From Acidimicrobiia bacterium (GTDB lineage: Bacteria > Actinomycetota > Acidimicrobiia > IMCC26256 > JACDBD01), in assembly GCA_035938395.1 (NCBI GenBank), contig DASZGY010000021.1, forward strand, positions 1,262 through 65,261: a DNA stretch of 64,000 nucleotides. The letters run 5' to 3'. The notes beneath the pieces were generated by a model. It made no database searches and had not been told where the DNA came from. It saw only the letters and a program-made list of their open reading frames with translations. The position numbers were made by a program, and so were the translations under genes. Within the stretch, counting starts at the first letter, position 1. Each line of letters begins with the position of its first letter. Of this stretch, positions 1-64,000 are shown one piece after another.

Positions 1-2
1 TG

Positions 3-701
3 TTGTGGGGCTCGCACGCGGAACGGGTCGCCACGCCGTCGATCATCACGTGGGTCGTGCCCGACGGGCTCGACATCGTGGAGGCGGCGTGCGTGCCGGT
101 GGCGTGGGGCACCGCGGACGATTGCCTGTTCGAGTTCGGGCATCTGCAGTCGGGCGAGACGGTCCTGGTCCAGGCGGGCGCGAGCGGTGTCGGGCTCGCG
201 GCAATCCAGCTCGCCAAGCGGGCGGGTGCGACCGTGCTCGCGACCGCGTCGAGCGATGAGAAGCTCGAGCGCCTACGCGAGTACGGGCTCGACGACGGCA
301 TCAACTACCGCACGAGCGACTTCCCAGTGGTCGTCCGCGAGCTCACCGGCGGGCAAGGCGTCAACCTCGTGGTCGACTCGGTCGGCTCGACGCTCGCAGG
401 GAGTGTGCAGGCGCTCGCGTACCGCGGCCGGGTCACGCTCGTCGGCAACGCCGGACGCGATCCGCAGCCGTTCGACGCGTCGCTGTTGATGATGGGCAAT
501 CAGACCCTGACCGGCGTCTTCCTGGGTGCCGAGATCACCACCGATCGTGTGCGCGCCAACGTCGCCCGGCATCTCGAGGACATCGCCGCCGGTCACCTCC
601 GAGTCGTCGTTGACCGGACGTTCCCGCTGTCCGACGCCGCCGGCGCCCACGCCTACGCCGAGAGCCGTCAAGCATTCGGCCGCGTGGTGCTGATCCCCTG
701 A
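3..701 (+). CDS. NADPH:quinone oxidoreductase-like medium-chain dehydrogenase/reductase (5' end outside window)
   Basis: ORF open to the window edge. Nucleotide-binding motif VLVQAGASGVGLAAIQLAK and C-terminal FGRVVLIP are typical of the zeta-crystallin/quinone oxidoreductase MDR family. Confidence 0.8.
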   Translation: MWGSHAERVATPSIITWVVPDGLDIVEAACVPVAWGTADDCLFEFGHLQSGETVLVQAGASGVGLAAIQLAKRAGATVLATASSDEKLERLREYGLDDGINYRTSDFPVVVRELTGGQGVNLVVDSVGSTLAGSVQALAYRGRVTLVGNAGRDPQPFDASLLMMGNQTLTGVFLGAEITTDRVRANVARHLEDIAAGHLRVVVDRTFPLSDAAGAHAYAESRQAFGRVVLIP

Positions 702-726
702 CCCCGGGGCGGACGGGAAGGGCGGA

Positions 727-1596
727 TCAAGCAGGCACGGACGCGACGAGCTTCTCGCTCGCGTTCCACAGGCGACTTGCGGCATCGTCGTCCTGCGCGA
801 CGGTCGAGGGTGCGGTGGGCTTGCACTTGTAGAAGTACCCACCCGACACGCCGTCCACGTCGGGCGACGACGCCAGGTAGATCGTGGTGCGCGCGCCCTT
901 CTCGGGACTGATCGCGAACGGGCTCGCGAGGTACTTGATCCCCCAGCCGTAGATGCCACCGAGGTCACCACCTCGGCCGAACTCGCTGCGCACGAAGCCG
1001 GGGTGCAGCGCATTCACGGTGACGCCGCTCCCGTCGAGCCGGCGGGAGAGCTCCCGGGCGAAGTAGATATTGGCCAGCTTCGACTTGCTGTACGCGTTCA
1101 TCCACTTGTACTTGTGCTCGGACTGGAGGTCGTCGAAGTCGAGGCCGCGTCGGGCGCCCTTGTGTGCGTGCGACGACACCACCACGACTCGGGACGCTGC
1201 GCTGGCGCGCAGCCGCTCGAGCAACAGGTCCGTGAGCAGGAAGTGGCCGAGGTGGTTGACCCCGAAGGTCTCCTCGAAGCCCTCCTCGGTCTCGGCGCGG
1301 CGATACAGGATCAGCCCGGCGTTGTTCACGAGCACGTCGAGGTGGTCGAACCGGTCGAGCGCGTCGGCCGCGAACGAGCGGATCGACCTGAAGCTGGCGA
1401 GATCGAGCGACATGACTTCGACGGAGTCGCTCCCACTCCGTTGGGCGATCTCCTGCCGAGCCGACCGGCCGCGCTCCTCGTTGCGCGAGGTGATGACCAC
1501 CCGGGCGCCGAGACCTGCGAGCCCGACCGCGGCCTCCTTCCCGATCCCGGTGTTCCCGCCCGTGATCACGACGACTTTGCCGGCCATGTCTCCCAT
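727..1596 (-). CDS. Short-chain dehydrogenase/reductase (retinol-dehydrogenase-like SDR)
   Basis: VVVITGGNTGIGKEAA (TGxxxGxG), NNAG, and YSKSKLAN (YxxxK) motifs. Confidence 0.85.
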   Translation of the reverse strand: MGDMAGKVVVITGGNTGIGKEAAVGLAGLGARVVITSRNEERGRSARQEIAQRSGSDSVEVMSLDLASFRSIRSFAADALDRFDHLDVLVNNAGLILYRRAETEEGFEETFGVNHLGHFLLTDLLLERLRASAASRVVVVSSHAHKGARRGLDFDDLQSEHKYKWMNAYSKSKLANIYFARELSRRLDGSGVTVNALHPGFVRSEFGRGGDLGGIYGWGIKYLASPFAISPEKGARTTIYLASSPDVDGVSGGYFYKCKPTAPSTVAQDDDAASRLWNASEKLVASVPA

Positions 1597-1700
1597 CGGA
1601 CGACACGGTAATCGCAGGCGAGCATCCGCTACGGGGGTCGCCGGCGAATCAACGTGGGATCATCGGATGCGAGCAGTCTCCGGGGAGGAGCGGTGGAGTC

Positions 1701-3530
1701 ATGAACAACGGCGGGTACCTCCCGATCGGGGACCACGGGGTCATCGGTGACCTGCACACCGTGGCCCTGGTCGGCACGGACGGGGCAATCGACTTCATGT
1801 CGTACCCGAACTTCGGCTCGGCGACGATCTTCGCCTCCCTGCTCGACGCCGAGAGGGGCGGCCGCTTCCAGCTGCGGCCGTGCAACGTCACCGGCACCAC
1901 GAAGCAGATGTACCTCCCCGACACGAACGTGCTCATCACCCGCACCCTCGATCGCGACGGCGTGGCCGAGGTGTCCGACTTCATGCCGGTCGGGACGGAC
2001 GAGCACGAGCACTGCCACTCGCTCGTCCGTCGAGCCAAGGGTGTCCGAGGCGAGTCGGCGTTCGACGTCATCTTCGACCCCCGCTTCGACTACGGCCGCA
2101 CCGGGCACAAGGTCGACGTGCGCGAGGGTGAGATCCTCTTCCATTCCGAAGGCCCGGATGGCACGACGGTACGGCTGCGGTCGCAGGTACCGATGGAGGT
2201 GAAGGACGGAGCGGCGGTCGGGAAGTTCTCGCTCCATGCCGGCGAAACCGCCGCCTTCGTGATGGAACAGGCCGAGCCGGGACGCGCCAGCCCGTCGCAA
2301 TCTCCGCACTACGTGGCTGATGTGTTCAAAGACACTGTGAACTACTGGCGCACGTGGGTCGGCCGCTCGCAATACCACGGTCGCTGGCGCGAGACCGTGA
2401 ACCGTTCGGCGCTGGTGCTCAAGCTGCTCGTCTCGGACGCGTACGGGTCCCTCGTCGCCGCCCCGACGTTCGGCCTCCCCGAGGAGCTCGGCGGCGAACG
2501 CAACTGGGACTACCGCTACACCTGGATCCGTGACGCGTCGTTCACTCTCTACGCGCTCATCAGGCTCGGCTACACCGCCGAGGCGGGCGCGTTCATGAAG
2601 TGGATCGAGGATCGCTGCAACGATCTCGAGCCGGACGGGGCGCTGCAGATCATGTACGGCATCGACGGGCACAAGGACCTCACCGAGGAGGTCATTCCGA
2701 ACCTCGAGGGGTATGCCGGCTCGTCGCCGGTCCGCATCGGCAACGACGCCTACAACCAGCTCCAGCTCGACATCTACGGCGAGCTCATGGACTCGGTCTA
2801 CCTGTACAACAAGTACGGCGCGCCGATCTCGCACGACCTGTGGCTCAACCTCGTCCGGCTCGTGGACTGGGTGACCGACCACTGGCAGCTTCCCGACGAG
2901 GGCGTGTGGGAGGTGCGCGGCGGGCGCCAGGAGTTCCTGTACTCGCGGCTGATGTGCTGGGTGGCCGTCGACCGGGCGATCCGCCTCGCCGACCGACGCT
3001 CGTTCCCGTATCCCTACGAACGGTGGCGAGAGACCCGCGACGAGATCTACGAGGACATCTACACGAACTTCTGGGATCCGGAACAGCAGGCATTCGTCCA
3101 GCACAAGGGGACGAAGACGCTCGACGCGTCGACGCTGCTGATGCCGCTGATGAAGTTCATCAGCTCGACCGACCCCCGCTGGCTCTCGACGCTCCAGGCG
3201 ATCAAGGAAACCCTGGTCGAGGACTCGCTCGTGTTCCGGTACCGCATGGGCGACGGCGCCGCCGACGGCCTCATGGGCGAAGAGGGCACGTTCAACATGT
3301 GCTCGTTCTGGTACGCGGAGGTGGTGGCCCGGTCGGGCGACGTGCAGAAGGCGCGGCTCGTGTTCGAGAAGATGCTCGGCTACGCGAACCACGTCGGGCT
3401 CTACGCCGAGGAGCTCGGTCCCCACGGCGAGCAGCTGGGCAACTTCCCCCAAGCGTTCACACACCTCGGGTTGATCAGTGCCGCCTACGCCATCGACCGC
3501 AAGCTCTCCGACTCCGGCTGGATCGCGTAG
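1701..3530 (+). CDS. Glycoside hydrolase family 15 (glucoamylase/trehalase-type)
   Basis: N-terminal LPIGDHGVIGDLHTVALVGTDGAIDF and catalytic-domain NWDYRYTWIRDASFT are characteristic of bacterial GH15 enzymes. 609 aa. Confidence 0.85.
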   Translation: MNNGGYLPIGDHGVIGDLHTVALVGTDGAIDFMSYPNFGSATIFASLLDAERGGRFQLRPCNVTGTTKQMYLPDTNVLITRTLDRDGVAEVSDFMPVGTDEHEHCHSLVRRAKGVRGESAFDVIFDPRFDYGRTGHKVDVREGEILFHSEGPDGTTVRLRSQVPMEVKDGAAVGKFSLHAGETAAFVMEQAEPGRASPSQSPHYVADVFKDTVNYWRTWVGRSQYHGRWRETVNRSALVLKLLVSDAYGSLVAAPTFGLPEELGGERNWDYRYTWIRDASFTLYALIRLGYTAEAGAFMKWIEDRCNDLEPDGALQIMYGIDGHKDLTEEVIPNLEGYAGSSPVRIGNDAYNQLQLDIYGELMDSVYLYNKYGAPISHDLWLNLVRLVDWVTDHWQLPDEGVWEVRGGRQEFLYSRLMCWVAVDRAIRLADRRSFPYPYERWRETRDEIYEDIYTNFWDPEQQAFVQHKGTKTLDASTLLMPLMKFISSTDPRWLSTLQAIKETLVEDSLVFRYRMGDGAADGLMGEEGTFNMCSFWYAEVVARSGDVQKARLVFEKMLGYANHVGLYAEELGPHGEQLGNFPQAFTHLGLISAAYAIDRKLSDSGWIA

Positions 3531-4400
3531 CTACAGCTCGGTGTCCCACGGCCGCGTCTCGATGATGTCGCGCACCCGCGCGAGGAACGCCGACGCGTAG
3601 GCACCGTCGACGGCGCGGTGGTCGAAGCTCAGGCCGAGCATCCCGATGGCGTGCACGACGATTGCCTCGCCGCCGCCGTCGAGCTCGACGACGACGGGAC
3701 GGCGCTTGACCCCGTCGGTCGACATGATCGCCACTTGCGGCTGGTGGATGATCGGCGCCGAGATCGCCGTGCCCGACGGGCCCGGGTTCGTGATCGTGAA
3801 CGTCCCGCCGGTGACGTCGTCGGGGGAGAGCCGCTTCGCCCGGGCACGCGCGGCGAGGTCGACGATCTCCTTGGCCAGCGCCACTAGGCGCTTGTCCTGC
3901 GCGGCGCGCACGACGGGCACGATCAGACCCTGGTGATCGAGGTCGACGGCGATGCCGAGGTGCACGTCGTTGTGCACCACGAGCTCGCCGTCACCGACCG
4001 ACGCGTTCAGGTGCGGGTACGCGGCGACGGCGTCGACGACGGCTCGGGCCACGAACGGGAGGTAGCTGAGCTTCTTGGCCCGCCGGGCTTGGTCCACCGG
4101 CTCGAAGTCGACCTCCATGGCGATGAACGCGTGCGGCGCGACCTGCAGCGAGCGGAGCAGGTTGGCGCCGGTCTGCAGCTGGATCCGGTTGAGGGCAACC
4201 GTCTCGTCGGTGTCGTCGGGCTTCGTGCCGGCAGCGCGGGTGAGAACGTCGTCGCGGGTGACGCGTCCTGCCGTCCCCGTCCCGGTGATCGTGTCGGGCT
4301 CGAGATGGTGCTCGGTGACCAGTCGCCGCACCACCGGAGACCTGAACCCCGGCCGCGTTCGGCGTGGTCGACGAAGGCGGGCCGGATGGACGATGGCCAC
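3531..4400 (-). CDS. 2-oxoacid dehydrogenase E2 acyltransferase: peripheral-subunit-binding domain plus catalytic domain only, no lipoyl domain
   Basis: PSBD-like SPVVRRLVTEHHLEPDTITGTGTAGRVTRDDV, then the catalytic domain with SFDHRAVDGAYASAFL (DHRxxDG). Only 289 aa, and no lipoyl-lysine domain in frame upstream. Confidence 0.75.
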   Translation of the reverse strand: MAIVHPARLRRPRRTRPGFRSPVVRRLVTEHHLEPDTITGTGTAGRVTRDDVLTRAAGTKPDDTDETVALNRIQLQTGANLLRSLQVAPHAFIAMEVDFEPVDQARRAKKLSYLPFVARAVVDAVAAYPHLNASVGDGELVVHNDVHLGIAVDLDHQGLIVPVVRAAQDKRLVALAKEIVDLAARARAKRLSPDDVTGGTFTITNPGPSGTAISAPIIHQPQVAIMSTDGVKRRPVVVELDGGGEAIVVHAIGMLGLSFDHRAVDGAYASAFLARVRDIIETRPWDTEL

Positions 4401-4464
4401 GATTCACACGGTAGTCACGCGGGTTCCACCAAGAGCGTTTCTTCCGGTCGTATGGTGAACCCTG

Positions 4465-6594
4465 GTGAAGCTGTTCGATCGGCTTACGCACCATCCCGCT
4501 GATTCGTCCAATGGGGTCAGACGGAATGGGCACGGTGACGTGCCGCTCGACGAAGCGCTCGCCGACCATCGCCTCGCCTGCATCTCGCGCGCGATCGACG
4601 ACCGTGAGATCGCGCTCCGCCAGCAGAGTCAGGTGTTCTTCCAGATCTCGGGCGCCGGGCACGAGGCGCTGCTGCTCGGCCTGAACCGGTCCCTGCGCGC
4701 GGGTTACGACTGGTTCTTCCCGTATTACCGGGACCGCGCCCTCGTCCTCGGACTCGGCGTCACGCCACTCGAGATCCTCCTCCAGGCGGTCGGCAGCGCG
4801 GACGACCCCGCGTCAGGCGGCCGCCAGATGCCGTGCCACTGGGGCGACGCGGCGCGTCACATCGTGAGCCAGTCGAGCCCGACGGGGAGCCAGTGCCTTC
4901 CGGCCGTCGGTTGCGCCGAGGCGGGCCGCTACATCGTGGGGCGCGACCTTCCCGGCTGCAGCGCGTACGGCGACGAGGTCACGTACGTGTCGCTCGGCGA
5001 AGGCGCGTGCTCCGAGGGCGAGTTCTGGGAGAGCCTGAACACCGCGTGCCGGCTCGGGCTGCCCGTCCTCTACGTGGTCGCGGACAACGGGTACGCCATC
5101 TCGGTGCGGGCGAGCGATCAGGCCCCCGCGCCGGTGTCGGAGATGGTGATGGGCATCCGGGGCCTGCACGTGACCGTCCTCGACGGGCGCGACTACTTCG
5201 AGGTGCGAACGCGGGGCGCCGAGGCGATCCAGCGCGTGCGCGCCGGACAGGGGCCGGGGCTCATCCACGCCACCGTGACGCGCCCGTACTCGCACTCGCT
5301 CTCCGACGACCAGAAGAAGTACCGCGTCGCCGAGGAGCTGGAGGACGAAGCCGAGCACGATCCGATCCTGCTCCTCGAACGTCAGCTCGTCCGGCTCGGC
5401 GTGTTGACGCCCGAGCGCGCGCAGGAGGTGCGGGCGGAAGCGAACGAGCTCGTGGCCGCGGCGGCGAAGGACGCCCTGGCTGCGACGCGCCCCGACCCGA
5501 AGAGCATCTCGGACCACCTCGTCGGACCGCGACCTGTCAGCGAGCTGCCGCCCGACCCGCCCGCTGCGGCCGGTGACCCGGTCGCGTTCGGCGAGGCGAT
5601 CCGGCTCACGCTCCACGAGGAGATGGCGCGCGACCCGCGTATCCGCGTGTTCGGCGAGGACGTCGCCGACGCCGACCCACGCGTGCTGGGGAAGGTGCCG
5701 GGCAAGGGCGGCGTGTTCGGCGTCACCTTCGGACTGCAGACCGAGTTCGGCATCGCGCGCTGCTACAACACGCCGCTCGCCGAGGCGAACATCGTCGGGC
5801 GCGCGATCGGGCAGGGCACACGGGGGCTGCGGCCCAGTCCCGAGGTGCAGTTCTTCGATTACATCTGGCCCGCGATGCAGCAGATCAAGTCCGAGGCGGC
5901 GACGTTGCGCTGGCGCTCGAACGGCGACTTCAGCTGCCCGATGGTCCTGCGCGTCCCGATCGGCGGATATCTCACGGGCGGCTCGATCTGGCACTCGCAA
6001 TGCGGCGAGTCGATCTTCGCCCACGTTCCCGGCTTGTTCGTCGCCTTCCCGTCGCGCGCCCGCGACGCCGCCGGCCTGCTTCGGACCGCGTTCCGGTACG
6101 AGGACCCGGTGCTGTTCCTCGAGCACAAGCACCTCTACCGGCAGGGCTACAACCGCGATCCGTTGCCCCCTTCCGACTGGCTGTTGCCGTTCGGCAAGGG
6201 CGCGTACGTGACGCGCGGCGAACGCGTCACGGTGGTGACGTACGGCGCCACCGTGCACCGCGCCGAGCTCGCCGCCCGCGAGATCGACCCCGAGGGCGGT
6301 GCCATCGAGATCGTGGACCTGCGGACGCTCGTGCCGTGGGACCAGGACATCGTCGCCGAGTCGGTGGCGAAGACCGGCCGGGTGCTCGTCCTCTACGAAG
6401 ACACGCTGCGCTGTGGGTTCGGCGCCGAGATCGCGGCGTGGATCGCCGACGAGTGCTTCGAGGATCTCGACGCTCCCGTCTGGCGTCTCGCCGCGCTCGA
6501 CACGCCCGTCCCGTACGAGCCGACGCTCGAGCAGGTGGTCCTCCCGCAGGTGGACGACATCGTCCGCGACCTCAGCGCCCTGCTGGCGTACTGA
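4465..6594 (+). CDS. Fused E1 alpha/beta subunit of a TPP-dependent 2-oxoacid (branched-chain/acetoin-type) dehydrogenase
   Basis: 709 aa. The N-terminal half resembles E1-alpha (GEGACSEGEFWESLN TPP region). The C-terminal half resembles E1-beta (VFGEDV...GGVFGVT, CYNTPLAEANIVG). GTG start at 4465. Confidence 0.85.
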   Translation: MKLFDRLTHHPADSSNGVRRNGHGDVPLDEALADHRLACISRAIDDREIALRQQSQVFFQISGAGHEALLLGLNRSLRAGYDWFFPYYRDRALVLGLGVTPLEILLQAVGSADDPASGGRQMPCHWGDAARHIVSQSSPTGSQCLPAVGCAEAGRYIVGRDLPGCSAYGDEVTYVSLGEGACSEGEFWESLNTACRLGLPVLYVVADNGYAISVRASDQAPAPVSEMVMGIRGLHVTVLDGRDYFEVRTRGAEAIQRVRAGQGPGLIHATVTRPYSHSLSDDQKKYRVAEELEDEAEHDPILLLERQLVRLGVLTPERAQEVRAEANELVAAAAKDALAATRPDPKSISDHLVGPRPVSELPPDPPAAAGDPVAFGEAIRLTLHEEMARDPRIRVFGEDVADADPRVLGKVPGKGGVFGVTFGLQTEFGIARCYNTPLAEANIVGRAIGQGTRGLRPSPEVQFFDYIWPAMQQIKSEAATLRWRSNGDFSCPMVLRVPIGGYLTGGSIWHSQCGESIFAHVPGLFVAFPSRARDAAGLLRTAFRYEDPVLFLEHKHLYRQGYNRDPLPPSDWLLPFGKGAYVTRGERVTVVTYGATVHRAELAAREIDPEGGAIEIVDLRTLVPWDQDIVAESVAKTGRVLVLYEDTLRCGFGAEIAAWIADECFEDLDAPVWRLAALDTPVPYEPTLEQVVLPQVDDIVRDLSALLAY

Positions 6595-6657
6595 TCCGGC
6601 GCCGCGCGCTCCACATCCCCGCGGTACCCTCCGCGGACCTGACCCGGGGGGTCGTCG

Positions 6658-8100
6658 ATGGACCGCATGAGCCCGCTGGACGCATCGTTCCTGCACGTCG
6701 AGAACGACGCGAACCACATGCACATCGGTTCGGTCGGGATCTTCGAGGGCCCGGCCCCGAACTACGGCGACTTCGCCGACCTCGTCGCCGGCAAGCTCCC
6801 GCTCGTGCCGCGCTACCGCCAGAAGGTGCGCTTCGTCCCGTTCGATCTGGGCCGCCCGGTGTGGGTCGACGACTCGCACTTCAACCTCGGGTACCACCTC
6901 CGGCACACCGCGCTGCCGCCGCCGGGCGGCGACCAGGAGCTGCGAAACCTCGTCGGCCGGCTCATGGCCCAGCAGCTCGACCGCACCAAGCCGCTGTGGG
7001 AGATGTGGATGGTCGAGGGCCTCCAGGACGGTCACTGGGCTCTCGTGTCGAAGGTGCATCACTGCATGGTCGACGGCGTGTCGGGCTCCGACCTGCTCGC
7101 GGTCATGCTCGATCCCGAGCGCGAGCCGCCGCCGGCCAACGTCGACACCTGGCGCCCCGAGCCCGAGCCGTCCGACGTCCGACTCGTGAGCGAGGCCATC
7201 GGCGACCTCGTCGCCAGCCCGTACGAGCAGTTCCGCGCCATGCGCGCCGCGGCGCGCGGATGGGGCCAGCTCGCCGAGCTCTTCGTCGACGCCGCCCGCG
7301 GCGTGGCGTCCATGGCCGGCCTCGTGCGACCGACCGTCGAGTCGTCGCTCAACGGCCCGATCGGTCCGCATCGACGTTGGGACTGGGCGCACACCACGCT
7401 CGCGGACGTGAAGCGCGTCCGCTCCGCGCTGGGCGGCACTGTCAACGACGTCGTGCTCACGGTGCTCACCCGCGGGTTCCGTGACCTGATCGCGGCGCGC
7501 GACGAGTCACCGGCAGGACGCGTCGTGCGCACGCTCGTGCCCGTCTCGGTGCGACTCGCCGACGAGCGCGGCGTCTACAACAACCGGGTCTCGGCGATGT
7601 TCGCCGAGCTGCCGGTCGGGATCACCGACCCCGCCGAACGCCTCGAAGCGATCCGGGCACAGATGGCCGGGCTCAAGGAGTCCAAGCAGGCCGTCGCGGG
7701 CGAAGTGCTGACGTCGCTGTCGGGGTTCGCCCCCGCGCTGCTGCTCGCGGTCGGGACGCGAGTCGCGTTCCGCATCCCGCAGCGCAACATCAACACCGTG
7801 ACCACGAACGTCCCCGGGCCGCAGCTCCCGCTCTACGCGTGCGGCCGGCAGATGCTCGAGGCGTTCCCGTTCGTGCCGATCGCCGGGCACCTGCGCATCG
7901 GCGTGGCGATCTTCTCCTACAACGGCATGCTGAACTTCGGCGTCACCGGCGACTACGACACCGCTCCCGACATCGGCGTCCTGTGCCGCGGTGTCGAGGA
8001 CGGAATGTCTGAATTGTTGAAATTGGCAGGCGACACGCGGCCGGATGATGTCCGGCAATCCGCCGGAGTTCCGACAGCGAAAGAATCTGCGAAAGACTGA
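6658..8100 (+). CDS. Wax ester synthase/diacylglycerol acyltransferase (WS/DGAT)
   Basis: N-terminal MSPLDASFLHVE and the active-site HHCMVDGVSG (HHxxxDG). 480 aa. Confidence 0.9.
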   Translation: MDRMSPLDASFLHVENDANHMHIGSVGIFEGPAPNYGDFADLVAGKLPLVPRYRQKVRFVPFDLGRPVWVDDSHFNLGYHLRHTALPPPGGDQELRNLVGRLMAQQLDRTKPLWEMWMVEGLQDGHWALVSKVHHCMVDGVSGSDLLAVMLDPEREPPPANVDTWRPEPEPSDVRLVSEAIGDLVASPYEQFRAMRAAARGWGQLAELFVDAARGVASMAGLVRPTVESSLNGPIGPHRRWDWAHTTLADVKRVRSALGGTVNDVVLTVLTRGFRDLIAARDESPAGRVVRTLVPVSVRLADERGVYNNRVSAMFAELPVGITDPAERLEAIRAQMAGLKESKQAVAGEVLTSLSGFAPALLLAVGTRVAFRIPQRNINTVTTNVPGPQLPLYACGRQMLEAFPFVPIAGHLRIGVAIFSYNGMLNFGVTGDYDTAPDIGVLCRGVEDGMSELLKLAGDTRPDDVRQSAGVPTAKESAKD

Positions 8101-8138
8101 AGTCGACGACGTAGCACGGGGAAGAAGGAAGGCGCGCC

Positions 8139-9236
8139 ATGGCGGTCGAGGAGCAGGAGATCCGTTCGGGAACGGTGGAGGAGCTCGCCGAGACCGTCTC
8201 CGACGCAGAGAAGCGTGAGGCCGTCCACAACGTGCGCTCGGCCGGCGACGCGCTGTTCACGTGGGACTACGAGCGCAGCCGCGACGCCTTGAGCAAGCTC
8301 TACGAGAAGGCGAAGACGTCGATGTGGAACGTCTCCACCGACATCGACTGGGACATCGACGTCGACCCGTGGAAGATCGCCCGCGACCCGAACAACCCGC
8401 TGAACACGACGATGGCGCTCGAGCGCGCCGGCACGCCGTTCGAGAAGCTGTCTGAAGACGAGTGGTTCGATCTCGGCGCTGCGCAACAGGCATGGGTGCT
8501 CTCGCAGTTCATGCACGGCGAGCAGGGCGCGCTCATCTGCACCGCCAAGATCGTCGAGCAGGTGCCGTGGATCGACGCCAAGTACTACGCCGCGACGCAG
8601 GTCATGGACGAGGCGCGTCACGTGGAGGTCTATTCGAAGTACCTCAGCGAGAAGCTGGCGCACGAGTTCCCGATCAACGTGCACCTGCGGGCGTTGCTCG
8701 ACGACGTCGTCTCCGACTCGCGCTGGGACATGACCTACCTCGGCATGCAGATCATGGTCGAGGGCCTGGCGCTGGCTGCCTTCGGGTTCCAGTACCAGAC
8801 GTCGCCCGATCCGCTGCTGAAACAGATCACCCGGTACGTCATGGCCGACGAGGCGAGGCACGTCGCGTTCGGCGTGATGTCGCTCAAAGAGGCGTACCAG
8901 GACCTCGACGCCGCCGACATCCGCGAGCGCCAGGAGTTCTGTTACGAGGCCGCGGTCAAGATGCGCGACCGCTTCCTCGGACAGGAGGTCTGGGAGTGGG
9001 CCGGCCTACCGGTCAAGGAGTGCACGCGTGTGATGCTCGACGCGCCGATGCAGCGCGAGTTCCGCAAGATGCTCTTCTCGAAGATCGTGCCCAACCTCAA
9101 GAAGCTCGGCCTCCTCGACGCCGGCGACGGCTGGCTGCGGCAGAAGTTCGGCGAGCTCGGCGTCCTCGAGTACGAGGACTGGGAGGACACCGGCGCCGAG
9201 TACGAGCGCATGCAACTGGAGCAGACGGCGAGCTGA
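8139..9236 (+). CDS. Ferritin-like di-iron carboxylate protein (oxygenase/desaturase-like, function unknown)
   Basis: Two E...DEARH motifs (HGEQGA...MDEARHVE and VEGLA...ADEARHVAFG) match the ExnDExRH x2 di-iron signature. Confidence 0.7.
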   Translation: MAVEEQEIRSGTVEELAETVSDAEKREAVHNVRSAGDALFTWDYERSRDALSKLYEKAKTSMWNVSTDIDWDIDVDPWKIARDPNNPLNTTMALERAGTPFEKLSEDEWFDLGAAQQAWVLSQFMHGEQGALICTAKIVEQVPWIDAKYYAATQVMDEARHVEVYSKYLSEKLAHEFPINVHLRALLDDVVSDSRWDMTYLGMQIMVEGLALAAFGFQYQTSPDPLLKQITRYVMADEARHVAFGVMSLKEAYQDLDAADIRERQEFCYEAAVKMRDRFLGQEVWEWAGLPVKECTRVMLDAPMQREFRKMLFSKIVPNLKKLGLLDAGDGWLRQKFGELGVLEYEDWEDTGAEYERMQLEQTAS

Positions 9237-9251
9237 CGCTTCTCGGAAGGC

Positions 9252-10313
9252 TCAGGTCCGCATACCGGCCTCGAGGCCGCCGAGAACGGACTGAACGTCG
9301 TCGCGTTCGAGCTTCTTCAGCGCTGAGGCTCGCGCCTGCTGCGTGACGGGGCCGCGGCGGGCCGGGTCCATGGCGTTCATCCCCATCACCTTGAGGTCGT
9401 CGCCGGTGGGTTGGAAGGCGAGGACGGGCACGCCGCGGCGCCGGATACGCGCCGCCTCTTGACCCAGATAGAACCGGCACAGGCGCCGCGCCGGCAGGTC
9501 GAGCGAGGGGCGGAGCCGGTTGCCCGCCACCGACATCGGCGAGCTCACGACGACGAGGTCCAGCTCGTGGTCCGCGGAGCCGGCGGCTTTGCCGACCGGC
9601 GTAGCAGGGGCCGGAGCTTGCGACGGCGACCGGTAGTCAACGAGCAGGTCGGCGTTGGTAGGCGAGTGCGCGCCCCCGTCGACGAACGCGACGCCGCCGA
9701 TCGTCACCGGCTCGAAGAAGCTCGGGATCGCGCACGACGCCGCCACCGCGTCGGCGACCGGCGCGGGTGGCGCACCGGGGCGACCGAACACGACGCGGTT
9801 GCCATCCCGAAGACGAACCGCGGTCAGCCACAGGTTCTGTTCGGGCCAATCGGACCCGAACAGCGGGCGAAACGGGGAGGCGACGAGCTCGGTCGGCACC
9901 GCGCCGGCGGGGAGCGCGCCGGCCAGCATCACGCCGGGCCGGTTCATCCAGAACGGTCGCAGCGCCGCCCGCATGATCAGCGACGGAGACGCCATGCGCG
10001 GGAGGCCACGCCGACGGGTCGGCCCGGTCGGAAAGCGCGCTGGTCCGCCACCCATGCCGGCGCGGGCCGCGAGCTGGCCCCCTTCCGGTGAGACGGGATC
10101 GCCGGTCGAACGTGCCGCGAGATCCCGGGCCGAGAAGCCGGCCCGCAGCAGCGCGCCGACGACCGAGCCTGCCGACGTCCCCACGATCACCTCGGCATCG
10201 CGCGGGTCCCAACCCGTTGCGTCGCACAGAGCGTCGAGCACGCCGGCGTGGAAGGCGTGGCCGATCACGCCGCCGGCGCCCAGGACCAGCCCGATGCGGG
10301 GGGCTCTCGTCAC
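9252..10313 (-). CDS. Patatin-like phospholipase
   Basis: GLVLGAGGVIGHAF (GxGxxG), GTSAG (GxSxG nucleophile) and FVDGGAHS (catalytic Asp). Start chosen at GTG 10313 (VTRAPRIGLV). The track ORF extends to 10583, but that extension is low-complexity. Confidence 0.8.
   Translation of the reverse strand: MTRAPRIGLVLGAGGVIGHAFHAGVLDALCDATGWDPRDAEVIVGTSAGSVVGALLRAGFSARDLAARSTGDPVSPEGGQLAARAGMGGGPARFPTGPTRRRGLPRMASPSLIMRAALRPFWMNRPGVMLAGALPAGAVPTELVASPFRPLFGSDWPEQNLWLTAVRLRDGNRVVFGRPGAPPAPVADAVAASCAIPSFFEPVTIGGVAFVDGGAHSPTNADLLVDYRSPSQAPAPATPVGKAAGSADHELDLVVVSSPMSVAGNRLRPSLDLPARRLCRFYLGQEAARIRRRGVPVLAFQPTGDDLKVMGMNAMDPARRGPVTQQARASALKKLERDDVQSVLGGLEAGMRT
9574..9630 (+). repeat. Copy F of the dispersed hairpin+box element, antisense inside the patatin CDS
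   Basis: gcggaGCCGGCGGCtttGCCGaCCGGCgtagcagggGCCGGAGCTTGCGACGGCGAC. The hairpin GCCGG-CGGC/GCCG-CCGGC and the box match the other six copies. Confidence 0.85.
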
Positions 10314-10416
10314 GAGGCCGGATGGTACCTCCCGATCCCGGCTAACCTCATTGGCCCCTCGAACCACTCGAGTGACTTTCGCAACTTTTCTCTCAAGGCA
10401 GGCCGATCGCAGACCG

Positions 10417-11037
10417 ATGACTCGTCTCGTGCGCCCCTCTCGCCGCCTCGCCCCGTTCGCCCTGGTGGCGGTGCTGGCCCTCGCCGCCGTCGGCTGCTTC
10501 GGCCCGTCGGGCGGCGCCCCGGTCCCGGTGATGGGGCAGTCGGACCTCACCGCCGAGCAGATGGCCGCGTACTTCTGGGCCAATCAGCCGCCCGGGTCGC
10601 CGTGCCTGACCGTGTCGGTGGAGGAATTGACCGCGGACTTCCAGTGGCACGGCAATGCCGAGAACGTCCGCGGCGACATCGCGTTCGCGCAGTCGATCAT
10701 CGAGACCGGGTGGTTTCGCTACGGCGGTTCGGTGCAATGCGAGCAGAACAACTACGGCGGCTTCCTCGGGCAGTCCTTCCCCGACGCGGAGACCGGCGTG
10801 CGGGCCCAGATCCAGCACCTACGCGCGTACGCCGACCCGTCCGCGACGAGTTGCTCGCAGCCGCCGTTGGCGACGCCGTGCGCCGATCCCGTCTTCAGCT
10901 CGGTGAACCCCAAGGGCAAGGCGCCGAACTGGAACGACATGGGGAACGGCAACTGGGCGGAGGCGTCCGACTACGCCGGCAAGGTGCTCACCGTCTACAA
11001 CGACATGCGCGCGTCCGCCGGTCTGCCCGGCGTCTGA
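10417..11037 (+). CDS. Secreted lipoprotein with glucosaminidase-like (cell-wall hydrolase) domain
   Basis: Signal peptide with lipobox LAAVGC. FAQSIIETGWFRYGG...NNYGGF resembles the N-acetylglucosaminidase domain. Only the last 206 codons of track ORF 9655..11037 are taken as real. Confidence 0.55.
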   Translation: MTRLVRPSRRLAPFALVAVLALAAVGCFGPSGGAPVPVMGQSDLTAEQMAAYFWANQPPGSPCLTVSVEELTADFQWHGNAENVRGDIAFAQSIIETGWFRYGGSVQCEQNNYGGFLGQSFPDAETGVRAQIQHLRAYADPSATSCSQPPLATPCADPVFSSVNPKGKAPNWNDMGNGNWAEASDYAGKVLTVYNDMRASAGLPGV

Positions 11038-11047
11038 CGCACCGCTC

Positions 11048-11824
11048 TTAGACCGGCCGGAGCGTCACCCGTACCGGTCGGTGGTCCGAACCGACTTCGT
11101 CCAGCACCGCAGCATCCACCACCTCGACGTCGCGGCGCACGAGCACGTGGTCGATCTGGCTGTGCGGTCGGTGCGCGGGCCATGTCCGCCCTCGGACCGC
11201 CCGGCGCCAACCGGGAAGCAGCGCGCTCACCGCCGGGCCCCACAGGTTGAAGTCGCCGACGATCACGGCGCGATGGTCCGGCGGCGGAAGCCGCCGCCGG
11301 AGATTGCGCAGTTGCATAGGGGGCGCGTACGGCAATCGCGAGCTGAGGTGCACGGCGATGAGGTCGACGTCCTGTCCGCCGACGTCGAGCGCCACGCGCA
11401 ACGCGGAGCGGCGCACCGCCGGATCGCCCGGCACGTCGCCCACCGGGATGATCTCGACGAGCCGCGCCGGCAGGCGGCTCACGACGGCGAGGCCGATCCG
11501 GCCGTTCGCCCGGTGCGGCCGGGCCGAGATGATGTGGGGCCACGGCTCGACGATCCCGCGCCCGAATGACGCCCAGTGCACCGTCGCGCCGCTGTCGGTT
11601 GCCATCAGGTCGACGGCGGCATCGCCGTCGTCGGGCCACCACCCTTCCTGCAGGACGAGCACGTCGGCATCGAACGAGCGCAGGGCCCCGGCCACGTCGT
11701 ACGCCCCGTTGGACGTCGCCTTCTCGGGCGGAGGTGGGGCGGGGTGGCGCAAGCGCGGCGTCGAGATGCGCCGGCTGCTCTGCCCCCCATGGAGGTTCAG
11801 CGTGACGATGGAGAGCTCGCTCAT
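11048..11824 (-). CDS. Endonuclease/exonuclease/phosphatase (EEP) family protein
   Basis: N-terminal IVTLNLHGG and C-terminal GSDHRPVRVTL are typical EEP motifs. Confidence 0.8.
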   Translation of the reverse strand: MSELSIVTLNLHGGQSSRRISTPRLRHPAPPPPEKATSNGAYDVAGALRSFDADVLVLQEGWWPDDGDAAVDLMATDSGATVHWASFGRGIVEPWPHIISARPHRANGRIGLAVVSRLPARLVEIIPVGDVPGDPAVRRSALRVALDVGGQDVDLIAVHLSSRLPYAPPMQLRNLRRRLPPPDHRAVIVGDFNLWGPAVSALLPGWRRAVRGRTWPAHRPHSQIDHVLVRRDVEVVDAAVLDEVGSDHRPVRVTLRPV

Positions 11825-11911
11825 GAATCAACAGCTTGACACTCGATCTGCGCTTTTCGGACCCACCTGCATAGGCTCGAATCCCCTACCGGTTGTGACA
11901 CGGAGGACGGC

Positions 11912-12733
11912 ATGGCTGATCTGGCCGCAACGTCCGGCATCGACGAGGCGTTCGACTTGTCGGGCCGGGTCGCAGTGCTCACCGGCGCCGCCAGCGGCAT
12001 CGGCCGGTCGACCGCCCACGTGCTGGCAGGCGCGGGGGCGACCGTCGTGCTCGGCGACATCGACGAGAAGGGCGCGCAGGCGACCGCGGACGAGATCGGG
12101 TCGCGGGGCGGGGTGGCGCTGCCGCTGCGCACGGACGTCACGAAGCGGTCCGACATCGACGCACTCGTCGACCGGGCCGTCGGCGACTACGGCCGCGTCG
12201 ACATCATGGGCAACATCGCGGGGATCCCCCACAACCAGATGGTCGCCGACGTGACCGACGAGGAGTTCGAGCGCATCCTCGCCATCAATCTCAAGAGCGT
12301 GTTCTACGGCTGCCAGGCCGCGCTGCGCGTGATGACACCGCAGAAGTCGGGGAGCATCGTCAACATCTCGTCCGGCGCCATCGACACGCCCGCGCCCACG
12401 CTGGCGTGCTACGCGATGACGAAGGCCGCCGTCGCCATGCTCACGAAGACGCTGGCGATGGAAGCCGGCCAGGCCGGCATCCGCGTGAACGCGCTCGCGC
12501 CCGGCGTGATCCTCACGAACTTCTCGCGCCAGCACTTCGTCGACGCCGACGGCACGGTCAACGAGGAACGCCTCCAGCAGTACAAGCAACGTTTCGGCGC
12601 GATGTCGCCGTTGGGACGGATCGGCACGCCCGAGGACATCGCGTGGACGATCCTCTACCTGGTGTCGGACGCGGCGTCGTTCGTGACGGGCCAGACCATC
12701 CGGCCCAACGGCGGCGTCTCGATGCCCTGGTAA
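11912..12733 (+). CDS. SDR family oxidoreductase (FabG-like)
   Basis: VAVLTGAASGIGRSTA, NIAG, and YAMTKAAV (YxxxK). Confidence 0.85.
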   Translation: MADLAATSGIDEAFDLSGRVAVLTGAASGIGRSTAHVLAGAGATVVLGDIDEKGAQATADEIGSRGGVALPLRTDVTKRSDIDALVDRAVGDYGRVDIMGNIAGIPHNQMVADVTDEEFERILAINLKSVFYGCQAALRVMTPQKSGSIVNISSGAIDTPAPTLACYAMTKAAVAMLTKTLAMEAGQAGIRVNALAPGVILTNFSRQHFVDADGTVNEERLQQYKQRFGAMSPLGRIGTPEDIAWTILYLVSDAASFVTGQTIRPNGGVSMPW

Positions 12734-14323
12734 CTACCGGGAGATCACGGCGACGAACCGTCGCCGTCCGTCTGCCGCCAACGCCGCCCGCGCCGCGTTG
12801 GCGCCGCACGCCCCGTGCACGCCGCCACCGGGATGCGCGGACGCCGACGCGAGGTACAGCCCGCGGATAGGAGTCTCGGCCCGCCCCAGCCCGACGATCG
12901 GTCGGAAGATCAGCTGCTGGTGCAGCTGTGCCGTTCCTCCGTTGACGGCCCCGCCGACGAGGTTCGCGTCGGCTGCTTCGAGCATCGGCGGCGTGAGGAC
13001 GTTGCGGCCGACGACCCGGGCGGTGAAACCAGGCGCGCGCGCCTCGAGCTCGCGCTCGACGCGGGCGACGAACCGCTCGGTCTCGCGCTCGTCCCACTTG
13101 CCCGAGAGGTCGCCGCCGGCGTCCCCGAGCGGCCGGTGCGGCACGTGCGTGTAGCCCCAGACGCTCTCGGTTCCCGGTGGCGATCGGGTCGGATCGCTCG
13201 TCGTCATCTGCCCGACGAGCACGAACGGCTTCGCCGGGATGCGCCCGGTCGCGAGCTGTGCCGCCACCTCGCTGAGGTGGTCGAGCGAATCGCCGAGGTG
13301 CACCGTCCCGGCACGGCGAGCGGGCTCGGCGGACCACGGCACCGGGCCGTCGAGCGCCCAGTCGATCTTCACCGTCGCGTGGTCGTACGCGAACCCACGC
13401 ATGCCCTCGAGCACGCGGGCCGGGAGGTGCTCCGGACGCACGAGCGAGCCGTAGAGCGCGGGCGCGCCCACGTCGGCGAGCACGGCGCGCGCCACGCCGA
13501 TCTCGTCTCCGTGCTCGGTGCGCACTGCCACCGCGCGCCGGCCTCGCACCTCGATCGAGGTGACGGCGGTCGAGCAGACGACGCGCCCTCCGCGCGCCTC
13601 GAGCCGGCGGACGAGTGCTTCGGTGAGGCGGCCGGCGCCACCCTCGGGGACGGGGAAGCCGTGCTCCTGGCCCAGCGACGCCAGCACCCAGCCGAAGAAC
13701 CCGCCGAGTGTCTGCTCGGGCCCGAGGTCGGTGTGCAGCGTGTTGCCGGCGAGGAGCAACGCGCCCCCCGAGCCGGCGAACGTCTCCTCGGCCATGGTGC
13801 GGACGGGAAGCAACGCGAACCGCGCAAAGCTGGCCCAGTCGCGCGGCCCGACCGCGGCGGCGAGGCGACCGCCGGCGACGACGGGCGGGAACGGCGTCAG
13901 CAGCGCCTCGACGAGGTGCCGCCCGACCCGCTGCCACCGTGCGTACAGCGCGCGCCAGGCGGCGCCGTCGCCGGGTGCGTAGTTGTCGAGCGATGCCGCT
14001 GTCTCGTCGACGTCGGTCGAGAGGACTGCGCATCCGCCGTCGGGTGTCGGGTTCGCGAGCGCGATCGGCGCGTGGCGCCACCGGAGCCCGAACTCCTCGA
14101 GCCCGAGGCCTCGGATGACGGGCGACGCCGCCGCCAAGGGGTAGAACGCGCTGAACCGGTCGTGCACGAAGCCCGGCTCGGTGAGCTCGCCGCTGCGTAC
14201 GGCGCCGCCCGGGTCGGGCTGGGCCTCGAGCACGAGCACCTCCCAGCCGTGGTCGGCGAGCAGGTTGGCGCCGACGAGGCCGTTCGGCCCGCTCCCGATG
14301 ACGATGGCGTCAGGAGTGGTCAC
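12734..14323 (-). CDS. FAD-dependent oxidoreductase, phytoene-desaturase/amine-oxidase family
   Basis: DAIVIGSGPNGLVGANLLADHGWEVLVLE dinucleotide-binding motif. Start at GTG 14323, overlapping the stop of the upstream small gene (GTGA). Confidence 0.8.
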   Translation of the reverse strand: MTTPDAIVIGSGPNGLVGANLLADHGWEVLVLEAQPDPGGAVRSGELTEPGFVHDRFSAFYPLAAASPVIRGLGLEEFGLRWRHAPIALANPTPDGGCAVLSTDVDETAASLDNYAPGDGAAWRALYARWQRVGRHLVEALLTPFPPVVAGGRLAAAVGPRDWASFARFALLPVRTMAEETFAGSGGALLLAGNTLHTDLGPEQTLGGFFGWVLASLGQEHGFPVPEGGAGRLTEALVRRLEARGGRVVCSTAVTSIEVRGRRAVAVRTEHGDEIGVARAVLADVGAPALYGSLVRPEHLPARVLEGMRGFAYDHATVKIDWALDGPVPWSAEPARRAGTVHLGDSLDHLSEVAAQLATGRIPAKPFVLVGQMTTSDPTRSPPGTESVWGYTHVPHRPLGDAGGDLSGKWDERETERFVARVERELEARAPGFTARVVGRNVLTPPMLEAADANLVGGAVNGGTAQLHQQLIFRPIVGLGRAETPIRGLYLASASAHPGGGVHGACGANAARAALAADGRRRFVAVISR

Positions 14324-14673
14324 CGCGCCTCCCGTCCGGCCTGGCGGCGGCGCGCGTCCTCGAGACGCTCGAGTACCTCGGCGTCGACCGCCGCCGCCTC
14401 GGGGCCGTAGCCGAGCACCGCAGTGCCTTTCGCGCTGCAGTGCGGGCATGCCAGGCCGACCACCGCGAGCATGTCGTCAGGGTCGGACGCTCCCTCGAGC
14501 CGCCGCAGCTGCCGGAACACCGTCTCGTCGGCGGGGGAGAGCCGGTGGCAGGTGATGCACTCGACCTGACCGCCCTCACGCGGCATGAACTGGCCGGTGA
14601 AGCCGAGCGACTCGAGCTCGCCGAGTACGTCGAGGATCGTCTCGTCCTCGCCTTCGCCGGGCACGTACTCCAT
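14320..14673 (-). CDS. Small acidic protein with two CxxC pairs (putative zinc ribbon), function unknown
   Basis: MEYVPGEGEDE...ECITCH...LACPHCSAKG. ATG 14673 is preceded by GGAAGGG with a 5-nt spacer. Its stop overlaps the start of the downstream oxidoreductase. Confidence 0.55.
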   Translation of the reverse strand: MEYVPGEGEDETILDVLGELESLGFTGQFMPREGGQVECITCHRLSPADETVFRQLRRLEGASDPDDMLAVVGLACPHCSAKGTAVLGYGPEAAAVDAEVLERLEDARRRQAGREAR

Positions 14674-14686
14674 CAAAGCCCTTCCT

Positions 14687-14742
14687 GTCGCCGTCGCGAG
14701 CTCCGGCTTCGCGGCGACGGTCGGCGAAGCCGCCGCCGCGCG
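14687..14742 (-). repeat. Copy 1 of the hairpin+box element (5' leader of the Cys4 small-protein gene)
   Basis: Minus-strand read: cgcGCGGCGGCGGCttcGCCGaCCGTCGCCGCgaaGCCGGAGCTCGCGACGGCGAC, then aGGAAGGGctttgATG. TACGTT (-10-like) lies at 14748..14743, directly upstream. Confidence 0.9.
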
Positions 14743-14933
14743 AACGTACCCGCGTCGTGCGGAACCACGCTCCGCCACCGTTTGGGCCTCTGACCTGGTA
14801 CAATGAGGAAGGCGAGCACGAAGCCACCACAACGGCACGGCTCGCGGGTCACCTCATCGCTTCCGTTCGCGGCTCGCGCACGGGTTCCGAGGGGACCCAC
14901 CGCCGCAGAATGCGGCGGGCGCTACCAATACCA

Positions 14934-16136
14934 ATGAGCCCGAAGAGAACGAAAGCGAGTTCCCCCTTGTCACCCACGTTCGAAACACTCGGCGTTGCCG
15001 CCGATTTCGTCGACGCGCTCGCGCGCGACGGCATCACCGAACCGTTCCCGATCCAAGCGCTGACGATCCCCGATGCCCTGGCCGGCCGCGACCTCTGCGG
15101 CAAGGCCAAGACCGGCTCGGGCAAGACGCTCGCGTTCGGACTTCCGCTACTCGAGCGAATCGGGCGGGCGGAGCCGAAGACGCCGCGGGCGCTCGTGCTC
15201 ACGCCGACCCGTGAGCTCGCCAACCAGGTCAAGAACGTGCTCGCGCCCCTGGGCAAGGTGCGCGGCGTACGAGTCTCGGCCGTCTACGGCGGCGCCTCGA
15301 TGGAGCGGCAGATCACCGCCCTCCGCAAGGGCGTCGATGCCGTGGTCGGCACGCCCGGCCGCCTCATCGACCTCCTCGAACGACGCGAGCTGTCGTTGCG
15401 CGCCGTCGAGATCCTCGTCGTCGACGAGGCCGACCGGATGGCCGACCTGGGCTTCATGCCCCAGGTGCAGAAGCTGCTGCACCGCATCGAATCCGACCAT
15501 CAGACGATGCTGTTCTCGGCCACCCTCGACGGCGGCGTGCGACAGCTCGTCAACCGCTACATGCACGATCCCGTCAAGCACGAGGTCGAATCGCCCGAAG
15601 CGACGGTCGACGAGATGACGCACCGGTTCCTGCACGTCCACCAGATGGACAAGGTGAAGGTCGCCGCCGCCATCAGCCGCGGCGTGGAGCGCACGCTCGT
15701 CTTCGTGCGGACCAAGCGCGGCGCCGACCGGCTCGTGAGCCAGTTTCGCCGTGAGGGCGTGCGCGCCGGGGCAATCCACGGCGATCTCCGGCAGGGCGCG
15801 CGCGAGCGGGCCCTGGCCGACTTCTCCAGCGGCAAGCTTCCTGTGCTCGTTGCCACCGACGTCGCCGCGCGCGGCATTCACGTCGACAACGTCGACGTCG
15901 TCGTGCACTACGACCCGGCCGAAGACGAGAAGGCGTACCTGCACCGCTCGGGTCGTACGGCGCGTGCCGGCGAGGCCGGCGTCGCGGTGACGCTCATGCT
16001 CTGGAACCAGGAGAACTTCGTGCGCGTCGTCCAGCGCCGCCTCGGTCTCGACGAGCCCATCGTCGAGGTGTTCTCGAACGACCCTCGCCTCGCCGATCTC
16101 GGATCGTTCGAGACCGCGGGCTCGGCCGTCGCCTGA
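14934..16136 (+). CDS. DEAD-box ATP-dependent RNA helicase
   Basis: [11 protein letters not shown] (Walker A), VVDEADRM (DEAD), SAT, and [10 protein letters not shown]. Start at ATG 14934 (alternative 14910). Confidence 0.85.
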
Positions 16137-16212
16137 CGGTTCGCCCGGGCACAGGCTGGGTGCTGCACACAAAGCCCGCCCCGCCGCCGCGGGCGCGTGG
16201 CACGATGGCGGC

Positions 16213-17403
16213 ATGACGCGCATCTCGCGCCGGGCGACCGCGATCACCGAATCGGCCACGCTGGCCGTCGACGCCCGCGCCAAGGCGCTGCACGCCGCCG
16301 GCGAGGACGTGATCGGCTTCGGTGCCGGCGAGCCCGACTACCCGACGCCCGAGCACATCGTCGTAGCTGCCGTCGAGGCGTCGCGTGATCCCCGCAACCA
16401 CCGGTACTCACCGACCGCCGGGCTTCCCGAGCTTCGCCTCGCCATCGCCGAGAAGACCCGCCGCGAGTCGGGGGTGGACTGCGAGGCGTCGCAGGTGCTC
16501 GTCACCAACGGGGCCAAACATGCGGTCTACGAGGCGCTGCAGACGATCGTCGACCCCGGCGACGAGGTGTTGCTCCCGGCGCCGTACTGGACGACGTACC
16601 CGGAGGCGATCTCGCTCGCCGGCGGTGAGTCGGTCGTGGTGCCGACCACGGAGGAGACCGAGTTCCGGGTGTCGGTCGACCAGCTCGACGCCGCCCGCAC
16701 TCCGCGCACGAAGGCGCTGTTCTTCGTATCGCCCGGCAACCCGAGTGGCACCGTGTACCCACCCGCCGAGGTGAAGGCGATCGGACGGTGGGCGCTCGAG
16801 AACGGCGTCTGGGTGATCGCCGACGAGATCTACGAGCACCTGACGTACGGCAAGCACCGATTCACGTCGATGCCCGGAGTCGTTCCCGAAGTCTCGGACA
16901 GCACGCTCATCGTCAACGGGGTCGCCAAGACGTACGCCATGACCGGATGGCGGGTCGGATGGATCATTGGTCCTCCCGACGTGATGAAGGCGGCCATCAA
17001 CCTCCAGTCGCATTCGACGTCCAACGTCGGCAACGTGTCGCAGCGGGCCGCGATTGCGGCCCTGACGGGCGATCTCGAGGCGGTCGCGGCGATGCGCGCC
17101 GCGTACGAGCGGCGCGGTCGTCGCATGCAGGAGCTGCTGTCGGCGATCCCCGGCGTGACCTGCATCGAGCCGCAGGGTGCCTTCTATTGCTTCCCGTCCT
17201 TTCAGGGCGTGCTTGGGCGCGAGATCGCGGGGAAGACGCCGCGCAACACGATGGAGCTCGCCGCGCTGCTGCTGGACGAGGCCAAGGTCGCAGTCGTCCC
17301 CGGCGAGGCGTTCGGCGCCCCCGGGTACGCGCGCCTCACGTTCGCGGTGTCGGACCAGAACATCGAGGAAGGCGTGCAGCGGATCGCCAAGCTCCTCGCC
17401 TGA
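16213..17403 (+). CDS. Pyridoxal-phosphate-dependent aminotransferase (aspartate aminotransferase class I)
   Basis: [10 protein letters not shown], and [16 protein letters not shown] (PLP lysine context). 396 aa. Confidence 0.85.
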
Positions 17404-17419
17404 CAAGGAGAAAGCACTG

Positions 17420-19006
17420 GTGTCCTCCCGCGTCCTCGTGGCCGAGAAGATCGCACCGCGCGGGATCGAAGCGCTCACGGCGGCTGGTCTCGACGTCGAC
17501 GAGCGCCTCGACCTCGACCCCGACCAGCTGCTCGCGGCCGTGCATGACGCGGCCGCGCTGATCGTTCGCAGCGCGACGCCGGTGACGGCCGAGGTGCTCG
17601 CGGCCGCTCCCGACCTGGTCGTCGTGGGACGGGCCGGCATCGGTCTCGACAACGTGGACGTCGCCGCGGCGACGCGCCGGGGCGTGATGGTCGTGAACGC
17701 GCCGCAGTCGAACGTCCTGTCGGCCGCCGAGCACACGATCGCGCTCCTGCTGGCCCAAGCCCGCAACGTCCCCCAGGCCGACCGGGACCTGCGTAGCGGT
17801 AGCTGGAACCGGTCCCGCTGGGAGGGAGTCGAGCTGTACGGCAAGACGCTCGGTGTCGTCGGACTCGGCCGGGTCGGTGTGCTCGTGGCGCAGCGGGCGC
17901 ATGCCTTCGGCATGCGGCTCGCCGCGTACGACCCGTACGTGAGCGACGAGCGCGCCCGCCAGCTGGGCATTCAGCTGCTGCCGACGCTCGAGGATCTCGT
18001 CGCAATGGCCGATTTCCTCACCGTGCACTCTCCCCGAACGCCCGAGACGATCGGCCTCATCGGCCGCGACGTCCTCGCCAAGGCGAAGCCGACGTTGCGT
18101 ATCGTGAACACGGCGCGGGGCGGCATTGTCGACGAGGAGGCGCTCGACGAGGCGCTGCGCGAGGAGCGGATCGCGGGGGCCGCGCTCGACGTGTTCGACG
18201 AGGAGCCCACCACCGAGTCACCGCTCTTCACGCTGGAGAACGTCGTCGTGACGCCGCACCTCGGCGCGTCGACGACGGAGGCGCAGGACAAGGCGGGGCA
18301 GACCATCGCCGAGCAGGTGGTGCTGGCACTGCGCGGCGACTTCGTGCCCTACGCCGTGAACGTCGCCGCCAGCGAGGCGTCCGAGACGGTGCGGCCGTTC
18401 CTTCCGCTCGCCGAACGGCTCGGCACTCTGTTCACGGCGCTCGCCGGTGCCGTGCCCGACACGCTCGAGGTCACCTACGAGGGCGAGATCGCCGACTACG
18501 ACTGCCGGGTGTTGACGCTCGCGATCACGCGTGGGGTGCTCGCGCCGGTGGTCGACGAGCCGGTGTCGTTCGTGAACGCGCCCCAGCTCGCCCAGATGCG
18601 GGGCCTCGACATTCGGGAGACGAAGACGTCGTCAACTCGCGACTACGTGAACCTCGTGTCGCTCCGGGGCAGGGTGAGCGGCCGGCCCGTGCACGTCGCC
18701 GGCACGCTCACCGGCGAGCGCGGTGAGGCGAGGATCGTCGGCATCGACGACCACAGCATCGAGGTGCCGCCGTCGAGCCACATGCTCGTCGTCCGCAACG
18801 ACGACGTCCCGGGCATCATCGGCCGGGTCGGGACCATCCTCGGCGCGGCCGAGGTCAACATCGAGGACATGCGGGTGGGCAAGAGCCCGTCCGGCGAAGC
18901 CGCCCTCATGGCCTTGACCACCTCGACGCCGGTGCCGCCCGACGTGGTCGACGCGCTGCGCGCCGAGGGCGGCGTCGCCGACGCCAAGGCGATCGAGCTG
19001 GACTAG
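17420..19006 (+). CDS. serA: D-3-phosphoglycerate dehydrogenase
   Basis: GRAGIGLDNVD, an NAD-binding GLGRVG motif, and a C-terminal ACT-like domain. GTG 17420 is preceded by AAGGAG. 528 aa. Confidence 0.9.
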   Translation: MSSRVLVAEKIAPRGIEALTAAGLDVDERLDLDPDQLLAAVHDAAALIVRSATPVTAEVLAAAPDLVVVGRAGIGLDNVDVAAATRRGVMVVNAPQSNVLSAAEHTIALLLAQARNVPQADRDLRSGSWNRSRWEGVELYGKTLGVVGLGRVGVLVAQRAHAFGMRLAAYDPYVSDERARQLGIQLLPTLEDLVAMADFLTVHSPRTPETIGLIGRDVLAKAKPTLRIVNTARGGIVDEEALDEALREERIAGAALDVFDEEPTTESPLFTLENVVVTPHLGASTTEAQDKAGQTIAEQVVLALRGDFVPYAVNVAASEASETVRPFLPLAERLGTLFTALAGAVPDTLEVTYEGEIADYDCRVLTLAITRGVLAPVVDEPVSFVNAPQLAQMRGLDIRETKTSSTRDYVNLVSLRGRVSGRPVHVAGTLTGERGEARIVGIDDHSIEVPPSSHMLVVRNDDVPGIIGRVGTILGAAEVNIEDMRVGKSPSGEAALMALTTSTPVPPDVVDALRAEGGVADAKAIELD

Positions 19007-19016
19007 GCCGACGAGC

Positions 19017-19037
19017 GGGCGGGCGTGGCGCCCGCCC
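19017..19037 (+). terminator. GC hairpin after serA (possible terminator without a strong U tract)
   Basis: GGGCGGGCG-tgg-CGCCCGCCC, a perfect 9-bp stem 11 nt after the serA stop. Confidence 0.45.
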
Positions 19038-19148
19038 CATCCGAGGTTTCGCGGCTTTTCAGACCGTTGTCGCCCGGCCGTTGCCGGCACGTCACGGTCG
19101 CGCCGTACGTTCCCCCGCGTCCCGCACCACGGCGGAAGGGAGCGGCCC

Positions 19149-20777
19149 GTGCCCCGACGGATGGGAATCGCAGCGCTGGCAAGCCTCATCGTGATCGCAG
19201 CGGCGTTGGTCGCCGTGGCTCCCGCAGGAGCCGACAACGGCAACCACAACGGCCAGGTGGATCCGCATCTCCGCGGGATCGACCACCTGGTCGTGATCTA
19301 CGAGGAGAACCACAGCTTCGACAACCTCTACGGGCTGTGGCCGGGTGTCGACGGGATCGCGAGCCCGGCGAGCGCCACCGCGAACCAGACCCAGGTCGAC
19401 CAGGGCGGGGCACCGTACGACTGCCTGAAGCAGAACGATCCGAACCTCACATCTCCGCCGCTGGCGGCGACGTGCACCGACCCGCGCGGATTCACGAGCG
19501 CGTTCACGAACCAGGTCTTCGGGATCGACAACCACGTCGCGCAGAACCAGAAGACCGAGGACCTGGTGCACCGCTACTACCAGGAGCAGTACCAGATCGA
19601 CGGCGGGAAGATGGACCGCTTCACGACCGGCAGCGACGCCGTCGGTCTCACCCAGGGCTACTACAAGACGACGAACCTCCCCGTGTACCGGTACCTCACC
19701 GCCGCGGGTGCGCCGCCGTCGATGGTCGCCGACCATTTCTTCCACGCGTCCTTCGGTGGGTCGTTCCTGAATCACCAGTGGCTCGTGGCGGCACAAACGC
19801 CCACGTTCGCGGGCGCCCTGAACGACGGCTCCGCGAACGACCTGCATTCCGTGGTGGACGCCAACGGCATGCCGACGAGTTCTCCGCTGTACGCGTCGCC
19901 GCTCGGGTCGAAGACGAAGGACAAGGCACTGACCGCGTCCTGCACGCCACCGGCCGGAGCTCCGGCGAACCCGCCCGGGGTGGTCTGCGGCGACTACGCC
20001 GTCAACACGATCCAGCCCGCGTCGCAGCCGTTCTCACCCTCGTCGGCGCCCGCGCAGCGGTTGCCACTCCTCTCGTCGTCGAACATCGGTGACGAGTTGA
20101 GCGCCAAGGACGTGAGCTGGGGGTGGTACTCGGGCGGTTGGGACAACGCCGCCGGCGTCACGACCGGTGCGGGGTGGACGAACGGAACGACGCCCGGTGT
20201 GTGCAGCGATGCGAACCACAACCCGGCGGACGTCTACCCGTACTGCGGCGACAAGCTCTTCCAGTACCACCACCAGCCGTTCAACTACTTCGCCAACTAC
20301 GCCGAAGGAGCCCCCGGCCGCTCCCACCTCCAGGACGAGCAGGACTTCCTGCAGCAGGCGGCGGGCGGGACGCTGCCGGCGGTCTCGTTCATCAAGCCGC
20401 TCGGCCCGGAGAACGAGCATCCCGGGTACACCGATGTGACGTCGGGTGACCAGCACCTGGTCGACCTCGTCAAGGCGATTCAAGGCGGCCCCGACTGGGA
20501 GCACACCGCGATCGTCGTCACATACGACGAGCACGGGGGCTTCTGGGACCACGTCCCGCCGCCCACTGCGCACGGGGTCAGCGACCAGTGGGGCCCGGGC
20601 GCGCGTGTGCCGGCGCTGGTGATCTCGCCGCTCCTCCAGAAGAGCGGTGTCGACCACACGCAGTACGACACGACGTCGATCCTGGCAACCATCGAGAACC
20701 GCTGGCAGCTGCCGCCGCTCGGCAGCCGCGACGCATCAGTCCACGACCTGAGCGGCGAGTTCCATCCCGCGCACTAG
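19149..20777 (+). CDS. Secreted phosphoesterase family protein (AcpA/phospholipase C type)
   Basis: Signal peptide MGIAALASLIVIAAALVAVAPAGA, then IDHLVVIYEENHSFDNLYG, which is typical of the phosphoesterase (PLC/acid phosphatase) family. Confidence 0.8.
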   Translation: MPRRMGIAALASLIVIAAALVAVAPAGADNGNHNGQVDPHLRGIDHLVVIYEENHSFDNLYGLWPGVDGIASPASATANQTQVDQGGAPYDCLKQNDPNLTSPPLAATCTDPRGFTSAFTNQVFGIDNHVAQNQKTEDLVHRYYQEQYQIDGGKMDRFTTGSDAVGLTQGYYKTTNLPVYRYLTAAGAPPSMVADHFFHASFGGSFLNHQWLVAAQTPTFAGALNDGSANDLHSVVDANGMPTSSPLYASPLGSKTKDKALTASCTPPAGAPANPPGVVCGDYAVNTIQPASQPFSPSSAPAQRLPLLSSSNIGDELSAKDVSWGWYSGGWDNAAGVTTGAGWTNGTTPGVCSDANHNPADVYPYCGDKLFQYHHQPFNYFANYAEGAPGRSHLQDEQDFLQQAAGGTLPAVSFIKPLGPENEHPGYTDVTSGDQHLVDLVKAIQGGPDWEHTAIVVTYDEHGGFWDHVPPPTAHGVSDQWGPGARVPALVISPLLQKSGVDHTQYDTTSILATIENRWQLPPLGSRDASVHDLSGEFHPAH

Positions 20778-20797
20778 TCGAACCGTCGCTCGGAGGC

Positions 20798-20824
20798 GGG
20801 CCACCCGCGTTGCGCGGGTGGCCC
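20798..20824. terminator. Bidirectional hairpin between convergent genes
   Basis: GGGCCACCCGCG-ttg-CGCGGGTGGCCC, a perfect 12-bp stem. Confidence 0.6.
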
Positions 20825-20843
20825 GTCAAGGTCTCGCCCGTTG

Positions 20844-21263
20844 TCAGCGCGCCGACTTGCGCAGCCCGTCCGCTTCGGCGGCCGCGGCGTCGCGATAACA
20901 GCGGTCGGGGTGGGTTCGCTCGTAGTTGAGGCCGCCCTCGACGTGGAAGATCTTGCTCGACATCTTCGCCTTCACCGGGTGGCTCGCCGGGCACGCGCCA
21001 TCGGTCGGCTCGACCCACCCGTCGCCGCCCGGCGGCGCCGCCTGCGCTCCGGCCGGCTCGGTCGAGGTCACCGGCTCGGCCTTGCTCACGGGCGTCGCCG
21101 GGACCGGAGGGTTCTCGACTCGGGGCTGCGGCGGGAAGGGGGCCGGCTGGGCCTCCCAGCTCAAGCCGGTATCTGAGCGCTGTGACTCGAACCACCGCCA
21201 GATGGCGTAGGCGGTCCCGGCCACCACGCTCAGCATGAACATTCGCCTTACGAATCGCCGCAC
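20844..21263 (-). CDS. Membrane-anchored protein with Pro-rich linker and small C-terminal Cys-bracketed domain
   Basis: N-terminal TM segment MFMLSVVAGTAYAIW. C-terminal CPASHPVKAKMSSKIFHVEGGLNYERTHPDRCY...ADGLRKS resembles a small conserved domain that I recall being named sunset-type. This assignment is tentative. Confidence 0.5.
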   Translation of the reverse strand: MRRFVRRMFMLSVVAGTAYAIWRWFESQRSDTGLSWEAQPAPFPPQPRVENPPVPATPVSKAEPVTSTEPAGAQAAPPGGDGWVEPTDGACPASHPVKAKMSSKIFHVEGGLNYERTHPDRCYRDAAAAEADGLRKSAR

Positions 21264-21349
21264 GTCCGATCCCTCCTTCGACGGGCAGAGTCTCGCACGC
21301 GCGAAAGAAGTTGACTGTCCCCCCGCACGCCTGCGACCATTACCGGATC

Positions 21350-21453
21350 ATGACCAAGGAACTGCGCGCCCAGAGCCTGCTCCTTACCTAGTTGCGAGCG
21401 CCTTTCGGTGCTCGCGGACGCCTCCTCGTGCCTACGGGCCGGGGAGGTTTTTC
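21350..21453 (+). promoter_or_regulatory. leuA leader peptide (MTKELRAQSLLLT) plus downstream hairpins and a terminator: a Leu attenuator
   Basis: ATG 21350 to TAG 21391 with CTG CTC CTT consecutive Leu codons. Hairpin GCGAGC..GCTCGC at 21394-21415. CCTCC..GGAGG stem followed by TTTTT at 21421-21452, 40 nt before the leuA ATG. Confidence 0.6.
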
Positions 21454-21492
21454 GTTGCCGGGAATGACCACGAGACGGATCGGGAGATCGAG

Positions 21493-23034
21493 ATGGACCA
21501 GGTGCGGATCTTCGACACGACGCTGCGGGACGGCGAGCAGTCGCCCGGCATCTCGCTGGACGTGGGCGAGAAGCTCGAGATCGCCGAGCAGCTGACGCGC
21601 CTCGGAACCGACATCATCGAGGCGGGGTTCCCGATCGCGAGCCAGGGCGACTTCGACGCCGTCGAGGCCATCGCCAAGGGTGTGCGCGGGTCGACCATCG
21701 CCGCCCTGTCGCGCACGGGCTTCAAGGACGTCGACCGGGCGTGGGAAGCGGTTCGGCACGCCGAGCGCCCGCGCATCCACGTCTTCATCGCGACGTCCCC
21801 GATCCACATGAAGAAGAAGCTTCGCATGACCGAGGACCAGGTCAAGGACGAAGCGGCGGCAGGTGTCGCACGCGCGAAGGGCTACTGCGACGACGTCGAG
21901 TTCTCGCCCGAGGACGGCAGCCGGTCGGACCAAGACTTCATGTGTGAGGTGTGCCAGATCGCCGTCGACAACGGCGCGACGACGATCAATATCCCCGACA
22001 CCGTCGGGTTCGGCGTGCCCGAGGAGTTCGCCGAGCTCATCTCGTACGTGCTCGCCCGCGTCCGGGGCGACTACGTCGTGTCCACGCACTGCCACAACGA
22101 CCTCGGCCTGGCCGTCGCGAACTCGCTCGCCGGCGTGCGGGCAGGGGCTCGCCAGGTCGAATGCGCCATCAACGGGCTCGGGGAGCGCGCCGGCAACGCC
22201 GCCCTCGAGGAGATCGTGATGGCGATCAAGACGCGGAGCGACTACTTCGGTCACCTCGACGTGAACGTGCGCACCGAGGAGCTGGCGCGCACGTCGCGCA
22301 TCGTGTCGCGGCTCACCGGCTATCCCGTCCAGTACAACAAGGCCGTCGTCGGCCGGAACGCATTCGCGCACGAGGCCGGCATCCACCAGCACGGCGTCCT
22401 CGAGGATCCGGAGACATACGAGATCATGGACGCCAACGCGGTGGGACAGGAGGCGGCGCAGATCGTCCTGGGCAAGCACTCGGGCCGGCATGCGTTCGCC
22501 GACTCCCTGGGGAAGATGGGCATCAAGATCCAGGGCGACGCGCTGAACGCCGCGTTCACCCGGTTCAAGGAGCTCGCCGACCGCAAGGTGCAGATCACCG
22601 AGGCCGACATCGAGGCGATCGTGGCCGAGGAGCTCGGCACCGGGTACGTGCACCGGTTCGACCTCGTCGACCTCACGCTGTCGGGCGGCATGTCGTCGAA
22701 GCCGACGGCCAAGGTCGTGGTGGCGAACGGCGACGGCAAGATCGACGCCGAGGGTTCCGGCAACGGGATGATCGACGCCGCCATCGCCGCTCTCGCCGCG
22801 GCCACGGGCGTCGAGGGCCGGCTCACCGACTTCCAGGTGCACGCCGTCACCGGCGGCGGCGACGCGCTCGGCGACGTCGTCGTCCAGATGGAGGCGGACG
22901 GCTTCAAGGTGTCCGGACGCGGCGTGTCGACCGACGTGGTCGAGGCCTCGGCCCGGGCCTACCTGAACGCCGTCAACCGGATCGTGCGTCTGCGCGAGCG
23001 AGGCGAGGAACGCGAGATCGAGATCGGCCCGTGA
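21493..23034 (+). CDS. leuA: 2-isopropylmalate synthase
   Basis: IFDTTLRDGEQSPG, HCHNDLGLAVANSLAG, and a C-terminal LeuA dimerisation/regulatory domain. 513 aa. Confidence 0.9.
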   Translation: MDQVRIFDTTLRDGEQSPGISLDVGEKLEIAEQLTRLGTDIIEAGFPIASQGDFDAVEAIAKGVRGSTIAALSRTGFKDVDRAWEAVRHAERPRIHVFIATSPIHMKKKLRMTEDQVKDEAAAGVARAKGYCDDVEFSPEDGSRSDQDFMCEVCQIAVDNGATTINIPDTVGFGVPEEFAELISYVLARVRGDYVVSTHCHNDLGLAVANSLAGVRAGARQVECAINGLGERAGNAALEEIVMAIKTRSDYFGHLDVNVRTEELARTSRIVSRLTGYPVQYNKAVVGRNAFAHEAGIHQHGVLEDPETYEIMDANAVGQEAAQIVLGKHSGRHAFADSLGKMGIKIQGDALNAAFTRFKELADRKVQITEADIEAIVAEELGTGYVHRFDLVDLTLSGGMSSKPTAKVVVANGDGKIDAEGSGNGMIDAAIAALAAATGVEGRLTDFQVHAVTGGGDALGDVVVQMEADGFKVSGRGVSTDVVEASARAYLNAVNRIVRLRERGEEREIEIGP

Positions 23035-23693
23035 GCTCTGCCGACCCGGTCAACCCGGTCAAGCCGGTCAATTTGTGGAGCGAGCCGGCGTGGGCGCAGC
23101 GATACCTGAGCGAGCGCGACGACCTCCCGCACCGCATGGAGGGGTTCGCGGTGCTGTTGGAGCTGCTTCCGGCGGCGCCGCGCCGCGTGCTCGACCTCGG
23201 CACCGGCGACGGCTACACGCTCGGTCTGGTGCGCAGCGTGCACCCGGGCGTCGAGGGGGTGGGAGTCGACTTCTCGGCCGAGATGCTCGGGCGCGCCCGC
23301 GAGCGGTTCGCCGGTGATCGCGGCGTCGAGATCGTCGACCACAACCTCGACGTCTCGCTCCCTGCGCTCGGGACGTTTGACCTCGTCGTCTCGAGCTTCG
23401 CGATCCATCACTGCGTCGACGCGCGCAAGCGGGCGCTGTACGGCGAGGTGTTCGACGTGCTCGAGGCGGGTGGCCGGTTCCTGCACCTGGAGCACGTCGC
23501 CTCGGCGACGCCCGAACTGCACGTCGACTTCCTCGCTGCCATCGGCAAGACCCCGGCCGAGGACGACCCGTCGAACAAGCTCGTGGCCGTCGACACGCAG
23601 TTGGCCTGGCTGCGCGAGATCGGCTTCCAGCAGGTCGACTGCCTCTGGAAGTGGCGCGAGGTCGCGCTTCTCGCGGGGGTGAAGCCGGCCTAG
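23031..23693 (+). CDS. Class I SAM-dependent methyltransferase
   Basis: VLDLGTGDGY motif I. GTG 23031 overlaps the leuA TGA (GTGA), indicating translational coupling. Confidence 0.8.
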   Translation: MSSADPVNPVKPVNLWSEPAWAQRYLSERDDLPHRMEGFAVLLELLPAAPRRVLDLGTGDGYTLGLVRSVHPGVEGVGVDFSAEMLGRARERFAGDRGVEIVDHNLDVSLPALGTFDLVVSSFAIHHCVDARKRALYGEVFDVLEAGGRFLHLEHVASATPELHVDFLAAIGKTPAEDDPSNKLVAVDTQLAWLREIGFQQVDCLWKWREVALLAGVKPA

Positions 23694-23697
23694 CTCA

Positions 23698-24357
23698 TCA
23701 CAGGCCGGAGATGCCGTTGTAGAGAAGCGTCGCCGCGAGCGCGACGACGATGACGGCCGCGATCGTGCGGGCGTTCCGGAGCAGCCAGTCACGGACTGTT
23801 TGAAGCTTGCGCTGAGTCCAAACGGGCGCAACGAAGAACAGGACGATCGCGACGAGGAGCGGCAGTAGCGACACGATCGAGAAGAAGATCCAGTCGACGA
23901 TGTACTGGGCTGTGCTCGGGTTCGTCTGCGAGATGTCCTTCAGGGCGATCGGGATGAAGCCGCCCGGGTTCGCGAGCGCGGCGCCGGCGCCGACGATCAC
24001 GATCGCGGGGGACGATGCGATCTTGCTCATCTGCGCGAGCATCGATTCCGCACGTTTCGGGTCGCGCGGCCGCCGGACGAGCCGTAGCACCCAGATCAGC
24101 AAGAGCGTCCCGACGACGATGTCGAAGATGGCGACCCACGTCTTCGGGGTGGACGTGTTGTGGGAAGCGGCCTTGTTCCCGAGGACGAAGGCGGCGACGA
24201 TGCCGACGGCGAGTGTGGCGCCCATCGCGCCGAGGTAGAAGTAGATGCCCGTGCGCCGGGGCTTGTCGCCGAGCAGGAGCGCCAGCACCGAGAACGACAA
24301 CGTCGTCGGCGACAACATCGCGGCGAGGGTCGTGAGGGCGAGCTCGGTGTTGATCAC
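23698..24357 (-). CDS. Integral membrane protein (about 6 TM), function unknown
   Basis: Hydrophobic segments throughout (e.g. IYFYLGAMGATLAVGIVAAFVL). No catalytic motif recognised. Confidence 0.55.
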   Translation of the reverse strand: MINTELALTTLAAMLSPTTLSFSVLALLLGDKPRRTGIYFYLGAMGATLAVGIVAAFVLGNKAASHNTSTPKTWVAIFDIVVGTLLLIWVLRLVRRPRDPKRAESMLAQMSKIASSPAIVIVGAGAALANPGGFIPIALKDISQTNPSTAQYIVDWIFFSIVSLLPLLVAIVLFFVAPVWTQRKLQTVRDWLLRNARTIAAVIVVALAATLLYNGISGL

Positions 24358-24379
24358 CCGCCGAACCTATGCGCGGTGC

Positions 24380-24829
24380 TCAGGTCTGCGGAGCGGCTGC
24401 CCGCAACGCGATCCGAGATCGCTTTCGCGGCTGTTGCCACTCGAGGCCCCGATGCACGGGGTGCCCGTTCTCGACCAGGCGCTCGACAGCCCATCTTCGG
24501 AGTCGCTGCACCCGCTTCCGGCGGAACCGCTCGCTCCTCGCACGCACGACGGCCAGCGCGATCGCGAACTGCACCCGCCGGTCTTCCTCTCGGCTCAGGG
24601 CGTGGAGCAGGACCTTCGCCGTGCGGCGCGTCAGACCGAGCTCGGCCACCGCTACGCCGGTGCGGGCACGCTCGTCCGGGTCGAACGAGTCGAGCTTCCG
24701 GGACGCGCCGCGGAGGCGGCGCCGCATCCGCCAGCGCCGCGGGAGACGCCACGCGAGCAAGGCGACGACTGCGAGGGCGCCCAACGCGATCGGAACGATC
24801 AACACCGGGTCGACAGACATCAGGCCCAC
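24380..24829 (-). CDS. Hypothetical membrane-anchored Arg-rich protein
   Basis: Single N-terminal TM segment (VLIVPIALGALAVVALLAW). No recognisable domain. Supported only by coding-like codon usage. Confidence 0.4.
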   Translation of the reverse strand: MGLMSVDPVLIVPIALGALAVVALLAWRLPRRWRMRRRLRGASRKLDSFDPDERARTGVAVAELGLTRRTAKVLLHALSREEDRRVQFAIALAVVRARSERFRRKRVQRLRRWAVERLVENGHPVHRGLEWQQPRKRSRIALRAAAPQT

Positions 24830-24881
24830 CAGTATCGAGCCAAGCTCGGCCGAAACCGTGGATATCTTGCGAAGCGCGGCG

Positions 24882-25484
24882 TCAGCTCCCGGTGGACACC
24901 TTCGGCAACCAACCCGGGCGCCCGGCCTCGTAGCCCGCGATCTCGTCGTCTCGTTCGAGCGTGAGGCCGATGTCGTCGAGCCCGTGCAGCAGGCGGTGGT
25001 GCGTGTGGTCGTCGAGCTCGAACGGCTCGTCGAGATCGATGGCCGGGATTGCGACGCGCCGGTCCACGACGTCGATCACGATCTCGACCGACGGGTCGTC
25101 CTCGACGATGCGCATGATGCGCGTCACGACGTCCTGTGGCAGCTCCACCGGTACGAGGCCGATCTTGAAGCAGTTGTTGCGGAAGATGTCGGCGAAGCGC
25201 GGTGAGATGACGGCCCGGAAGCCGTAGTCCTCGAGCGCCCAGACCGCGTGCTCCCGCGAGGAGCCCGTCCCGAAGTTCGGCCCGGCGACGAGGATCTTCG
25301 CGTCCCGGAAGCGGTCCTGGTTGAGCACGAAGTCGGAGCGCTCGCGCCACTCCGAGAAGAGCCCCTCGCCGAAGCCGGTGCGCTCGACGCGCTTGAGCCA
25401 GTCGCTCGGGATGATCTGATCGGTGTCGACGTCGCTCCGGTCGAGCGGCACCGCCCGGGCGATGATCTCCTGGACCGCCTGCAT
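24882..25484 (-). CDS. leuD: 3-isopropylmalate dehydratase small subunit
   Basis: NFGTGSSREHAVWAL motif. 200 aa, immediately downstream of leuC. Confidence 0.9.
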   Translation of the reverse strand: MQAVQEIIARAVPLDRSDVDTDQIIPSDWLKRVERTGFGEGLFSEWRERSDFVLNQDRFRDAKILVAGPNFGTGSSREHAVWALEDYGFRAVISPRFADIFRNNCFKIGLVPVELPQDVVTRIMRIVEDDPSVEIVIDVVDRRVAIPAIDLDEPFELDDHTHHRLLHGLDDIGLTLERDDEIAGYEAGRPGWLPKVSTGS

Positions 25485-25485
25485 G

Positions 25486-26889
25486 TCAGCCCAAGTCCTC
25501 GGGTGTCGTGAACCGGCCCGCGATCGCGGTCGCCGCCGCCACTGGAGGGGAGACGAGGTGCGTGCGGCCGCCCTTTCCCTGGCGCCCCTCGAAGTTGCGA
25601 TTCGAGGTCGACGCGCACCGCTCGCCGGCCGACAGCTTGTCGGGGTTCATCGCGAGGCACATCGAGCATCCCGCTTCGTCGCGCCAGTCGAAGCCGGCCT
25701 CGACGAAGACCTGATCGAGCCCCTCCGCTTCCGACGCCGCCTTCACCGCCATCGACCCCGGCACGACTATCGCCCGCAGGCCGTCTCGGACCCGCCGGCC
25801 GCGCACGACGGCCGCGGCCGCGCGCAGGTCCTCGACGCGGGAATTCGTGCACGAGCCGATGAACACGGTGTCGACCCCGATGTCGCGCATGGGTGTCCCG
25901 GCCTTCAGACCCATGTACCCGAGCGCGCGCCGGGCCGACTCGCGCTCGGACGGATCGGCGAAGGAGTCGGGGTCGGGCACCACCTCGTCGATGGTCGTGG
26001 TCTGACTCGGGTTCGTGCCCCAGCTGACGGACGGCCGGATGTCGGCCGCGTCGAGGACGACCTCCTTGTCGAACACGGCGTCGGCATCGGTCGGCAGGCT
26101 GCGCCAGTCATCGAGCGCGCGCTCCCAGTCCTTCCCCCCCGGCACGAAGCGGCGGCCTTCGAGAAAAGCGAATGTGGTGTCGTCGGGTGCGACCATGCCG
26201 GCGCGGGCGCCGGCTTCGATCGACATGTTGCACACCGTCATGCGGCCCTCCATCGAGAGCGACCGGATCGCGGAGCCGCGGTACTCGATGATCGAGCCGA
26301 TCCCGCCCCCGGTGCCGATGCGGGCGATGACCGTGAGGACGAGGTCTTTGGCGGTGACGCCGGCGCCGAGCGACCCGTCGACCGTGATCGCCATGGTGCC
26401 CGGCTTCACTTGCGGCAGCGTCTGGGTGGCGAGCACGTGCTCGACCTCGCTGGTGCCGATCCCGAACGCAAGCGCCCCGAACGCGCCGTGGGTCGAGGTG
26501 TGGCTGTCGCCGCAGACGATCGTCAGCCCGGGCTGGGTCAGGCCGTGCTCGGGACCGATGACGTGCACGATGCCCCGCCCCGGGTCGCCCATCCCGTACA
26601 GCCGGATGCCGAACTCGGCGCAGTTCCGGGCCAGGACCTCCATCTGCTTCGCCGAGACCGGGTCCTCGACCGGGCGGTCGCGGCTGGTGGTCGGGTTGTT
26701 GTGGTCGATCGTCGAGACGGTGAGGTCGGGGCGGCGGACGGTGCGGCCGTGGAGGCGCAGCCCGTCGAATGCCTGCGGCGAGGTGACCTCGTGCACGAGG
26801 TGCAGGTCGACGTACAGCAGGTCGGGCTCGCCCGCGGCCCGGTGGACCACGTGGCGTTCCCATACCTTCTCGGACAGCGTCTGGCTCAT
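25486..26889 (-). CDS. leuC: 3-isopropylmalate dehydratase large subunit
   Basis: [13 protein letters not shown] start, with [14 protein letters not shown] and FIGSCTNSR Fe-S ligand motifs. Start at ATG 26889. Confidence 0.9.
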
Positions 26890-26978
26890 CGCCGACAGGG
26901 TATTGGGGGAAGGGCACCAACAAACACCGTTCACCGCGGCGAAACAGTCGCGAAACACGACGCCTTTACCGTCCCCGC

Positions 26979-27482
26979 ATGGATGTGGTGCTCGTGCGCT
27001 GGCCGGAGGAGGACGCCCGGCTGCGGCAGCTCCGGGAGACGGGGTCACCCCGGCTGCTGCTCCTGAACGGTGAGTCGGAGCCGCCCGAGTCGGCCGACTG
27101 CCTCGAGGACTGGATCCGACTCCCGGCCGACGACCGCGACGTGCGCGCCCGAGTGGCGCGGCTCGCCTCCCGGTCCGAGACCCAGCAGCCTGCGCCGCAG
27201 GTCGACGGGGACGGGCTCCTGCGCTACCGGGGCCGGTGGGTCGCGCTCTCGCCGGTCGAGTCCGCGCTCGCCATCACGCTGGTCGACCGGTTCGGTGCGG
27301 TGGTAGGCCGCGACACGCTGGCCCGCCGGGCGTGGCCGGAGGGGACGCCCACCCGCAATGCTCTCGACGTGCACATGCTCCGCCTGCGGCGCCGGATCTC
27401 GCCCCTCGGCGTCGAGGTGCGCACGGTCCGGTCCCGGGGGTACCTGATGCAGGCGGCGCAGCCAAGAGCCGACGCGCAGTAA
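26979..27482 (+). CDS. OmpR/PhoB-type winged-helix DNA-binding protein without a full receiver domain
   Basis: C-terminal [23 protein letters not shown]...[29 protein letters not shown] matches the Trans_reg_C fold. The N-terminal part is only about 70 aa. Confidence 0.65.
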
Positions 27483-27500
27483 GAACCGCCGTATCGCGCG

Positions 27501-27553
27501 ACGACGGCGGCTTGGCCGCCGTCGTGGCAATAGCGGAGCTTGCGACGGCGACA
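27501..27553 (+). repeat. Copy D of the hairpin+box element (5' leader of hyuA)
   Basis: ACGACGGCGGC-ttg-GCCGCCGTCGT (11-bp stem), then ggcaatagcGGAGCTTGCGACGGCGACA. GTG 27570 lies 17 nt after the box. Confidence 0.9.
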
Positions 27554-27569
27554 ATGACGGGGCGACGCT

Positions 27570-29357
27570 GTGCTCGTGCGGGTCGGCGTCGACACGGGCG
27601 GGACGTTCACGGATCTCGTCCGGGATGACGGGCGGGTGGTCAAAGTGCCGTCCACGCCCGACGACCCGACCCATGCGCTGCAGGCGGCGCTCGACGAGGC
27701 CGACACAGGAGCGCCGGTCGAGTTGCTCGCCCACGGCACCACGGTCGCGACCAACGCTTTGCTCGAGGGACGAGGGGGACGGGTCGCGCTCGTCGCGACG
27801 TACGGGTTCGCCGACGTCATCGAGATCGCGCGCCAGGTCCGGCCCTCGTTGTACGACCCGACGGCCGATCGACCCCGCCCGCTGGTGGAGCGCGGTCTGC
27901 GCATCGACGTCGGGGGGCGTCTCGACGGGCATGGTCGCGAGCTCGAGCCCGTCGACCCGGCGAGCGTCCCGGCCGTGCCGAACGGCGTGGACGCCGTCGC
28001 CGTGTGCCTGCTCCACTCCGACCTCGACGCTGCCCACGAGCACCTGGTCGCCAAGGAGCTCGCGGCGAGGGGGCTGGACGTGACGTGCTCGCACGAGGTC
28101 TCACCCGAGTTCCGCGAGTACGAGCGCACCGTCACGACTGTGGCCAACGCAGTCCTTCGGCCGGTCTGTCGTGACTACCTGCTCGGGCTCGACGGGTTGG
28201 CGCGCGAAGCGCTGGTGATGACGTCCGAAGGTGGCCTCGTGCCGGCGTCCGACGCGGCCGAGCGACCGTCCGCATTGCTGCTCTCCGGGCCGGCCGGGGG
28301 CGTACGCGCGGCGGCGGCGGTCGCGCTCGCCTGCGGCTTCCCCGACGCCGTCTCGTTCGACATGGGCGGAACGAGCACCGACGTCTGCCTCGTGCGCGGC
28401 GGAGTCCCCGAGCCGGCGCCGTCGCGGATGGTCGCCGGCTACCCGATCCGGCTGCCCGCCCTCGACATCCACACGATCGGCGCCGGTGGCGGCTCCATCG
28501 CGCGAATCGACGCCGGCGGCGCCCTCGTGGTCGGCCCCGAGAGCGCCGGCGCGGTCCCCGGTCCCGCGTGCTACGGGCGCGGCGGCGAGAAGCCGACGGT
28601 GACCGACGCCGACCTGGTGCTCGCCCGCATCCCCGACGAAGCCGCGTTCCCCGGTCTCGGTCGACTCGAGGTCGACGCGGCTCAGCGTGCGCTCGAACGC
28701 GAAGGCGTCCCCGCCGACGGCGTCGTCGCAGTCGTCGACGCAGCCATGGAACGGGCCGTTCGGGTCGTCACGGTCGAGCGCGGCGACGACGCGCGCGAGC
28801 TGGCACTGGTCGCGTTCGGCGGAGCAGGTCCACTACACGCGTGCGCCGTGGCCAGCGCGCTCGACATGCGGGCGGTGATCGTCCCGCCGCGCGCGGGCGT
28901 GCTCTCGGCCGTCGGGCTCGTGTGCTCGCCGCGCCAGCGCGAGCTCGTCCGGTCGTGGCCCGAGCCGCTCGAGCACGCGGGTCTCGCCGCCGCCCTCGAT
29001 CGCGTCGCCGCCGAGGCCGTCGCCCTCGTCGGCGGCCACGATGCCGAGGTCGAACGCCTGGTGGATTGCCGCTACGCGGGGCAGAGCCACGAGCTCACGG
29101 TGGCGGGGCCGGACGAGTTCCCCGCCGAGCACGAACGCCGCAACGGCTTCGCCCGGCCCGGTGCGCCGGTCGAGGTCGTGGCGCTGCGCGTCCGGGCCCG
29201 CCGTCCCGCGCCGCTGTCGCCCGCCGACCTCCCGCCGGTCGCGCGGTCCGAAGTGCGCGGCCCCGCGGTCGTGGCCGAGTCCGACTGCACCGTGTGGGTG
29301 CCCGACGGCTGGCGGGCCGAGCCCGGTCCGCTCGGCGCCTGGGTGCTGACGCGATGA
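27570..29357 (+). CDS. hyuA: Hydantoinase/oxoprolinase A subunit
   Basis: VGVDTGGTFTDLV N-terminus and the hydantoinase_A core. 595 aa. Confidence 0.85.
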   Translation: MLVRVGVDTGGTFTDLVRDDGRVVKVPSTPDDPTHALQAALDEADTGAPVELLAHGTTVATNALLEGRGGRVALVATYGFADVIEIARQVRPSLYDPTADRPRPLVERGLRIDVGGRLDGHGRELEPVDPASVPAVPNGVDAVAVCLLHSDLDAAHEHLVAKELAARGLDVTCSHEVSPEFREYERTVTTVANAVLRPVCRDYLLGLDGLAREALVMTSEGGLVPASDAAERPSALLLSGPAGGVRAAAAVALACGFPDAVSFDMGGTSTDVCLVRGGVPEPAPSRMVAGYPIRLPALDIHTIGAGGGSIARIDAGGALVVGPESAGAVPGPACYGRGGEKPTVTDADLVLARIPDEAAFPGLGRLEVDAAQRALEREGVPADGVVAVVDAAMERAVRVVTVERGDDARELALVAFGGAGPLHACAVASALDMRAVIVPPRAGVLSAVGLVCSPRQRELVRSWPEPLEHAGLAAALDRVAAEAVALVGGHDAEVERLVDCRYAGQSHELTVAGPDEFPAEHERRNGFARPGAPVEVVALRVRARRPAPLSPADLPPVARSEVRGPAVVAESDCTVWVPDGWRAEPGPLGAWVLTR

Positions 29358-30904
29358 CTGCGCTCGACGCTGCGTCACTGCAAGTGCTGATCTCGCGGCT
29401 CACCGGGATCGCCGAGGAAATGGGTGCAGTGCTGCGGCGCGCCGCCTACAGCCCCAACATCAAGGAGCGGGCCGACTGCTCGGCGGCGCTGTTCACCGGC
29501 GACGGCGAGCTCCTCGTCCAAGCCGAGCACATCCCCGTGCACCTCGGATCGATGCCGGCGTCGGTGCGCGCCGCCGTCGACGCGTTTGGCGATCGCATCG
29601 AGCCCGGCGACCAGGTGGTGCTGAACGACCCGTACGCCGGCGGTACGCACCTGAACGACGTGACGCTGGTCGCGCCGTGCTTCGCGGGCGGAGAGCTGGT
29701 CGGCTGGGCCGCCAACCGGGCCCATCACGCGGACCTCGGCGGGATGGCGCCGGGATCGATGCCGCCGGAGGCGGTCGACATCCAGCAGGAGGGCCTGCGC
29801 ATCCCACCCGTCCTGCTGACGGAAGGCGTCGCGGAGGTCATCGTCACCAGCTCGCGCACGCCCGACGAGCGGCGCGGCGACCTCGACGCCCAGCACGGGG
29901 CGAACCGGCTCGGTGTGGCCCGCCTCGCCGAGCTCGCGGTCCAGCTGTCGTCGACCGCACGCCTCGCCGAGGTCGTCGACTACGGCGAGCGACGAATGCG
30001 CGCCGCGCTGGCGGCGTTGCCCGACGGGCAATTCCGATTCCATGACGTGCTCGACTCCGCCGGTCCACGTCCCGAGCAGCAGTCACCGACACCGGTCGTC
30101 GTGACGCTCACCGTCGACGGGGACCGCGCGACGTTCGACTTCACGGGCACCGGCACGCAGCGTCCCGGGAACGTCAACGCCGTCGAAGCGGTGACCGTCA
30201 GCGCGGTCGCGTTCGCGCTGCGCTCGGCGACCGACCCGTCGATCCCCGCCAATGGCGGTGCGATGCGGCCCGTGATGGTGATCGCGCCGCCGGGCACGGT
30301 GGTCGCAGCGCGGCCGCCGGCTGCCGTCGGCGCCGGCAACGTCGAGGTGAGCCAGCGCGTCGCAGACGTGTGCCTCGGCGCGCTTGCACTCGCCGTTCCC
30401 GGCCGGCTCGGCGCAGCGGGACAAGGAACGATGAACAACGTGCTCGTCGGCGGCGAGGGATGGGTCTACTACGAGACCGTCGGCGGCGGGCAGGGCGGCC
30501 GCCCGGGCAAGGCGGGGATGAGCGGCGTCCACACCGCGATGACGAACACGCGCGACACGCCCGTCGAGGCGCTCGAGCGGGCGCTCCCGATCCGGGTGCG
30601 CCGCTACGGGTTGCGGCGCGGCAGCGGCGGTGCCGGCGCGTACTCCGGCGGCGACGGCATCGAGCGCGAGCTCGAGGTGCTGGAGCCCGCCACGGTGTCG
30701 CTCGTCACCGAGCGGCGCATCAGCCGGCCGTGGGGACTCGACGGCGGTGAGCCGGGAGCGTCCGGGGAGAACTGGTTGCTCCCTGAGGGTGACGCGCAAC
30801 GGGCACGACGCCTGCCCGACAAGTGCACCGTGCACCTCGCAGCCGGCGACGTGATCCGGTTGCTCACCCCGGGCGGTGGCGGTTTCGGTCGATCGCGTTC
30901 TTGA
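29354..30904 (+). CDS. hyuB: Hydantoinase/oxoprolinase B subunit
   Basis: LNDPYAGGTHLNDVTLV motif. ATG 29354 overlaps the hyuA stop (ATGA). Confidence 0.85.
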   Translation: MTALDAASLQVLISRLTGIAEEMGAVLRRAAYSPNIKERADCSAALFTGDGELLVQAEHIPVHLGSMPASVRAAVDAFGDRIEPGDQVVLNDPYAGGTHLNDVTLVAPCFAGGELVGWAANRAHHADLGGMAPGSMPPEAVDIQQEGLRIPPVLLTEGVAEVIVTSSRTPDERRGDLDAQHGANRLGVARLAELAVQLSSTARLAEVVDYGERRMRAALAALPDGQFRFHDVLDSAGPRPEQQSPTPVVVTLTVDGDRATFDFTGTGTQRPGNVNAVEAVTVSAVAFALRSATDPSIPANGGAMRPVMVIAPPGTVVAARPPAAVGAGNVEVSQRVADVCLGALALAVPGRLGAAGQGTMNNVLVGGEGWVYYETVGGGQGGRPGKAGMSGVHTAMTNTRDTPVEALERALPIRVRRYGLRRGSGGAGAYSGGDGIERELEVLEPATVSLVTERRISRPWGLDGGEPGASGENWLLPEGDAQRARRLPDKCTVHLAAGDVIRLLTPGGGGFGRSRS

Positions 30905-30940
30905 CCGCCGCAGTGGCGGGCCGGAGGGCGCGCACGGTCA

Positions 30941-31411
30941 TCACACTCCCGGACGCACGCTCACGACCTCGACCTGGAACGCGCGGCGCGGCCCCTCGTA
31001 CGTGACGACCTCGCCCGGACCGTGACCGAGCAGGGCCTGGCCGAGCGGCGAGCCGGTCGAAAGCACGTCATAGGTCTCGTGCCGTTCCTCGATGGAGCCG
31101 ACGAGATACAGGGTCGTCTCGTCGTCACCCTCGATCTTCACCTCGACCACGGTGCCCGGCTCCACGACGTCGCCGGCGACCGACTCGACCTGCACCGCAC
31201 GTCGCAGCATGTCCTCGAGCTGGCGGACGCGGGACTCGTTGTGGCCCTGCTCGTTCTTCGCCGCGTCGTAGTCGGCGTTCTCGCGAATGTCGCCGTGCTC
31301 ACGGGCGCGCTCGATCCAAGCCGAGATCTCCCGGCGGTGCTCGCCGGACCGCCATTCGAGCTCCTCCTCGAGCCGTCGGCGCGCGTCCGCTGAAAGGTGC
31401 AGATCGTCCAT
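30941..31411 (-). CDS. greA: Transcription elongation factor GreA
   Basis: Coiled-coil N-terminus with ENADYDAAKNEQ, and a C-terminal FKBP-like domain. 156 aa. Confidence 0.9.
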   Translation of the reverse strand: MDDLHLSADARRRLEEELEWRSGEHRREISAWIERAREHGDIRENADYDAAKNEQGHNESRVRQLEDMLRRAVQVESVAGDVVEPGTVVEVKIEGDDETTLYLVGSIEERHETYDVLSTGSPLGQALLGHGPGEVVTYEGPRRAFQVEVVSVRPGV

Positions 31412-31455
31412 AAGGGGGAGATGCTACCGCCGGCCCTCCGGCAGCCGGACGAGCG

Positions 31456-32142
31456 CTACGTCTTGCGGAAGAAGACCTGGAACTCCATCACGCCCTGGTC
31501 CTTCACCGAGACGAAGCCGCCGATGTTCGGCGCTTCGATCTGGTAGTCCGCGAACCGGACGTCGAGGCTGCCGACGACCTGGATGTCGCGGCCGTCCCAG
31601 CGGCCCTCCAGCGGGATCGACACCGGGCGCGTGACGCCGTGCAGCGTGAAATCGCCTTTGGCCGTCGTGTGCACCGTCTCACCCACCTTGGGGACCGACT
31701 GAAACGAGATCGGCTGGGTGAGCACGAACTTCGACTGCGGGAACTTCTCCGATTCGAGGCCGAGGCTCTTGATGCGGTTGTCGCGCATGTCGCGATCCGA
31801 CTTGAGGCTCAGCAGGTTGGCATCGACGGTGACGTCCTTCACGGTCATCCCGTCGATCGCGAAGCTGCCCGTGACCTCGCTCGTGCGACCGGTGGCGGTG
31901 CTCTCCACCCCCACCGCCGCCAGCTGCTCCTGTACGCGGTACCCGACGAAGCTCTGGGCGTCGCCGGCGGCGACTCGGTACGTGCCGTCCAGCGAGCCAC
32001 CGCCGACGGTGGTGGTCTTGGTGATCGCCGCCGGCGGCTTGGGATCGCTCTTGAGGAAGAAGTACCAGCCGCCTACTGCGAGCCCGGCGAGCAGCACGAC
32101 CAGGGCGCCCACGCCGATCAGGACCTTCGTCAGCAACCTCAT
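31456..32142 (-). CDS. YceI family protein with N-terminal membrane anchor
   Basis: TM segment VLIGVGALVVLLAGLAVGGWYFF, then a YceI-like beta-barrel region (SLKSDRDMRDNRIKS...KFPQSKF). Confidence 0.75.
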   Translation of the reverse strand: MRLLTKVLIGVGALVVLLAGLAVGGWYFFLKSDPKPPAAITKTTTVGGGSLDGTYRVAAGDAQSFVGYRVQEQLAAVGVESTATGRTSEVTGSFAIDGMTVKDVTVDANLLSLKSDRDMRDNRIKSLGLESEKFPQSKFVLTQPISFQSVPKVGETVHTTAKGDFTLHGVTRPVSIPLEGRWDGRDIQVVGSLDVRFADYQIEAPNIGGFVSVKDQGVMEFQVFFRKT

Positions 32143-32256
32143 CCACCCTCCGAGGTCGGCGTCGCATCACGCTACAGATGTATACGGACGACCGGCGTCA
32201 GGGGTTCGGAATTCTTCTCATGCTCGCTTCATGCGAAGGTCCGTAGTCACACGACA

Positions 32257-33834
32257 GTGGACCGGCGGCAGTTCCTCTTCGGCGCGGCCGCGTTCGCTGC
32301 CGCCGCGGTCGCGGGCGTTGCGATCGGGTTCGACGAGCTGCAGGGGAGCGGACCCGCGCGTCCCGGCCGCCGAGCCAAGCCCAATGCGAGCAGCCCGCCC
32401 GCGACCGCTGCTCCGCTCGTGCCCGCCGACGCTCTCCATGCCGAGTGGGTCGCAGCGGAAAACGCCAAGCCGGGCACCGCCAGCTGGCAGATCACGGGGC
32501 CAGCCGAAGGCGACGCCATGGAGGGCTACGCGAGCGCGGTGAGCGCGGTCCAGGGGGACACCGTCATGCTCTACGCGTCGACGGCTGCGCGGTCGTTTCA
32601 CGTCGAGGCATACCGGATGGGCTGGTACGGAGGAACCGGCGGACGGTTGGTCTGGAGGTCGGACGACATTCCCGGCAAGCGGCAATCCGCGCCCACCGTC
32701 ACGCCGGGCGTCAACCTCGTCGAGGCAAGCTGGCAACCGTCGACCCGGATCACCGTCGACGCGTCGTGGCCGCCGGGGTGCTACCTGCTCAAGCTCGTCG
32801 CTCCCGCCGAGGGAGTGCAACGGTGGGTACCGCTCACGGTTCGGGACGACTCGAGCCGTTCCGCGTTCCTCATGATGAACGCGGTGTCCGAGTGGCAGGC
32901 CTATAACGAGTGGGGCGGGTACTCCCTGTACTTCGGGCGCGGACGCGGCGGCCGGACCTTCGGCAACCGCGGCCGAATCGTGTCGTACGACCGGCCGTAC
33001 TCGCAGACCGGCGGCGCGGGCGACTTCGTGGGGCTCGAGTTCCCCCTCGTCCAACTGCTCGAGCGACTCGGTTACGACGTGAGCTACATCACGAGCGTCG
33101 ACCTTCACCGCCGTCCCGAGCTCGTCCTTCAACACCGGACGCTCCTCTCGCCCGGGCATGACGAGTACTGGTCGAAGCCGATGCGTGACGGCGCAGAAGC
33201 CGCCCGGGACCATGGCGTGAACCTCGCGTTCTTCGGAGCCAACGCCGCCTACCGCCAGATCCGATTCGAACCTTCGTCCACTGGACCGGACCGTCACCAG
33301 GTCTGCTACAAGGCGGCCAACGAAGACCCGATGCGCATGACCGATCCGTCACTGGTCACTGTGAACTGGCGCGACCCGCCGCTGAATCGACCCGAGAGCT
33401 CGATGATCGGCCAGCAGTACGAGTGCAACCCGGTGAAGGCGGACATGGTGATCACCGATCCGGGCGCGTGGGTCTTCGAAGGCACAGGCGTGACCGCGGG
33501 TCAGAGGCTCGTCGACGGCGTCGGGCCCGAGTTCGACCGGTACATCGCGGGACCGATGACGCCCCGCAACGTCCAGATCCTCGCTCACTCGCCGGTGAAC
33601 TGCCACGGCAAGGCGAGTTTCTCCGACATGACCTATTACACGGCGCCCAGCGGCGCGGGGGTGTTCGCGTCCGGATCGATCTGGTGGATCACCAAATCGA
33701 CGCCGCCCGGACCAAATTCGCCGTTCAACCCCATCGCCAACGCCGCCACCGAGAACGTCCTGCGCGTCTTCGGGGCGGGGCCTGCCGGGCACACGCATCC
33801 CTCCACGCCGAACGCGATGACCGTGCATCCGTGA
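32257..33834 (+). CDS. Tat-exported protein, N,N-dimethylformamidase large-subunit-like family
   Basis: The twin-arginine motif DRRQFLFGAAAFAAAAVAG sits right after GTG 32257. The remainder resembles the DMFase beta-subunit-like domain family, but this is recalled, not searched. Confidence 0.5.
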   Translation: MDRRQFLFGAAAFAAAAVAGVAIGFDELQGSGPARPGRRAKPNASSPPATAAPLVPADALHAEWVAAENAKPGTASWQITGPAEGDAMEGYASAVSAVQGDTVMLYASTAARSFHVEAYRMGWYGGTGGRLVWRSDDIPGKRQSAPTVTPGVNLVEASWQPSTRITVDASWPPGCYLLKLVAPAEGVQRWVPLTVRDDSSRSAFLMMNAVSEWQAYNEWGGYSLYFGRGRGGRTFGNRGRIVSYDRPYSQTGGAGDFVGLEFPLVQLLERLGYDVSYITSVDLHRRPELVLQHRTLLSPGHDEYWSKPMRDGAEAARDHGVNLAFFGANAAYRQIRFEPSSTGPDRHQVCYKAANEDPMRMTDPSLVTVNWRDPPLNRPESSMIGQQYECNPVKADMVITDPGAWVFEGTGVTAGQRLVDGVGPEFDRYIAGPMTPRNVQILAHSPVNCHGKASFSDMTYYTAPSGAGVFASGSIWWITKSTPPGPNSPFNPIANAATENVLRVFGAGPAGHTHPSTPNAMTVHP

Positions 33835-33878
33835 TGATCCAATCCAGGGTCCGGACTCGAGCGGATCGACTACGATCG

Positions 33879-33975
33879 ATGCCGATGAGCCGACTCAGCA
33901 CCGTCATCGTCATTCGCTAGCGAACGCCGGCGCCCGGCGTTCGCCCTCGACCGTCCACTTCGGTGGGCGGTTTTT
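33879..33975 (+). promoter_or_regulatory. Leader peptide M(PM)[10 protein letters not shown] plus hairpin and intrinsic terminator upstream of leuB-ilvE-cimA: an Ile/Val attenuator
   Basis: ATG 33879 or 33885 to TAG 33920, with GTC ATC GTC ATT codons. Perfect 11-bp hairpin GCGAACGCCGG-cgc-CCGGCGTTCGC at 33920-33944. CCGTCCAC-TTCG-GTGGGCGG followed by TTTTT at 33951-33975. Confidence 0.6.
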
Positions 33976-33999
33976 CGTTCTCGGCAACTTGTCAGGAAA

Positions 34000-35013
34000 G
34001 TGCAGGAGCAGGACAGCACCGTGACCCACAGCATCGGGATCATCGGCGGCGACGGCATCGGCCCCGAGGTCGTCGCCGAGGCGCTCAAGGTCGTCGACGC
34101 CACCGGCGTCGCCTACGAGCCTGTGGTGTTCGACCTCGGCGGCGCGCGCTACCTGCGCACGGGCGAGGTCCTCCCCGACGCGGTGGTCGGGGAGATCGAC
34201 GACCTCGACGCCGTCCTGCTCGGCGCGGTGGGGACGCCCGACGTCCCGCCGGGCGTGCTCGAGCGGGGCTTGCTCCTCCGGCTGCGCTTCGAGCTCGACC
34301 TGTACGTCAACCTGCGTCCGTTCAAGGCCGGGCCCAGCGCGCTGAACACCGGGGTCGACTGCGTCGTCGTGCGCGAGAACACCGAAGGCGTCTACGCCGG
34401 CGAGGGCGGGTTCCTGCGCCGAGGCACTCCCAACGAGGTCGCGACGCAGGGCTCGGTGAACACACGCCTGGGCGTCGAGCGGTGCGTCCGCTTCGCGTTC
34501 GATCTCGCTCGATCACGCGAACGCCGGCATTTGACGCTCGTCCACAAGACGAACGTGCTGACGTTCGCCGGCGACCTCTGGCAGCGCACCTTCGACGACG
34601 TCGCGACCGAGTACGGAGACGTCTCGACGGGCTACCAGCACGTCGACGCCGCGTGCATCCACCTCGTCCAGGATCCGGGCCGCTACGACGTGATCGTCAC
34701 CGACAACCTCTTCGGCGACATCCTCACCGACCTGGCCGGCGCCGTCTCCGGCGGGATCGGCCGTGCCGCCTCCGCCAACCTGAATCCGGCCCGGACGGGC
34801 CCGTCGGTGTTCGAGCCGGTGCACGGCTCGGCGCCGGACATCGCAGGAACCGGACAGGCCGACCCCCGGGCTGCGATCATCTCGGTAGCGATGCTGCTGG
34901 AGTTCCTCGGCGAGACCGAGGCGGCTGCCCGAGTCGAGAAGGCGGTGGCCGCGTCGGACGACGTGAGCGGGACCACGTCGGAGATCGGCGACGCGATCGC
35001 CGGAAAGGTGTGA
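34000..35013 (+). CDS. leuB: 3-isopropylmalate dehydrogenase
   Basis: [13 protein letters not shown] and [19 protein letters not shown] motifs. 337 aa (the start may be a few codons downstream). Confidence 0.9.
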
Positions 35014-35016
35014 AGG

Positions 35017-35937
35017 ATGCCCATCGACAAGACGGCGAAGATCTGGATGGACGGGAAGCTCGTCGACTGGGACGACGCCCGCATCCACGTCCTCACCCAC
35101 ACGCTGCACTACGGCTCGGGCGTGTTCGAGGGCATCCGCGCCTACCCGACGGCCGCCGGACCGGCGGTGTTCCGGCTCACCGACCACATGCGTCGGCTCT
35201 TGCAGTCCGCGCACTTCTTCATGATGGAGGTGCCATACACGCTCGAGGAGCTCGTCGACGCGACGAAGGAGACGATCCGGGTCAACCAGGTGGAGTCCTG
35301 CTACATCCGCCCGATCGCGTTCCTCGGCTACGGCGAGATGGGTCTCAACCCGCTGCTGTCCCCGGTGAACGTGTCGATCGCGGTGTGGCCGTGGGGCACG
35401 TACCTCGGCGACGAGGCGCTCAAGCACGGCGTGCGCATGAAGGTGTCGTCGTGGCGGCGCATGGACCCCAACGTGAACCCGGTGGCGGCGAAGGGCACGG
35501 GCATCTACATCAACTCGAGCCTCGCGAAGGTGGAAGCGCTCCATTCCGGTTACGACGAGGCGATCCTGCTCAACACGCACGGGTTCATCGCCGAGTGCAC
35601 GGGCGAGAACGTGTTCGTCGTGAAGGAGGGCGCGCTCATCACGCCGCCGCTCTCTTCGGGCGCGCTCGAAGGGATCACGCGTGACTCGGTGATGACCATC
35701 GCGCGTGACCTCGGCTACGAGGTGCGGGAGGAGAACCTCCTGCGAACCGACCTCTACAGCGCCGAAGAGGCGTTCCTCACCGGTACCGCGGCCGAGATCG
35801 TCCCGATGCGCTCGGTCGACGATCGCGAGATCGGCGAGCCCGGCGAGATCACGCGCAAGATCCAGGAGATCTACTTCGCCACCGTCCACGGCGAGGTGCC
35901 GCAATACAAAGAGTGGTTGGAATATGCCGGAGAATGA
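35017..35937 (+). CDS. ilvE: Branched-chain amino acid aminotransferase
   Basis: Class IV aminotransferase features (FEGIRAY, GENVFVVKEGALITPP, LEGITRDSV). 306 aa. Confidence 0.9.
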   Translation: MPIDKTAKIWMDGKLVDWDDARIHVLTHTLHYGSGVFEGIRAYPTAAGPAVFRLTDHMRRLLQSAHFFMMEVPYTLEELVDATKETIRVNQVESCYIRPIAFLGYGEMGLNPLLSPVNVSIAVWPWGTYLGDEALKHGVRMKVSSWRRMDPNVNPVAAKGTGIYINSSLAKVEALHSGYDEAILLNTHGFIAECTGENVFVVKEGALITPPLSSGALEGITRDSVMTIARDLGYEVREENLLRTDLYSAEEAFLTGTAAEIVPMRSVDDREIGEPGEITRKIQEIYFATVHGEVPQYKEWLEYAGE

Positions 35938-37519
35938 CGTTCCGAGCCGAGTCGAGATCTACGACACCACGCTGCGCGACGGAGCGCAGCTCGAAGGCAT
36001 CTCGCTCACCGTCGACGACAAGCTTCGCATCGCCGAGCAGCTCGACTGGCTGGGCGTCCATTACATCGAGGCGGGCTGGCCCGGCTCCAATCCCAAGGAC
36101 GACGAGGCCTTTCGCCGGATCCCCCACGAGCTGAAGCTCGGGACGAGCAAGGTCGTCGCGTTCGGTTCGACGCGGCGCGTGAAGGGGAAGGTCGACTCCG
36201 ACGACACCTTGCGGCACCTCCTCGAGGCGAACACCGAGGCCGTGTGCATCGTCGGCAAGTCGTGGGACTACCACATCACCGAGGCACTCCAGACCACGCT
36301 CGACGAGGGCGCGGCGATGGTCGCCGACTCGGTGGAGTTCCTGCGGGCCAACGGCCGCCAGGTGCTCTTCGACGCCGAGCACTTCTTCGACGGCTACCGC
36401 AGCAACCCGGAGTTCGCGCTGCGTGTCCTCGAGGGCGCGGCCCAGGCGGGCGCGTCGCACCTCGTGCTGTGCGACACGAACGGCGGGACGCTGCCGCACG
36501 ACGTCGAGCGCGTCGTGCGCGAGGTCGTCGCCTACTTCGGCGGCGACGTCGCCGTCGCCGTGCACCTCCACGACGACGCCGGCACCGGGGTCGCCAACGC
36601 GCTGGCCGGTGTACGCGGCGGTGCCACCCAGGTGCAAGGGACGATCAACGGGTACGGCGAGCGGACAGGGAACTGCAACCTCACCGCGATCATCCCGAAC
36701 CTCACGCTGAAGATGGGGATCGAGACCATCCCGCCCGACCGGCTCGAGCGCCTCACGCCCGTCGCCCATCACGTGGCCGAGCTCGTGAACATGGCGCTGA
36801 ACGCGCAAGCCGCCTACGTGGGCACGTCGGCGTTCGCGCACAAGGGCGGCATCCACGCCAGCGCCATCGCCCGGAAGCCCGACGCGTACGAGCACGTGCG
36901 CCCCGAGCTGGTCGGCAACCGCACACACGTCGTCGTGTCGGAGCTCGCCGGGCGCAGCAACCTCGCGATGAAGGCAAAGGAGCTCGGCATCGAGCTCGAC
37001 GGGCCCCAGCTCAGCGAGATGGTCGACACGCTGAAGCAGCTCGAGCACGAGGGGTACCACTTCGAGGTGGCTGACGGGTCGCTGGAGCTCCTCATGCGGC
37101 ACGCGACCGGGTGGCGACAGGACTGGTTCCACGTCGAGGAATGGGAAGTGATCGTCGAGGACGCCCGCGACGACGAGCGCCTGTCGACGCAGGCGATCGT
37201 CCGCGGCCGCGCCGACGGCGACCCGTTCCACGAGATCGCGACGGGCAACGGCCCCGTGAACGCGCTCGACGCCGCCCTGCGCAAGGCCATCGCGACGCGC
37301 TACCCGGAGCTCGATCGGATCCATCTCACCGACTACAAGGTGCGGGTGCTCGACACGCACAAGGGCACCGGCGCCGTCACCAGGGTGCTCGTCGACAGCA
37401 CCGACGGCGAGGAGACGTGGACGACGATCGGGGTGGGGGAGAACATCATCGAGGCGTCGTGGCAGGCGCTCGAGGACTCGCTCGTGTACGGGTTGCTTCG
37501 AGCCCAACTGCGCGGCTAG
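35924..37519 (+). CDS. cimA: Citramalate synthase (LeuA paralogue of the CimA type)
   Basis: VEIYDTTLRDGAQLEGISLTVDDKLRIAEQLDWLGVHYIEAGWPGSNPKDDEAF matches the CimA-type N-terminus. ATG 35924 overlaps the ilvE 3' end by 14 nt. Confidence 0.75.
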   Translation: MPENDVPSRVEIYDTTLRDGAQLEGISLTVDDKLRIAEQLDWLGVHYIEAGWPGSNPKDDEAFRRIPHELKLGTSKVVAFGSTRRVKGKVDSDDTLRHLLEANTEAVCIVGKSWDYHITEALQTTLDEGAAMVADSVEFLRANGRQVLFDAEHFFDGYRSNPEFALRVLEGAAQAGASHLVLCDTNGGTLPHDVERVVREVVAYFGGDVAVAVHLHDDAGTGVANALAGVRGGATQVQGTINGYGERTGNCNLTAIIPNLTLKMGIETIPPDRLERLTPVAHHVAELVNMALNAQAAYVGTSAFAHKGGIHASAIARKPDAYEHVRPELVGNRTHVVVSELAGRSNLAMKAKELGIELDGPQLSEMVDTLKQLEHEGYHFEVADGSLELLMRHATGWRQDWFHVEEWEVIVEDARDDERLSTQAIVRGRADGDPFHEIATGNGPVNALDAALRKAIATRYPELDRIHLTDYKVRVLDTHKGTGAVTRVLVDSTDGEETWTTIGVGENIIEASWQALEDSLVYGLLRAQLRG

Positions 37520-37528
37520 CGACTACCC

Positions 37529-38074
37529 GTGCCCACCGACCCGTTCGTCCCCGAGCGCCTCGAGGACGAACCCCGCCAGGAGCCGAACCTCCCGCCGGGT
37601 GTGAAGATGCCGGCGGCGAGGAGCTGGGTGGCGGACCGGCCCGGCGACCTTCCGGCGGGCTGGCCGACCGGCAAGCTGCTCGGCTCGCCGGGGCCGAACA
37701 TCGGATACGCGCTCACGCTCGCGAACCGGGTGCGAGACCAGCTCGCGCTCGCGCCCCACGAGCATCCCGACGATGCGATCGCCGTCGTGGCCGAGATCGC
37801 AATGCGCCGCGCCGCGCTCTTCGGGCGCGCCCCGGTCGTGCGCGACGTCGAGTTCGGGATGCAGATCCTCGGCTACCGCGGTGACGCCGATCCCGACTTC
37901 GTCACCTGGCGAGCGCGCGCGGTGCGCGGAGCGCACCACGGCTACTACGAGCGGCGATCCCTCGTCGACGCCATCCCCCTCGACGTCCTGCATCTCGTCC
38001 CGCCCGCGCTCCCCGCCCACCTCGCCGAGGCCCGCGCCGCGCTGCGCGCCGGTGTGCCGGTACCCGTGGAGTGA
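37529..38074 (+). CDS. Hypothetical protein
   Basis: 181-aa ORF with coding-like composition, 10 nt after cimA. No motif recognised. Confidence 0.45.
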   Translation: MPTDPFVPERLEDEPRQEPNLPPGVKMPAARSWVADRPGDLPAGWPTGKLLGSPGPNIGYALTLANRVRDQLALAPHEHPDDAIAVVAEIAMRRAALFGRAPVVRDVEFGMQILGYRGDADPDFVTWRARAVRGAHHGYYERRSLVDAIPLDVLHLVPPALPAHLAEARAALRAGVPVPVE

Positions 38075-38125
38075 CCGAGCGTCGCTGAGCTTCGCACGCG
38101 CGAACCCTGACTACGATGTCAGGTT

Positions 38126-39292
38126 GTGAGCGCCCCGAGCTTCTTGCTCTCCGAGGAGCACGAGGAGTTCCGGGCGGCGCTCCGTCGGTTCGCCGAGAAG
38201 GAGATCGCCCCGCACGCGGCCGAGGTCGACGAGCGGGAGGCGTTTCCGAAGGCGAGCATGGACGCCTTCCGGGACTCCGGCTTCGTTCGCGCGCTCTACC
38301 CACCCGAGCACGGCGGTGACGCCGGCGACCTGCTGACGGCGGCGCTGGTCATCGAGGAGCTGGCGCGTGCGTGCGGGTCGACGGCGCTGACTGCGTTCGT
38401 CACCCGCACCGGGGTCGCCGCACTCCTCGCCCACGGCACCGACGAGCTCCGGCGGCGGGTGCTCCCGCCGGTCGTGGCGGGGGAGCAGCAGGCGAGCTAT
38501 TGCCTCTCGGAGCCCAACGCCGGCAGCGACGCGGCTTCGATGACCACCCGCGCCGTCCGCGACGGCGACCAGTGGGTGCTGAACGGGCGCAAGGCCTGGA
38601 TCACGAGCGCCGGTGTCTCCCACGTGTACACCGTCTTCGCCAAGACCGATCCCGCCGCCGGCCACCGCGGCATCACCGCCTTCGTCGTCGAGCGGGACCG
38701 GCCCGGTCTCTCCATCGGCAAGATCGAGCACAAGATGGGCCTGCGGGGCTCGCCCACCGGCGAGGTCGTGCTGGAGGACGTGATCGTCCCGGCCGAGAAC
38801 CTCATCGGCGAGGAGGGCCGCGGCTTCCACTACGCGCTCGAGGCGCTCGACACCTCCCGGCCCGCCGTCGCCGCGCAGGCGCTGGGCCTCGCCCAGGGCG
38901 CGCTCGACGTCGCCGGGTCGTACGTGCTCGACCGCCGCCAGTTCGACCAGCGCATCGCCGACTTCCAGGGCGTCCAGTTCATGCTCGCCGACATGGCTAC
39001 CCAGCTCGAAGCCGCCCGGCTGCTGGTGTACGCGGCCTGCGCCCGCGTCGACGCCCGGGCGCCCGGCATCTCGAAGGCCTCGTCGATGGCGAAGCTCTTC
39101 GCCACCGACACCGCGATGCGCGTCACGACCGACGCCGTCCAGCTCCTCGGCGGCGCCGGCACCACTCGCGACTTCCCGGTCGAGCGCATGATGCGCGACG
39201 TCAAGATCACCCAGATCTACGAGGGAACGAACCAGATCCAGCGCGTCGTGATCGCCCGCAAGCTCCTCGACGAGCTCGCCTCCGGCACGTAG
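38126..39292 (+). CDS. Acyl-CoA dehydrogenase
   Basis: CLSEPNAGSD, GLRGSPTGEVVLEDV, and YEGTNQIQRVVIAR signatures. Confidence 0.9.
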   Translation: MSAPSFLLSEEHEEFRAALRRFAEKEIAPHAAEVDEREAFPKASMDAFRDSGFVRALYPPEHGGDAGDLLTAALVIEELARACGSTALTAFVTRTGVAALLAHGTDELRRRVLPPVVAGEQQASYCLSEPNAGSDAASMTTRAVRDGDQWVLNGRKAWITSAGVSHVYTVFAKTDPAAGHRGITAFVVERDRPGLSIGKIEHKMGLRGSPTGEVVLEDVIVPAENLIGEEGRGFHYALEALDTSRPAVAAQALGLAQGALDVAGSYVLDRRQFDQRIADFQGVQFMLADMATQLEAARLLVYAACARVDARAPGISKASSMAKLFATDTAMRVTTDAVQLLGGAGTTRDFPVERMMRDVKITQIYEGTNQIQRVVIARKLLDELASGT

Positions 39293-39318
39293 CCGGTTCG
39301 CGCGACACTCGAGCGGTC

Positions 39319-40755
39319 ATGGCCGACGCGCCGCGGGTGCGGTTCTCACCCGCTCCGACCGGTTCCCTCCACGTCGGCGGCGCCCGCACCGCGCTGTTCA
39401 ACTGGCTGTTCGCCCGGCACGAGGAGGGGACCTTCGCCCTTCGCATCGAGGACACTGACGTCGCCCGGTCGCGCCCCGAGTGGATCGCCGGGATCCAGGA
39501 CACGCTCACGTGGCTGGGCCTCGATTGGGACGAAGGGCCGGTCCTCCAGAGCGCCCGCTTCGACCGGTACCACGCCGCCGCCGATCAGCTCCTCGCCCAG
39601 GGCCACGCCTACGAGTGCTACTGCACAGAAGAAGAGGTGCGGGCGCGCAACGAGGCGGCTCGCGCCGCCGGCCGCACCCCCGGCTATGACGGGCACTGCC
39701 GCGACCTCGATGCCGGGGAGCGGGCCGCGCTCGCCACCGAGGGCCGCCCCCGGTCGCTCCGGTTCCGGACGCCCGACGACGGCGCCAGCACCTTCACCGA
39801 TCTCATCCGGGGGGAGGTCAGCGTCGAGTGGGCGACCATTCCCGACTTCGTGATCGTCCGCTCGGACGGCACGCCACTGTTCTTCCTTGCGAACGCGGTC
39901 GACGACATCGAGATGGCGATCACGCACGTCATCCGGGGGGAGGACCTGCTCGACACCACCCACCGCGTGCTCGCGCTCCGGGAGGCGCTCGGCTCGACCG
40001 CGCGCCCGGCGTACGCCCACCTGCCCCTGATCGTGGGCGCCGACCGGGCCAAGTTGTCGAAGCGTCACGGTGCCGTCGCCCTCGAGGAGTTCCGCGACGC
40101 CGGCTACCTCCCGGAGGCGGTGCTCAACTATTTGGCGTTGCTCGGGTGGGGGCCCGAAGACGACCGCGAGATCCTCGACCGGGCCGAGCTCGTCGCCGAG
40201 TTCGACCTCGCCCGCGTCGTCCATTCACCCGCCTTCTTCGACCATCAGAAGCTGGACTGGATGAACGGCGAATGGATCCGTCGCCTCGACATCGACGACC
40301 TCGAGCGCCGCGTCCTCCCGGACGCGCGAGCGCGATTCGGAGACCGGCTCGACCCCGACGTCTTCCGTGGAGCGCTGCGCATCGGGCAGGACCGCGCCGT
40401 CACCCTCGGCGCCCTGGTGGAGCAGATGGACTTCCTGTTCGTCGACGAGCAGGCGTTCAGGGTCGACCCGGGGTCGTGGGAACGCGTCGAGAAGACCGAG
40501 CGCGCCGGCGAGATCCTCGATGCCGTCGTCGAGCACGTCGAGTCGTGCCCGTGGGAACGCAGCGAGGACCTCGACATCCGTCCCGTCTTCGAGAAGCTCG
40601 GCATCAAGCCCCGGAAGGCCATGCACGTCATCTACACCGCGGTCGAGGGTCGCGCCGCCGGGTTGCCCTTGTTCGACTCCATGTACCTGCTCGGTCGCGA
40701 GCGCACGCTTCGACGCCTCCGCGCCGCCCGCGACCGGCTCGAGAGCGGCGCGTGA
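39319..40755 (+). CDS. gltX: Glutamate--tRNA ligase
   Basis: RFSPAPTGSLHVGGARTALFNW (HIGH-type motif) and KLSKRHG (KMSKS-type motif). Confidence 0.9.
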   Translation: MADAPRVRFSPAPTGSLHVGGARTALFNWLFARHEEGTFALRIEDTDVARSRPEWIAGIQDTLTWLGLDWDEGPVLQSARFDRYHAAADQLLAQGHAYECYCTEEEVRARNEAARAAGRTPGYDGHCRDLDAGERAALATEGRPRSLRFRTPDDGASTFTDLIRGEVSVEWATIPDFVIVRSDGTPLFFLANAVDDIEMAITHVIRGEDLLDTTHRVLALREALGSTARPAYAHLPLIVGADRAKLSKRHGAVALEEFRDAGYLPEAVLNYLALLGWGPEDDREILDRAELVAEFDLARVVHSPAFFDHQKLDWMNGEWIRRLDIDDLERRVLPDARARFGDRLDPDVFRGALRIGQDRAVTLGALVEQMDFLFVDEQAFRVDPGSWERVEKTERAGEILDAVVEHVESCPWERSEDLDIRPVFEKLGIKPRKAMHVIYTAVEGRAAGLPLFDSMYLLGRERTLRRLRAARDRLESGA

Positions 40756-41423
40756 CGGGCTGGAAGCTTGTCCGGCGCGTCGGCCTCGTCGTGCTCCTCG
40801 CCGCGCTCCTCTACTACGTCGTCACCTTCGTGCAGGTCTGGTGGGCCGCCCGTCAGGACGACACCCGCCGCTCGCAGGCGATCGTCGTGCTCGGCGCCGC
40901 GCAGTACAACGGCCGGCCCTCGCCGGTGTTCAAGGCGAGGCTCGACCACGCCGCCTCGCTGTACCACGACCGTGTCGCGCCCTTGATCGTCGTGACCGGC
41001 GGCAAGCAGACCGGCGACATGTTCACGGAGGCCACATCGGGCGCGAACTACCTCCACGACAAGGGCATCCCCGACAGTGCGATCCTGCGCGAGACCACGA
41101 GTCACACGTCCTGGGAGTCACTGTCGGCCGCCGCTCGCGTGCTGCGGCACCGGAGCGAGAAGCAGGTGGTGCTCGTCTCGGACCCGTTCCACGCACTGCG
41201 CATCCGCTCGATCGCGAACGAGCTCGGGCTGGACGCCGTGACGTCCCCGACACGGACGAGCCCGATCTCCGGTCTGGAGGAGTGGCGTCGGTTCATGAGC
41301 GAGGCGCTCCGCGTGGCAGCCGGTCGGATCGTCGGGTTCGGACGGCTCGCCCGGGGCACGAACCGGGTAGGGAGGCTCGTGCCCGGACTCGGTACCATGA
41401 CGCTTCCTTCGGGGGTGGTGTAA
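40752..41423 (+). CDS. YdcF/DUF218 family membrane-anchored protein
   Basis: TM segment LVVLLAALLYYVVTFVQVWW, then IVVLGAAQYNGRPSPVFKARLDHA. GTG 40752 overlaps the gltX stop. The 3' end overlaps tRNA-Gln by 15 nt. Confidence 0.7.
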   Translation: MTGWKLVRRVGLVVLLAALLYYVVTFVQVWWAARQDDTRRSQAIVVLGAAQYNGRPSPVFKARLDHAASLYHDRVAPLIVVTGGKQTGDMFTEATSGANYLHDKGIPDSAILRETTSHTSWESLSAAARVLRHRSEKQVVLVSDPFHALRIRSIANELGLDAVTSPTRTSPISGLEEWRRFMSEALRVAAGRIVGFGRLARGTNRVGRLVPGLGTMTLPSGVV

Positions 41424-41480
41424 TCGGCAACACAACAGGTTCTGGTCCTGTCGTTGGGGGTTCGAGTCCTCCCCCCCGAG
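41409..41480 (+). tRNA. tRNA-Gln (anticodon CTG)
   Basis: Cloverleaf folded by hand: acceptor TCGGGGG/CCCCCGA, D stem GTGT/ACAC, anticodon stem ACAGG/CCTGT with loop TTCTGGT, and T arm GGGGG-TTCGAGT-CCTCC. Confidence 0.9.
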
Positions 41481-41498
41481 CCCGGAAGAAACGGCCCC

Positions 41499-41571
41499 GG
41501 CCCCGTCGTCTAGTGGCCTAGGACGCCGCCCTCTCAAGGCGGAAGCGGCGGTTCGAATCCGCTCGGGGCTG
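41499..41571 (+). tRNA. tRNA-Glu (anticodon CTC)
   Basis: Acceptor GGCCCCG/CGGGGCT, anticodon stem CCGCC/GGCGG with loop CTCTCAA, and T arm GGCGG-TTCGAAT-CCGCT. Confidence 0.9.
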
Positions 41572-41577
41572 CAATGC

Positions 41578-41614
41578 GAAGACCCGGCCGCAACGGCCGG
41601 GTCTTTCGCGTTTT
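41578..41614 (+). terminator. Intrinsic terminator after the tRNA pair
   Basis: GAAGACCCGGCCG-caa-CGGCCGGGTCTTT stem of about 13 bp, followed by CGCGTTTT. Confidence 0.75.
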
Positions 41615-41652
41615 CCCTGGTCAAACGGCCATTTCTTGTGTACGCGCACGCG

Positions 41653-41910
41653 CTACCACTCGACCACCGGCTCTCCGGCGCGCACGTTCAGCGTGCACGG
41701 CACACCGATGAGATCGATCGCGTCGCGCGGTGCGCTCGTCGCGCGCACGGACACGACATCGCCCTTGCTCGCGCCGGTCGTGATCGTCAGATCGAGCGCG
41801 ATCGTGCCGTCATCGCGCGTCTCCGCCCACACGACGAACGCGTCGTACACCCCGTCAGCAAGCGGTATATCCACCTTTTGCATCGTCGCGCGGGTTACCG
41901 TGGTGTACAC
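41653..41910 (-). CDS. Hypothetical small protein
   Basis: 85-aa ORF (possibly starting at the internal MQKVDIPL). No motif recognised. Confidence 0.4.
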   Translation of the reverse strand: MYTTVTRATMQKVDIPLADGVYDAFVVWAETRDDGTIALDLTITTGASKGDVVSVRATSAPRDAIDLIGVPCTLNVRAGEPVVEW

Positions 41911-42103
41911 GGACTCACATTGCGCGACGTATCAGCGCGATCGCGCGTTGTCGCGGCGTCTTCGTGGGTTCGAGGGGCGGTGTTCGCGCTGTCTGAGCTT
42001 GCTCTGAGTGCGCGCGTCGTTCACAATTGATGGAAATGCTTGAAATTGTGGTCGGGATGGGTTCAACTTTCTCAGATACCCGGCCGCAAATTCGGAGGTA
42101 GGC

Positions 42104-42382
42104 GTGAACAAGTCAGAGCTCGTCGATGCAGTTCACTCGGCGGCAGGTGGTGTCGACAAGAAAGACGTTGCATCCGTCGTCGACAGCCTCATCGAGGTCG
42201 TGCAGGGTGCAGTTGCGCGCGGCGACAAGGTGACGGTTCCCGGTTTCGGCGCTTGGTCGCGTACCCAGCGCGCAGCGCGCACGGGTCGCAACCCGCGCAC
42301 GGGTGAGCCGGTTCAGATCGCGGCATCCAAGGGCGTGAAGTTCTCGGCAGGAGCCGGCTTCAAGTCCGCCGTGAACAAGTAG
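42104..42382 (+). CDS. hup: Nucleoid-associated protein HU (HU fold only)
   Basis: MNKSELVDAV...VPGFGAWSRTQRAARTGRNPRTGEPVQI is a canonical HU arm. GGAGG lies 5 nt before GTG 42104. The ORF ends at TAG 42380-42382. Confidence 0.9.
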   Translation: MNKSELVDAVHSAAGGVDKKDVASVVDSLIEVVQGAVARGDKVTVPGFGAWSRTQRAARTGRNPRTGEPVQIAASKGVKFSAGAGFKSAVNK

Positions 42383-42436
42383 AGACGGACAGCGAACGCT
42401 GTTGTTCGCTCTCTACAGACCTATTCCCGACGAAAG

Positions 42437-42889
42437 GTGGTGACCGTGCCTCCGGCGAAGAGACGTACAGCACGGAAATCAGCTAGGAAGACAGCACGGA
42501 AGCCGGCGAAGCGCCGCACAACGACGCGTCGCCGGACGACACGCAAGTCGACGGCACGGAAGCCGGCGAAGCGGCGGCGTAAGGCAGCTGCGGCCAAGCC
42601 GGTCAAGCGCCGTCGTCGCAAGGCCTCGGCGAAGAAGGCGCCCGCAAAGCGTCGTCGTCGTAAGGCCACGGCGAAGAAGGCGCCCGCAAAGCGTCGTCGT
42701 CGCAAGGCTGCGGCGAAGAAGGCGCCCGCCAAGCGTCGTCGTCGCAAGGCGGCGGGCGCGGCGAAGCCGGTCAAGCGGCGTCGTCGTAAGGCTGCCGGTA
42801 CTGCGAAGCCCGTCAAGCGGCGTCGTCGCAAGGCTGCGGCGAGCAAGACGGCAAAGCGGCGTCCGGCGAAGAGGCGGGCCCGCCGGTAA
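42437..42889 (+). CDS. Lys/Arg/Ala-rich histone-H1-like repeat protein (equivalent to the C-terminal tail of actinobacterial HupB/HupS)
   Basis: AKKAPAKRRRRKA repeats. Same reading frame as hup, separated from it by the single TAG plus 18 sense codons. Start uncertain (GTG 42437/42440/42446). Confidence 0.6.
   Translation: MVTVPPAKRRTARKSARKTARKPAKRRTTTRRRTTRKSTARKPAKRRRKAAAAKPVKRRRRKASAKKAPAKRRRRKATAKKAPAKRRRRKAAAKKAPAKRRRRKAAGAAKPVKRRRRKAAGTAKPVKRRRRKAAASKTAKRRPAKRRARR
42593..42846 (+). repeat. Tandem 42-45-bp coding repeats (about 6 units) within the basic-tail ORF
   Basis: Units such as gcgaagaaggcgcccgcaaagcgtcgtcgtcgtaaggccacg recur with few changes, encoding A(K)KAPAKRRRRKAx. Confidence 0.85.
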
Positions 42890-42922
42890 CCGGCGAGTTC
42901 CACAGCTTCAGCAAAGGTGAGG

Positions 42923-42942
42923 AGGGGGCCTTCGGGCCCCCT
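42923..42942. terminator. Hairpin between convergent genes
   Basis: AGGGGGCC-ttcg-GGCCCCCT, an 8-bp stem with a UUCG-type loop. Confidence 0.6.
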
Positions 42943-42965
42943 TCTCGCGACCGGACGCCGCCGAG

Positions 42966-43799
42966 TCACACCTTATCGAGGAGCTTGAACCCTTCGGCGG
43001 GCCCGATCCCGGACGCCCGGCCGGCCGCCTCCGCCTCGCCCCGGACCCGCCCCACGAAGCCCTCGAGCTGGGCGTCGCTGTCGGGGGCGGAGGCGTCGAT
43101 CCGCATGGTGGACGGCCACTGGCTGCGGTGGCACAACAGGGCCCGGATCTTGGTGTCCACGTGCCGGTCGACCGCCTCGAGGTGGTCCACCTCCTCCGCC
43201 TCGAACAGGAGAATCCGTCCCGGGCGATGCGCCGGCAGGTGCTGCTCGGGGAAGTAGTGGTGATCACGGGCGGCGACGACCCCGTCGAGCACGAGCCACC
43301 CGGCGTGGCGATGGTCGGGGTGGAGTCGGTACCGCTTCCACGGATCGTGGCCCAGCACGACGTCCGGTCGGGCCCGCCGAATCGCCTCGCAGACCAGAGC
43401 CCGCTCGGCCAACCCGCTGCCGAGCTCGCCGTCGGGCACGCCGAGGAAATCGACACCGGCGAGGCCGAGGACGGCGGCGGACGCGTCCTGCTCACGGCGG
43501 CGGGTCGCGACCAGCGCCTCGAGGTCGGCGGCCGGATCCCAGGTCCCCTTCGAGCCGTCGGTGAGCACGAGCAGGCGGACCTCGGCGCCCGCTTGCGCCC
43601 ACTTGGCCAGCGTGGCGCCGCACCCGAACTCGACGTCGTCGGGATGGGCGCCGATCGCGAGCGCCCGCGCCGGTATGGGCAGGTCAGGGGACAAGGAGAT
43701 CGAGCCGGTGGAGGTCGTCGGGCACGTCGACGTCGAAGGCCAGCTCGGGGTCGCGCACGACGCGGAAGCCGAGGCCGAGCCGTCGGGCCTCGGCGGCAT
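42966..43799 (-). CDS. PIG-L/LmbE family deacetylase
   Basis: AIGAHPDDVEFGCGATLAK (AHPDD) motif. The start is uncertain because the track ORF overlaps cofC by 116 nt. TTG 43694 is an alternative start. Confidence 0.7.
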   Translation of the reverse strand: MPPRPDGSASASASCATPSWPSTSTCPTTSTGSISLSPDLPIPARALAIGAHPDDVEFGCGATLAKWAQAGAEVRLLVLTDGSKGTWDPAADLEALVATRRREQDASAAVLGLAGVDFLGVPDGELGSGLAERALVCEAIRRARPDVVLGHDPWKRYRLHPDHRHAGWLVLDGVVAARDHHYFPEQHLPAHRPGRILLFEAEEVDHLEAVDRHVDTKIRALLCHRSQWPSTMRIDASAPDSDAQLEGFVGRVRGEAEAAGRASGIGPAEGFKLLDKV

Positions 43800-44259
43800 G
43801 CCGCCGGAACGACCCCTGGCCGTAGGCGAACCGGAAGGGCACGTCGACGGGCACCGACAGCACTGTGGTGCCGTCGTCGCGGTGACACGGCACGATCGCC
43901 ACGACCGGGCGGGCGCCGTCGCGTCCGAGCGCCGCGAGGCTCCGGGCGAAGGGCAGATCGGCGTGCGCGATTACCGCGCGAGCACAGCCGCGTGTCGCCA
44001 CCCATCCACGTCCCACGGCGGCGGCGTCGTCGAGCGTCCCGGGATCGTCGACGACGTCGAGCCCGCGGGATCGTGCCCAGTCGCGCACGTCGGACGCGCT
44101 CGACACGACGACGGTGGGAAGCTCACCCGACGCCGCCCCCACGCGGTCAGCCAGCTTGCGAGCGAGATCGGTGCGCGTCTCGTCGTCGAGCTGCGCGGCG
44201 AGTCGCGCCTTGCCCAATGCGAACGCTCGCACCGGGATCACGACGCCCGTACCGGTCAT
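43684..44259 (-). CDS. cofC: 2-phospho-L-lactate/phosphoenolpyruvate guanylyltransferase (F420 biosynthesis)
   Basis: N-terminal VVIPVRAFALGKARL plus the overall CofC/FbiD-like pattern. 191 aa. Sits next to plsC-gpsA, as in mycobacteria. Confidence 0.7.
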   Translation of the reverse strand: MTGTGVVIPVRAFALGKARLAAQLDDETRTDLARKLADRVGAASGELPTVVVSSASDVRDWARSRGLDVVDDPGTLDDAAAVGRGWVATRGCARAVIAHADLPFARSLAALGRDGARPVVAIVPCHRDDGTTVLSVPVDVPFRFAYGQGSFRRHAAEARRLGLGFRVVRDPELAFDVDVPDDLHRLDLLVP

Positions 44260-44318
44260 TCACGACTCCGCGACGCACGCCGAAGGTCGAAACGCATGCG
44301 AATGCGTATGCTACCGGG

Positions 44319-44365
44319 CGGCGACGTCGGCTCTGCCGACGGTCGCCGGAGCTTGCGACGGCGAC
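44319..44365 (+). repeat. Copy E of the hairpin+box element (5' leader of plsC-gpsA), short variant
   Basis: cGGCGACgTCGGCtctGCCGAcgGTCGCCGGAGCTTGCGACGGCGAC, then AGGGAGAGactTTG. TATGCT (-10-like) at 44307-44312. Confidence 0.9.
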
Positions 44366-44376
44366 AGGGAGAGACT

Positions 44377-45117
44377 TTGGAACCGGTGTATTCCGCTGCT
44401 CGCACCGTCTTGTTGCCACCGCTGCACTACGGGATGAAATGGACGATCGAAGGCGCGCACCTCGTTCCGCCGCGCGGGCCCGTGATCCTCGCCAGCAACC
44501 ACACTTCGTACCTCGACCCGCTCGCACTCGCTTACCTCGCCGACCGCCGTCACCGCCGGGTGCGCTTCCTGACCAAGGCCGAGCTGTTCGACAAACAGCC
44601 GCTCGGCTTCCTGTTGCACCAGGTCCGTCAGATCCCCGTCGTGCGCAACTCGCCGACGGCGGCCGGATCCCTCGAGTTGGCGGTCGAGGCGCTCGGGCGG
44701 GGCGAGTGCGTCGCGATCTTCCCCGAGGGGACGATCTCGCTCGACCTCGAGCCGATGGCGGGGAAGTCCGGCACGGCCCGGCTCGCCGCGCAGTCCGGGG
44801 TGCCCGTGACGCCCGTCGGACTCTGGGGCGCGCACCGCACGTTGTTCAAGGGCCGGAAGCCGAACTGGCAGTGGGGCGTGGCGGAGACCGCAGTGGTCGG
44901 AGCGCCCGTGCGGGTCCACGCCGACGACGACATCCCCGACGCGACCGACAGGATCATGGGTGCGATCGCCGGCTGCGTGGCGCGGGCACGCGAGATCTAC
45001 CCGCAGCGACCGGGGCCGGGAGACGACGGGTGGTGGCAGCGCGGTCCCGAGACGGCTCGGGTTCGCCCCGCGAATCGGACCGACGACCGCGCCGACGACG
45101 TCGAGACGGCCACGTGA
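44377..45117 (+). CDS. plsC: 1-acyl-sn-glycerol-3-phosphate acyltransferase
   Basis: NHTSYLDP (HX4D) and IFPEGT motifs. Start at TTG 44377 (5 nt after GGAG) or GTG 44386. Confidence 0.8.
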   Translation: MEPVYSAARTVLLPPLHYGMKWTIEGAHLVPPRGPVILASNHTSYLDPLALAYLADRRHRRVRFLTKAELFDKQPLGFLLHQVRQIPVVRNSPTAAGSLELAVEALGRGECVAIFPEGTISLDLEPMAGKSGTARLAAQSGVPVTPVGLWGAHRTLFKGRKPNWQWGVAETAVVGAPVRVHADDDIPDATDRIMGAIAGCVARAREIYPQRPGPGDDGWWQRGPETARVRPANRTDDRADDVETAT

Positions 45118-46133
45118 GCGACGGGGCGCGAGTCGCGGTGGTGGGCGCGGGCTCGTGGGGCACCGCCGTCGCCGCGCTCGTGTCCAACAACGCCGACACC
45201 GTGCTCTGGGTGCGCCGGCCCGATCTCGCCGCCACGATTGCCGAGCGGCACGAGAACCCCGACTATCTCCCCGGCATCGCGCTCCCCGACGCATTGCGGG
45301 TCACGTCGGACATCGGTGAGGCGTGCGGCAGCGCGGACGTCGTCGTGCTCGGTGTGCCGTCGCACGGCATGCGATCGGTGCTGATGGAGGCGGCGGAATT
45401 CGTCCGGCCTGCGGTGCCGGTGGTCAGCCTGGCGAAGGGCGTCGAGCAGGGCACGCTGCGACGCATGACCGAAGTGATCGGCGAGGTGCTGCCGACACAC
45501 CTCCCGGAGCGGATCGGCGTCCTCACGGGCCCGAACCTCGCACGCGAGATCGCCGCGGGGCAGCCGGCGGCGTCGGTGGTAGCGATGAGTGAGGAAGCGA
45601 CCGCGCACGAGCTCCAGTCGCTGATCATGACGGTGACGTTCCGCGTGTATACGAATCCCGATGTGGTCGGGTGTGAGATCGCGGGCGCGCTCAAGAACGT
45701 GATGGCGATCGCGGCCGGCATCGCCGACGGGCTCGGCTACGGCGACAACACGAAGGCGGCGCTCCTCACCCGCGGTCTCGCCGAGCTCACGCGTCTCGGC
45801 ATCGCGCTCGGCGGCAACCCGCTCACCTTCTCGGGCCTGGCCGGCATGGGCGACCTCGTGGCGACGTGCACCAGCACGCAGAGTCGCAACCGCACGGTGG
45901 GCGTCGAGCTGGGGAAGGGTCGGCAGCTGGACGACATCGTGGCCGACATGAAGATGGTCGCCGAAGGCGTGAAGTCGACCGCCGCCGTGCTCGAGCTCGC
46001 CCGACGGCAGCGCGTCGAGATGCCGATCGCCGAACAGGTCGGCGCGGTGCTGTACGAGGGCAAGCGCGCCGAGGATCTCGTCACCGCGCTCATGCTGCGT
46101 GAGGCGAAGGCCGAGCTGCACGGGATCACATGA
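45114..46133 (+). CDS. gpsA: NAD(P)H-dependent glycerol-3-phosphate dehydrogenase
   Basis: VAVVGAGSWGTAVA and LAGMGDLVATCTSTQSRN motifs. GTG 45114 overlaps the plsC stop (GTGA). Confidence 0.9.
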   Translation: MSDGARVAVVGAGSWGTAVAALVSNNADTVLWVRRPDLAATIAERHENPDYLPGIALPDALRVTSDIGEACGSADVVVLGVPSHGMRSVLMEAAEFVRPAVPVVSLAKGVEQGTLRRMTEVIGEVLPTHLPERIGVLTGPNLAREIAAGQPAASVVAMSEEATAHELQSLIMTVTFRVYTNPDVVGCEIAGALKNVMAIAAGIADGLGYGDNTKAALLTRGLAELTRLGIALGGNPLTFSGLAGMGDLVATCTSTQSRNRTVGVELGKGRQLDDIVADMKMVAEGVKSTAAVLELARRQRVEMPIAEQVGAVLYEGKRAEDLVTALMLREAKAELHGIT

Positions 46134-46151
46134 GGCTCCGGTCGGGATGAC

Positions 46152-47444
46152 GTGACGGAGCGCGCCCCGACCCGCGTCGGGGTCCTCGGCTCCGCCCACC
46201 AGGCTCTTGTCGACGATCGCGGCGCGATCACTCCGGACGGCGCGCGCTGGCAGCTCGACTGGTGGGTCGGCGCCGACGATCGGTGGCATGTCCCGGCGCG
46301 TGAGGCCGGGGTCCGTCAGGCGCTCGTCGGCGGGGCGCCGGTCGTCGAGACGTCCCTGCGCGTGCCCGGAGGCGACGCGGTGGAGCGCGCCTACGGCGTC
46401 GGCGGCCCGGCCGGCCTCGTCGCGGTCGAGATCGAGAACGCCTCGGGCGCGCCGTTCGTCGCCGCCCTCGTGCTCAGGCCGACGCCGGCCGGCCGCATGC
46501 GCGCGATAGGGACGCGCGGGTCGTGGGTGACGGTCGACGGGCGTCCGGCGCTCCGAACGCCGCGGGCGGCGAAACGGTGGGCCGCGGGAATGGGCGGCGA
46601 CGCCTTCGAGATGGTCGAGGCCGGCCGGGCGCACGAGAGCACGTTCACCGGTGTGGGAGGCCGAGGGATGCGACTCGAGGTCGCGTTGCTGCACCCGGTT
46701 GCGCACCGGACCAGGCTGCGCTGCGCGCTGGCCGTCGGCCGCCCGGGCCGCTCGGTGCCGGTGGAGGCCGTCGATCTCTCCCTGCTTCCGGACGCCGCTG
46801 TGGCCGCCGCCGGCTGGGACGCGCAGCGGCGCCGCGGGATGCGCGTCGTCCTTCCCGATCCTCGGTTGCAAGACGCCGTCGACGCCGGACGCGCTGCGCT
46901 CCTGTTGGCCGCGGACGCGCGCCGGCGTCCGAGCGGCGAGGAGGTCGCCGCCCTCGAGGACTGGGGCTTCGACGGCGAGGCGGCCGCCGCGTGGCGACGG
47001 CTCGGAATCCGCGCCCGGGCGCGGGCGTCGCACCGTGCGCCCGACCCGACGCCGTGGTCGAGCATCCGGAAGCGACTCGCCTCGGCCTCGGCGGCTTTCA
47101 CCTGGCCCGACGGTCCCGCGCCGTTGCTCGGATCAGTGCGCGACCTCCTCGTCGGCGCCGGTGTGCGCGCGAGCGACGACGATTCCGCCGCTCTGCTGGT
47201 CGAGCTGCCCGCCGAATGGCGCGGCCAGAGCTTGGACGTGCACGACGCGCCCACGCGCGCGGGGCGCGTCTCCTATGCCGTCCGCTGGCACGGCGCCCGG
47301 CCCGCGCTGCTGTGGGAGTGCGAACACCCGATCCGGCTCAGCGCGCCCGGCCTCGACCGCGCCTGGTCGACCACCGAGCCACGGGGCGAGACCCTTCTTG
47401 CCGCGCCCCCGGGCGCGCCGGGCGACGCCGGAGGGTTCAGCTGA
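46152..47444 (+). CDS. Hypothetical protein
   Basis: 430-aa ORF with a coding-like pattern. No motif recognised. Its 3' end overlaps the convergent GH38 gene by 8 nt. Confidence 0.45.
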   Translation: MTERAPTRVGVLGSAHQALVDDRGAITPDGARWQLDWWVGADDRWHVPAREAGVRQALVGGAPVVETSLRVPGGDAVERAYGVGGPAGLVAVEIENASGAPFVAALVLRPTPAGRMRAIGTRGSWVTVDGRPALRTPRAAKRWAAGMGGDAFEMVEAGRAHESTFTGVGGRGMRLEVALLHPVAHRTRLRCALAVGRPGRSVPVEAVDLSLLPDAAVAAAGWDAQRRRGMRVVLPDPRLQDAVDAGRAALLLAADARRRPSGEEVAALEDWGFDGEAAAAWRRLGIRARARASHRAPDPTPWSSIRKRLASASAAFTWPDGPAPLLGSVRDLLVGAGVRASDDDSAALLVELPAEWRGQSLDVHDAPTRAGRVSYAVRWHGARPALLWECEHPIRLSAPGLDRAWSTTEPRGETLLAAPPGAPGDAGGFS

Positions 47445-50193
47445 CGGCGTCGTCCACGCGGAGCGACGCGATCTCCCACGGGCGGAGCTCGACCGCGCCC
47501 TCGAACCGCTCGACGGGCCGGCCGACCAGGTCGACCGTCCAGCCCGTCGCGGGCGCACCGTCGCGTTCGACGGCGGCCGTCGACGGATCGGGGGACGGGT
47601 TGAACACGCGCGCCAGCAACCCGCCCGGCTCGCGCAGCACCGCCGACACCCGGGCGCCGTCCACCCGCAAGCGCGCCCCGGTGGGCTCGCGGCGCGCGCC
47701 CGCCACGCCACCCGCTCTGACGCGCTCGAGCGGGACGAGCACCTCGTCGGCGGCGTCGTAGAGGTTTGCGTCGCGCCAGTCGCCGCGGTGAGGCAGCAGC
47801 GCGTAGTCGAAGGTGCGACGGCCCGGCACCTGCGGGCCCTCGAGCGGATACGGGTACCCGGCCGGGCTCGCCCGCATCGAGAGCTGCAAGCGGGAGAGGT
47901 ACCCGGTCGCGCGCAGCAGCGTGAGCGCCATCTCGTCGCTTTGCTTCCCGTCGTCCGTGACGAGCTCGTATTCCAGCAGTCCGTCGTGGACGATCGCGAG
48001 GCCGGCGCTCCCGTCCGAGGCGTCGACGAAGCGGCGCGACACGAAGGTCGGGAGGCCGAACTCGTTGGGGCCTCCTTCCGCGGTCAGGCCGCGCTCGACG
48101 ACGGCGAACGCGCACTCCGCGTGCGACTTCGCCACCGGCGCGGGGAGCGGGAAGTGCGCCCGTAGCCGGTGGTCACGGCAGGGATTGTCCAACTCGGTGT
48201 GGACGCGGAGGAACCTTTCGCCGGTGCGCAGCTCCAGGGTCGTGTGCACCCCGACAGGGGTCGTGTCGCCCGCACGCTGTTCGCAGGAACGCTCGTCGCC
48301 GACAGCGTGCGTCGGCCACTGGTACGTCGCATCGATGCGCACGCGGGCGCGCACAGGACCGGACTCGAGCTCGGTGACCTCGACGCGCTCGGGCCGGTCG
48401 ATGACGAGATCCTCGGCGGGCGGGGAGTAGTTGTAGGTGTCGCCGCCGTCGCCGCCGTCCACCAGTCGTCCGAGGCCGCGCACCGTCAGCCCATCGGCGG
48501 TCGTGATGGCGTACGTGCCGTCGCCGTCGACCTCGACGTGGAGATGCTCGTTGTCGAGCGACGACGGCCCCGACGTGACCGCGCTGGTCGGTCCCGCCCC
48601 GGGGGCGACCGTGTAGCTCCGCCAGCCGAAGCCGGGCACGTCGTCGGCGGCGAAGATCGCCTCCTGTACCGGCGCCGTGATGACCCGGAAGCGGATCGTC
48701 TTGCCCTCGTCGCCGAGCTGCACGAGCTCGTCCCGCAGCTCGGTCAGGTCGATGTGCGGCTCGCCGGGGTGGGCACCCCGGAAGGTGAGCTCGAGCGCGC
48801 CGTCGTCGGCCTCGTCCATGTCGTAGTGGCCGATGCGCTCACCGGCGAACTCGGGCCCGTTCATCATCTCGATCACCCACCGCACTTTCTGGCCCGAGAC
48901 GATCGTCGAGAACCCCTCGCCCGTGAGCAGGCCCAGCACCTGGGTCGGTCGCGCCTCGCCGTCAGGCGTCACGAAGTGGAACGGCCCCTCCCCGGGGACG
49001 CTCACCGACAGCACGCCGCCGCGCTGCGCTTGCGTCGGGTTCGCGACCAGCGTCGACCCGGCAGGTGTGTCCACCTCGGTGGCGAGCTGCCGCATGGCCT
49101 CCCGCGCGAGGACGTCGCCGATCTGGCGTGCCTCGTGGTAGCGCACCATCACCTGGTCGACGACCTCGTCGTCGCTGCACGCGCACGAGGAGTCGTGGGC
49201 GCTGTTCTCCACGAGCTTCTGCCACGCGATCCCGAGGAGCGCGTCGGGATACCGCTCCGCCGGTACGAACATCGCCGACAGCGGCTCCGCCCGGCGCTCG
49301 AGTGCCCGCTCCGCGACCGCGCACGCCTGGTGCACGTCGACGCGGTTCGACGCCACTCCCATGAGCACGTTGGCGCGCGCCCCCGATCGCAGCTCGCCCC
49401 GGACCGTCGTCAGTCCCTCGGTGGGCTGCTCGGGGAGGTATTCGGCGAGCGAGGTGACGACGAACCGGTAGTCGTCCTGGATCTCATTCGCCTCCGCGAC
49501 GACGCGCCCGAGCCACGGCTGCGGCATCTGGTGGTCGGTGCCGTTCATCAGCAGCATCGATCCACCGGGGAGCCGGGCCGGGCCGAGCTCGAGCTCGTAG
49601 CTCCGCGCCCGCGCGACGAGCTGCTTGGCATCGTCGGGAAGGTCGCGACCATTCGAGTACGAGCCGTACAGGTACTCGGCGCGCACGGTTGAACCGTCGG
49701 GCGCCTCCCACGCGAACGCGGTCTGCGTGACCGTCGACGGGACGCCGCGCCACACCACCGCATGCTCGAAACCTGCCAGCCGGAGGATCTGCGGCATCTG
49801 CGAGATGTGGCCGAACATGTCGGGCAGGTATCCGACCGGCATCGCGCCGCCGAGCTCGATCGCGCGCCGCAGGCCGAGCTGGAGGTCGCGGACGATCGTT
49901 TCGCCCGAGACCATGAACTCGTCCATGAGGACCATCCACGGCCCCACCGACAGGCGGCCGGTGGCGGCCAGCCGCCGCAGCGTCTCCGCCGCCTCGGGCC
50001 GGACCTCGAGGTAGTCGTCGACGACCACCGTCTGGCCGTCGAGCAGGAAGCGGGCGTAGCTCAGGTCGTGCTCGAGGAGCGGGAGGAGCGCGTCGAGGAG
50101 CCGGACCAGCCGGGCCCGGAACACCTGGAACGGCGCGTACCACTCCCGGTCCCAGTGCGTGTGCGGGACGATCCCGACCTTCGTCGGCGGCAT
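47437..50193 (-). CDS. Alpha-mannosidase, glycoside hydrolase family 38
   Basis: VGIVPHTHWDREWY N-terminal motif. 918 aa from ATG 50193. Confidence 0.85.
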   Translation of the reverse strand: MPPTKVGIVPHTHWDREWYAPFQVFRARLVRLLDALLPLLEHDLSYARFLLDGQTVVVDDYLEVRPEAAETLRRLAATGRLSVGPWMVLMDEFMVSGETIVRDLQLGLRRAIELGGAMPVGYLPDMFGHISQMPQILRLAGFEHAVVWRGVPSTVTQTAFAWEAPDGSTVRAEYLYGSYSNGRDLPDDAKQLVARARSYELELGPARLPGGSMLLMNGTDHQMPQPWLGRVVAEANEIQDDYRFVVTSLAEYLPEQPTEGLTTVRGELRSGARANVLMGVASNRVDVHQACAVAERALERRAEPLSAMFVPAERYPDALLGIAWQKLVENSAHDSSCACSDDEVVDQVMVRYHEARQIGDVLAREAMRQLATEVDTPAGSTLVANPTQAQRGGVLSVSVPGEGPFHFVTPDGEARPTQVLGLLTGEGFSTIVSGQKVRWVIEMMNGPEFAGERIGHYDMDEADDGALELTFRGAHPGEPHIDLTELRDELVQLGDEGKTIRFRVITAPVQEAIFAADDVPGFGWRSYTVAPGAGPTSAVTSGPSSLDNEHLHVEVDGDGTYAITTADGLTVRGLGRLVDGGDGGDTYNYSPPAEDLVIDRPERVEVTELESGPVRARVRIDATYQWPTHAVGDERSCEQRAGDTTPVGVHTTLELRTGERFLRVHTELDNPCRDHRLRAHFPLPAPVAKSHAECAFAVVERGLTAEGGPNEFGLPTFVSRRFVDASDGSAGLAIVHDGLLEYELVTDDGKQSDEMALTLLRATGYLSRLQLSMRASPAGYPYPLEGPQVPGRRTFDYALLPHRGDWRDANLYDAADEVLVPLERVRAGGVAGARREPTGARLRVDGARVSAVLREPGGLLARVFNPSPDPSTAAVERDGAPATGWTVDLVGRPVERFEGAVELRPWEIASLRVDDAVS

Positions 50194-50253
50194 CGGGCCA
50201 GGATACGGGCCGCCACCGAGGTCGGTCCTGGGCTCGCCGTAAGCTCGATCGCC

Positions 50254-50682
50254 ATGCGGGTGGTGCTCGGGTCGGACGAGAAGACCGGGCTGACCGACGC
50301 CGTCCGGGACGACCTGGAGCAGCGCGGCCACGACGTCGTGCTGGTGGGTCCGCCGGGCGGCGAGCCCATCGAATGGGCCGAGGTCGGCGAGCGCGTCGGC
50401 GAGCTCGTCGCCAAGGGCGACGTCGACACGGGGGTCCTGTTCTGCTGGACCGGCACGGGCGCGTCGATCGCCGCGAACAAGGTGCCGGGCGTGCGCGCCG
50501 CGTTGTGCACCGACGCCGCCACCGCCGCCGGCGCCCGGAAATGGAACGACGCCAACGTGCTCGTCATGGGGCTTCGGCTCACGAGCCCCGTAGTGGCCCG
50601 CGAGCTCCTCGACGCGTGGTTCGCAACCGAGCCGGACCCCGGCGAGGCCGACAACATCGCCCGGCTGGAGAGCCGTCGGTAA
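50254..50682 (+). CDS. rpiB: Ribose-5-phosphate isomerase B
   Basis: RpiB/LacAB family pattern LFCWTGTGASIAANKVPGVRAAL. 142 aa. Confidence 0.85.
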   Translation: MRVVLGSDEKTGLTDAVRDDLEQRGHDVVLVGPPGGEPIEWAEVGERVGELVAKGDVDTGVLFCWTGTGASIAANKVPGVRAALCTDAATAAGARKWNDANVLVMGLRLTSPVVARELLDAWFATEPDPGEADNIARLESRR

Positions 50683-50690
50683 GCTCCCGC

Positions 50691-50746
50691 CGCGGCGACG
50701 GCGGCTTTGCCGCCCGTCGCCGCAAAGCCGGAGCTTGCGACGGCGA
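50691..50746 (+). repeat. Copy A of the hairpin+box element (5' leader of the GYD gene)
   Basis: cGCGGCGACGGCGGCtttGCCGcCCGTCGCCGCaaaGCCGGAGCTTGCGACGGCGA, then gAAGGGaaaccGTG. TAAGCT (-10-like, includes the rpiB stop) at 50680-50685. Confidence 0.9.
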
Positions 50747-50757
50747 GAAGGGAAACC

Positions 50758-51051
50758 GTGCCGACCTACGCGATGCTCACGACACTGGGGCCCGATGGGT
50801 GGGCGACCGTCCGCGAGAACCCCGAGCGCATCCGGGAGGTCACGCGCGAGGTCGAGGGGATGGGCCTGACGGTCATCGCCCAGTACGCCCTCATGGGCCA
50901 GTACGACTTCCTCAACGTGATCGAGGCGCCCGACGAGGCGACGATGGCCCGGGCCGCGATCATGCTGGCGGCGCGGGGCACGATGCGGACCACCACGCTC
51001 CAGGCGATCTCCGTCGAAGAGCTGATCCAGAGCTTGAAGATCGATAGTTAG
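50758..51051 (+). CDS. GYD domain protein
   Basis: (M)PTYAMLTTLGPDGWATV...GQYDFLNVIEAPDE is the typical GYD family pattern. Start at GTG 50758 rather than the track start 50707, which reads through the repeat element. Confidence 0.8.
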   Translation: MPTYAMLTTLGPDGWATVRENPERIREVTREVEGMGLTVIAQYALMGQYDFLNVIEAPDEATMARAAIMLAARGTMRTTTLQAISVEELIQSLKIDS

Positions 51052-51061
51052 CGGATCGCGA

Positions 51062-51265
51062 CTACGCGATCCACCACATCGAGCGCTTCTTCTCCTCGCG
51101 CAGCTCGTCGTCGACGAACAGCGCGGGGAGTACCGATCCGTCGGAACGACGCTTCAGCTTGTAGCGGGCGCAGTCGCCCTCGTCGACGATCTCGGCGACC
51201 TCGAACCCACGTGACCACCTGTCGTCGAAGCGTGAGCGCACTTCGACGCGGGTGCCTTGCTCCAT
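51062..51265 (-). CDS. Hypothetical small protein (67 aa)
   Basis: MEQGTRVEVRSRFDDRWSRGFEVAEIV... Coding-like, no motif recognised. Confidence 0.4.
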   Translation of the reverse strand: MEQGTRVEVRSRFDDRWSRGFEVAEIVDEGDCARYKLKRRSDGSVLPALFVDDELREEKKRSMWWIA

Positions 51266-51347
51266 CGTCGGCGAGGGTAACAGGCACCTGACCAGGAGCG
51301 GAAGAGACGTGCACTTCGGCGTCGCAGGGGCTTGGTATGTTCCGGCG

Positions 51348-52067
51348 ATGGTGGCATCGGCGTCTGCTCCCCCGGTGCCGGCGGCAGGCGTCGGCGCAAC
51401 GCCCGCGTCGCGTACGCGGACTCCGACCCTCCGTCTCGAGCGGCGCTGCTGGGGCGCCGGCGAGCCGGTCGTCGTCGGCATCGACGAGGTCGGCCGGGGC
51501 GCGTGGGCGGGCCCGGTCACCGTGGCAGCGCTCGTCCCCCCGCCGGACCATCTCCGCGGCGTACGCGACTCCAAGGAGTTGACACGCGACGAACGCGAGA
51601 TCGTGGCAGCCCGCGTGCGCGGGTGGGCGGTCGCGATCGGCGTCGGCCATGCGTCGTACGAGGAGTGTGATGCCCTGGGCATGACCGCGGCGTTGCGAGC
51701 TGCCGGGCGCCGCGCGCTCGGGCAGCTCTCCGCACTCGGATACGAGCCCGATCGCATCATCCTCGACGGCAACTACGACTACCTGGCATTGGGTGCGCGC
51801 GTCACGACCGTCATTCGAGGCGACTCGACGTCGCTTTCGGTCGCCGCTGCGTCGTGCGTCGCCAAGGTCACGCGCGACGCGCTCATGCGCGAGGAAGCCG
51901 AGCACTACCCGGCGTACGACTTCGAGTCGAACGTCGGGTACCCGGCGCCGATCCACAAGTCGGCACTGGCGTGGTACGGGCCGAGCGCGATCCACCGGCG
52001 CTCGTGGATCTTCATGGACGGGTTGTGCTGGCGGGGTGTGCCGCCGGCACCCGGACGTCTGTTCTGA
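51348..52067 (+). CDS. rnhB: Ribonuclease HII
   Basis: GIDEVGRGAWAGPV and DSKELT motifs. ATG 51348 lies 6 nt after TATGTT, which suggests a leaderless transcript. Confidence 0.85.
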   Translation: MVASASAPPVPAAGVGATPASRTRTPTLRLERRCWGAGEPVVVGIDEVGRGAWAGPVTVAALVPPPDHLRGVRDSKELTRDEREIVAARVRGWAVAIGVGHASYEECDALGMTAALRAAGRRALGQLSALGYEPDRIILDGNYDYLALGARVTTVIRGDSTSLSVAAASCVAKVTRDALMREEAEHYPAYDFESNVGYPAPIHKSALAWYGPSAIHRRSWIFMDGLCWRGVPPAPGRLF

Positions 52068-52081
52068 GCAGGGGGGCGAAC

Positions 52082-52651
52082 ATGGCATCCGATTTGCCGG
52101 ATCTCCACGACCGTGCGCTGGCGGGAACACGCCGGTACGTCGCCGGTGTCGGCGGCGACCAGTGGACGCACTCGTCGCCGTGCGAGGGCTGGGACGTGCG
52201 CGAGCTCGTGAACCACATCGTGAGCGGGAACTTCTGGGCGGGAGAGCTGGCGCGGGGAAAGACGATCGACGAGGTCGGCGACCGTCTCGACGGCGACATC
52301 CTCGGGGTTGACCCGACGGCGACGTACGAGGAGTCGGCCCGCGCTGCGAGCGAGGCGTTCCATGCGCCGGGAGCGATGGAGGCGCCCTGCGCGGTGTCGT
52401 ACGGGCCGGTCCCGGGCGAGGTGTACCTGGGGCACCGGTTCATCGACGTCGTGGTCCACGGCTGGGATGTCGCCAAGGCGACGGGCCAGGACACGACGCT
52501 CGATCCCGAGCTCGTGGAGGCGTGCTTCACGGTCATCGAGCCCCAGAAGGAGATGCTGCTCGGCAGCGGGGTGTTCGGGACCGACCACGAGGCGGAGCCC
52601 GGCGCGGACCGGCAGACCGCGTTGCTCGAGTTGCTGGGTCGCACTCCGTAA
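52082..52651 (+). CDS. DinB/mycothiol-maleylpyruvate-isomerase N-terminal domain family protein
   Basis: WTHSSPCEGWDVRELVNHIV and C-terminal LLELLGRTP resemble the actinobacterial TIGR03086-type family (recalled, not searched). Confidence 0.65.
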   Translation: MASDLPDLHDRALAGTRRYVAGVGGDQWTHSSPCEGWDVRELVNHIVSGNFWAGELARGKTIDEVGDRLDGDILGVDPTATYEESARAASEAFHAPGAMEAPCAVSYGPVPGEVYLGHRFIDVVVHGWDVAKATGQDTTLDPELVEACFTVIEPQKEMLLGSGVFGTDHEAEPGADRQTALLELLGRTP

Positions 52652-52669
52652 TCTCGTAACCTCACGCCC

Positions 52670-52724
52670 GCGGGAATGGCGGTTTTGCCGACCGTTCCCG
52701 CGAAGCCGGAGCCTGCGACGGCGC
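52670..52724 (+). repeat. Copy B of the hairpin+box element (5' leader of the Nfu-like gene)
   Basis: GCGGGAATGGCGGTtttGCCGaCCGTTCCCGCgaaGCCGGAGCCTGCGACGGCGC, then AAGGAGagagATG. TAACCT at 52657-52662 and TAATCT at 52649-52654 lie upstream. Confidence 0.9.
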
Positions 52725-52734
52725 AAGGAGAGAG

Positions 52735-53100
52735 ATGGGCCAGCCGATCACCGTCACCGCCCGACCCGGCGCGTCGCCGTCGATCCGGTTCTTCGAGCTC
52801 AACCGGTCGCTCACGGGCATGGAGATCGAGCGGTACCACGCCGTCGACGACACCGAGGGCGACCGGCCGCCCGACGTGCTGGCCCGGCGGCTGTTCGACC
52901 TCGGCGCCACCCAGGTGACGATCTATTCGAGCGCGGTCACTGTGCAGGCGCCGCCCGAGCGTTGGCCCGAGCTCGAGCCCAAGGTCACCGAGACGATGGA
53001 GCACCTCTTCGGCTACTACGGCGACGACGCCGGCTGGTCACCCGACGCGCTCGAGGCCCTCGGCATCGAGGTCAAGCCCCCGCCCGAACCGCAGAAGTAG
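52735..53100 (+). CDS. Small protein resembling the Nfu/NifU N-terminal scaffold domain
   Basis: 121 aa. PSIRFFELNRSL...LFDLGATQVTIYSSAVTVQ is reminiscent of the Nfu_N fold. Weak assignment. Confidence 0.5.
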   Translation: MGQPITVTARPGASPSIRFFELNRSLTGMEIERYHAVDDTEGDRPPDVLARRLFDLGATQVTIYSSAVTVQAPPERWPELEPKVTETMEHLFGYYGDDAGWSPDALEALGIEVKPPPEPQK

Positions 53101-53146
53101 GCGCTCGCGCTTCCTGCTCTTCCTGGGTCTGCGGTCGACCCCGCGC

Positions 53147-53836
53147 TTGCCGATCGAACACACGTTCGCTTATGGTCGGCATGTGGCCCTGGCCGCACTT
53201 CCCCGGCGGGACGAGCGATCCCGCGAGCACCTTGACAACACAGCCCGGCACGCCCGGCCTGTGGTGCTGGCCGGCGAGCGGGTCCTGGCCGTGCCCGGCC
53301 CGCTCGGCGCGCTGCTCCCCGGCGGCGCCGTCCAGCGGGGGACGGTGGTGGCGGTCGACGGCGACCCCGGAGCGGGAGCCACGTCGGTCGCTTTCCAGCT
53401 GGCGGCGGCGGCCACGGCCGCCGGCGAATGGGCCGCCGCGATCGAGCTCGACGCCAGCCTGGGCGGGCTGGCGGCGGGAGAGGCCGGGGTCGAGCTCGAA
53501 CGGTTCGCCGTCGTCCGGCGGGTGCCCCCCGCCCGCTGGGCTGCGGTGGTTGCCGCACTGCTCGACGGGGTCAGCGTCGTGCTCGCCGAGGTGCCGGCAT
53601 ACGCACGGGTGGGCGATGCGAGGCGGCTGCTCGCCCGTGCCCGCGAGCGCGGCGCGGTGCTGGTGGCGATGGGACCGTGGCCGGCCGAGGCCGCGCTCCG
53701 CCTGCGGGCCGGAGGCTCGGTCTGGCGCGGCCTGGATGCCGGCGCGGGCGCGTTCGCCGGACGCGACCAGCGCGTGCACGTCGACGGCCGCGGCGCCGCC
53801 GCCCGTGATCACGTCGCGCTCGTCGAAGCCGGCTGA
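53147..53836 (+). CDS. imuA: ImuA'-like SOS mutasome accessory protein (RecA-fold remnant)
   Basis: Sits directly upstream of imuB behind a LexA box. VVAVDGDPGAGATSVAFQLAAAAT is a degenerate Walker-A-like segment. The true start is probably GTG 53183, 6 nt after TATGGT. Confidence 0.65.
   Translation: MPIEHTFAYGRHVALAALPRRDERSREHLDNTARHARPVVLAGERVLAVPGPLGALLPGGAVQRGTVVAVDGDPGAGATSVAFQLAAAATAAGEWAAAIELDASLGGLAAGEAGVELERFAVVRRVPPARWAAVVAALLDGVSVVLAEVPAYARVGDARRLLARARERGAVLVAMGPWPAEAALRLRAGGSVWRGLDAGAGAFAGRDQRVHVDGRGAAARDHVALVEAG
53154..53169 (+). promoter_or_regulatory. LexA (SOS) box upstream of imuA'
   Basis: TCGAAC-ACAC-GTTCGC, one mismatch to the actinobacterial consensus TCGAAC-N4-GTTCGA. 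TATGGT (-10-like) follows at 53171-53176. Confidence 0.75.
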
Positions 53837-53845
53837 CGGCACGGG

Positions 53846-55510
53846 GTGGCTGACGGGATGGCCGAGCGCACCGCCTGCCTGTGGTGCCCCGAATGGCCGG
53901 TGGTCGCGCGGCGCGCCCGTGATCCAACGTTGTGCGACGTGCCGGTCGCGGTCGTAGAGCGCGGCGAGCGCGGGCTCCTCGTGATCGCGGCGTCGACCGA
54001 AGCGGTCGCAGAAGGCGTGACGGCGGGCCTGCGCCGGCGCGAAGCGGAGGCGCGTTGCCCCGGCCTGGTCGTTGCGGAGGCCGACCCGCAGGTCGAGGCG
54101 CGCGCGTTCGAGCGCGTCGCGCGCGCGGTCGAGACGTTCACGCCCCGTTTCGTGCTGGAGGAGCCGGGCCGGGTCACGTTCCCGACGCGCGGTCCGTCGC
54201 GGTACTTCGGTGGCGACACCGCCATGGCCGTTCGATGCCTCGACGCCGTTCGCGACATCGGGATCACCGACGCGCGCGTCGGCGTCGCCGACGGGGGGTT
54301 CGCGGCCATGCTCGCGGCGCGCGCCGCCGAGCCGGGCGCGGCGTACGTCGTGCCGCCGGGGGAGTCATCCGGGTTTCTCGCCCCGTGGCCGGTCGCGGTG
54401 CTCGAGGATCCCGAACCCGGCGAAGCCGCGGAGCTGGCCGGCCTGCTCGTCCGGCTCGGCTTGCGCACGCTGGGCGCGTTCGCGGCGCTGCCCGACGGCG
54501 CCGTGCTCGGTCGCTTCGGGTCGGCCGGTGCGCGCGCACACCGGCTCGCCCGCGGCGACGACGAAGCCACCGCGTCACCGGCACCTCCACCTCCCGAGCT
54601 CATCGAGACCGCCGAGCTCGATCCTCCCGCCGTGCACGTCGAGACCGCCGCGTTCGCGGCCAAGGCGCTGGCCGAGCAGCTCATGGCACGACTCGGCACG
54701 CTCGGTCTCGCGTGCACGCGGGTGATGATCGAGGCCGAGACCGAGCGCGGTGAGCGGCTGACCCGGTGCTGGCGCCACGAGGGGGCGCTCACCCCGGCGG
54801 CGCTGGCGGCGCGCGTCCGCTGGCAGCTCGAAGGCTGGCTCACGGCGGAGGTGGACGACGACGGGTCGGTCGACGACCTCGCGACCAGCGGTCTCGTGCT
54901 GCTGCGGTTGGTGCCCGACGAGGTGCTGCCCGCCACCGGCCGCCAGCTCGGATTCTGGGGCGGCGACCCGGCGGCGGCCGACCGCGCCGGGCGCGTGCTC
55001 GCCCGGGTGCAGGGGATGCTCGGCCATCCCGCCGTGGTCACGGCCGTGCCCCAAGGCGGGCGCACGCCGGGCGAGCGGGTGCGGTGGGTGCCGTGGGGCG
55101 ATCCGCGCGAGCCGGCCCGGCTCCTCGACGCGGTCCCGGCGCCGGGCGCCAACGTTCGCGAGGTCCCACCGTGGCCGGGCGCGATCCCGGCTCCGGCGCC
55201 GGCGCGCGTCTTCGAGCCGCCGCCCCCGGCCGAGCTGCTCGACGCCGCCGGCGAGGTCGTCATCGTGTCGGGACGGGGTGACCCGTCCGCTCCGCCGGCG
55301 CGCCTGCGGTGCGCGGCCCTGCCCGGTCGCGGGGGCGAGATCGCGGCGTGGGCGGGGCCGTGGGCGCACGACGCCCGCTGGTGGGACCGGCGGGCGCGGA
55401 CGCGCCGTGCGTACTGGCAGGTGCTGGTGGCCGCGCCCGACGGCGAGCGCGTCGCGTGTCTCGTCGCCGTGACCGCCGGCCACGCCGCGCTCGAGGCGAT
55501 CTACGACTGA
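53846..55510 (+). CDS. imuB: ImuB, catalytically inactive Y-family polymerase-like protein
   Basis: N-terminal CLWCPEWPV and a Y-family-like core without the acidic catalytic triad context. 554 aa. Lies between imuA' and dnaE2. Confidence 0.8.
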   Translation: MADGMAERTACLWCPEWPVVARRARDPTLCDVPVAVVERGERGLLVIAASTEAVAEGVTAGLRRREAEARCPGLVVAEADPQVEARAFERVARAVETFTPRFVLEEPGRVTFPTRGPSRYFGGDTAMAVRCLDAVRDIGITDARVGVADGGFAAMLAARAAEPGAAYVVPPGESSGFLAPWPVAVLEDPEPGEAAELAGLLVRLGLRTLGAFAALPDGAVLGRFGSAGARAHRLARGDDEATASPAPPPPELIETAELDPPAVHVETAAFAAKALAEQLMARLGTLGLACTRVMIEAETERGERLTRCWRHEGALTPAALAARVRWQLEGWLTAEVDDDGSVDDLATSGLVLLRLVPDEVLPATGRQLGFWGGDPAAADRAGRVLARVQGMLGHPAVVTAVPQGGRTPGERVRWVPWGDPREPARLLDAVPAPGANVREVPPWPGAIPAPAPARVFEPPPPAELLDAAGEVVIVSGRGDPSAPPARLRCAALPGRGGEIAAWAGPWAHDARWWDRRARTRRAYWQVLVAAPDGERVACLVAVTAGHAALEAIYD

Positions 55511-55869
55511 GGCGCTCGAGGCACGTCGATCGCGACCAGGAGCGACTCCCGCCGCCAGCGCTCGAGGCTTCCGCTGTAGCGCGGCTGGTACTTCTCGAAG
55601 ACGAGCCCGCGCCCCCGCTCCGACTCGTCGCCGTCCTCGACGACCCGCGCCGTCGCGTCGTAGGTCGTGTCGCGGAGCCGCACCGTGACGGCCGGCTCGG
55701 CTCGCAGGTTTCGTACCCAGTCAGACCGCTCGCCGCCGCCCGACAGCAGGTACAGCGTGCGCCCCTCGAGCGCGAACCAGATCTCGATCTCGTGCGGACG
55801 CCCGGAGACGCGCCCACTCGTCGTGAGGTAGCAGAAGTCGTCGTCGGTGGCCGAGAGGAGCCCGTCCAT
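55501..55869 (-). CDS. Deazaflavin(F420)-dependent nitroreductase family (DDN-like split beta-barrel)
   Basis: YLTTSGRVSGRPHEIEIWFALEGRTLYLLSGGGERSDWVRNLRAEPAVTV matches the F420H2-dependent quinone/nitro reductase pattern. 122 aa. Confidence 0.65.
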   Translation of the reverse strand: MDGLLSATDDDFCYLTTSGRVSGRPHEIEIWFALEGRTLYLLSGGGERSDWVRNLRAEPAVTVRLRDTTYDATARVVEDGDESERGRGLVFEKYQPRYSGSLERWRRESLLVAIDVPRAPQS

Positions 55870-55915
55870 GACGAGGCAAGTCTCGCATCCGGTCCCGACG
55901 CGCGAAGCTCGCGCC

Positions 55916-56365
55916 ATGGCAACGATCGAGTACGTCCGTGACCTCGTTCGCCGCGACAACGGCCTCGCTGTTGTCGTGACCCAACGCGGCGACGGTTCGC
56001 CGCAGGCTTCGATCGCCAACGCCGGCGTCCTAGCGCACCCGGTGAGCGGCGATGCCGTCGTCGGGCTCGTCGTGCGGGGCGACACCCGCAAGCACGCCAA
56101 CCTGCGGCGCCGGCCCCGGGCGACGATCGTGTTCCGCGTCGGCTGGGAATGGGTCGCCGTCGAAGGCCCCGTCGACCTCGCCGGGCCGGACGATCCCCTC
56201 GACGGGCTGGACGCCGGCCGTGTCCCGCAGGTGCTCCGAGACGTGTTCAGCGCCGCCGGCGGCACGCACGACGACTGGGACGAGTACGACCGCGTGATGG
56301 CGGGCGAGAGACGCCTCGCCGTGCTCGTGCAACCCGAGCGCGTGTATTCCAACGCCGGGACCTGA
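55916..56365 (+). CDS. PPOX-class (pyridoxamine 5'-phosphate oxidase-like) probable F420-dependent enzyme
   Basis: LAVVVTQRGDGSPQASI...RKHANLRRRPRATIVF is the split-barrel PPOX pattern. ATG 55916. Confidence 0.6.
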   Translation: MATIEYVRDLVRRDNGLAVVVTQRGDGSPQASIANAGVLAHPVSGDAVVGLVVRGDTRKHANLRRRPRATIVFRVGWEWVAVEGPVDLAGPDDPLDGLDAGRVPQVLRDVFSAAGGTHDDWDEYDRVMAGERRLAVLVQPERVYSNAGT

Positions 56366-56405
56366 AGGCGGCGATGAGTTTCGCCGCGGGGGAGGTCCAG
56401 AGACC

Positions 56406-56945
56406 ATGACCGTGAGGGAGCCACGCTCGGAGCGGAACCTCGACGGCTACGACGCCCCGCCCATCGCGTGGGCGAGAGTGCGTGAACGTCTCGACCAGGG
56501 TGTGACCCAACCCCCGGGGACCGGTGGACCGGGCCGGCACACGTACTGGCTGGCGACGACGAACCCGGACGGCAGTCCGCACGTCATGCCGCTCGGGGTC
56601 TTCTGGGTCGACGGTGGCTTCTTCTTCAACGCCGGTCCCGGCACGCGCAAGGCGAAGAACCTGGCCGCCAACCCGCGCTGCGTCATCTCGGTGGCGACGG
56701 ACCAGTTCGACCTCGTCGTGGAGGGCGAAGCCGTGAAGGTCACCGACGACGCCGAGCTCCGGCGCATCGCCGACGTGTTCGCGGCCGGGGGGTGGGAACC
56801 GACCGTGCGCGACGGCGCCCTGTATGCCGAGTTCAGCGCGCCCAGCGCCGGCCCACCGCCGTGGCACGTCTACGAGGTCACGCCGAAGACGGTGTACGCC
56901 CTGGGGACGGCCGATCCGTACGGCGCCACCCGCTTCCGCTTCTGA
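56406..56945 (+). CDS. Pyridoxamine 5'-phosphate oxidase family protein
   Basis: YWLATTNPDGSPHVMPLGVFWVDGGFFFNAGPGTRKAKNLAANPRCVIS is the split-barrel pattern. Confidence 0.6.
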   Translation: MTVREPRSERNLDGYDAPPIAWARVRERLDQGVTQPPGTGGPGRHTYWLATTNPDGSPHVMPLGVFWVDGGFFFNAGPGTRKAKNLAANPRCVISVATDQFDLVVEGEAVKVTDDAELRRIADVFAAGGWEPTVRDGALYAEFSAPSAGPPPWHVYEVTPKTVYALGTADPYGATRFRF

Positions 56946-56968
56946 GCCCGGCGGTCCCGCTGGACTGA

Positions 56969-56984
56969 TCGAACGTACGTTCGA
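56969..56984 (+). promoter_or_regulatory. LexA (SOS) box upstream of dnaE2
   Basis: TCGAAC-GTAC-GTTCGA, a perfect 16-bp palindrome identical to the actinobacterial consensus. It is immediately followed by TACGGT (-10-like, 56985-56990). Confidence 0.85.
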
Positions 56985-57000
56985 TACGGTGGCAGGCCCG

Positions 57001-57057
57001 GGTGGCGATGGCGGCTTTGCTGACCGTCGCCACAAAGCCGGAGCTTGCGACGGCGAC
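57001..57057 (+). repeat. Copy C of the hairpin+box element (5' leader of dnaE2)
   Basis: gGTGGCGATGGCGGCtttGCTGaCCGTCGCCACaaaGCCGGAGCTTGCGACGGCGAC, then aatcagagcGGAGtaGGGGccgcccGTG. Confidence 0.9.
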
Positions 57058-57082
57058 AATCAGAGCGGAGTAGGGGCCGCCC

Positions 57083-60000
57083 GTGACCGATCACGGCGAG
57101 CGTGGCTACGCGGAGCTGCACTGCCACACGAACTTCTCGTTCCTCGACGGGGCCAGCCATCCCGAGGAGCTGGCCGACGAGGCCGCCCGTCTCGGCCTGG
57201 CCGCCCTGGCGGTCACGGACCACGACGGCCTGTACGGCGTGGTGCGCTTCGCCCTCGCCGCCCGCGCCACCGGGCTCCCCACCGTGTTCGGCGCCGAGCT
57301 CACCCTCGATGCCCCCCGCACGCCGCCGAACGGCTACGCCGACCCGCCCGGTGAGCACCTCGTGGTGCTCGCGGCGGGACCGGTCGGGTACGCCCGCCTG
57401 GCCCGGGCGGTGAGCGCGGCGCAGCTGGCGGGGGAGAAGGGCGCGCCCCGCCTCGATCTCGGTGCGCTCGCCGACGCCGCCCGCGCGCCGGTTCACCTGC
57501 GCCGCTCCGCGGCGAGTGCCAACGACGCGTGGTTCGTGCTCACCGGGTGCCGCAAGGGCGCGGTCACGCGCGCGCTCCTCGACGACGGCCCTGCCGCAGC
57601 CCGGCGCGCCCTCGATCGGCTCGTCGCCGCCTTCGGGCGCGACCGCGTGCTGGTCGAGCTGTGGGACCACGGCGACCCGCTCGACCGGCACCGCAACGAC
57701 GCGCTGGCCGAGGTGGCGGCGTCGGCGTCCGTCGACGTGATCGCCTCCAACAACGTGCATTACGCCACGCCCGGACGGCGGCCGCTCGCCACCGCGCTCG
57801 CCGCCGTCCGTGCCCGGCGCTCGCTCGACGAGATCGACGGCTGGCTTCCCGCGGCGGCGTTCGCGCACCTGCGCAGCGCGGCCGAGCAGCAACGCCGGTT
57901 CGCCCGCTGGCCCGGCGCGGTCGAGCGCACGCTCGACGTCGCGGCGGCGTGCGCGTTCGACCTCAGCCTCGCCGCGCCCGAGCTGCCCGACCACGACGTG
58001 CCGCCCGGTCACACCGAGATGAGCTGGCTGCGCGAGCTCACCGCGCGCGGCGCCGCCATCCGCTACCCGCCGAGCCACGAGCAGCACGAGCAGGCGAGGC
58101 GCCAGATCGCCTACGAGCTCGACGTGATCGAGGAGCTCGGCTTCCCCGGCTACTTCCTCGTGCTCGTCGACATCGTCGATTTCTGCCACCGCCACGACAT
58201 CTACTGCCAGGGTCGGGGCAGCGCCGCCAACAGCGCGGTCTGCTACGCGCTCGGCGTCACCAAGGCCGACGCCGTCGCGCTCGGCCTGCTCTTCGAGCGG
58301 TTCCTGTCGCCCGAGCGTGACGGACCGCCCGACATCGACCTCGACATCGAGCACCAGCGCCGCGAGGAGGCGATCCAGTACGTCTACGACAAGTACGGGC
58401 GCGACCGCGCCGCCCAGGTCGCCAACGTGATCACGTACCGGCCCAAGAGCGCGCTGCGCGAGATGGCCAAGGCCGCCGGCCTCTCACCCGGCCACGCCGA
58501 CGGGCTCACGAAGTGGATCGACCGGTGGGGGAGGGACGTCGGCGCGTTCGAGAGCGTGAAGTCCGAGGGCCCGCCGGTGCCGGCGCTCGTCCTCGACCTC
58601 GCCGGGCAGGTGCTCGACTTTCCCCGCCACCTCGGCATCCACTCCGGCGGCATGGTCATGGCCGACCGGCCGCTGGTGGAGTTCTGCCCGATCGAGTGGG
58701 CCCGCATGGAGGACCGGTCCGTGCTCCAGTGGGACAAGGACGACTGCGCGGCCGCCGGGCTGGTGAAGTTCGACCTGCTCGGCCTGGGCATGCTCACGAT
58801 GCTGCACCTGGCGGTCGACCTGGTTCGTGAGCACGAGGGCACCGAAGTCGATCTGGCCACGATCCCGCAGGAGCCCGCGGTGTACGACCTGCTGTGCGCG
58901 GCCGACACCGTCGGCGTGTTCCAGGTCGAGAGCCGGGCCCAGATGGCCACGCTGCCCCGGCTGCGCCCGCGCACGTTCTACGACCTCGTCATCGAGGTCG
59001 CGCTCATTCGCCCCGGCCCGATCCAGGGCGGCTCGGTGCACCCGTACCTGCGGCGCCGCAACGGCCAGGAGCCCGTCACCTTCCCGCACCCCATGCTCGA
59101 GGAGTGCCTGAAGAAGACCCTCGGCGTGCCGCTGTTCCAGGAACAGCTCATGCAGATGGCGATCGACATCGCCGGCTTCAGCCCCGGCGAGTCCGACCAG
59201 CTGCGCCAGGCCATGGGCTCGAAGCGTTCCCACACCCGCATGGCGGTCATGCGCGAGCGGCTGCTCGCCGGCATGGCCGAGCGCGGCATCACCGGCCCGA
59301 CCGCCGAGGAGATCGCGACCAAGTTCGAGGCGTTCGCCGACTTCGGCTTCCCCGAGAGCCATTCGGTGAGCTTCGCCTACCTCGTGTACTCGAGCTCGTG
59401 GATCAAGCTGCACTACCCGGCCGAGTTCGCGTGCGCGCTGCTCAACGCGCAGCCCATGGGCTTCTACTCGCCGCACTCCATCGTGCGTGACGCCATGCAT
59501 CACGGCGTCGAGGTGCTCGGACCCGACGTGAACGCGTCGCGCAAGGACTGCACGCTCGAGCCGCGCACCGACGGCGCCGGCCCGGTCGGTCAACCGCGCC
59601 CGGGCTGGCACGCCGACCCGTCGATGCGTGCCGTGCGCATGGGCTTGCGCTACGTCCGCGGCCTCGCCGACGCGCTGCTCGACCGCATCGACGCCGAACG
59701 CGACCGCAAGCCGTTCGCGTCGCTCTCCGACTTCACCCGCCGCACCGGCGCGCCCACCGACGCCATCGAGGCGCTGGCCACCGCGGGCGCGTTCGGGTCC
59801 CTGGGCCAGACGCGCCGTAGCGCGCTGTGGGCCGCGGGGGCGCTGCGCGACGCCCGGGCCGACAAGCTGCCCGGGCTCGTCACCGGGGTCGACGCGCCGG
59901 CGCTGCCGGGCATGACCGAGGTCGAGGAGACGGCCGCCGACCTGTGGGCGACCGGCCTGACCGCCGGCCGGCACCCGACCGAGTTCGTGCGCGAGCGCCT

Positions 60001-60331
60001 GACCGACCGGGGCGTCGTCACCGTCGAAGCGCTGCGCGAGCTCCAGCACCGCAGCGTGGTCGAGGTGGCCGGCATCGTCACCCACCGCCAGCAGCCCGAC
60101 ACCGCCAAGGGCGTGGTGTTCGTCAACCTCGAGGACGAGACCGGCCTGCTCAACGTGATCTGCACGGCCGACGTGTGGCGCCGGTTCCGCAAGGTCGCCC
60201 GCATGTCACCGGCGCTGATCGTGCGGGGGATGCTCGAGCGCTACCAGGGCGTGATCAACGTGGTCGCGGCTCGTATCGAGGAGCTGCCGCTCACCGCCGC
60301 CGACATGGTCCGCTCCCGCGACTTCCACTAG
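57083..60331 (+). CDS. dnaE2: Error-prone DNA polymerase III alpha subunit DnaE2
   Basis: PHP domain [17 protein letters not shown], polIII alpha core, and C-terminal OB fold. 1082 aa, with a LexA box upstream. Confidence 0.9.
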
Positions 60332-60342
60332 CTCTGTGTTGC

Positions 60343-61023
60343 TCAGGCCGTACCGGTAGTGACCAGGACGAGGAGCGAGACCAGCACCAGCGCGACGATC
60401 GTGAGGTTGTACGCGAGATGGGCGCGGGTCGACTCGAGCAGCGCGCCGGTCTGCGACCGGGTCTCCTTCCAGCCGTCGAGGTAGCACCGCGTGAGGTAGA
60501 GCCCGCCGATCGACAGCGCCAGCGCCGCGCCGATCGGGATGCCGACGACGGCGTGGGCCAGGCCGAACACCACCGAGCGCCCGAGGTTCACGGCGGTACC
60601 CCGCTCCTCGGCGCCGCGCCGGAACACCCATTCCTCCCGGGCGACGAGCAACGGCATCCCCACGATCAGCAAGCCGATGAAGAACAACGGGATGACCACC
60701 GACGCGATGCCGAGGTTCCGGTCGCTGACGCCGACCACCGGGTTGCCCTCGCCGCCGATCGCCGACCACCAGCCGAACGAGAGGACGGGCAGTTGGATCA
60801 ACACAAAGGCCGTCGACACGATCAGGACGACGATCGGGATCGCCCGTCCGAAGTGGCGCCAGCGCAGGCCCTGCACCACGCCCAGCGTCTTGCGGTGTGC
60901 ACCGACCGACGTCCGAGCGGCCTCGAACAAGCGGACGCCGACGACCGCGAGCACCGCCACCGTGAGCAGATCCAGGATCGTCACGGCGACAGTCTTCCGC
61001 AACCGCGCGGCACGAGCCGTCAC
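60343..61023 (-). CDS. CPBP family intramembrane glutamic endopeptidase (CAAX protease-like)
   Basis: AREEWVFRRG (EExxxR), FGLAHAV (FxxxH), and a later HLAYN histidine. Multi-TM. Confidence 0.75.
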   Translation of the reverse strand: MTARAARLRKTVAVTILDLLTVAVLAVVGVRLFEAARTSVGAHRKTLGVVQGLRWRHFGRAIPIVVLIVSTAFVLIQLPVLSFGWWSAIGGEGNPVVGVSDRNLGIASVVIPLFFIGLLIVGMPLLVAREEWVFRRGAEERGTAVNLGRSVVFGLAHAVVGIPIGAALALSIGGLYLTRCYLDGWKETRSQTGALLESTRAHLAYNLTIVALVLVSLLVLVTTGTA

Positions 61024-61087
61024 CCGTTAGGGTGAGCCGGCCCATGCCGACGAGACGAATGCCGATGAGCGAGCCTCCGAGTAGCAG

Positions 61088-62320
61088 ATGGTCCGACGCC
61101 CGCGCCTCCTTCGGCGCTTCGGCGCCATTGTTCGTTCCGACCCGAGCGGGGTCGGGGCGGGGTTCGTCGCGCTCCTGCTCTCGTCGGGTGGGGACCTTCT
61201 CGCCGGTCTGACGCTCGGCGCCATCACCGGCACGCTCGAGTCGCTGCCGGGCCTCCTCGTCCTCGTCCCCGCCGCGATCGGCATGCGGGGCAACATCTTC
61301 GGCGGTCTCGGCAGCCGGTTCAGCACCGCGATCCACACCGGCACGTTCCGGGTGTCGCGCCGGCTCGACACGCTCGTGGGTCAGAACGTCGCCGCGTCGC
61401 TCGCGCTGTCGCTGTCGATCTCGCTCGTTCTCGCCGTGCTCGCGAAGGCCGTCTCGGTCGGCTTCGGCGTCGCCAACTCGATCTCGATCGTCGACTTCGT
61501 CGTGATCTCGGTCGTCGGCGGGGTGTTGTCGTCGGTCGTCGTGTTGCTCGTTGTGGTTGCCGTCACAGCGACGAGCGTTCGTTTCGACCTCGACCTCGAC
61601 AACGTCAACACGCCCATCGTGACCGCCGCCGGCGACATGGTCACCCTGCCGGGTCTCTTCCTCGCCACGTACTTCGTCGGCATCGCGTGGTTCACACCGG
61701 TGGTCGCGGCGATCTGCGTGGTGACCGGACTGGCGGCGCTCGTCATCGCCCTGCGCGCCCGGCTGCCCATCCTCCGCAGGATCGTGCGCGAATCGGTGCC
61801 GGTGCTCGTCCTCGCGGGCTCGGTCGACGTGATCGCGGGCATCACGATCCAGAAGCGCATCGACTCCTTCCTCGTGTTCCCGGCGCTGCTCGTCCTCGTG
61901 CCGCCCTTCCTCGAGGACGCGGGCGCGCTCGGTGGGATCCTCAGCTCCCGGATCGCCACCAAGCTGCACCTCGGCACGGTCGACCTGTCGCGTTCACCTT
62001 GGCGTGCTGTCACGGAGGACGTCCTGCTCGTGTTCGTCTACGCGGTGCCGACGTTTCTGCTCCTCGGCGTGTCGGCCGACATCGTGTCCGCCGTGTTCGA
62101 CCTGGCCAGTCCGGGAGCGCTCAAGATGATCGGGGTCTCCCTGCTCGCCGGCGTATTCGCGACGACCGCGGCCGTCCTCGTCGGGTACTACGGTGCCGTG
62201 GCTACCTACCGGCTCGGTCTCGACCCCGACAACCACGGCATTCCCATCGTCACTTCGAGCCTCGACTTCTTGGGAGCGGTGTCCCTGATCCTGGCTATCG
62301 TGATCCTCGGCTTGAGTTGA
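61088..62320 (+). CDS. MgtE-family divalent cation transporter, tandem transmembrane domains only (no cytosolic MgtE-N/CBS part)
   Basis: Two MgtE-TM-like halves (VPAAIGMRGNIFGGLGSRFST...TPIVTAAGDMVTLP and VPPFLEDAGALGGILSSRIAT...IPIVTSSLDFLGA). Confidence 0.7.
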   Translation: MVRRPRLLRRFGAIVRSDPSGVGAGFVALLLSSGGDLLAGLTLGAITGTLESLPGLLVLVPAAIGMRGNIFGGLGSRFSTAIHTGTFRVSRRLDTLVGQNVAASLALSLSISLVLAVLAKAVSVGFGVANSISIVDFVVISVVGGVLSSVVVLLVVVAVTATSVRFDLDLDNVNTPIVTAAGDMVTLPGLFLATYFVGIAWFTPVVAAICVVTGLAALVIALRARLPILRRIVRESVPVLVLAGSVDVIAGITIQKRIDSFLVFPALLVLVPPFLEDAGALGGILSSRIATKLHLGTVDLSRSPWRAVTEDVLLVFVYAVPTFLLLGVSADIVSAVFDLASPGALKMIGVSLLAGVFATTAAVLVGYYGAVATYRLGLDPDNHGIPIVTSSLDFLGAVSLILAIVILGLS

Positions 62321-62329
62321 GGCCCGACG

Positions 62330-63568
62330 TTGATGGACGAGAGACCCCCGAGAAATCTCAAGGCCATGCTCTCGGAGGCGAAGGACGCCTCCGAGCTGAT
62401 GGTCGACCTCGGCTACGCGGCGCTGTTCTTCGACAACGTGGCCATGGCCGAAGAGGTCATGGACCTCGAGGAGCGACTCGACGGGCTCGTGCACGAGATG
62501 CGCGAGGTGTGCATCCTCGCGGCCCGCTCCCCGCACGACGCCGAGCAGATGTCGAGCGTGCTCCACGTGATCTCGTCCATCGAGCGGATCGGGAACGCGG
62601 CCGTCAACATCGCGCGCATCGTCATCCACCGCCTCGGGATCCCCGCCGCTCTCGTCGCCGATCTCGCCGCTGCCGACGAGGTCTCCCATCGCGTGCGCGT
62701 CCGCGCCAGCTCGGAGCTCGCCGGTCGCTCGCTCGCCGACGTCGAGCTGCCGGTCGAGGTGGGCATGCGCGTCGTCGCCATCCGGCGGGGCAAGGAATGG
62801 ATCATCGACCCCGACGGCGACGAAGTCATGCTGCCCGACGACGTGCTCATCCTGCGCGGCGCGCCCGACGGCATCTTCGAGCTCCGCACCCTCGCCGGGG
62901 CCCCCGAGTGGCGACAGCCCACCGTCGGCGAAGACCCGACTATCACCGACCTCGACCGCGCTGTCGACGTGCTCGTGGAGATGAAGAACATCTCCGAGGT
63001 CGCGGTCGGGCTCGCGTACTCGGCGCTGCTGTTCTACGACCAGAGCCTCGCCGCCGAAGTGAACCACCTCGAGGACCGTCTCGACGAGATGCGCGAGCGG
63101 CTCGAGGTGTGGGTGCTGCGCGCCGCGGCCGAGCAGATCGACCCGTCGCCGTTGCGCGGCCTGTTGCACCTCGGCAGCGCGGCCGAGCAGCTCGGTGACT
63201 CGGCCCAGCAGATGGTGTGGCTCGTCGAGCAGGGCGAGGAGATGCACCCGGTCCTCGGCTTGGCGCTCGGCGACAGCGACGAGGTCATCGCCCGGGTGCC
63301 CGTCGGCGCCGGGTCGCGCCTCGAGGGCAGGACTTTGCGCGAGGCGAAGCTCGAGCTCGAGACGGGCACGTATCTGCTCGCCATCCGCCGCGCCGGGCGC
63401 TACATCTACCGCCCGCGCGGCCCCGTCCGCCTCGAGGCCGGCGACGAGCTCATCGCCATCGGGCCCGACGACGGCCGCGACCGCCTCGCCGAGCTCGCCG
63501 GTTTTCGCGTGCTCGAGGACGACGACACCGGCCAGATCGAGCTGGTGCGCACGCCCGACGCCAGCTAG
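62330..63568 (+). CDS. Cytosolic regulator with duplicated PhoU-like helical and TrkA-C (RCK C-terminal) domains
   Basis: Two repeats of a DUF47/PhoU-like helix bundle (SVLHVISSIERIGNAAVNIARIV), each followed by a TrkA-C-like segment (LAGRSLADVELPVEVGMRVVAIRRG...DDVLILRG). Confidence 0.65.
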   Translation: MMDERPPRNLKAMLSEAKDASELMVDLGYAALFFDNVAMAEEVMDLEERLDGLVHEMREVCILAARSPHDAEQMSSVLHVISSIERIGNAAVNIARIVIHRLGIPAALVADLAAADEVSHRVRVRASSELAGRSLADVELPVEVGMRVVAIRRGKEWIIDPDGDEVMLPDDVLILRGAPDGIFELRTLAGAPEWRQPTVGEDPTITDLDRAVDVLVEMKNISEVAVGLAYSALLFYDQSLAAEVNHLEDRLDEMRERLEVWVLRAAAEQIDPSPLRGLLHLGSAAEQLGDSAQQMVWLVEQGEEMHPVLGLALGDSDEVIARVPVGAGSRLEGRTLREAKLELETGTYLLAIRRAGRYIYRPRGPVRLEAGDELIAIGPDDGRDRLAELAGFRVLEDDDTGQIELVRTPDAS

Positions 63569-63619
63569 GCGCGTTCCCGGAACGCGTGCTCTTCTGACCC
63601 CTCGGCTACGTTCGCCATC

Positions 63620-64000
63620 GTGACCGCGCCGCCGCGTTCGGGTCAGCCCGTTGCGCCCGAGCGGGCGCACGAGACGGCCACTACGGGTCTCACCGAGGTC
63701 GAGGTCCGCGAGCGGGTCGAACGAGGCGAGACGAATGCCACCGGCGAGCGCACCAGTCGCACGTTCGGCGAGATCCTCCGGGCGAACATCTTCACCCGCT
63801 TCAACGCCATCCTGGGCGTGCTGCTCGTGGTGATCCTGGCCGTGGGGCATCCGCAGGACGCGCTGTTCGGCATCGTGCTCGTGAGCAACGCGCTCATCGG
63901 CATCGTCCAGGAGGTGCGGGCCAAGCGAACGCTCGACCAGCTCGCGGTCCTCAGCGAGCCGCACGTGCGCGTCGTGCGCGACGGCGAAGCGCGCGAGGTC
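63620..64000 (+). CDS. Cation-transporting P-type ATPase, N-terminal part (3' end outside window)
   Basis: Open frame from GTG 63620 to the window end. TGLTEVEVRERVERGETN, the first TM helices, and IVQEVRAKRTLDQL are typical of the P-type ATPase N-terminus. Confidence 0.7.
   Translation, partial: MTAPPRSGQPVAPERAHETATTGLTEVEVRERVERGETNATGERTSRTFGEILRANIFTRFNAILGVLLVVILAVGHPQDALFGIVLVSNALIGIVQEVRAKRTLDQLAVLSEPHVRVVRDGEAREV

Follow-up and report, generated by a model that had tools for sequence, protein, structure and literature searches.

Comparison of filled and empty sites among related genomes suggests that the repeated element described here is mobile, small, and non-autonomous and serves as a ready-made 5' leader, a reading to which we assign a probability of roughly 60%. 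Closely related species differ by the clean gain or loss of individual copies, and insertion occurs most often into the few nucleotides that separate the -10 hexamer of a leaderless gene from its start codon. Such a gene then keeps its promoter and start codon, gains a Shine-Dalgarno (SD) sequence 5-9 nt before the start, and carries hairpin 1 of the element at, or a few nucleotides from, its predicted transcription start; the inserted element would then be the entire 5' untranslated region of a formerly leaderless gene.

The unit consists of hairpin 1, a 3-4-nt linker, hairpin 2, and a 10-14-nt tail with the SD sequence; the two-hairpin part spans about 57 nt and the tail about 12 nt. A sequence-only reading of the window (the whole 64,000-nt stretch of DNA analysed) had listed seven copies of a hairpin followed by a linker and a conserved "box," and all seven are present where it placed them: covariance model R1 picks exactly these, at 48.3-84 bits, and its next-best match (29.3 bits) is the hairpin at 50.7 kb read antisense. 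With up to 3 mismatches allowed, the 17-mer GGAGCTTGCGACGGCGA matched the 64-kb window 8 times against 1.13 expected, a number reached in 0 of 100 shuffles. Seven of these matches belong to the copies (9613, 14688 on the minus strand, 27535, 44348, 50730, 52708, and 57040); the eighth, at 56154 on the minus strand with 3 mismatches, has no hairpin and was set aside as a chance match. Six copies face a predicted gene, as had been claimed, with gaps to the start codon of 11, 18, 12, 11, 10, and 26 nt when measured from the last A of ..GGCGA; the earlier values of 13, 17, 11, 11, 10, and 25 nt had placed the end of the box slightly differently. The features in the window are as follows.

9574..9629, plus strand: copy 1 (minority class), R1 72.8 bits; hairpin 1 at about 9574-9605 with apex at 9584-9594, hairpin 2 at 9610-9627
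9637-9639: TCA, 7 nt past copy 1, the reverse-strand stop codon of predicted ORF 9637-10227
14743..14748, minus strand: -10-like hexamer TACGTT, directly upstream of copy 2
14688..14742, minus strand: copy 2, R1 69.1 bits; hairpin 1 with apex at 14732-14722, its lower stem reduced to 7 intact pairs
14707-14690, minus strand: hairpin 2 of copy 2, a CUCG loop variant
14674..14687, minus strand: tail of copy 2, caGGAAGGGct (SD-like), and TTG start (14676-14674) of a 118-aa ORF, with an alternative ATG 3 nt downstream
27498..27551, plus strand: copy 3, R1 66.1 bits, between two cistrons; hairpin 1 apex at 27508-27518, lacking the bulged A
27532-27549, plus strand: hairpin 2 of copy 3, its 5' stem imperfect (AGCG)
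27552..27572, plus strand: 18-nt tail of copy 3 and GTG start (27570) of a hydantoinase A gene
44307..44312, plus strand: -10-like hexamer TATGCT, 6 nt upstream of copy 4
44319..44364, plus strand: copy 4, lowest R1 score (48.3 bits); hairpin 1, its 3' arm incomplete, runs straight into GGAGC with no linker
44365..44379, plus strand: tail of copy 4, cAGGGAGAGact (SD), and TTG start (44377) of a PlsC-like acyltransferase gene
50680..50685, plus strand: -10-like hexamer TAAGCT, 6 nt upstream of copy 5, overlapping the TAA stop codon of upstream ORF 49762-50682
50692..50746, plus strand: copy 5, R1 84 bits, nearest to the consensus; hairpin 1 at 50692-50723, hairpin 2 at 50727-50744
50747..50760, plus strand: tail of copy 5, GAAGGGaaacc (SD), and GTG start (50758) of a GYD-domain gene
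52657..52662, plus strand: -10-like hexamer TAACCT, 7 nt upstream of copy 6
52670..52724, plus strand: copy 6, R1 70.9 bits
52670-52701, plus strand: hairpin 1 of copy 6, lower-stem changes compensated (GGGAAUGG/CCGUUCCC)
52705-52722, plus strand: hairpin 2 of copy 6, a CCUG loop variant
52725..52737, plus strand: tail of copy 6, AAGGAGagag (SD), and ATG start (52735) of an Nfu_N-like gene
56969-56984: exact LexA box, directly preceding the TACGGT hexamer
56985..56990, plus strand: -10-like hexamer TACGGT, 11 nt upstream of copy 7
57002..57056, plus strand: copy 7, R1 79.1 bits
57002-57033, plus strand: hairpin 1 of copy 7, second pair G-C to U-A, compensated
57037-57054, plus strand: hairpin 2 of copy 7
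57057..57085, plus strand: 26-nt tail of copy 7 (with gcGGAGtaGGGG) and GTG start (57083) of a DnaE-type polymerase gene

Copy 1 has no -10 hexamer upstream, and the predicted ORF 9637-10227 has no Pfam match; its arrangement matches the minority class found in other genomes, and an orthologous copy is present in L085. Copy 3 is orthologous to a copy in L039, the same site being empty in L036, and copy 4 has orthologues in L083 (a simple copy) and L091 (a composite copy). The earlier description of the element had to be amended for copy 4, given its missing parts, and for the box, as set out next.

Both hairpins are supported by covariation. The 10 lower pairs of hairpin 1 vary with compensation beneath a conserved apex, CGGC-UUU-GCCG, and the hairpin has a bulged A. 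Hairpin 2 is built from GCCG, tandem G.A-A.G pairs, G[CUUG]C, and CGGC; the box, which had been taken for a linear binding motif, pairs with the GCC of the supposed linker (GCCG-GA-G[CUUG]C-GA-CGGC) and proves to be a structured second hairpin. Compensatory cells numbered 42 for hairpin 1, against 10.0 in shuffles (alignment A2), and 54 for both hairpins, against 11.6 (alignment A4). Hairpin 2 is 98% paired, and two of its pairs are compensated (CG to GC in 4 copies, GC to CG in 3) in an alignment that had not been fitted to it. RNAalifold predicts both hairpins unaided, and the consensus fold is exactly the two-hairpin shape (-37.9 kcal/mol, z = -5.6), with the SD sequence left unsequestered. 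G.U pairs exceed A.C pairs in hairpin 1 (71 versus 28), indicating that it is the downstream gene's sense strand that folds. The G.U excess and the covariation would, however, also be expected if a transposase recognised the hairpins as single-stranded DNA; strand-specific hairpins with G.T tolerance suit that substrate as well as RNA.

Across 19 species-level metagenome-assembled genomes (MAGs) of uncultured soil Acidimicrobiia/Actinomycetota we found 144 copies, about 76% of which point at a gene. A same-strand start codon follows 103 of the 144 as called with a crude, purpose-made ORF and GC-frame caller, which missed 7 further obvious ones; the distance is 10-14 nt in 66 of these 103, and an SD-like motif is present in 90. 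This bias in orientation and start-codon placement upholds the earlier view of the element as something other than a REP-like repeat scattered at random. In 58 of 100 gene-facing copies, hairpin 1 is preceded by a TANNNT -10 hexamer that ends 0-12 nt before it (mostly 4-5 nt), compared with 0.6% of random positions and 0 of 18 copies in the minority class, which lies at gene 3' ends between convergent genes. Where a stop codon lies within 12 nt upstream, TAG or TAA accounts for 15 cases and TGA for 4, whereas TGA makes up 63% of the background (p = 4e-4); this preference suggests that such stops double as -10 hexamers. Judged from hexamer spacing alone, transcription is predicted to start at hairpin 1, which fits the 5'-terminal position proposed for it earlier; for some copies, such as that at 14688 on the minus strand, the predicted start falls a few nucleotides inside the stem.

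These arrangements bear on whether hairpin 1 is mainly a terminator or attenuator of the upstream gene, its place before the next gene being incidental. It is stable and GC-rich, a co-directional stop codon lies within 80 nt upstream in 36 of 100 gene-facing copies (often at 1-10 nt), and the minority class sits between convergent genes. However, the sequence after hairpin 1 is AAAGCC or AGGAGCC, never a T run, most copies either come just after a -10 hexamer or lie between divergent genes, where there is no upstream gene to terminate, and empty orthologues show that the whole unit was inserted into the promoter-to-start junction, so that we hold a terminator role to be very improbable indeed.

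The empty sites carry the argument for a mobile leader. In 70 flank comparisons across species there were 39 empty and 30 filled sites and no decayed intermediates. At no fewer than nine independent genes, the orthologue without the element has TANNNT followed after 6-9 nt by ATG or GTG and lacks an SD sequence; examples are L070 versus L113, L114 versus L101/L043, L046/L077/L026/L064 versus L007, and L018 versus L108. Four adjacent genes of one syntenic block each have the element in only 1 or 2 of 5 species. Because the empty orthologues are leaderless, the insert, with its two hairpins and SD tail, makes leaderless genes SD-led, which bears out the portable leader, or translation-initiation cassette, that the sequence-only reading had offered as one candidate. 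Precise loss, in place of gain, could in principle also leave clean empty sites. Start codon usage differs as well: genes with the leaderless signature begin with ATG (57), GTG (41), or TTG (1; 1%), whereas element-led genes begin with ATG (41), GTG (36), or TTG (18; 19%; p = 1.3e-5), and three filled/empty pairs show a change from ATG or GTG to TTG.

Clean presence and absence between close species is also what a purely selfish, REP- or PATE-like repeat would show, one whose RNA hairpins do nothing for the host. The hairpins would then be left- and right-end recognition structures for a single-strand DNA transposase (HUH/Y1, RAYT, or IS200/IS605 type), and the SD tail would only spare insertions before genes from lethality. 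Such mobility accords with nested or composite copies inserted exactly between hairpins 1 and 2, with the occurrence of tandem arrays and, in a few cases, of flanking direct repeats, and with the copy in L096 that lies in frame within a protein-coding gene, adding 20 codons and no stop. No terminal inverted repeats, consistent target duplication, or conserved target motif were found at the copies; members of the IS200/IS605 family likewise have neither terminal inverted repeats nor regular target duplication. The single consensus common to the 19 species would fit coevolution with a conserved enzyme. Against this, the left end has no conserved target tetra- or pentanucleotide and no GTAG-type head, inverted pairs of copies are almost never seen, and the adjacent gene start faces the same way as the copy in about 110 cases and the opposite way in no more than about 6; very few copies lie upstream of promoters, where both orientations should be harmless. 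Copy 44348 has a decayed hairpin 1 (21 of 33 positions kept relative to its orthologue) and an intact hairpin 2 (20 of 20), which is unexpected for a dead selfish copy. We therefore give this reading a real but minor chance.

The near-invariance of hairpin 2 exceeds the needs of a simple insulator. Its conservation between orthologues (97.5%) is inflated, since the 117 loci were chosen by an exact 20-mer within hairpin 2; in hairpin 2 and the hairpin 1 apex the sequence itself is conserved, and in the lower stem of hairpin 1 only pairing. The SD sequence begins only 3-8 nt past hairpin 2, and where hairpin 1 has been lost, hairpin 2 persists alone beside it (L014 versus L021/L104; also L114). 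These features would suit a cis-regulatory RNA defining a very large posttranscriptional regulon, in which hairpin 2 (and the hairpin 1 apex) would be the binding site of a small ligand, an sRNA, or a lineage-specific protein that jointly adjusts the translation or decay of every mRNA led by the element. Guanidine-II is an example of a two-hairpin riboswitch, and the element, whose two tandem hairpins end in similar G[CUU(U)G]C tips, recalls its layout with no sequence match. Yet 120 Pfam families were found among 94 downstream genes, with no function in common, and the genes bearing the element vary between sister species, which is hard to fit to a selected regulon; the SD sequence is not sequestered in the consensus fold. 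Rfam gave no match at gathering thresholds, in agreement with the earlier failure to name a family, and only generic, sub-threshold hairpin matches at relaxed ones. The regulon, also proposed earlier, is unsupported in view of this diversity and varying occupancy, and seems quite improbable to us. Among the window genes, hydantoinase A, the GYD-domain protein, and the DnaE-type polymerase are supported by Pfam as had been proposed, and so is the acyltransferase (PF01553 in 3 members of the set comprising 44377-45114 and its orthologues); the Nfu_N match is weak and below the Pfam cutoff, and the small protein at 14320-14676 had no Pfam match.

If the element is a mobile leader, its insertion would place a stable hairpin at the mRNA 5' end, which should shield the message from 5'-end-dependent decay involving RNase E, RNase J, and RppH. 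The two self-contained hairpins would prevent pairing between the leader and the SD sequence, and initiation would switch from leaderless to SD-dependent translation. Intercistronic copies would act alike once processed, and 3'-end copies and tandem arrays may be by-products of mobility. Stabilization and insulation are suggested by analogy with 5'-terminal hairpins elsewhere, for which the ompA-type stabilisers are the precedent. The leaders of Escherichia coli ompA and Bacillus subtilis ermC/aprE and synthetic 5' insulators likewise have a 5'-end hairpin followed by an unpaired ribosome binding site, but these are single-gene features or engineered parts, whereas here the same module, with its putative stabilising role, has been naturally copied before very many unrelated genes.

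Several families of small repeats resemble the element in part. REP/BIME sequences and REPINs are mobilised by RAYT transposases, and PATEs derive from IS200/IS605. Like these, the element has imperfect palindromes with covarying stems and strand-specific hairpins, lacks inverted terminal repeats and regular target duplication, keeps one consensus across related species, and places a minority of copies between convergent genes, at their 3' ends; unlike them, it has no GTAG head or inverted pairs, lies upstream of and co-oriented with genes in about three quarters of cases instead of downstream, and adds an SD tail and a second hairpin of invariant sequence. The Correia elements (CREE/NEMIS) of Neisseria and the BOX, RUP, and SPRITE repeats are small non-autonomous repeats cotranscribed with neighbouring genes. 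The latter three have been described in Streptococcus pneumoniae (PMC3049150). The Neisseria and pneumococcal repeats alike share with the element short, dispersed copies in tens to hundreds that fold into hairpins, presence that varies between related genomes, and a frequent position just upstream of genes, within the mRNA, where they can alter expression. The element differs in lacking terminal inverted repeats and any regular target duplication, TA or other, in being much shorter (about 57 + 12 nt) with an SD tail, in landing between a -10 hexamer and a leaderless start so as to form the whole predicted 5' untranslated region, and in its strong single orientation relative to the gene. Mycobacterial interspersed repetitive units (MIRUs), reportedly described by Supply et al. 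in 1997, are likewise intercistronic repeats of 40-100 bp in an actinobacterial lineage, capable of tandem repetition, oriented with flanking genes, and believed to provide signals for translation. MIRUs act via small overlapping ORFs (translational coupling) inside operons, whereas the element is a structured noncoding leader, mostly right after a promoter. Short of a formal sequence comparison, no similarity to MIRUs was noted. The in-frame L096 copy recalls the Rickettsia palindromic elements (RPE), but it is one case in a family that is overwhelmingly extragenic.

The sequence-only reading had counted seven hairpin-plus-box copies in the window, and this count was borne out. The 17-mer GGAGCTTGCGACGGCGA has eight matches there at three or fewer mismatches against 1.13 expected, and none of 100 shuffles reached eight; each of the seven copies has a GC-rich hairpin ahead of the 17-mer match, whereas the eighth match (56154, minus strand, three mismatches) lacks the hairpin and was rejected as a chance match. 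A covariance model (CM) built on 69 copies scored the seven at 48 to 84 bits, and the next-best match in the window, at 29 bits, was only the antisense reading of the 50.7-kb hairpin. Six copies do face a predicted gene just ahead of its start codon, as first described, with the start codon 10 to 26 nt past the closing GGCGA; these genes encode hydantoinase A, a PlsC-like acyltransferase, a GYD-domain protein, a DnaE-type polymerase, a protein with a weak Nfu_N match, and a small protein without a Pfam match. The same reading could name no RNA family for the element, and an Rfam scan of the whole window at gathering thresholds agreed, matching no riboswitch, leader, or sRNA family at the element; a relaxed scan of 50640-50790 gave a top score of 24.5 bits against a gathering threshold of 79, all from generic hairpin or microRNA models. 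The sole Rfam matches in the window were two neighboring tRNA genes (41409-41480 and 41499-41571).

An exact search with the hairpin 2 20-mer (hairpin 2 is described below) against a species-representative genome collection yielded at least 117 eight-kilobase tiles, designated here by L-numbers; all sequences compared are MAGs. The element is present in 113 tiles, from related soil genomes, and four 20-mer matches in unrelated taxa have no hairpins. Among the matches listed there are 19 MAG assemblies, and the source assemblies are named Acidimicrobiia, Actinomycetota, or "uncultured Actinomycetes." A profile search of the tiles and the window (905 kb) returned 165 matches, 144 of them strong and including the 3' end of the element. 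In IMG/VR, 49 matches of a 16-mer were found, none with hairpins, and these were put down to chance rather than to viral copies. No occurrence of the box sequence was found in the literature searched, and term searches gave no precedent.

The original description of a hairpin, a linker, and a box held for the hairpin but not for the box as a linear motif, since the box and the GCC preceding it form a second hairpin. Hairpin 1 has a bulged A, a nearly invariant apex (CGGC-UUU-GCCG), and about 10 lower pairs whose changes from copy to copy are compensated. It is 92 to 94% paired with compensatory changes at 8 of 14 pairs; across the 69 copies, compensatory double changes occupied 42 cells against 10.0 in column shuffles, and pairing fell to 20 to 60% in slid registers. 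Hairpin 2 (GCCG / G.A-A.G / G[CUUG]C / CGGC) is 98% paired on an alignment fitted to hairpin 1 alone; one of its pairs is fully compensated as GCGG...CCGC in the independent copies of L091, L034, L092, and L106, and a second as GCCC...GGGC in L054, L082, and L019. RNAalifold predicted both hairpins unaided, and the consensus fold is exactly the two-hairpin shape (-37.9 kcal/mol, z = -5.6). Hairpin 1 in its fixed register contains 71 G.U pairs against 28 A.C mismatches, an excess which indicates that folding occurs on the sense strand of the downstream gene, as would suit RNA; single-stranded DNA of the same strand would suit as well.

Other uses of the same nucleotides were considered and rejected. 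Two alternative pairings, one between loop GGCUUUGC of hairpin 1 and linker GCAAAGCC, the other between CGGCGAC of the box and the 3' arm of hairpin 1 (GUCGCCG), were dropped because, by inspection, AGGA-linker variants and stem variants are uncompensated. A promoter in the box, with TTGCGA as a -35 element or GGAGC as an ECF-type -35 element, would place its -10 element on the start codon, and the sequence downstream is unconserved. A leader peptide starting from the TTG in the box was dismissed because, in the window sequences inspected, its frame and stop are inconsistent relative to the downstream start. A comparison by eye of hairpin 2 with conserved segments of 16S rRNA turned up no convincing complementarity.

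Gene starts were called by ORF and GC-frame criteria of our own. Of the 144 copies, 103 precede a start codon on the same strand that begins a coding-type ORF, and seven more obviously do so though below thresholds, so that about 76% of copies lie upstream of, and co-oriented with, a gene. The distance to the start codon is 10 to 14 nt in 66 of the 103, and an SD-like motif stands between in 90. The downstream genes are as unrelated as had been proposed: 94 genes tested matched 120 different Pfam families with no common pathway, and families recur because of orthologs, such as groES, prs, and plsC. A smaller class of 18 copies (about 24 with borderline cases, or roughly 12 to 16% of the total) is instead followed 3 to 4 nt on by the reverse-strand stop of a convergent gene. 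A TANNNT hexamer ends 0 to 12 nt (mode 4 to 5) 5' of hairpin 1 in 58 of 100 gene-facing copies, against 0.6% of random positions and none of the 18 3'-end copies. Apart from a G-rich pair immediately preceding the hexamer, nothing was found 5' of these -10 hexamers that could serve as a -35 element; the lack of a conserved -35 element is usual for actinobacterial promoters. Co-directional stops within 12 nt upstream are TAG or TAA in 15 cases and TGA in 4, against a background of 63% TGA (p = 4e-4), which suggests that upstream stop codons double as -10 hexamers. Given the usual hexamer-to-start spacing of 6 to 7 nt, transcription should begin at, or within a few nucleotides of, the base of hairpin 1.

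This promoter context contradicts a terminator or attenuator function, as does the sequence after hairpin 1: an intrinsic terminator combines a GC-rich hairpin with a T/U run, whereas in all aligned copies hairpin 1 continues into AAAGCC, AGAGCC, or AGGAGCC, with no T run. We consider that explanation very improbable. Since copies are so strongly oriented one way and so few stand upstream of promoters, there are two accounts of the placement, either directed insertion at the junction between promoter and start codon or selective retention there. Ahead of the DnaE copy, an exact actinobacterial-type LexA box (TCGAACGTACGTTCGA, window 56969-56984) lies just 5' of a -10-like hexamer, an arrangement that would make the element part of a leader under SOS control; another LexA box, with one mismatch, lies past the Nfu-like gene (53154-53169).

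The main finding comes from orthologous sites with and without the element (filled and empty). Since the tiles derive from related species, with orthologous proteins mostly 83 to 95% identical, many genes are seen in several tiles. In 70 cross-species comparisons with both flanks alignable, the extra length was bimodal, 39 sites being empty and 30 filled, and no decayed intermediates were seen among them. In one syntenic block (L007, L046, L077, L026, and L064), four adjacent genes each carry the element in one or two of the five species. Nine independent empty orthologs have a -10 hexamer, 6 to 9 nt without an SD, and then ATG or GTG. This is the architecture of actinobacterial leaderless promoters (TANNNT 5 to 9 nt before ATG/GTG, no SD), as in the following examples.

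Examples of empty sites and their filled orthologs
TACCTTgactgcGTG: empty in L070, filled in L113
TACTCTcgccggcATG: empty in L114, filled in L101/L043
TACTCTgaccgccgATG: empty in L046, filled in L007
TACGGTgcggctcATG: empty in L018, filled in L108

Filled orthologs keep the hexamer and the start codon, and between them stand hairpin 1, hairpin 2, and a 10- to 14-nt SD tail; the inserted unit is therefore two hairpins plus tail, and because it brings its own SD, a leaderless gene becomes SD-led. The polarity of these events, gain as opposed to precise loss, is read by parsimony. What empty sites have in common is only the -10 hexamer, at a variable 4 to 9 nt from the insertion point, and a GC-rich context.

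Start-codon usage is consistent with such a switch. The leaderless signature (TANNNT, 5 to 9 nt, ATG/GTG) occurs at 87 of 702 tile ORFs against 0.17% per internal start codon; a clean signature is present in about 12% of ORFs across the at least 117 tiles and the window, with almost no TTG starts, which indicates that leaderless genes are common in this lineage. Element-led genes use start codons differently (Fisher p = 1.3e-5).

Start codons of the two gene sets
Leaderless-signature genes: ATG 57, GTG 41, TTG 1
Element-led genes: ATG 41, GTG 36, TTG 18

Three filled/empty pairs have ATG or GTG as start codon at the empty site and TTG at the filled one. TTG is poor for leaderless initiation and functional with an SD; the TTG excess is the footprint to be expected if the element-supplied SD drives translation of element-led genes.

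Insertions are also seen in other contexts.

Other landing sites
Within an existing 5' UTR: L011/L022/L051 versus L020
Between cistrons: L039 and window 27535 versus L036
Inside the 5' end of a translationally coupled gene, with a new ribosome-binding site gained: L046 versus L007/L077/L026
In frame in an SRAP (YedK-like) gene: L096, about 253-340, versus L018, about 5229

In the SRAP gene, read by hand, element and tail put 29 codons in place of 9 (+20 codons) with no stop, which recalls the Rickettsia palindromic elements. One divergent intergenic region carries a copy in each of two species (L024 3155-3216 and L030 1204-1265, both minus strand), but the positions differ and the orientations are opposed, each copy facing a different gene of the divergent pair; these are independent insertions. 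Between convergent genes, several species share a conserved noncoding stretch containing gacccgagccgagcgaagcgaggcgagcaggggctcgg (L031 480-600, L017 about 80-170, L055 about 3000-3080), into which an element with a 9-nt SD-like tail is inserted in three species (L041 4636-4691, L061, and L016); the stretch itself has no Rfam match.

Composite copies consist of hairpin 1a, a complete second unit, and hairpin 2, a layout that amounts to insertion exactly between the hairpins of a copy already in place. The inner unit has a hairpin 1b of the GCAACGGCAG type, a hairpin 2 with GCGG/CCGC, and a 14-nt tail.

Composite, tandem, and remnant loci
L091 4279-4398: composite
L034 3955-4074: composite
L106 5273-5390: composite
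L014 1767-1886: composite
L104 1641-1757: composite
L092 6964-7058: recombinant-looking derivative of a composite
L036 3949-4067: tandem or remnant
L072 3675-3802: tandem or remnant
L075 about 3969-4032: tandem or remnant
L090: tandem or remnant
L020: tandem or remnant

The window copy with its box at 44348, an ortholog of the L091 composite, has no linker. An autonomous parent, with a gene between hairpin 1 and hairpin 2, was sought and rejected: orphan pairs were either 47 to 74 nt apart (nested) or separate copies, and none enclosed a gene. At the tandem or remnant loci, direct copies are separated by a repeated 9- to 10-nt tail, or a single copy follows a degenerate box end and the same tail, and such arrangements explain most apparent "target duplications."

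The nearest known kinds are co-transcribed repeats (Correia, BOX/RUP/SPRITE, and ERIC), REP/REPIN sequences, PATEs, MIRUs, and single-gene 5' stabilizer hairpins. The element lacks defining features of each repeat family that could be compared. Unlike MITEs such as Correia, it has no terminal inverted repeats, its ends GCGGCGACGG... and ...GCGACGGCGAC(A/C) sharing a direct repeat; nor does it have the fixed-length target duplication of MITEs, as only 1 of 83 gene-facing and 3 of 14 3'-end copies have flanking 9-mers that agree at no fewer than 8 positions, several of these being left over from tandem copies. Hairpin 1 resembles REPs in being an imperfect palindrome of 20 to 40 nt with its stem kept by pairing, but its 5' foot is (C)GCGG with no GTAG before it, and REPs lie mostly downstream of genes, often in inverted pairs, whereas the element lies mostly upstream and co-oriented. 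Its multiple copies are direct tandems or nested, not the inverted pairs described for BIMEs and REPINs. Like MIRUs, it shares the orientation of flanking genes; as to the intercistronic position of MIRUs, a co-directional gene ends within 80 nt upstream in 36 of 100 gene-facing copies, and 47 of 100 lie in divergent regions. The small ORF of MIRUs, overlapping the upstream stop and downstream start, is absent. The two hairpins, the missing inverted repeats, the G.U:A.C ratio of 71:28, and the nesting between hairpins would fit an IS200/IS605-derived PATE and an RNA element equally; PATE insertion, however, takes place immediately 3' of a fixed tetra- or pentanucleotide, and the insertion sites of the element yielded no conserved target motif. 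A purely selfish REP- or PATE-like element with hairpins read as single-stranded DNA would account for the mobility, the covariation, and the strand bias, but neither a target motif nor a GTAG head is present, and this reading leaves unexplained the orientation and position bias as well as the fact that a decayed copy retains hairpin 2; we think it unlikely.

That retention is seen between the window copy at 44348 and L083, which agree at 21 of 33 positions in hairpin 1 and 20 of 20 in hairpin 2. Hairpin 2 also stands alone beside an SD in L014 (3098-3117), L114 (482-501), L035, L064, and L074, directly after the -10 hexamer in the first two; the L021 and L104 orthologs of the L014 site have the full element, indicating that hairpin 1 can be lost while hairpin 2 stays. 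The near-invariance of hairpin 2, inflated as it is by the exact-match choice of tiles, exceeds what insulation needs and hints at a partner. A large posttranscriptional regulon acting through hairpin 2 would suit an invariant hairpin adjoining the SD, but it sits poorly with the unrelated gene functions and with the differing occupancy in sister species, and we regard it as quite improbable.

Most likely, the element is a small nonautonomous mobile repeat that would supply a complete 5' leader. Its 5'-terminal hairpin 1 would guard the message against 5'-end-dependent decay, both hairpins, being closed, would prevent the leader from base-pairing with the ribosome-binding site, and the tail would supply the SD. 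To a fuller, host-beneficial version, a "portable leader," we give roughly one chance in five: insertion would be aimed at transcription start sites (for example, the single-stranded bubble of the open promoter), hairpin 2 would dock a lineage-specific RNA-binding factor, and genes would be switched singly from leaderless to SD-led initiation and enrolled in a common posttranscriptional layer. If true, this would be natural, ongoing, genome-wide switching of translation-initiation mode, and if the mobilizing activity truly targets transcription start sites, a mode of target selection new among bacterial mobile elements.

In the literature searched we found no repeat described as making up the entire 5' UTR, bringing an SD of its own, and inserting at the start sites of leaderless genes; small mobile repeats that join mRNAs are a known kind, of which this is a new form with an unusual, testable consequence. 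Actinobacteria use both leaderless and SD-led initiation, which raises the evolutionary question of how a gene passes from one mode to the other. One mobile module appears to make the switch in a single step, repeatedly and recently, and sister species still show filled and empty alleles of the same site. Comprising a promoter-proximal hairpin, an insulator hairpin, and a ribosome-binding site, the element also amounts to a compact natural part, close to those designed by hand in synthetic biology, from a high-GC lineage without genetic tools. For annotation, it fixes the true start codon of many MAG genes (about three-quarters of the 144 copies).

Weak CM matches at 42.6 to 42.9 kb in the window were rejected as a coding tandem repeat; they arise from the similarity of CGTCGTCGCAAGGC to the box in reverse complement. 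The repeat (42596-42842, plus reading) has a 42-nt unit in about six copies and encodes a basic K/R/A-rich repeat, KRRRRKATAKKAPA; the ORF containing it resembles the histone-like tails of actinobacterial nucleoid proteins.

Follow-up and report, generated by a model that had tools for sequence, protein, structure and literature searches.

A dispersed two-hairpin repeat before start codons of soil Acidimicrobiia, probably a mobile leader cassette acting on RNA

Within a 64-kb stretch of Acidimicrobiia DNA (the window), a hairpin-forming element stands directly before the GTG start of a gene for a GYD-domain protein, and further copies of it are scattered through the same stretch. What is this element, and at what level does it act? 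An earlier note, made from the sequence without database searches, had described a long hairpin with compensatory changes followed by an invariant box that repeats the 5' arm, and had proposed either an RNA with two mutually exclusive helices or three protein half-sites on DNA. The sequence at 50691-50760 is as described, and so are the stem arms that the note gave for copies A, B, C, D and F. We analyzed about 170 copies of the element, drawn from many Acidimicrobiia metagenome-assembled genomes (MAGs). The element before the GYD gene, copy A, is probably one copy of a dispersed, recently mobile leader cassette of about 65-70 nt that belongs to a lineage of soil Acidimicrobiia and acts in cis on RNA.

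Copies in the window and extent of the family

Seven copies of the repeat were found in the window with an 18-mer that contains the box (up to 3 mismatches allowed; 0.75 matches expected). A covariance-model scan of the window with filters off gave seven matches at 49-87 bits; the next best, with 31 bits, lies on the opposite strand of copy A. The copies and their surroundings are listed in Table 1, together with the parts of copy A: the long hairpin (P1), a purine linker, a second hairpin (P2) and a purine-rich tail. Gene callers often extend ORFs through the element; for example, GYD homologues are called at 113-158 aa, not 97.

Table 1. Copies of the repeat in the 64-kb window, with the parts and neighbours of copy A
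Feature	Position	Strand	Evidence	Remarks
TAAGCT upstream of copy A	50680..50685	+	TANNNT fit	Ends 6 nt before P1; the rpiB-like gene upstream terminates at its TAA
Copy A, repeat unit	50692-50757	+	One of the 7 window copies	
P1 of copy A	50692..50723	+	MFE and centroid folds, covariation	5' arm GCGGCGACGGCGGC (50692-50705), loop UUU, 3' arm GCCG-C-CCGUCGCCGC; position 50713 bulged, where the family consensus has A
Purine linker AAA between P1 and P2, copy A	50724..50726	+	Alignments	AGA or AGGA in other copies
P2 of copy A, GCCG-GAG / CUUG / CGA-CGGC	50727..50744	+	Covariation, RNAalifold	
Purine-rich tail AGAAGGGAAACC, copy A	50746..50757	+	Shine-Dalgarno-like AAGGG/GGGA	
GYD-domain protein gene, GTG start	50758..51051	+	Pfam PF08734, E=1.9e-27	Served by copy A
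Copy B	52670..52734	+	Covariance-model match	P1 arms GCGGGAAUGG/CCGUUCCCGC, tail CAAGGAGAGAG; TAACCT at 52657-52662; 3' gene Nfu_N-like, ATG at 52735
Copy C	57002..57055	+	Covariance-model match	In the dnaE2 5' UTR (GTG at 57083); 5' of it a LexA SOS box (56969-56984), then a TACGGT -10 (56985-56990)
Linker-less copy	44318..44376	+	Covariance-model match	Tail ACAGGGAGAGACU; TATGCT -10 at 44307-44312; 3' gene for a plsC-type acyltransferase, TTG at 44377
Copy D	27498..27550	+	Covariance-model match	No bulge; one C missing from the P2 5' strand; 3' gene hydantoinase A, GTG at 27570; orthologous copy before the same gene in L068
Minus-strand copy with tail	14674..14742	-	Covariance-model match	Serves a 117-aa gene (ATG at 14673-14671); TACGTT immediately 5' (14748-14743)
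Copy F	9574..9628	+	Covariance-model match	Outer stem of P1 mismatched; neither a -10 nor a co-oriented downstream gene; a predicted minus-strand ORF stops 8 nt away (TCA at 9637-9639)

Scans for the repeat matched at least 114 genome loci and at least 120 metagenome loci. Among the matches listed, genome loci from the box scan belong mostly to Acidimicrobiia or unclassified Actinomycetota MAGs, and about half of the metagenome matches to the P1 core are chance matches without the element. Copy number is uneven (7 in the 64 kb of the window vs 0-1 in 13-23 kb in the relatives L235-L241), and both local tandem duplications and decayed copies, consisting of P2 only or of part of P1, are present in the family. 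The 18-mer has five matches in viral contigs, all of them chance matches without P1, and none in plasmids; an origin from phages or plasmids was discarded on these grounds. The gathering thresholds of Rfam were reached in the window by two tRNAs only, and in E-value mode the best matches over the element were of a generic hairpin kind, scoring 10-25 bits where 45-200 would be required. Searches with long sequence strings of the element gave no match in the papers covered, and a keyword search led only to general work on stem-loop repeat families.

Two covarying hairpins

P1 is a 32-nt imperfect palindrome of 14 bp with one bulged base. Its apex, GGCGGC-UUU-GCCG, and the bulged A are at least 90% conserved, and the basal 8 bp covary. 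The compensatory changes described earlier for the long hairpin hold in larger sets: among 58 sequences 5 pairs have both sides changed, with values that none of 500 shuffles reached, and among 76 sequences both-sided changes affect 8 of the 14 pairs. P1 and P2 taken together (76 sequences) have 15 pairs with both-sided changes, in 74 cells, and again 0 of 500 shuffles scored as high. RNAalifold, unaided, recovered the apical nine P1 pairs and five P2 pairs. Pairing is thus kept while the sequence drifts, as had been proposed, and such conservation of structure points to a folded single strand. The mismatches in P1 are strongly asymmetric, with 34 G·U vs 7 A·C, and 27 vs 3 in a second set, which indicates the sense-strand RNA; recognition as double-stranded DNA would not yield such an asymmetry and is disfavoured by it. 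P1 is followed by AAAG or AGAG, without the U-tract of an intrinsic terminator, and a terminator scan of 50400-57200 was empty.

Between orthologous pairs the element is 82-100% identical, compared with 42-88% for the upstream 40 nt and 59-89% for third codon positions. This identity is in keeping with a conserved cassette but does not by itself indicate selection, since any two copies resemble the family consensus; gene conversion towards that consensus could be its source. Covariation in mobile copies can itself reflect evolving master copies selected for mobility, rather than benefit to the host.

P2, separated from P1 by 3-5 nt of purine linker, is an 18-nt hairpin of the form GCCG-GAG-CUUG-CGA-CGGC, in which a G-C pair closes the CUUG tetraloop, with the tandem G·A and A·G pairs below it and four Watson-Crick pairs at the base. 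The box of the earlier note (GCGACGGCG, 50737-50745 in copy A) falls in P2, of which it is the 3' strand. P2 covaries independently, with at least 8 compensatory variant types; all 7 of its pairs show both-sided changes somewhere among 76 sequences, and in 5-6 copies U-A/C-G replaces the G·A/A·G. In one such exchange box C59 changes to G and is compensated by G46 to C in the strand just 5' of the box (GC 61, CG 12, AU 1, UA 1, unpaired 1). In all five copies with a fully Watson-Crick P2, an internal loop of purines (GGA/GAA) interrupts the base of P1. Partition functions give P2 a pair probability of 0.65-0.99 in 4 of the 7 window copies. The box is not invariant: CGAGGGC, CGACCGC, CAACGGC, CGATGCC and CGACGAC occur among copies not selected on the box. 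Its likeness to the 5' arm is real in copy A, where GCGACGGCG is found twice (50695-50703 and 50737-50745, 42 nt apart), but it is a property of the consensus only, and GCGACGG stands at both places in 51 of 166 copies. The 9-mer GCGACGGCG is common in this genome in any case (26 occurrences vs 13.6 expected).

Several other roles for this region were considered and dropped. An upstream ORF from the TTG inside P2 does not fit, since its frame and distance to the main start vary between copies; a sigma-54 or sigma-70 promoter within the box (TTGCGA) fails by spacing, with the start codon as near as 21 nt, and a promoter scan found nothing. Pairing of CGGCUUUG in the P1 loop region with CAAAGCCG, as a pseudoknot or alternative fold, shows no covariation and is broken by the changes at G46.

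What, then, of the two readings that the repetition of the box had suggested? In one of them the 3' arm of P1 would alternate between the 5' arm and the box and so alter access to the ribosome-binding site. The consensus box can make 7 pairs with CCGUCGC, all 7 of which are kept in 60 of 153 copies, and folding predicts this alternative helix, at -16 to -19 kcal/mol, only with the 5' arm removed. However, the helix between P1 3' arm and box does not covary: its paired cells amount to 82.5% observed vs 82.8% shuffled, and its covariation score of 0.055, vs 0.068 shuffled, is reached by 499 of 500 shuffles. It is within P2 that the box covaries, and the compensated change of C59 to G breaks the alternative pair in 15 sequences. 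The partition functions that the earlier note had called for put the Boltzmann probability of the alternative helix at 0.000 in 7 of 7 full-length window copies; moreover, P1 is transcribed first and is far more stable, and the cargo genes have no common function that would suggest a shared ligand. The two-state switch is already largely refuted and must be considered highly improbable. In the other reading, a global transcription factor would bind the half-sites GCGACGG, CCGTCGC and GCGACGG, about 21 bp apart, in double-stranded DNA just downstream of promoters. The consensus spacing does equal two helical turns, and the element lies at +1 to +55 relative to many promoters. On the other hand, the half-sites in the P1 arms are changed in more than a third of the copies, always complementarily, so that the arms vary freely as long as they remain complementary; the mismatches have the strand asymmetry described above; and the third "half-site" covaries with the strand 5' of itself, not as a repeat of the first. 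An operator is, on this evidence, barely credible.

Placement, empty alleles and likely activity

The copies are placed non-randomly with respect to promoters and genes. TANNNT is the actinobacterial -10 pattern. Of 163 copies, 66 have a TANNNT whose end falls 0-8 nt upstream of P1, most often at 4-5 nt, some of these in tandem-gene contexts being plain TAA or TAG stop codons. With a window of 0-9 nt, the pattern precedes 49 of 89 copies (55%) that have a co-oriented downstream gene and 3 of 23 whose downstream gene is opposed; a background window gives 5 of 163 (3%). Between divergent genes it occurs in 16 of 27 copies, mostly in the form TACNNT, for which a stop codon is impossible. Of the downstream genes, 91 are co-oriented with their copy and 23 opposed to it, copies between tandem genes are sense in 31 cases vs antisense in 12, and the start codon lies 11-15 nt past P2 in 62 of 109 sense copies. 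The tail contains a Shine-Dalgarno motif in 84 of the 109 sense copies. These counts of orientation, start distance and Shine-Dalgarno motifs are approximate since the classifier mislabelled a few copies (e.g. the GYD copy as convergent). Orientation tracks the downstream gene, and this includes head-to-head copies that face divergent genes (L110). About 20% of copies are reversed or adjoin a tRNA or the stop codon of a convergent gene; such copies lack a -10, and a role as 5' leader thus does not apply to all copies. The class to which copy F belongs makes up about 11-20% of copies. The 96 downstream proteins fall into 136 Pfam families, with no more than 3 proteins per family, so the genes concerned do not form a regulon.

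Comparison of close relatives reveals the sites with and without the cassette. Where filled, a site holds the cassette, Shine-Dalgarno tail included, 2-4 nt upstream of a start codon that is otherwise leaderless or tightly coupled; where empty, the start codon stands 6-8 nt behind the TANNNT in a leaderless-type arrangement, which at some sites overlaps with the stop codon of the gene before. At the rpiB-GYD site the empty allele, TAAGATccgccgccATG in L249, has an 11-nt spacer without a Shine-Dalgarno motif, and filled alleles hold one or two copies. The tail AGAAGGGAAACC is therefore part of the inserted unit, the motif being absent from empty alleles and gained in filled ones. The MDMPI_N-Nfu site of copy B is empty (TAATCTccctgcATG) in L251, L253 and L235 and filled in L249, L250 and L252. 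These two sites, both of them stop/start junctions, vary among contigs that encode an identical GYD protein. At the plsC site seven relatives share the empty allele TATGCTaccggccGTGgaaccgg, with a leaderless layout, and the junction reads TATGCTaccggccGTG in relatives vs TATGCTaccgg[59 nt]TTG in the window. Before dnaE2, the SOS box and the -10 are retained in L240, L238, L241 and L235, where a small CCCGGG hairpin stands instead of the element; an acyl-CoA dehydrogenase site also differs between relatives. In the three clean filled/empty pairs there is no target-site duplication and 2-4 nt of the target are replaced. A possible GATCC duplication at the site of copy A in L250 was discounted as it is not in the window allele. 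The element has no terminal inverted repeats, its ends being GCGG... and the purine tail; no transposase or TnpA was found nearby in a non-systematic look, and no conserved 4-5-nt target motif was found beside the left end. Given no target-site duplication, inverted repeats or linked transposase, mobility is deduced from the presence/absence patterns only.

The most likely activity of the cassette is in cis on RNA. On the strand of the downstream gene its order, 5' to 3', is P1, purine linker, P2 and a Shine-Dalgarno purine tail that ends at the start codon. The spacing of the -10 is known for mycobacteria and other actinobacteria; by it, a -10 that ends 0-8 nt before P1 predicts a start site at P1 or slightly inside it, and the unchanged -10 would now drive transcripts that open at one of the first bases of P1. 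Such an mRNA would gain a paired 5' end and a Shine-Dalgarno sequence, with a second hairpin immediately before the ribosome-binding site, and initiation would shift from leaderless or coupled to Shine-Dalgarno-led. P1, if 5'-terminal, may shield the transcript from 5'-end-dependent attack by RNase E or RNase J, as in ompA- or aprE-type leaders, and P2 may keep the ribosome-binding site exposed. The conserved apex of P1 and the G·A motif may be a candidate protein-binding site. We infer from the filled and empty alleles that the cassette is copied to new sites. A bolder reading, which we offer only tentatively, is that a transposable leader targets leaderless promoter-to-start junctions, perhaps as DNA melted in the open promoter complex, and converts genes one at a time to Shine-Dalgarno-led initiation with a protected 5' end. 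If so, a selfish repeat would be rewriting translation initiation, and probably post-transcriptional control, for hundreds of housekeeping genes.

Could the element instead be a selfish hairpin repeat (REP/REPIN, MITE or IS200/IS605-derived) without any host function? Its hairpins would then be needed as single-stranded DNA by a trans-acting transposase, and its position and orientation would mark where a compact genome tolerates insertion. Presence/absence polymorphism inside a population, the tandem and decayed copies, and copies adjoining convergent stop codons and a tRNA are all in keeping with this; hairpins of single-stranded DNA also tolerate G·T pairs, and as the reverse-complement CUCC could mask a Shine-Dalgarno sequence, purifying selection might by itself yield the orientation bias. 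We nevertheless think it rather unlikely, because orientation follows the downstream gene, as in the head-to-head copies, and not one strand; because the cassette brings a functional-looking Shine-Dalgarno motif at the right spacing; and because conservation stays at 90% or more in the P1 apex, bulge and P2 despite drift of the basal stem. Nor does the element have a GTAG-type REP head or an inverted-pair organisation, and viral contigs and plasmids yielded no genuine copy. An improbable further explanation is a global RNA-binding protein that recognises the P1 apex and bulged A together with the G·A/CUUG P2, and co-regulates hundreds of housekeeping mRNAs post-transcriptionally. Conservation is focused on just these parts, the basal stem needing only to pair; the purine loop at the P1 base in every copy with a fully Watson-Crick P2 looks as if a G·A motif were obligatory, and the distance from P2 to the start codon is fixed. 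Against this, no candidate protein was identified, a mobilising enzyme could equally recognise the conserved parts, and the uneven copy number is awkward for an essential regulon.

Whether a gene is initiated leaderless or from a Shine-Dalgarno sequence is usually regarded as a slowly evolving property. Here near-identical strains differ in it at single genes, the start codon lying either 7 nt past the -10 or behind a 60-70-nt structured leader with a ribosome-binding site. If the mobile leader cassette is active as we propose, it would be a natural portable 5' UTR part (5' hairpin, insulating hairpin and ribosome-binding site), would offer a direct route to studying the origin of leaders, and would mark very recent genome change in uncultured soil Acidimicrobiia.

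Comparison with known repeats and leaders

Repeats of the REP/BIME/REPIN, SMAG, ERIC, Correia and BOX/RUP families are co-transcribed with their neighbours and alter mRNA stability or supply expression signals. The cassette resembles them as a high-copy intergenic hairpin repeat with presence/absence polymorphism, and the 20-40 nt imperfect palindrome of REP-type repeats has its counterpart in P1. However, P1 begins with GCGG and has no GTAG head, and head-to-head pairs are rare (L110 only, among the genome loci listed). The cassette also differs from the stem-loop repeat families in lacking terminal inverted repeats or a TA duplication, in carrying a ribosome-binding site, and in its position, since about 80% of cassettes are sense and immediately 5' of a start codon, not 3' of genes. 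PATEs, which derive from IS200/IS605, are likewise short, hairpin-bearing and inserted without target-site duplication, and are expected to target single-stranded DNA; the cassette is inserted 2-11 nt past the -10, which would be in or near the melted region of the open complex. It is much shorter than PATEs, its two hairpins are unlike each other, and no conserved target motif was found.

MIRUs (mycobacterial interspersed repetitive units) are, like the cassette, short (40-100 bp) actinobacterial intergenic repeats that share the orientation of their neighbouring genes, occupy stop/start junctions where genes are tightly packed and are occasionally duplicated in tandem; in both, the translation of the downstream cistron would be influenced, which for the cassette is our proposal. 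MIRUs reportedly contain small ORFs overlapping the stop and start codons of the genes on either side, which gives translational coupling. The distance from element to start codon varies in the cassette family, which argues against a fixed frame for a MIRU-like internal ORF. The cassette has two covarying hairpins, its own Shine-Dalgarno motif and, in most copies, a -10 directly before it, whereas MIRUs, as described, are not defined by covarying hairpins.

In its predicted architecture the cassette matches 5'-terminal stabiliser leaders such as ompA hp1/hp2 of E. coli and aprE and ermC of B. subtilis, in which a hairpin at the 5' end is followed by a second structure near the ribosome-binding site, a Shine-Dalgarno sequence and the start codon. 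The mechanism proposed here is based on this match. Those are leaders of single genes, whereas the cassette is a portable unit in front of many unrelated genes, which it would stabilise in the same way.

Copies of the element and its two hairpins

The element, a repeat of about 65-70 nt, consists of a hairpin (P1), a purine linker, a second hairpin (P2) and a purine-rich Shine-Dalgarno tail. Copy A with its immediate surroundings reads TAAGCTcccgcc GCGGCGACGGCGGC UUU GCCG-C-CCGUCGCCGC AAA GCCGGAG CUUG CGACGGC G AGAAGGGAAACC GUG. Every stem arm that the earlier note had quoted for the other copies was located in the window. The 18-mer CCGGAGCTTGCGACGGCG, which includes the 3' motif singled out in that note (the box), has 7 matches in the window with up to 3 mismatches, where 0.75 are expected. 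With filters off, a covariance model derived from related copies found the same 7 places in the window, with scores of 49-87 bits; beyond these 7 copies the best score was 31 bits, on the strand antisense to copy A.

Outside the window, an exact 18-mer scan of one genome per species identified at least 114 loci, mostly in soil MAGs of Acidimicrobiia or unclassified Actinomycetota; about 15 of the loci listed are chance matches in other phyla that have no hairpin. Selection on the box was avoided by scanning metagenomes with the P1 apex, GGCGGCTTTGCCGACCG, which gave at least 120 loci, with about 50 additional true copies among the matches listed. In these copies the outer stem and the box both vary freely, so that the box is not invariant as had been claimed. 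In total about 170 copies were analyzed. No Rfam family matches the element, and a literature search for its sequence strings found no occurrence.

The proposal of a hairpin with compensatory changes is upheld for P1. Among 58 sequences selected through the box, 94.8% of P1 cells are paired and 5 pairs have changes on both sides, covariation values that were reached in 0 of 500 shuffles; the 76-sequence alignment A2 has two-sided changes at 8 of the 14 pairs. Conservation is at least 90% in the six apical pairs, the UUU loop and a bulged A; the eight basal pairs drift in sequence with compensation. Non-Watson-Crick cells are G·U far more often than A·C (34 versus 7, and 27 versus 3 in the other set), which points to the strand matching the downstream gene as the one that is folded.

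A new result is that the 3' region containing the box forms the second hairpin, P2 (GCCG-GAG / CUUG / CGA-CGGC). In A2 all seven of its pairs show two-sided changes, with at least 8 different compensatory types; pair 46-59, for example, is GC in 61 sequences, CG in 12, AU in 1, UA in 1 and unpaired in 1. At the inner two positions, 70 of 76 sequences have G·A and A·G; the few copies whose P2 is entirely Watson-Crick have U-A and C-G (or similar) there instead (types GCCGUCG...CGACGGC, GCCGUUG...CAACGGC, GGCAUCG...CGAUGCC and GUCGUCG...CGACGAC). RNAalifold predicts P2 unaided, and ViennaRNA, which does not model the G·A pairs, gives it a probability of 0.65-0.99 in 4 of the 7 window copies.

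All five copies in A2 with a fully Watson-Crick P2 (metagenome loci L141, L152, L186, L226 and L233) carry a purine 3x3 internal loop of the GGA/GGA, GGA/GAA or GAA/GAA type at the base of P1, a loop found in only about 6 of 70 copies with a G·A-type P2. It looks as if a G·A motif is required somewhere in the element; the five copies could also share a common ancestor.

Composite leaders (loci L002, L030, L042, L059, L108, L153 and L175) comprise a full copy with a variant P2 (GCCC..GGGC or GCGG..CCGC) and, 12-16 nt later, a consensus P2 without P1, followed by a Shine-Dalgarno motif. L050, L061 and L083 belong to the same set, as composite or P2-only copies. In P2-only copies P1 is lost or replaced by an unrelated hairpin, as in L050 compared with its orthologue L031. 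Some copies (in L071, L099 and L033) lie within what appears to be another repeat, with the mutually complementary flanks GACCCGAGCC... upstream and ...GCGAGCAGGGGCUCGG downstream; this enclosing repeat matches no Rfam family.

Coordinates of features (window positions unless another contig is named)
Feature	Position	Strand	Remarks
Copy A	50692-50757		Upstream of the GYD-domain gene
Copy A region	50680-50760		Starts with TAA, stop codon of the upstream rpiB-like gene; ends with GUG, start codon of the GYD-domain gene
Box	50737-50745		
Copy B	52670-52734		Upstream of the Nfu_N-like gene
LexA-type SOS box and -10, upstream of dnaE2	56969-56990		TCGAACGTACGTTCGA, then directly the TACGGT -10
tRNA-Gln(CTG) and tRNA-Glu(CTC) genes	41408-41572		Adjoining; only Rfam hits in the window
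ORF, very basic Lys/Arg/Ala-rich repeat protein (…AKKAPAKRRRRKA…)	42437-42889	+	Resembles tails of actinobacterial histone-like proteins
Five tandem 42-nt units in this ORF	42598-42849		
87-nt stretch common to two ORFs	21507-21593 and 35956-36042		76% identical
Copy in enclosing repeat, L071	~4560-4760	minus	
Copy in enclosing repeat, L099	~940-1120		
rpiB-GYD spacer, L237	862-937		76 nt, as in the window, but unrelated sequence

Switch and operator readings

The earlier note had proposed two mutually exclusive helices, in which the P1 3' arm pairs alternately with the 5' arm or with the box. The box repeats the 5' arm directly in 51 of 166 copies, and in 60 of 153 copies it could form all seven pairs with the 3' arm. 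When this helix (CCGUCGC with GCGACGG) was counted on A2, 82.5% of cells were paired versus 82.8% in shuffles, with a double change in 1 cell versus 1.4 expected and a covariation score of 0.055 versus 0.068, which 499 of 500 shuffles matched or exceeded. Changes in the box are instead compensated within P2, and the switch helix is thereby broken in 15 sequences. In partition functions the alternative helix has probability 0.000 in all seven window copies; it enters the predicted fold only once the 5' arm has been removed. An alternative pairing between the P1 loop region and the linker also shows no covariation. Taken together, these results lead to rejection of the switch. The other suggestion, that of three half-sites of a double-stranded DNA operator, is disfavoured by the free variation of these sites so long as they remain complementary and by the strand-asymmetric G·U and A·C mismatches.

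Genomic position and empty alleles

A co-oriented ORF with high third-position GC begins within 45 nt downstream of 109 of the 159 usable copies; the start codon is most often 11-15 nt away (62 copies), and 84 of the 109 have a Shine-Dalgarno-like motif. The next gene downstream has the same orientation as the element in 91 copies and the opposite one in 23; copies of the second kind typically adjoin a tRNA or a convergent gene's stop codon. A scan of 50400-57200 found no canonical terminator. The downstream proteins are unrelated, with 136 Pfam families in 96 proteins (for example TrmD, SRP54-type GTPases, IlvD and transketolase). Some GYD homologues (database proteins P0122, P0128, P0135, P0160 and P0165) have gene calls of 113-158 instead of 97 amino acids, probably because the ORF was extended upstream through the GC-rich, stop-free element.

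In 66 of 163 copies a TANNNT hexamer ends 0-8 nt before P1 begins. The distances cluster tightly at 4-5 nt, and hexamers farther upstream are very rare. Within 0-9 nt it precedes 49 of 89 copies with a co-oriented next gene and 3 of 23 with an opposed one, versus 5 of 163 in a control window. Between divergent genes (16 of 27) it is mostly TACNNT, which, unlike TAG or TAA, is not a stop codon; between tandem genes (12 of 31) it begins with TAG or TAA in 8 of the 12, so some of these are the upstream gene's stop codon.

Several sites are empty in relatives. At plsC, seven relative contigs (PlsC 85-90% identical) have a divergent cofC-plsC spacer of 36 nt, TATGCTaccggccGTGgaaccgg, with a -10 hexamer, 7 nt and the start codon. 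This is the standard leaderless layout of actinobacteria, as in mycobacterial start-site maps. The filled allele in the window reads TATGCTaccgg[GCGGCGACGUCGGCUCUGCCGACGGUCGCCGGAGCUUGCGACGGCGACAGGGAGAGACU]TTGgaaccgg. The rpiB-GYD site of copy A is empty in contigs L249 and L253-L255, with an 11-nt spacer (TAAGATccgccgccATG in L249), and holds one copy in the window and L242 and two tandem copies in L250-L252. The MDMPI_N-Nfu-like site of copy B is empty in L251 (TAATCTccctgcATG), L253 and L235, and filled in the window, L249, L250 and L252. The GYD proteins encoded in L249-L252 are identical, so the polymorphism at both sites exists within a single population. A Shine-Dalgarno motif is lacking in all three empty alleles and comes with the purine tail in the filled ones. 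Across these pairs no target-site duplication is visible; 2-4 nt of target are replaced, and start codons often differ at their first base (GTG to TTG, ATG to GTG). L238 has an antisense copy that L240 does not have. Copy density is 7 in 64 kb in the window versus 0-1 in 13-23 kb in relatives L235-L241.

At dnaE2, relatives keep the LexA box and TACGGT -10 and carry a small CCCGGG...CCCGGG hairpin instead of the element. The SOS box with the -10 directly after it is conserved in L235-L241; in L235 and L237, which are syntenic, genes for an ImuA'-like protein (MT3502_N) and for ImuB (IMS) are found upstream. In L237, a more distant relative (DnaE2 77% identical), the rpiB-GYD spacer contains a TAGAAT hexamer of its own as well as an inverted repeat, GGAGC...GCUCC, and may represent a different leader family at the same site.

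Proposed role and known elements

Copies of the unit, two hairpins followed by a Shine-Dalgarno tail, have arisen at many sites. Most lie in the sense orientation immediately before a start codon, and several have been inserted at junctions that were previously leaderless-type or tightly coupled. The resident -10 would start transcription at P1 and give an mRNA with a base-paired 5' end; the ompA and aprE leaders suggest that such an end would make 5'-end-dependent decay slower. P2 would serve to insulate the newly acquired ribosome-binding site. That the apex of P1, its bulged A and the hairpin with G·A pairs and CUUG loop are conserved suggests a factor that recognizes them, which may be an RNA-binding protein of the host or the enzyme responsible for copying the element. 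The data fit selfish spread as well as a benefit to the host: covariation among copies could stem from evolving master copies. Orthologous copies are 82-100% identical versus 42-88% for their flanks, an identity that could itself reflect conversion towards the consensus.

The interest of the element lies in the apparent turning of leaderless genes into leadered ones by a portable leader. The element was compared with REP elements, MITEs, riboswitches and terminators and does not show their hallmarks. Its closest known counterparts are the MIRUs, with which it shares niche and orientation, together with REP, ERIC, Correia and BOX, which are likewise structured interspersed repeats that affect expression.
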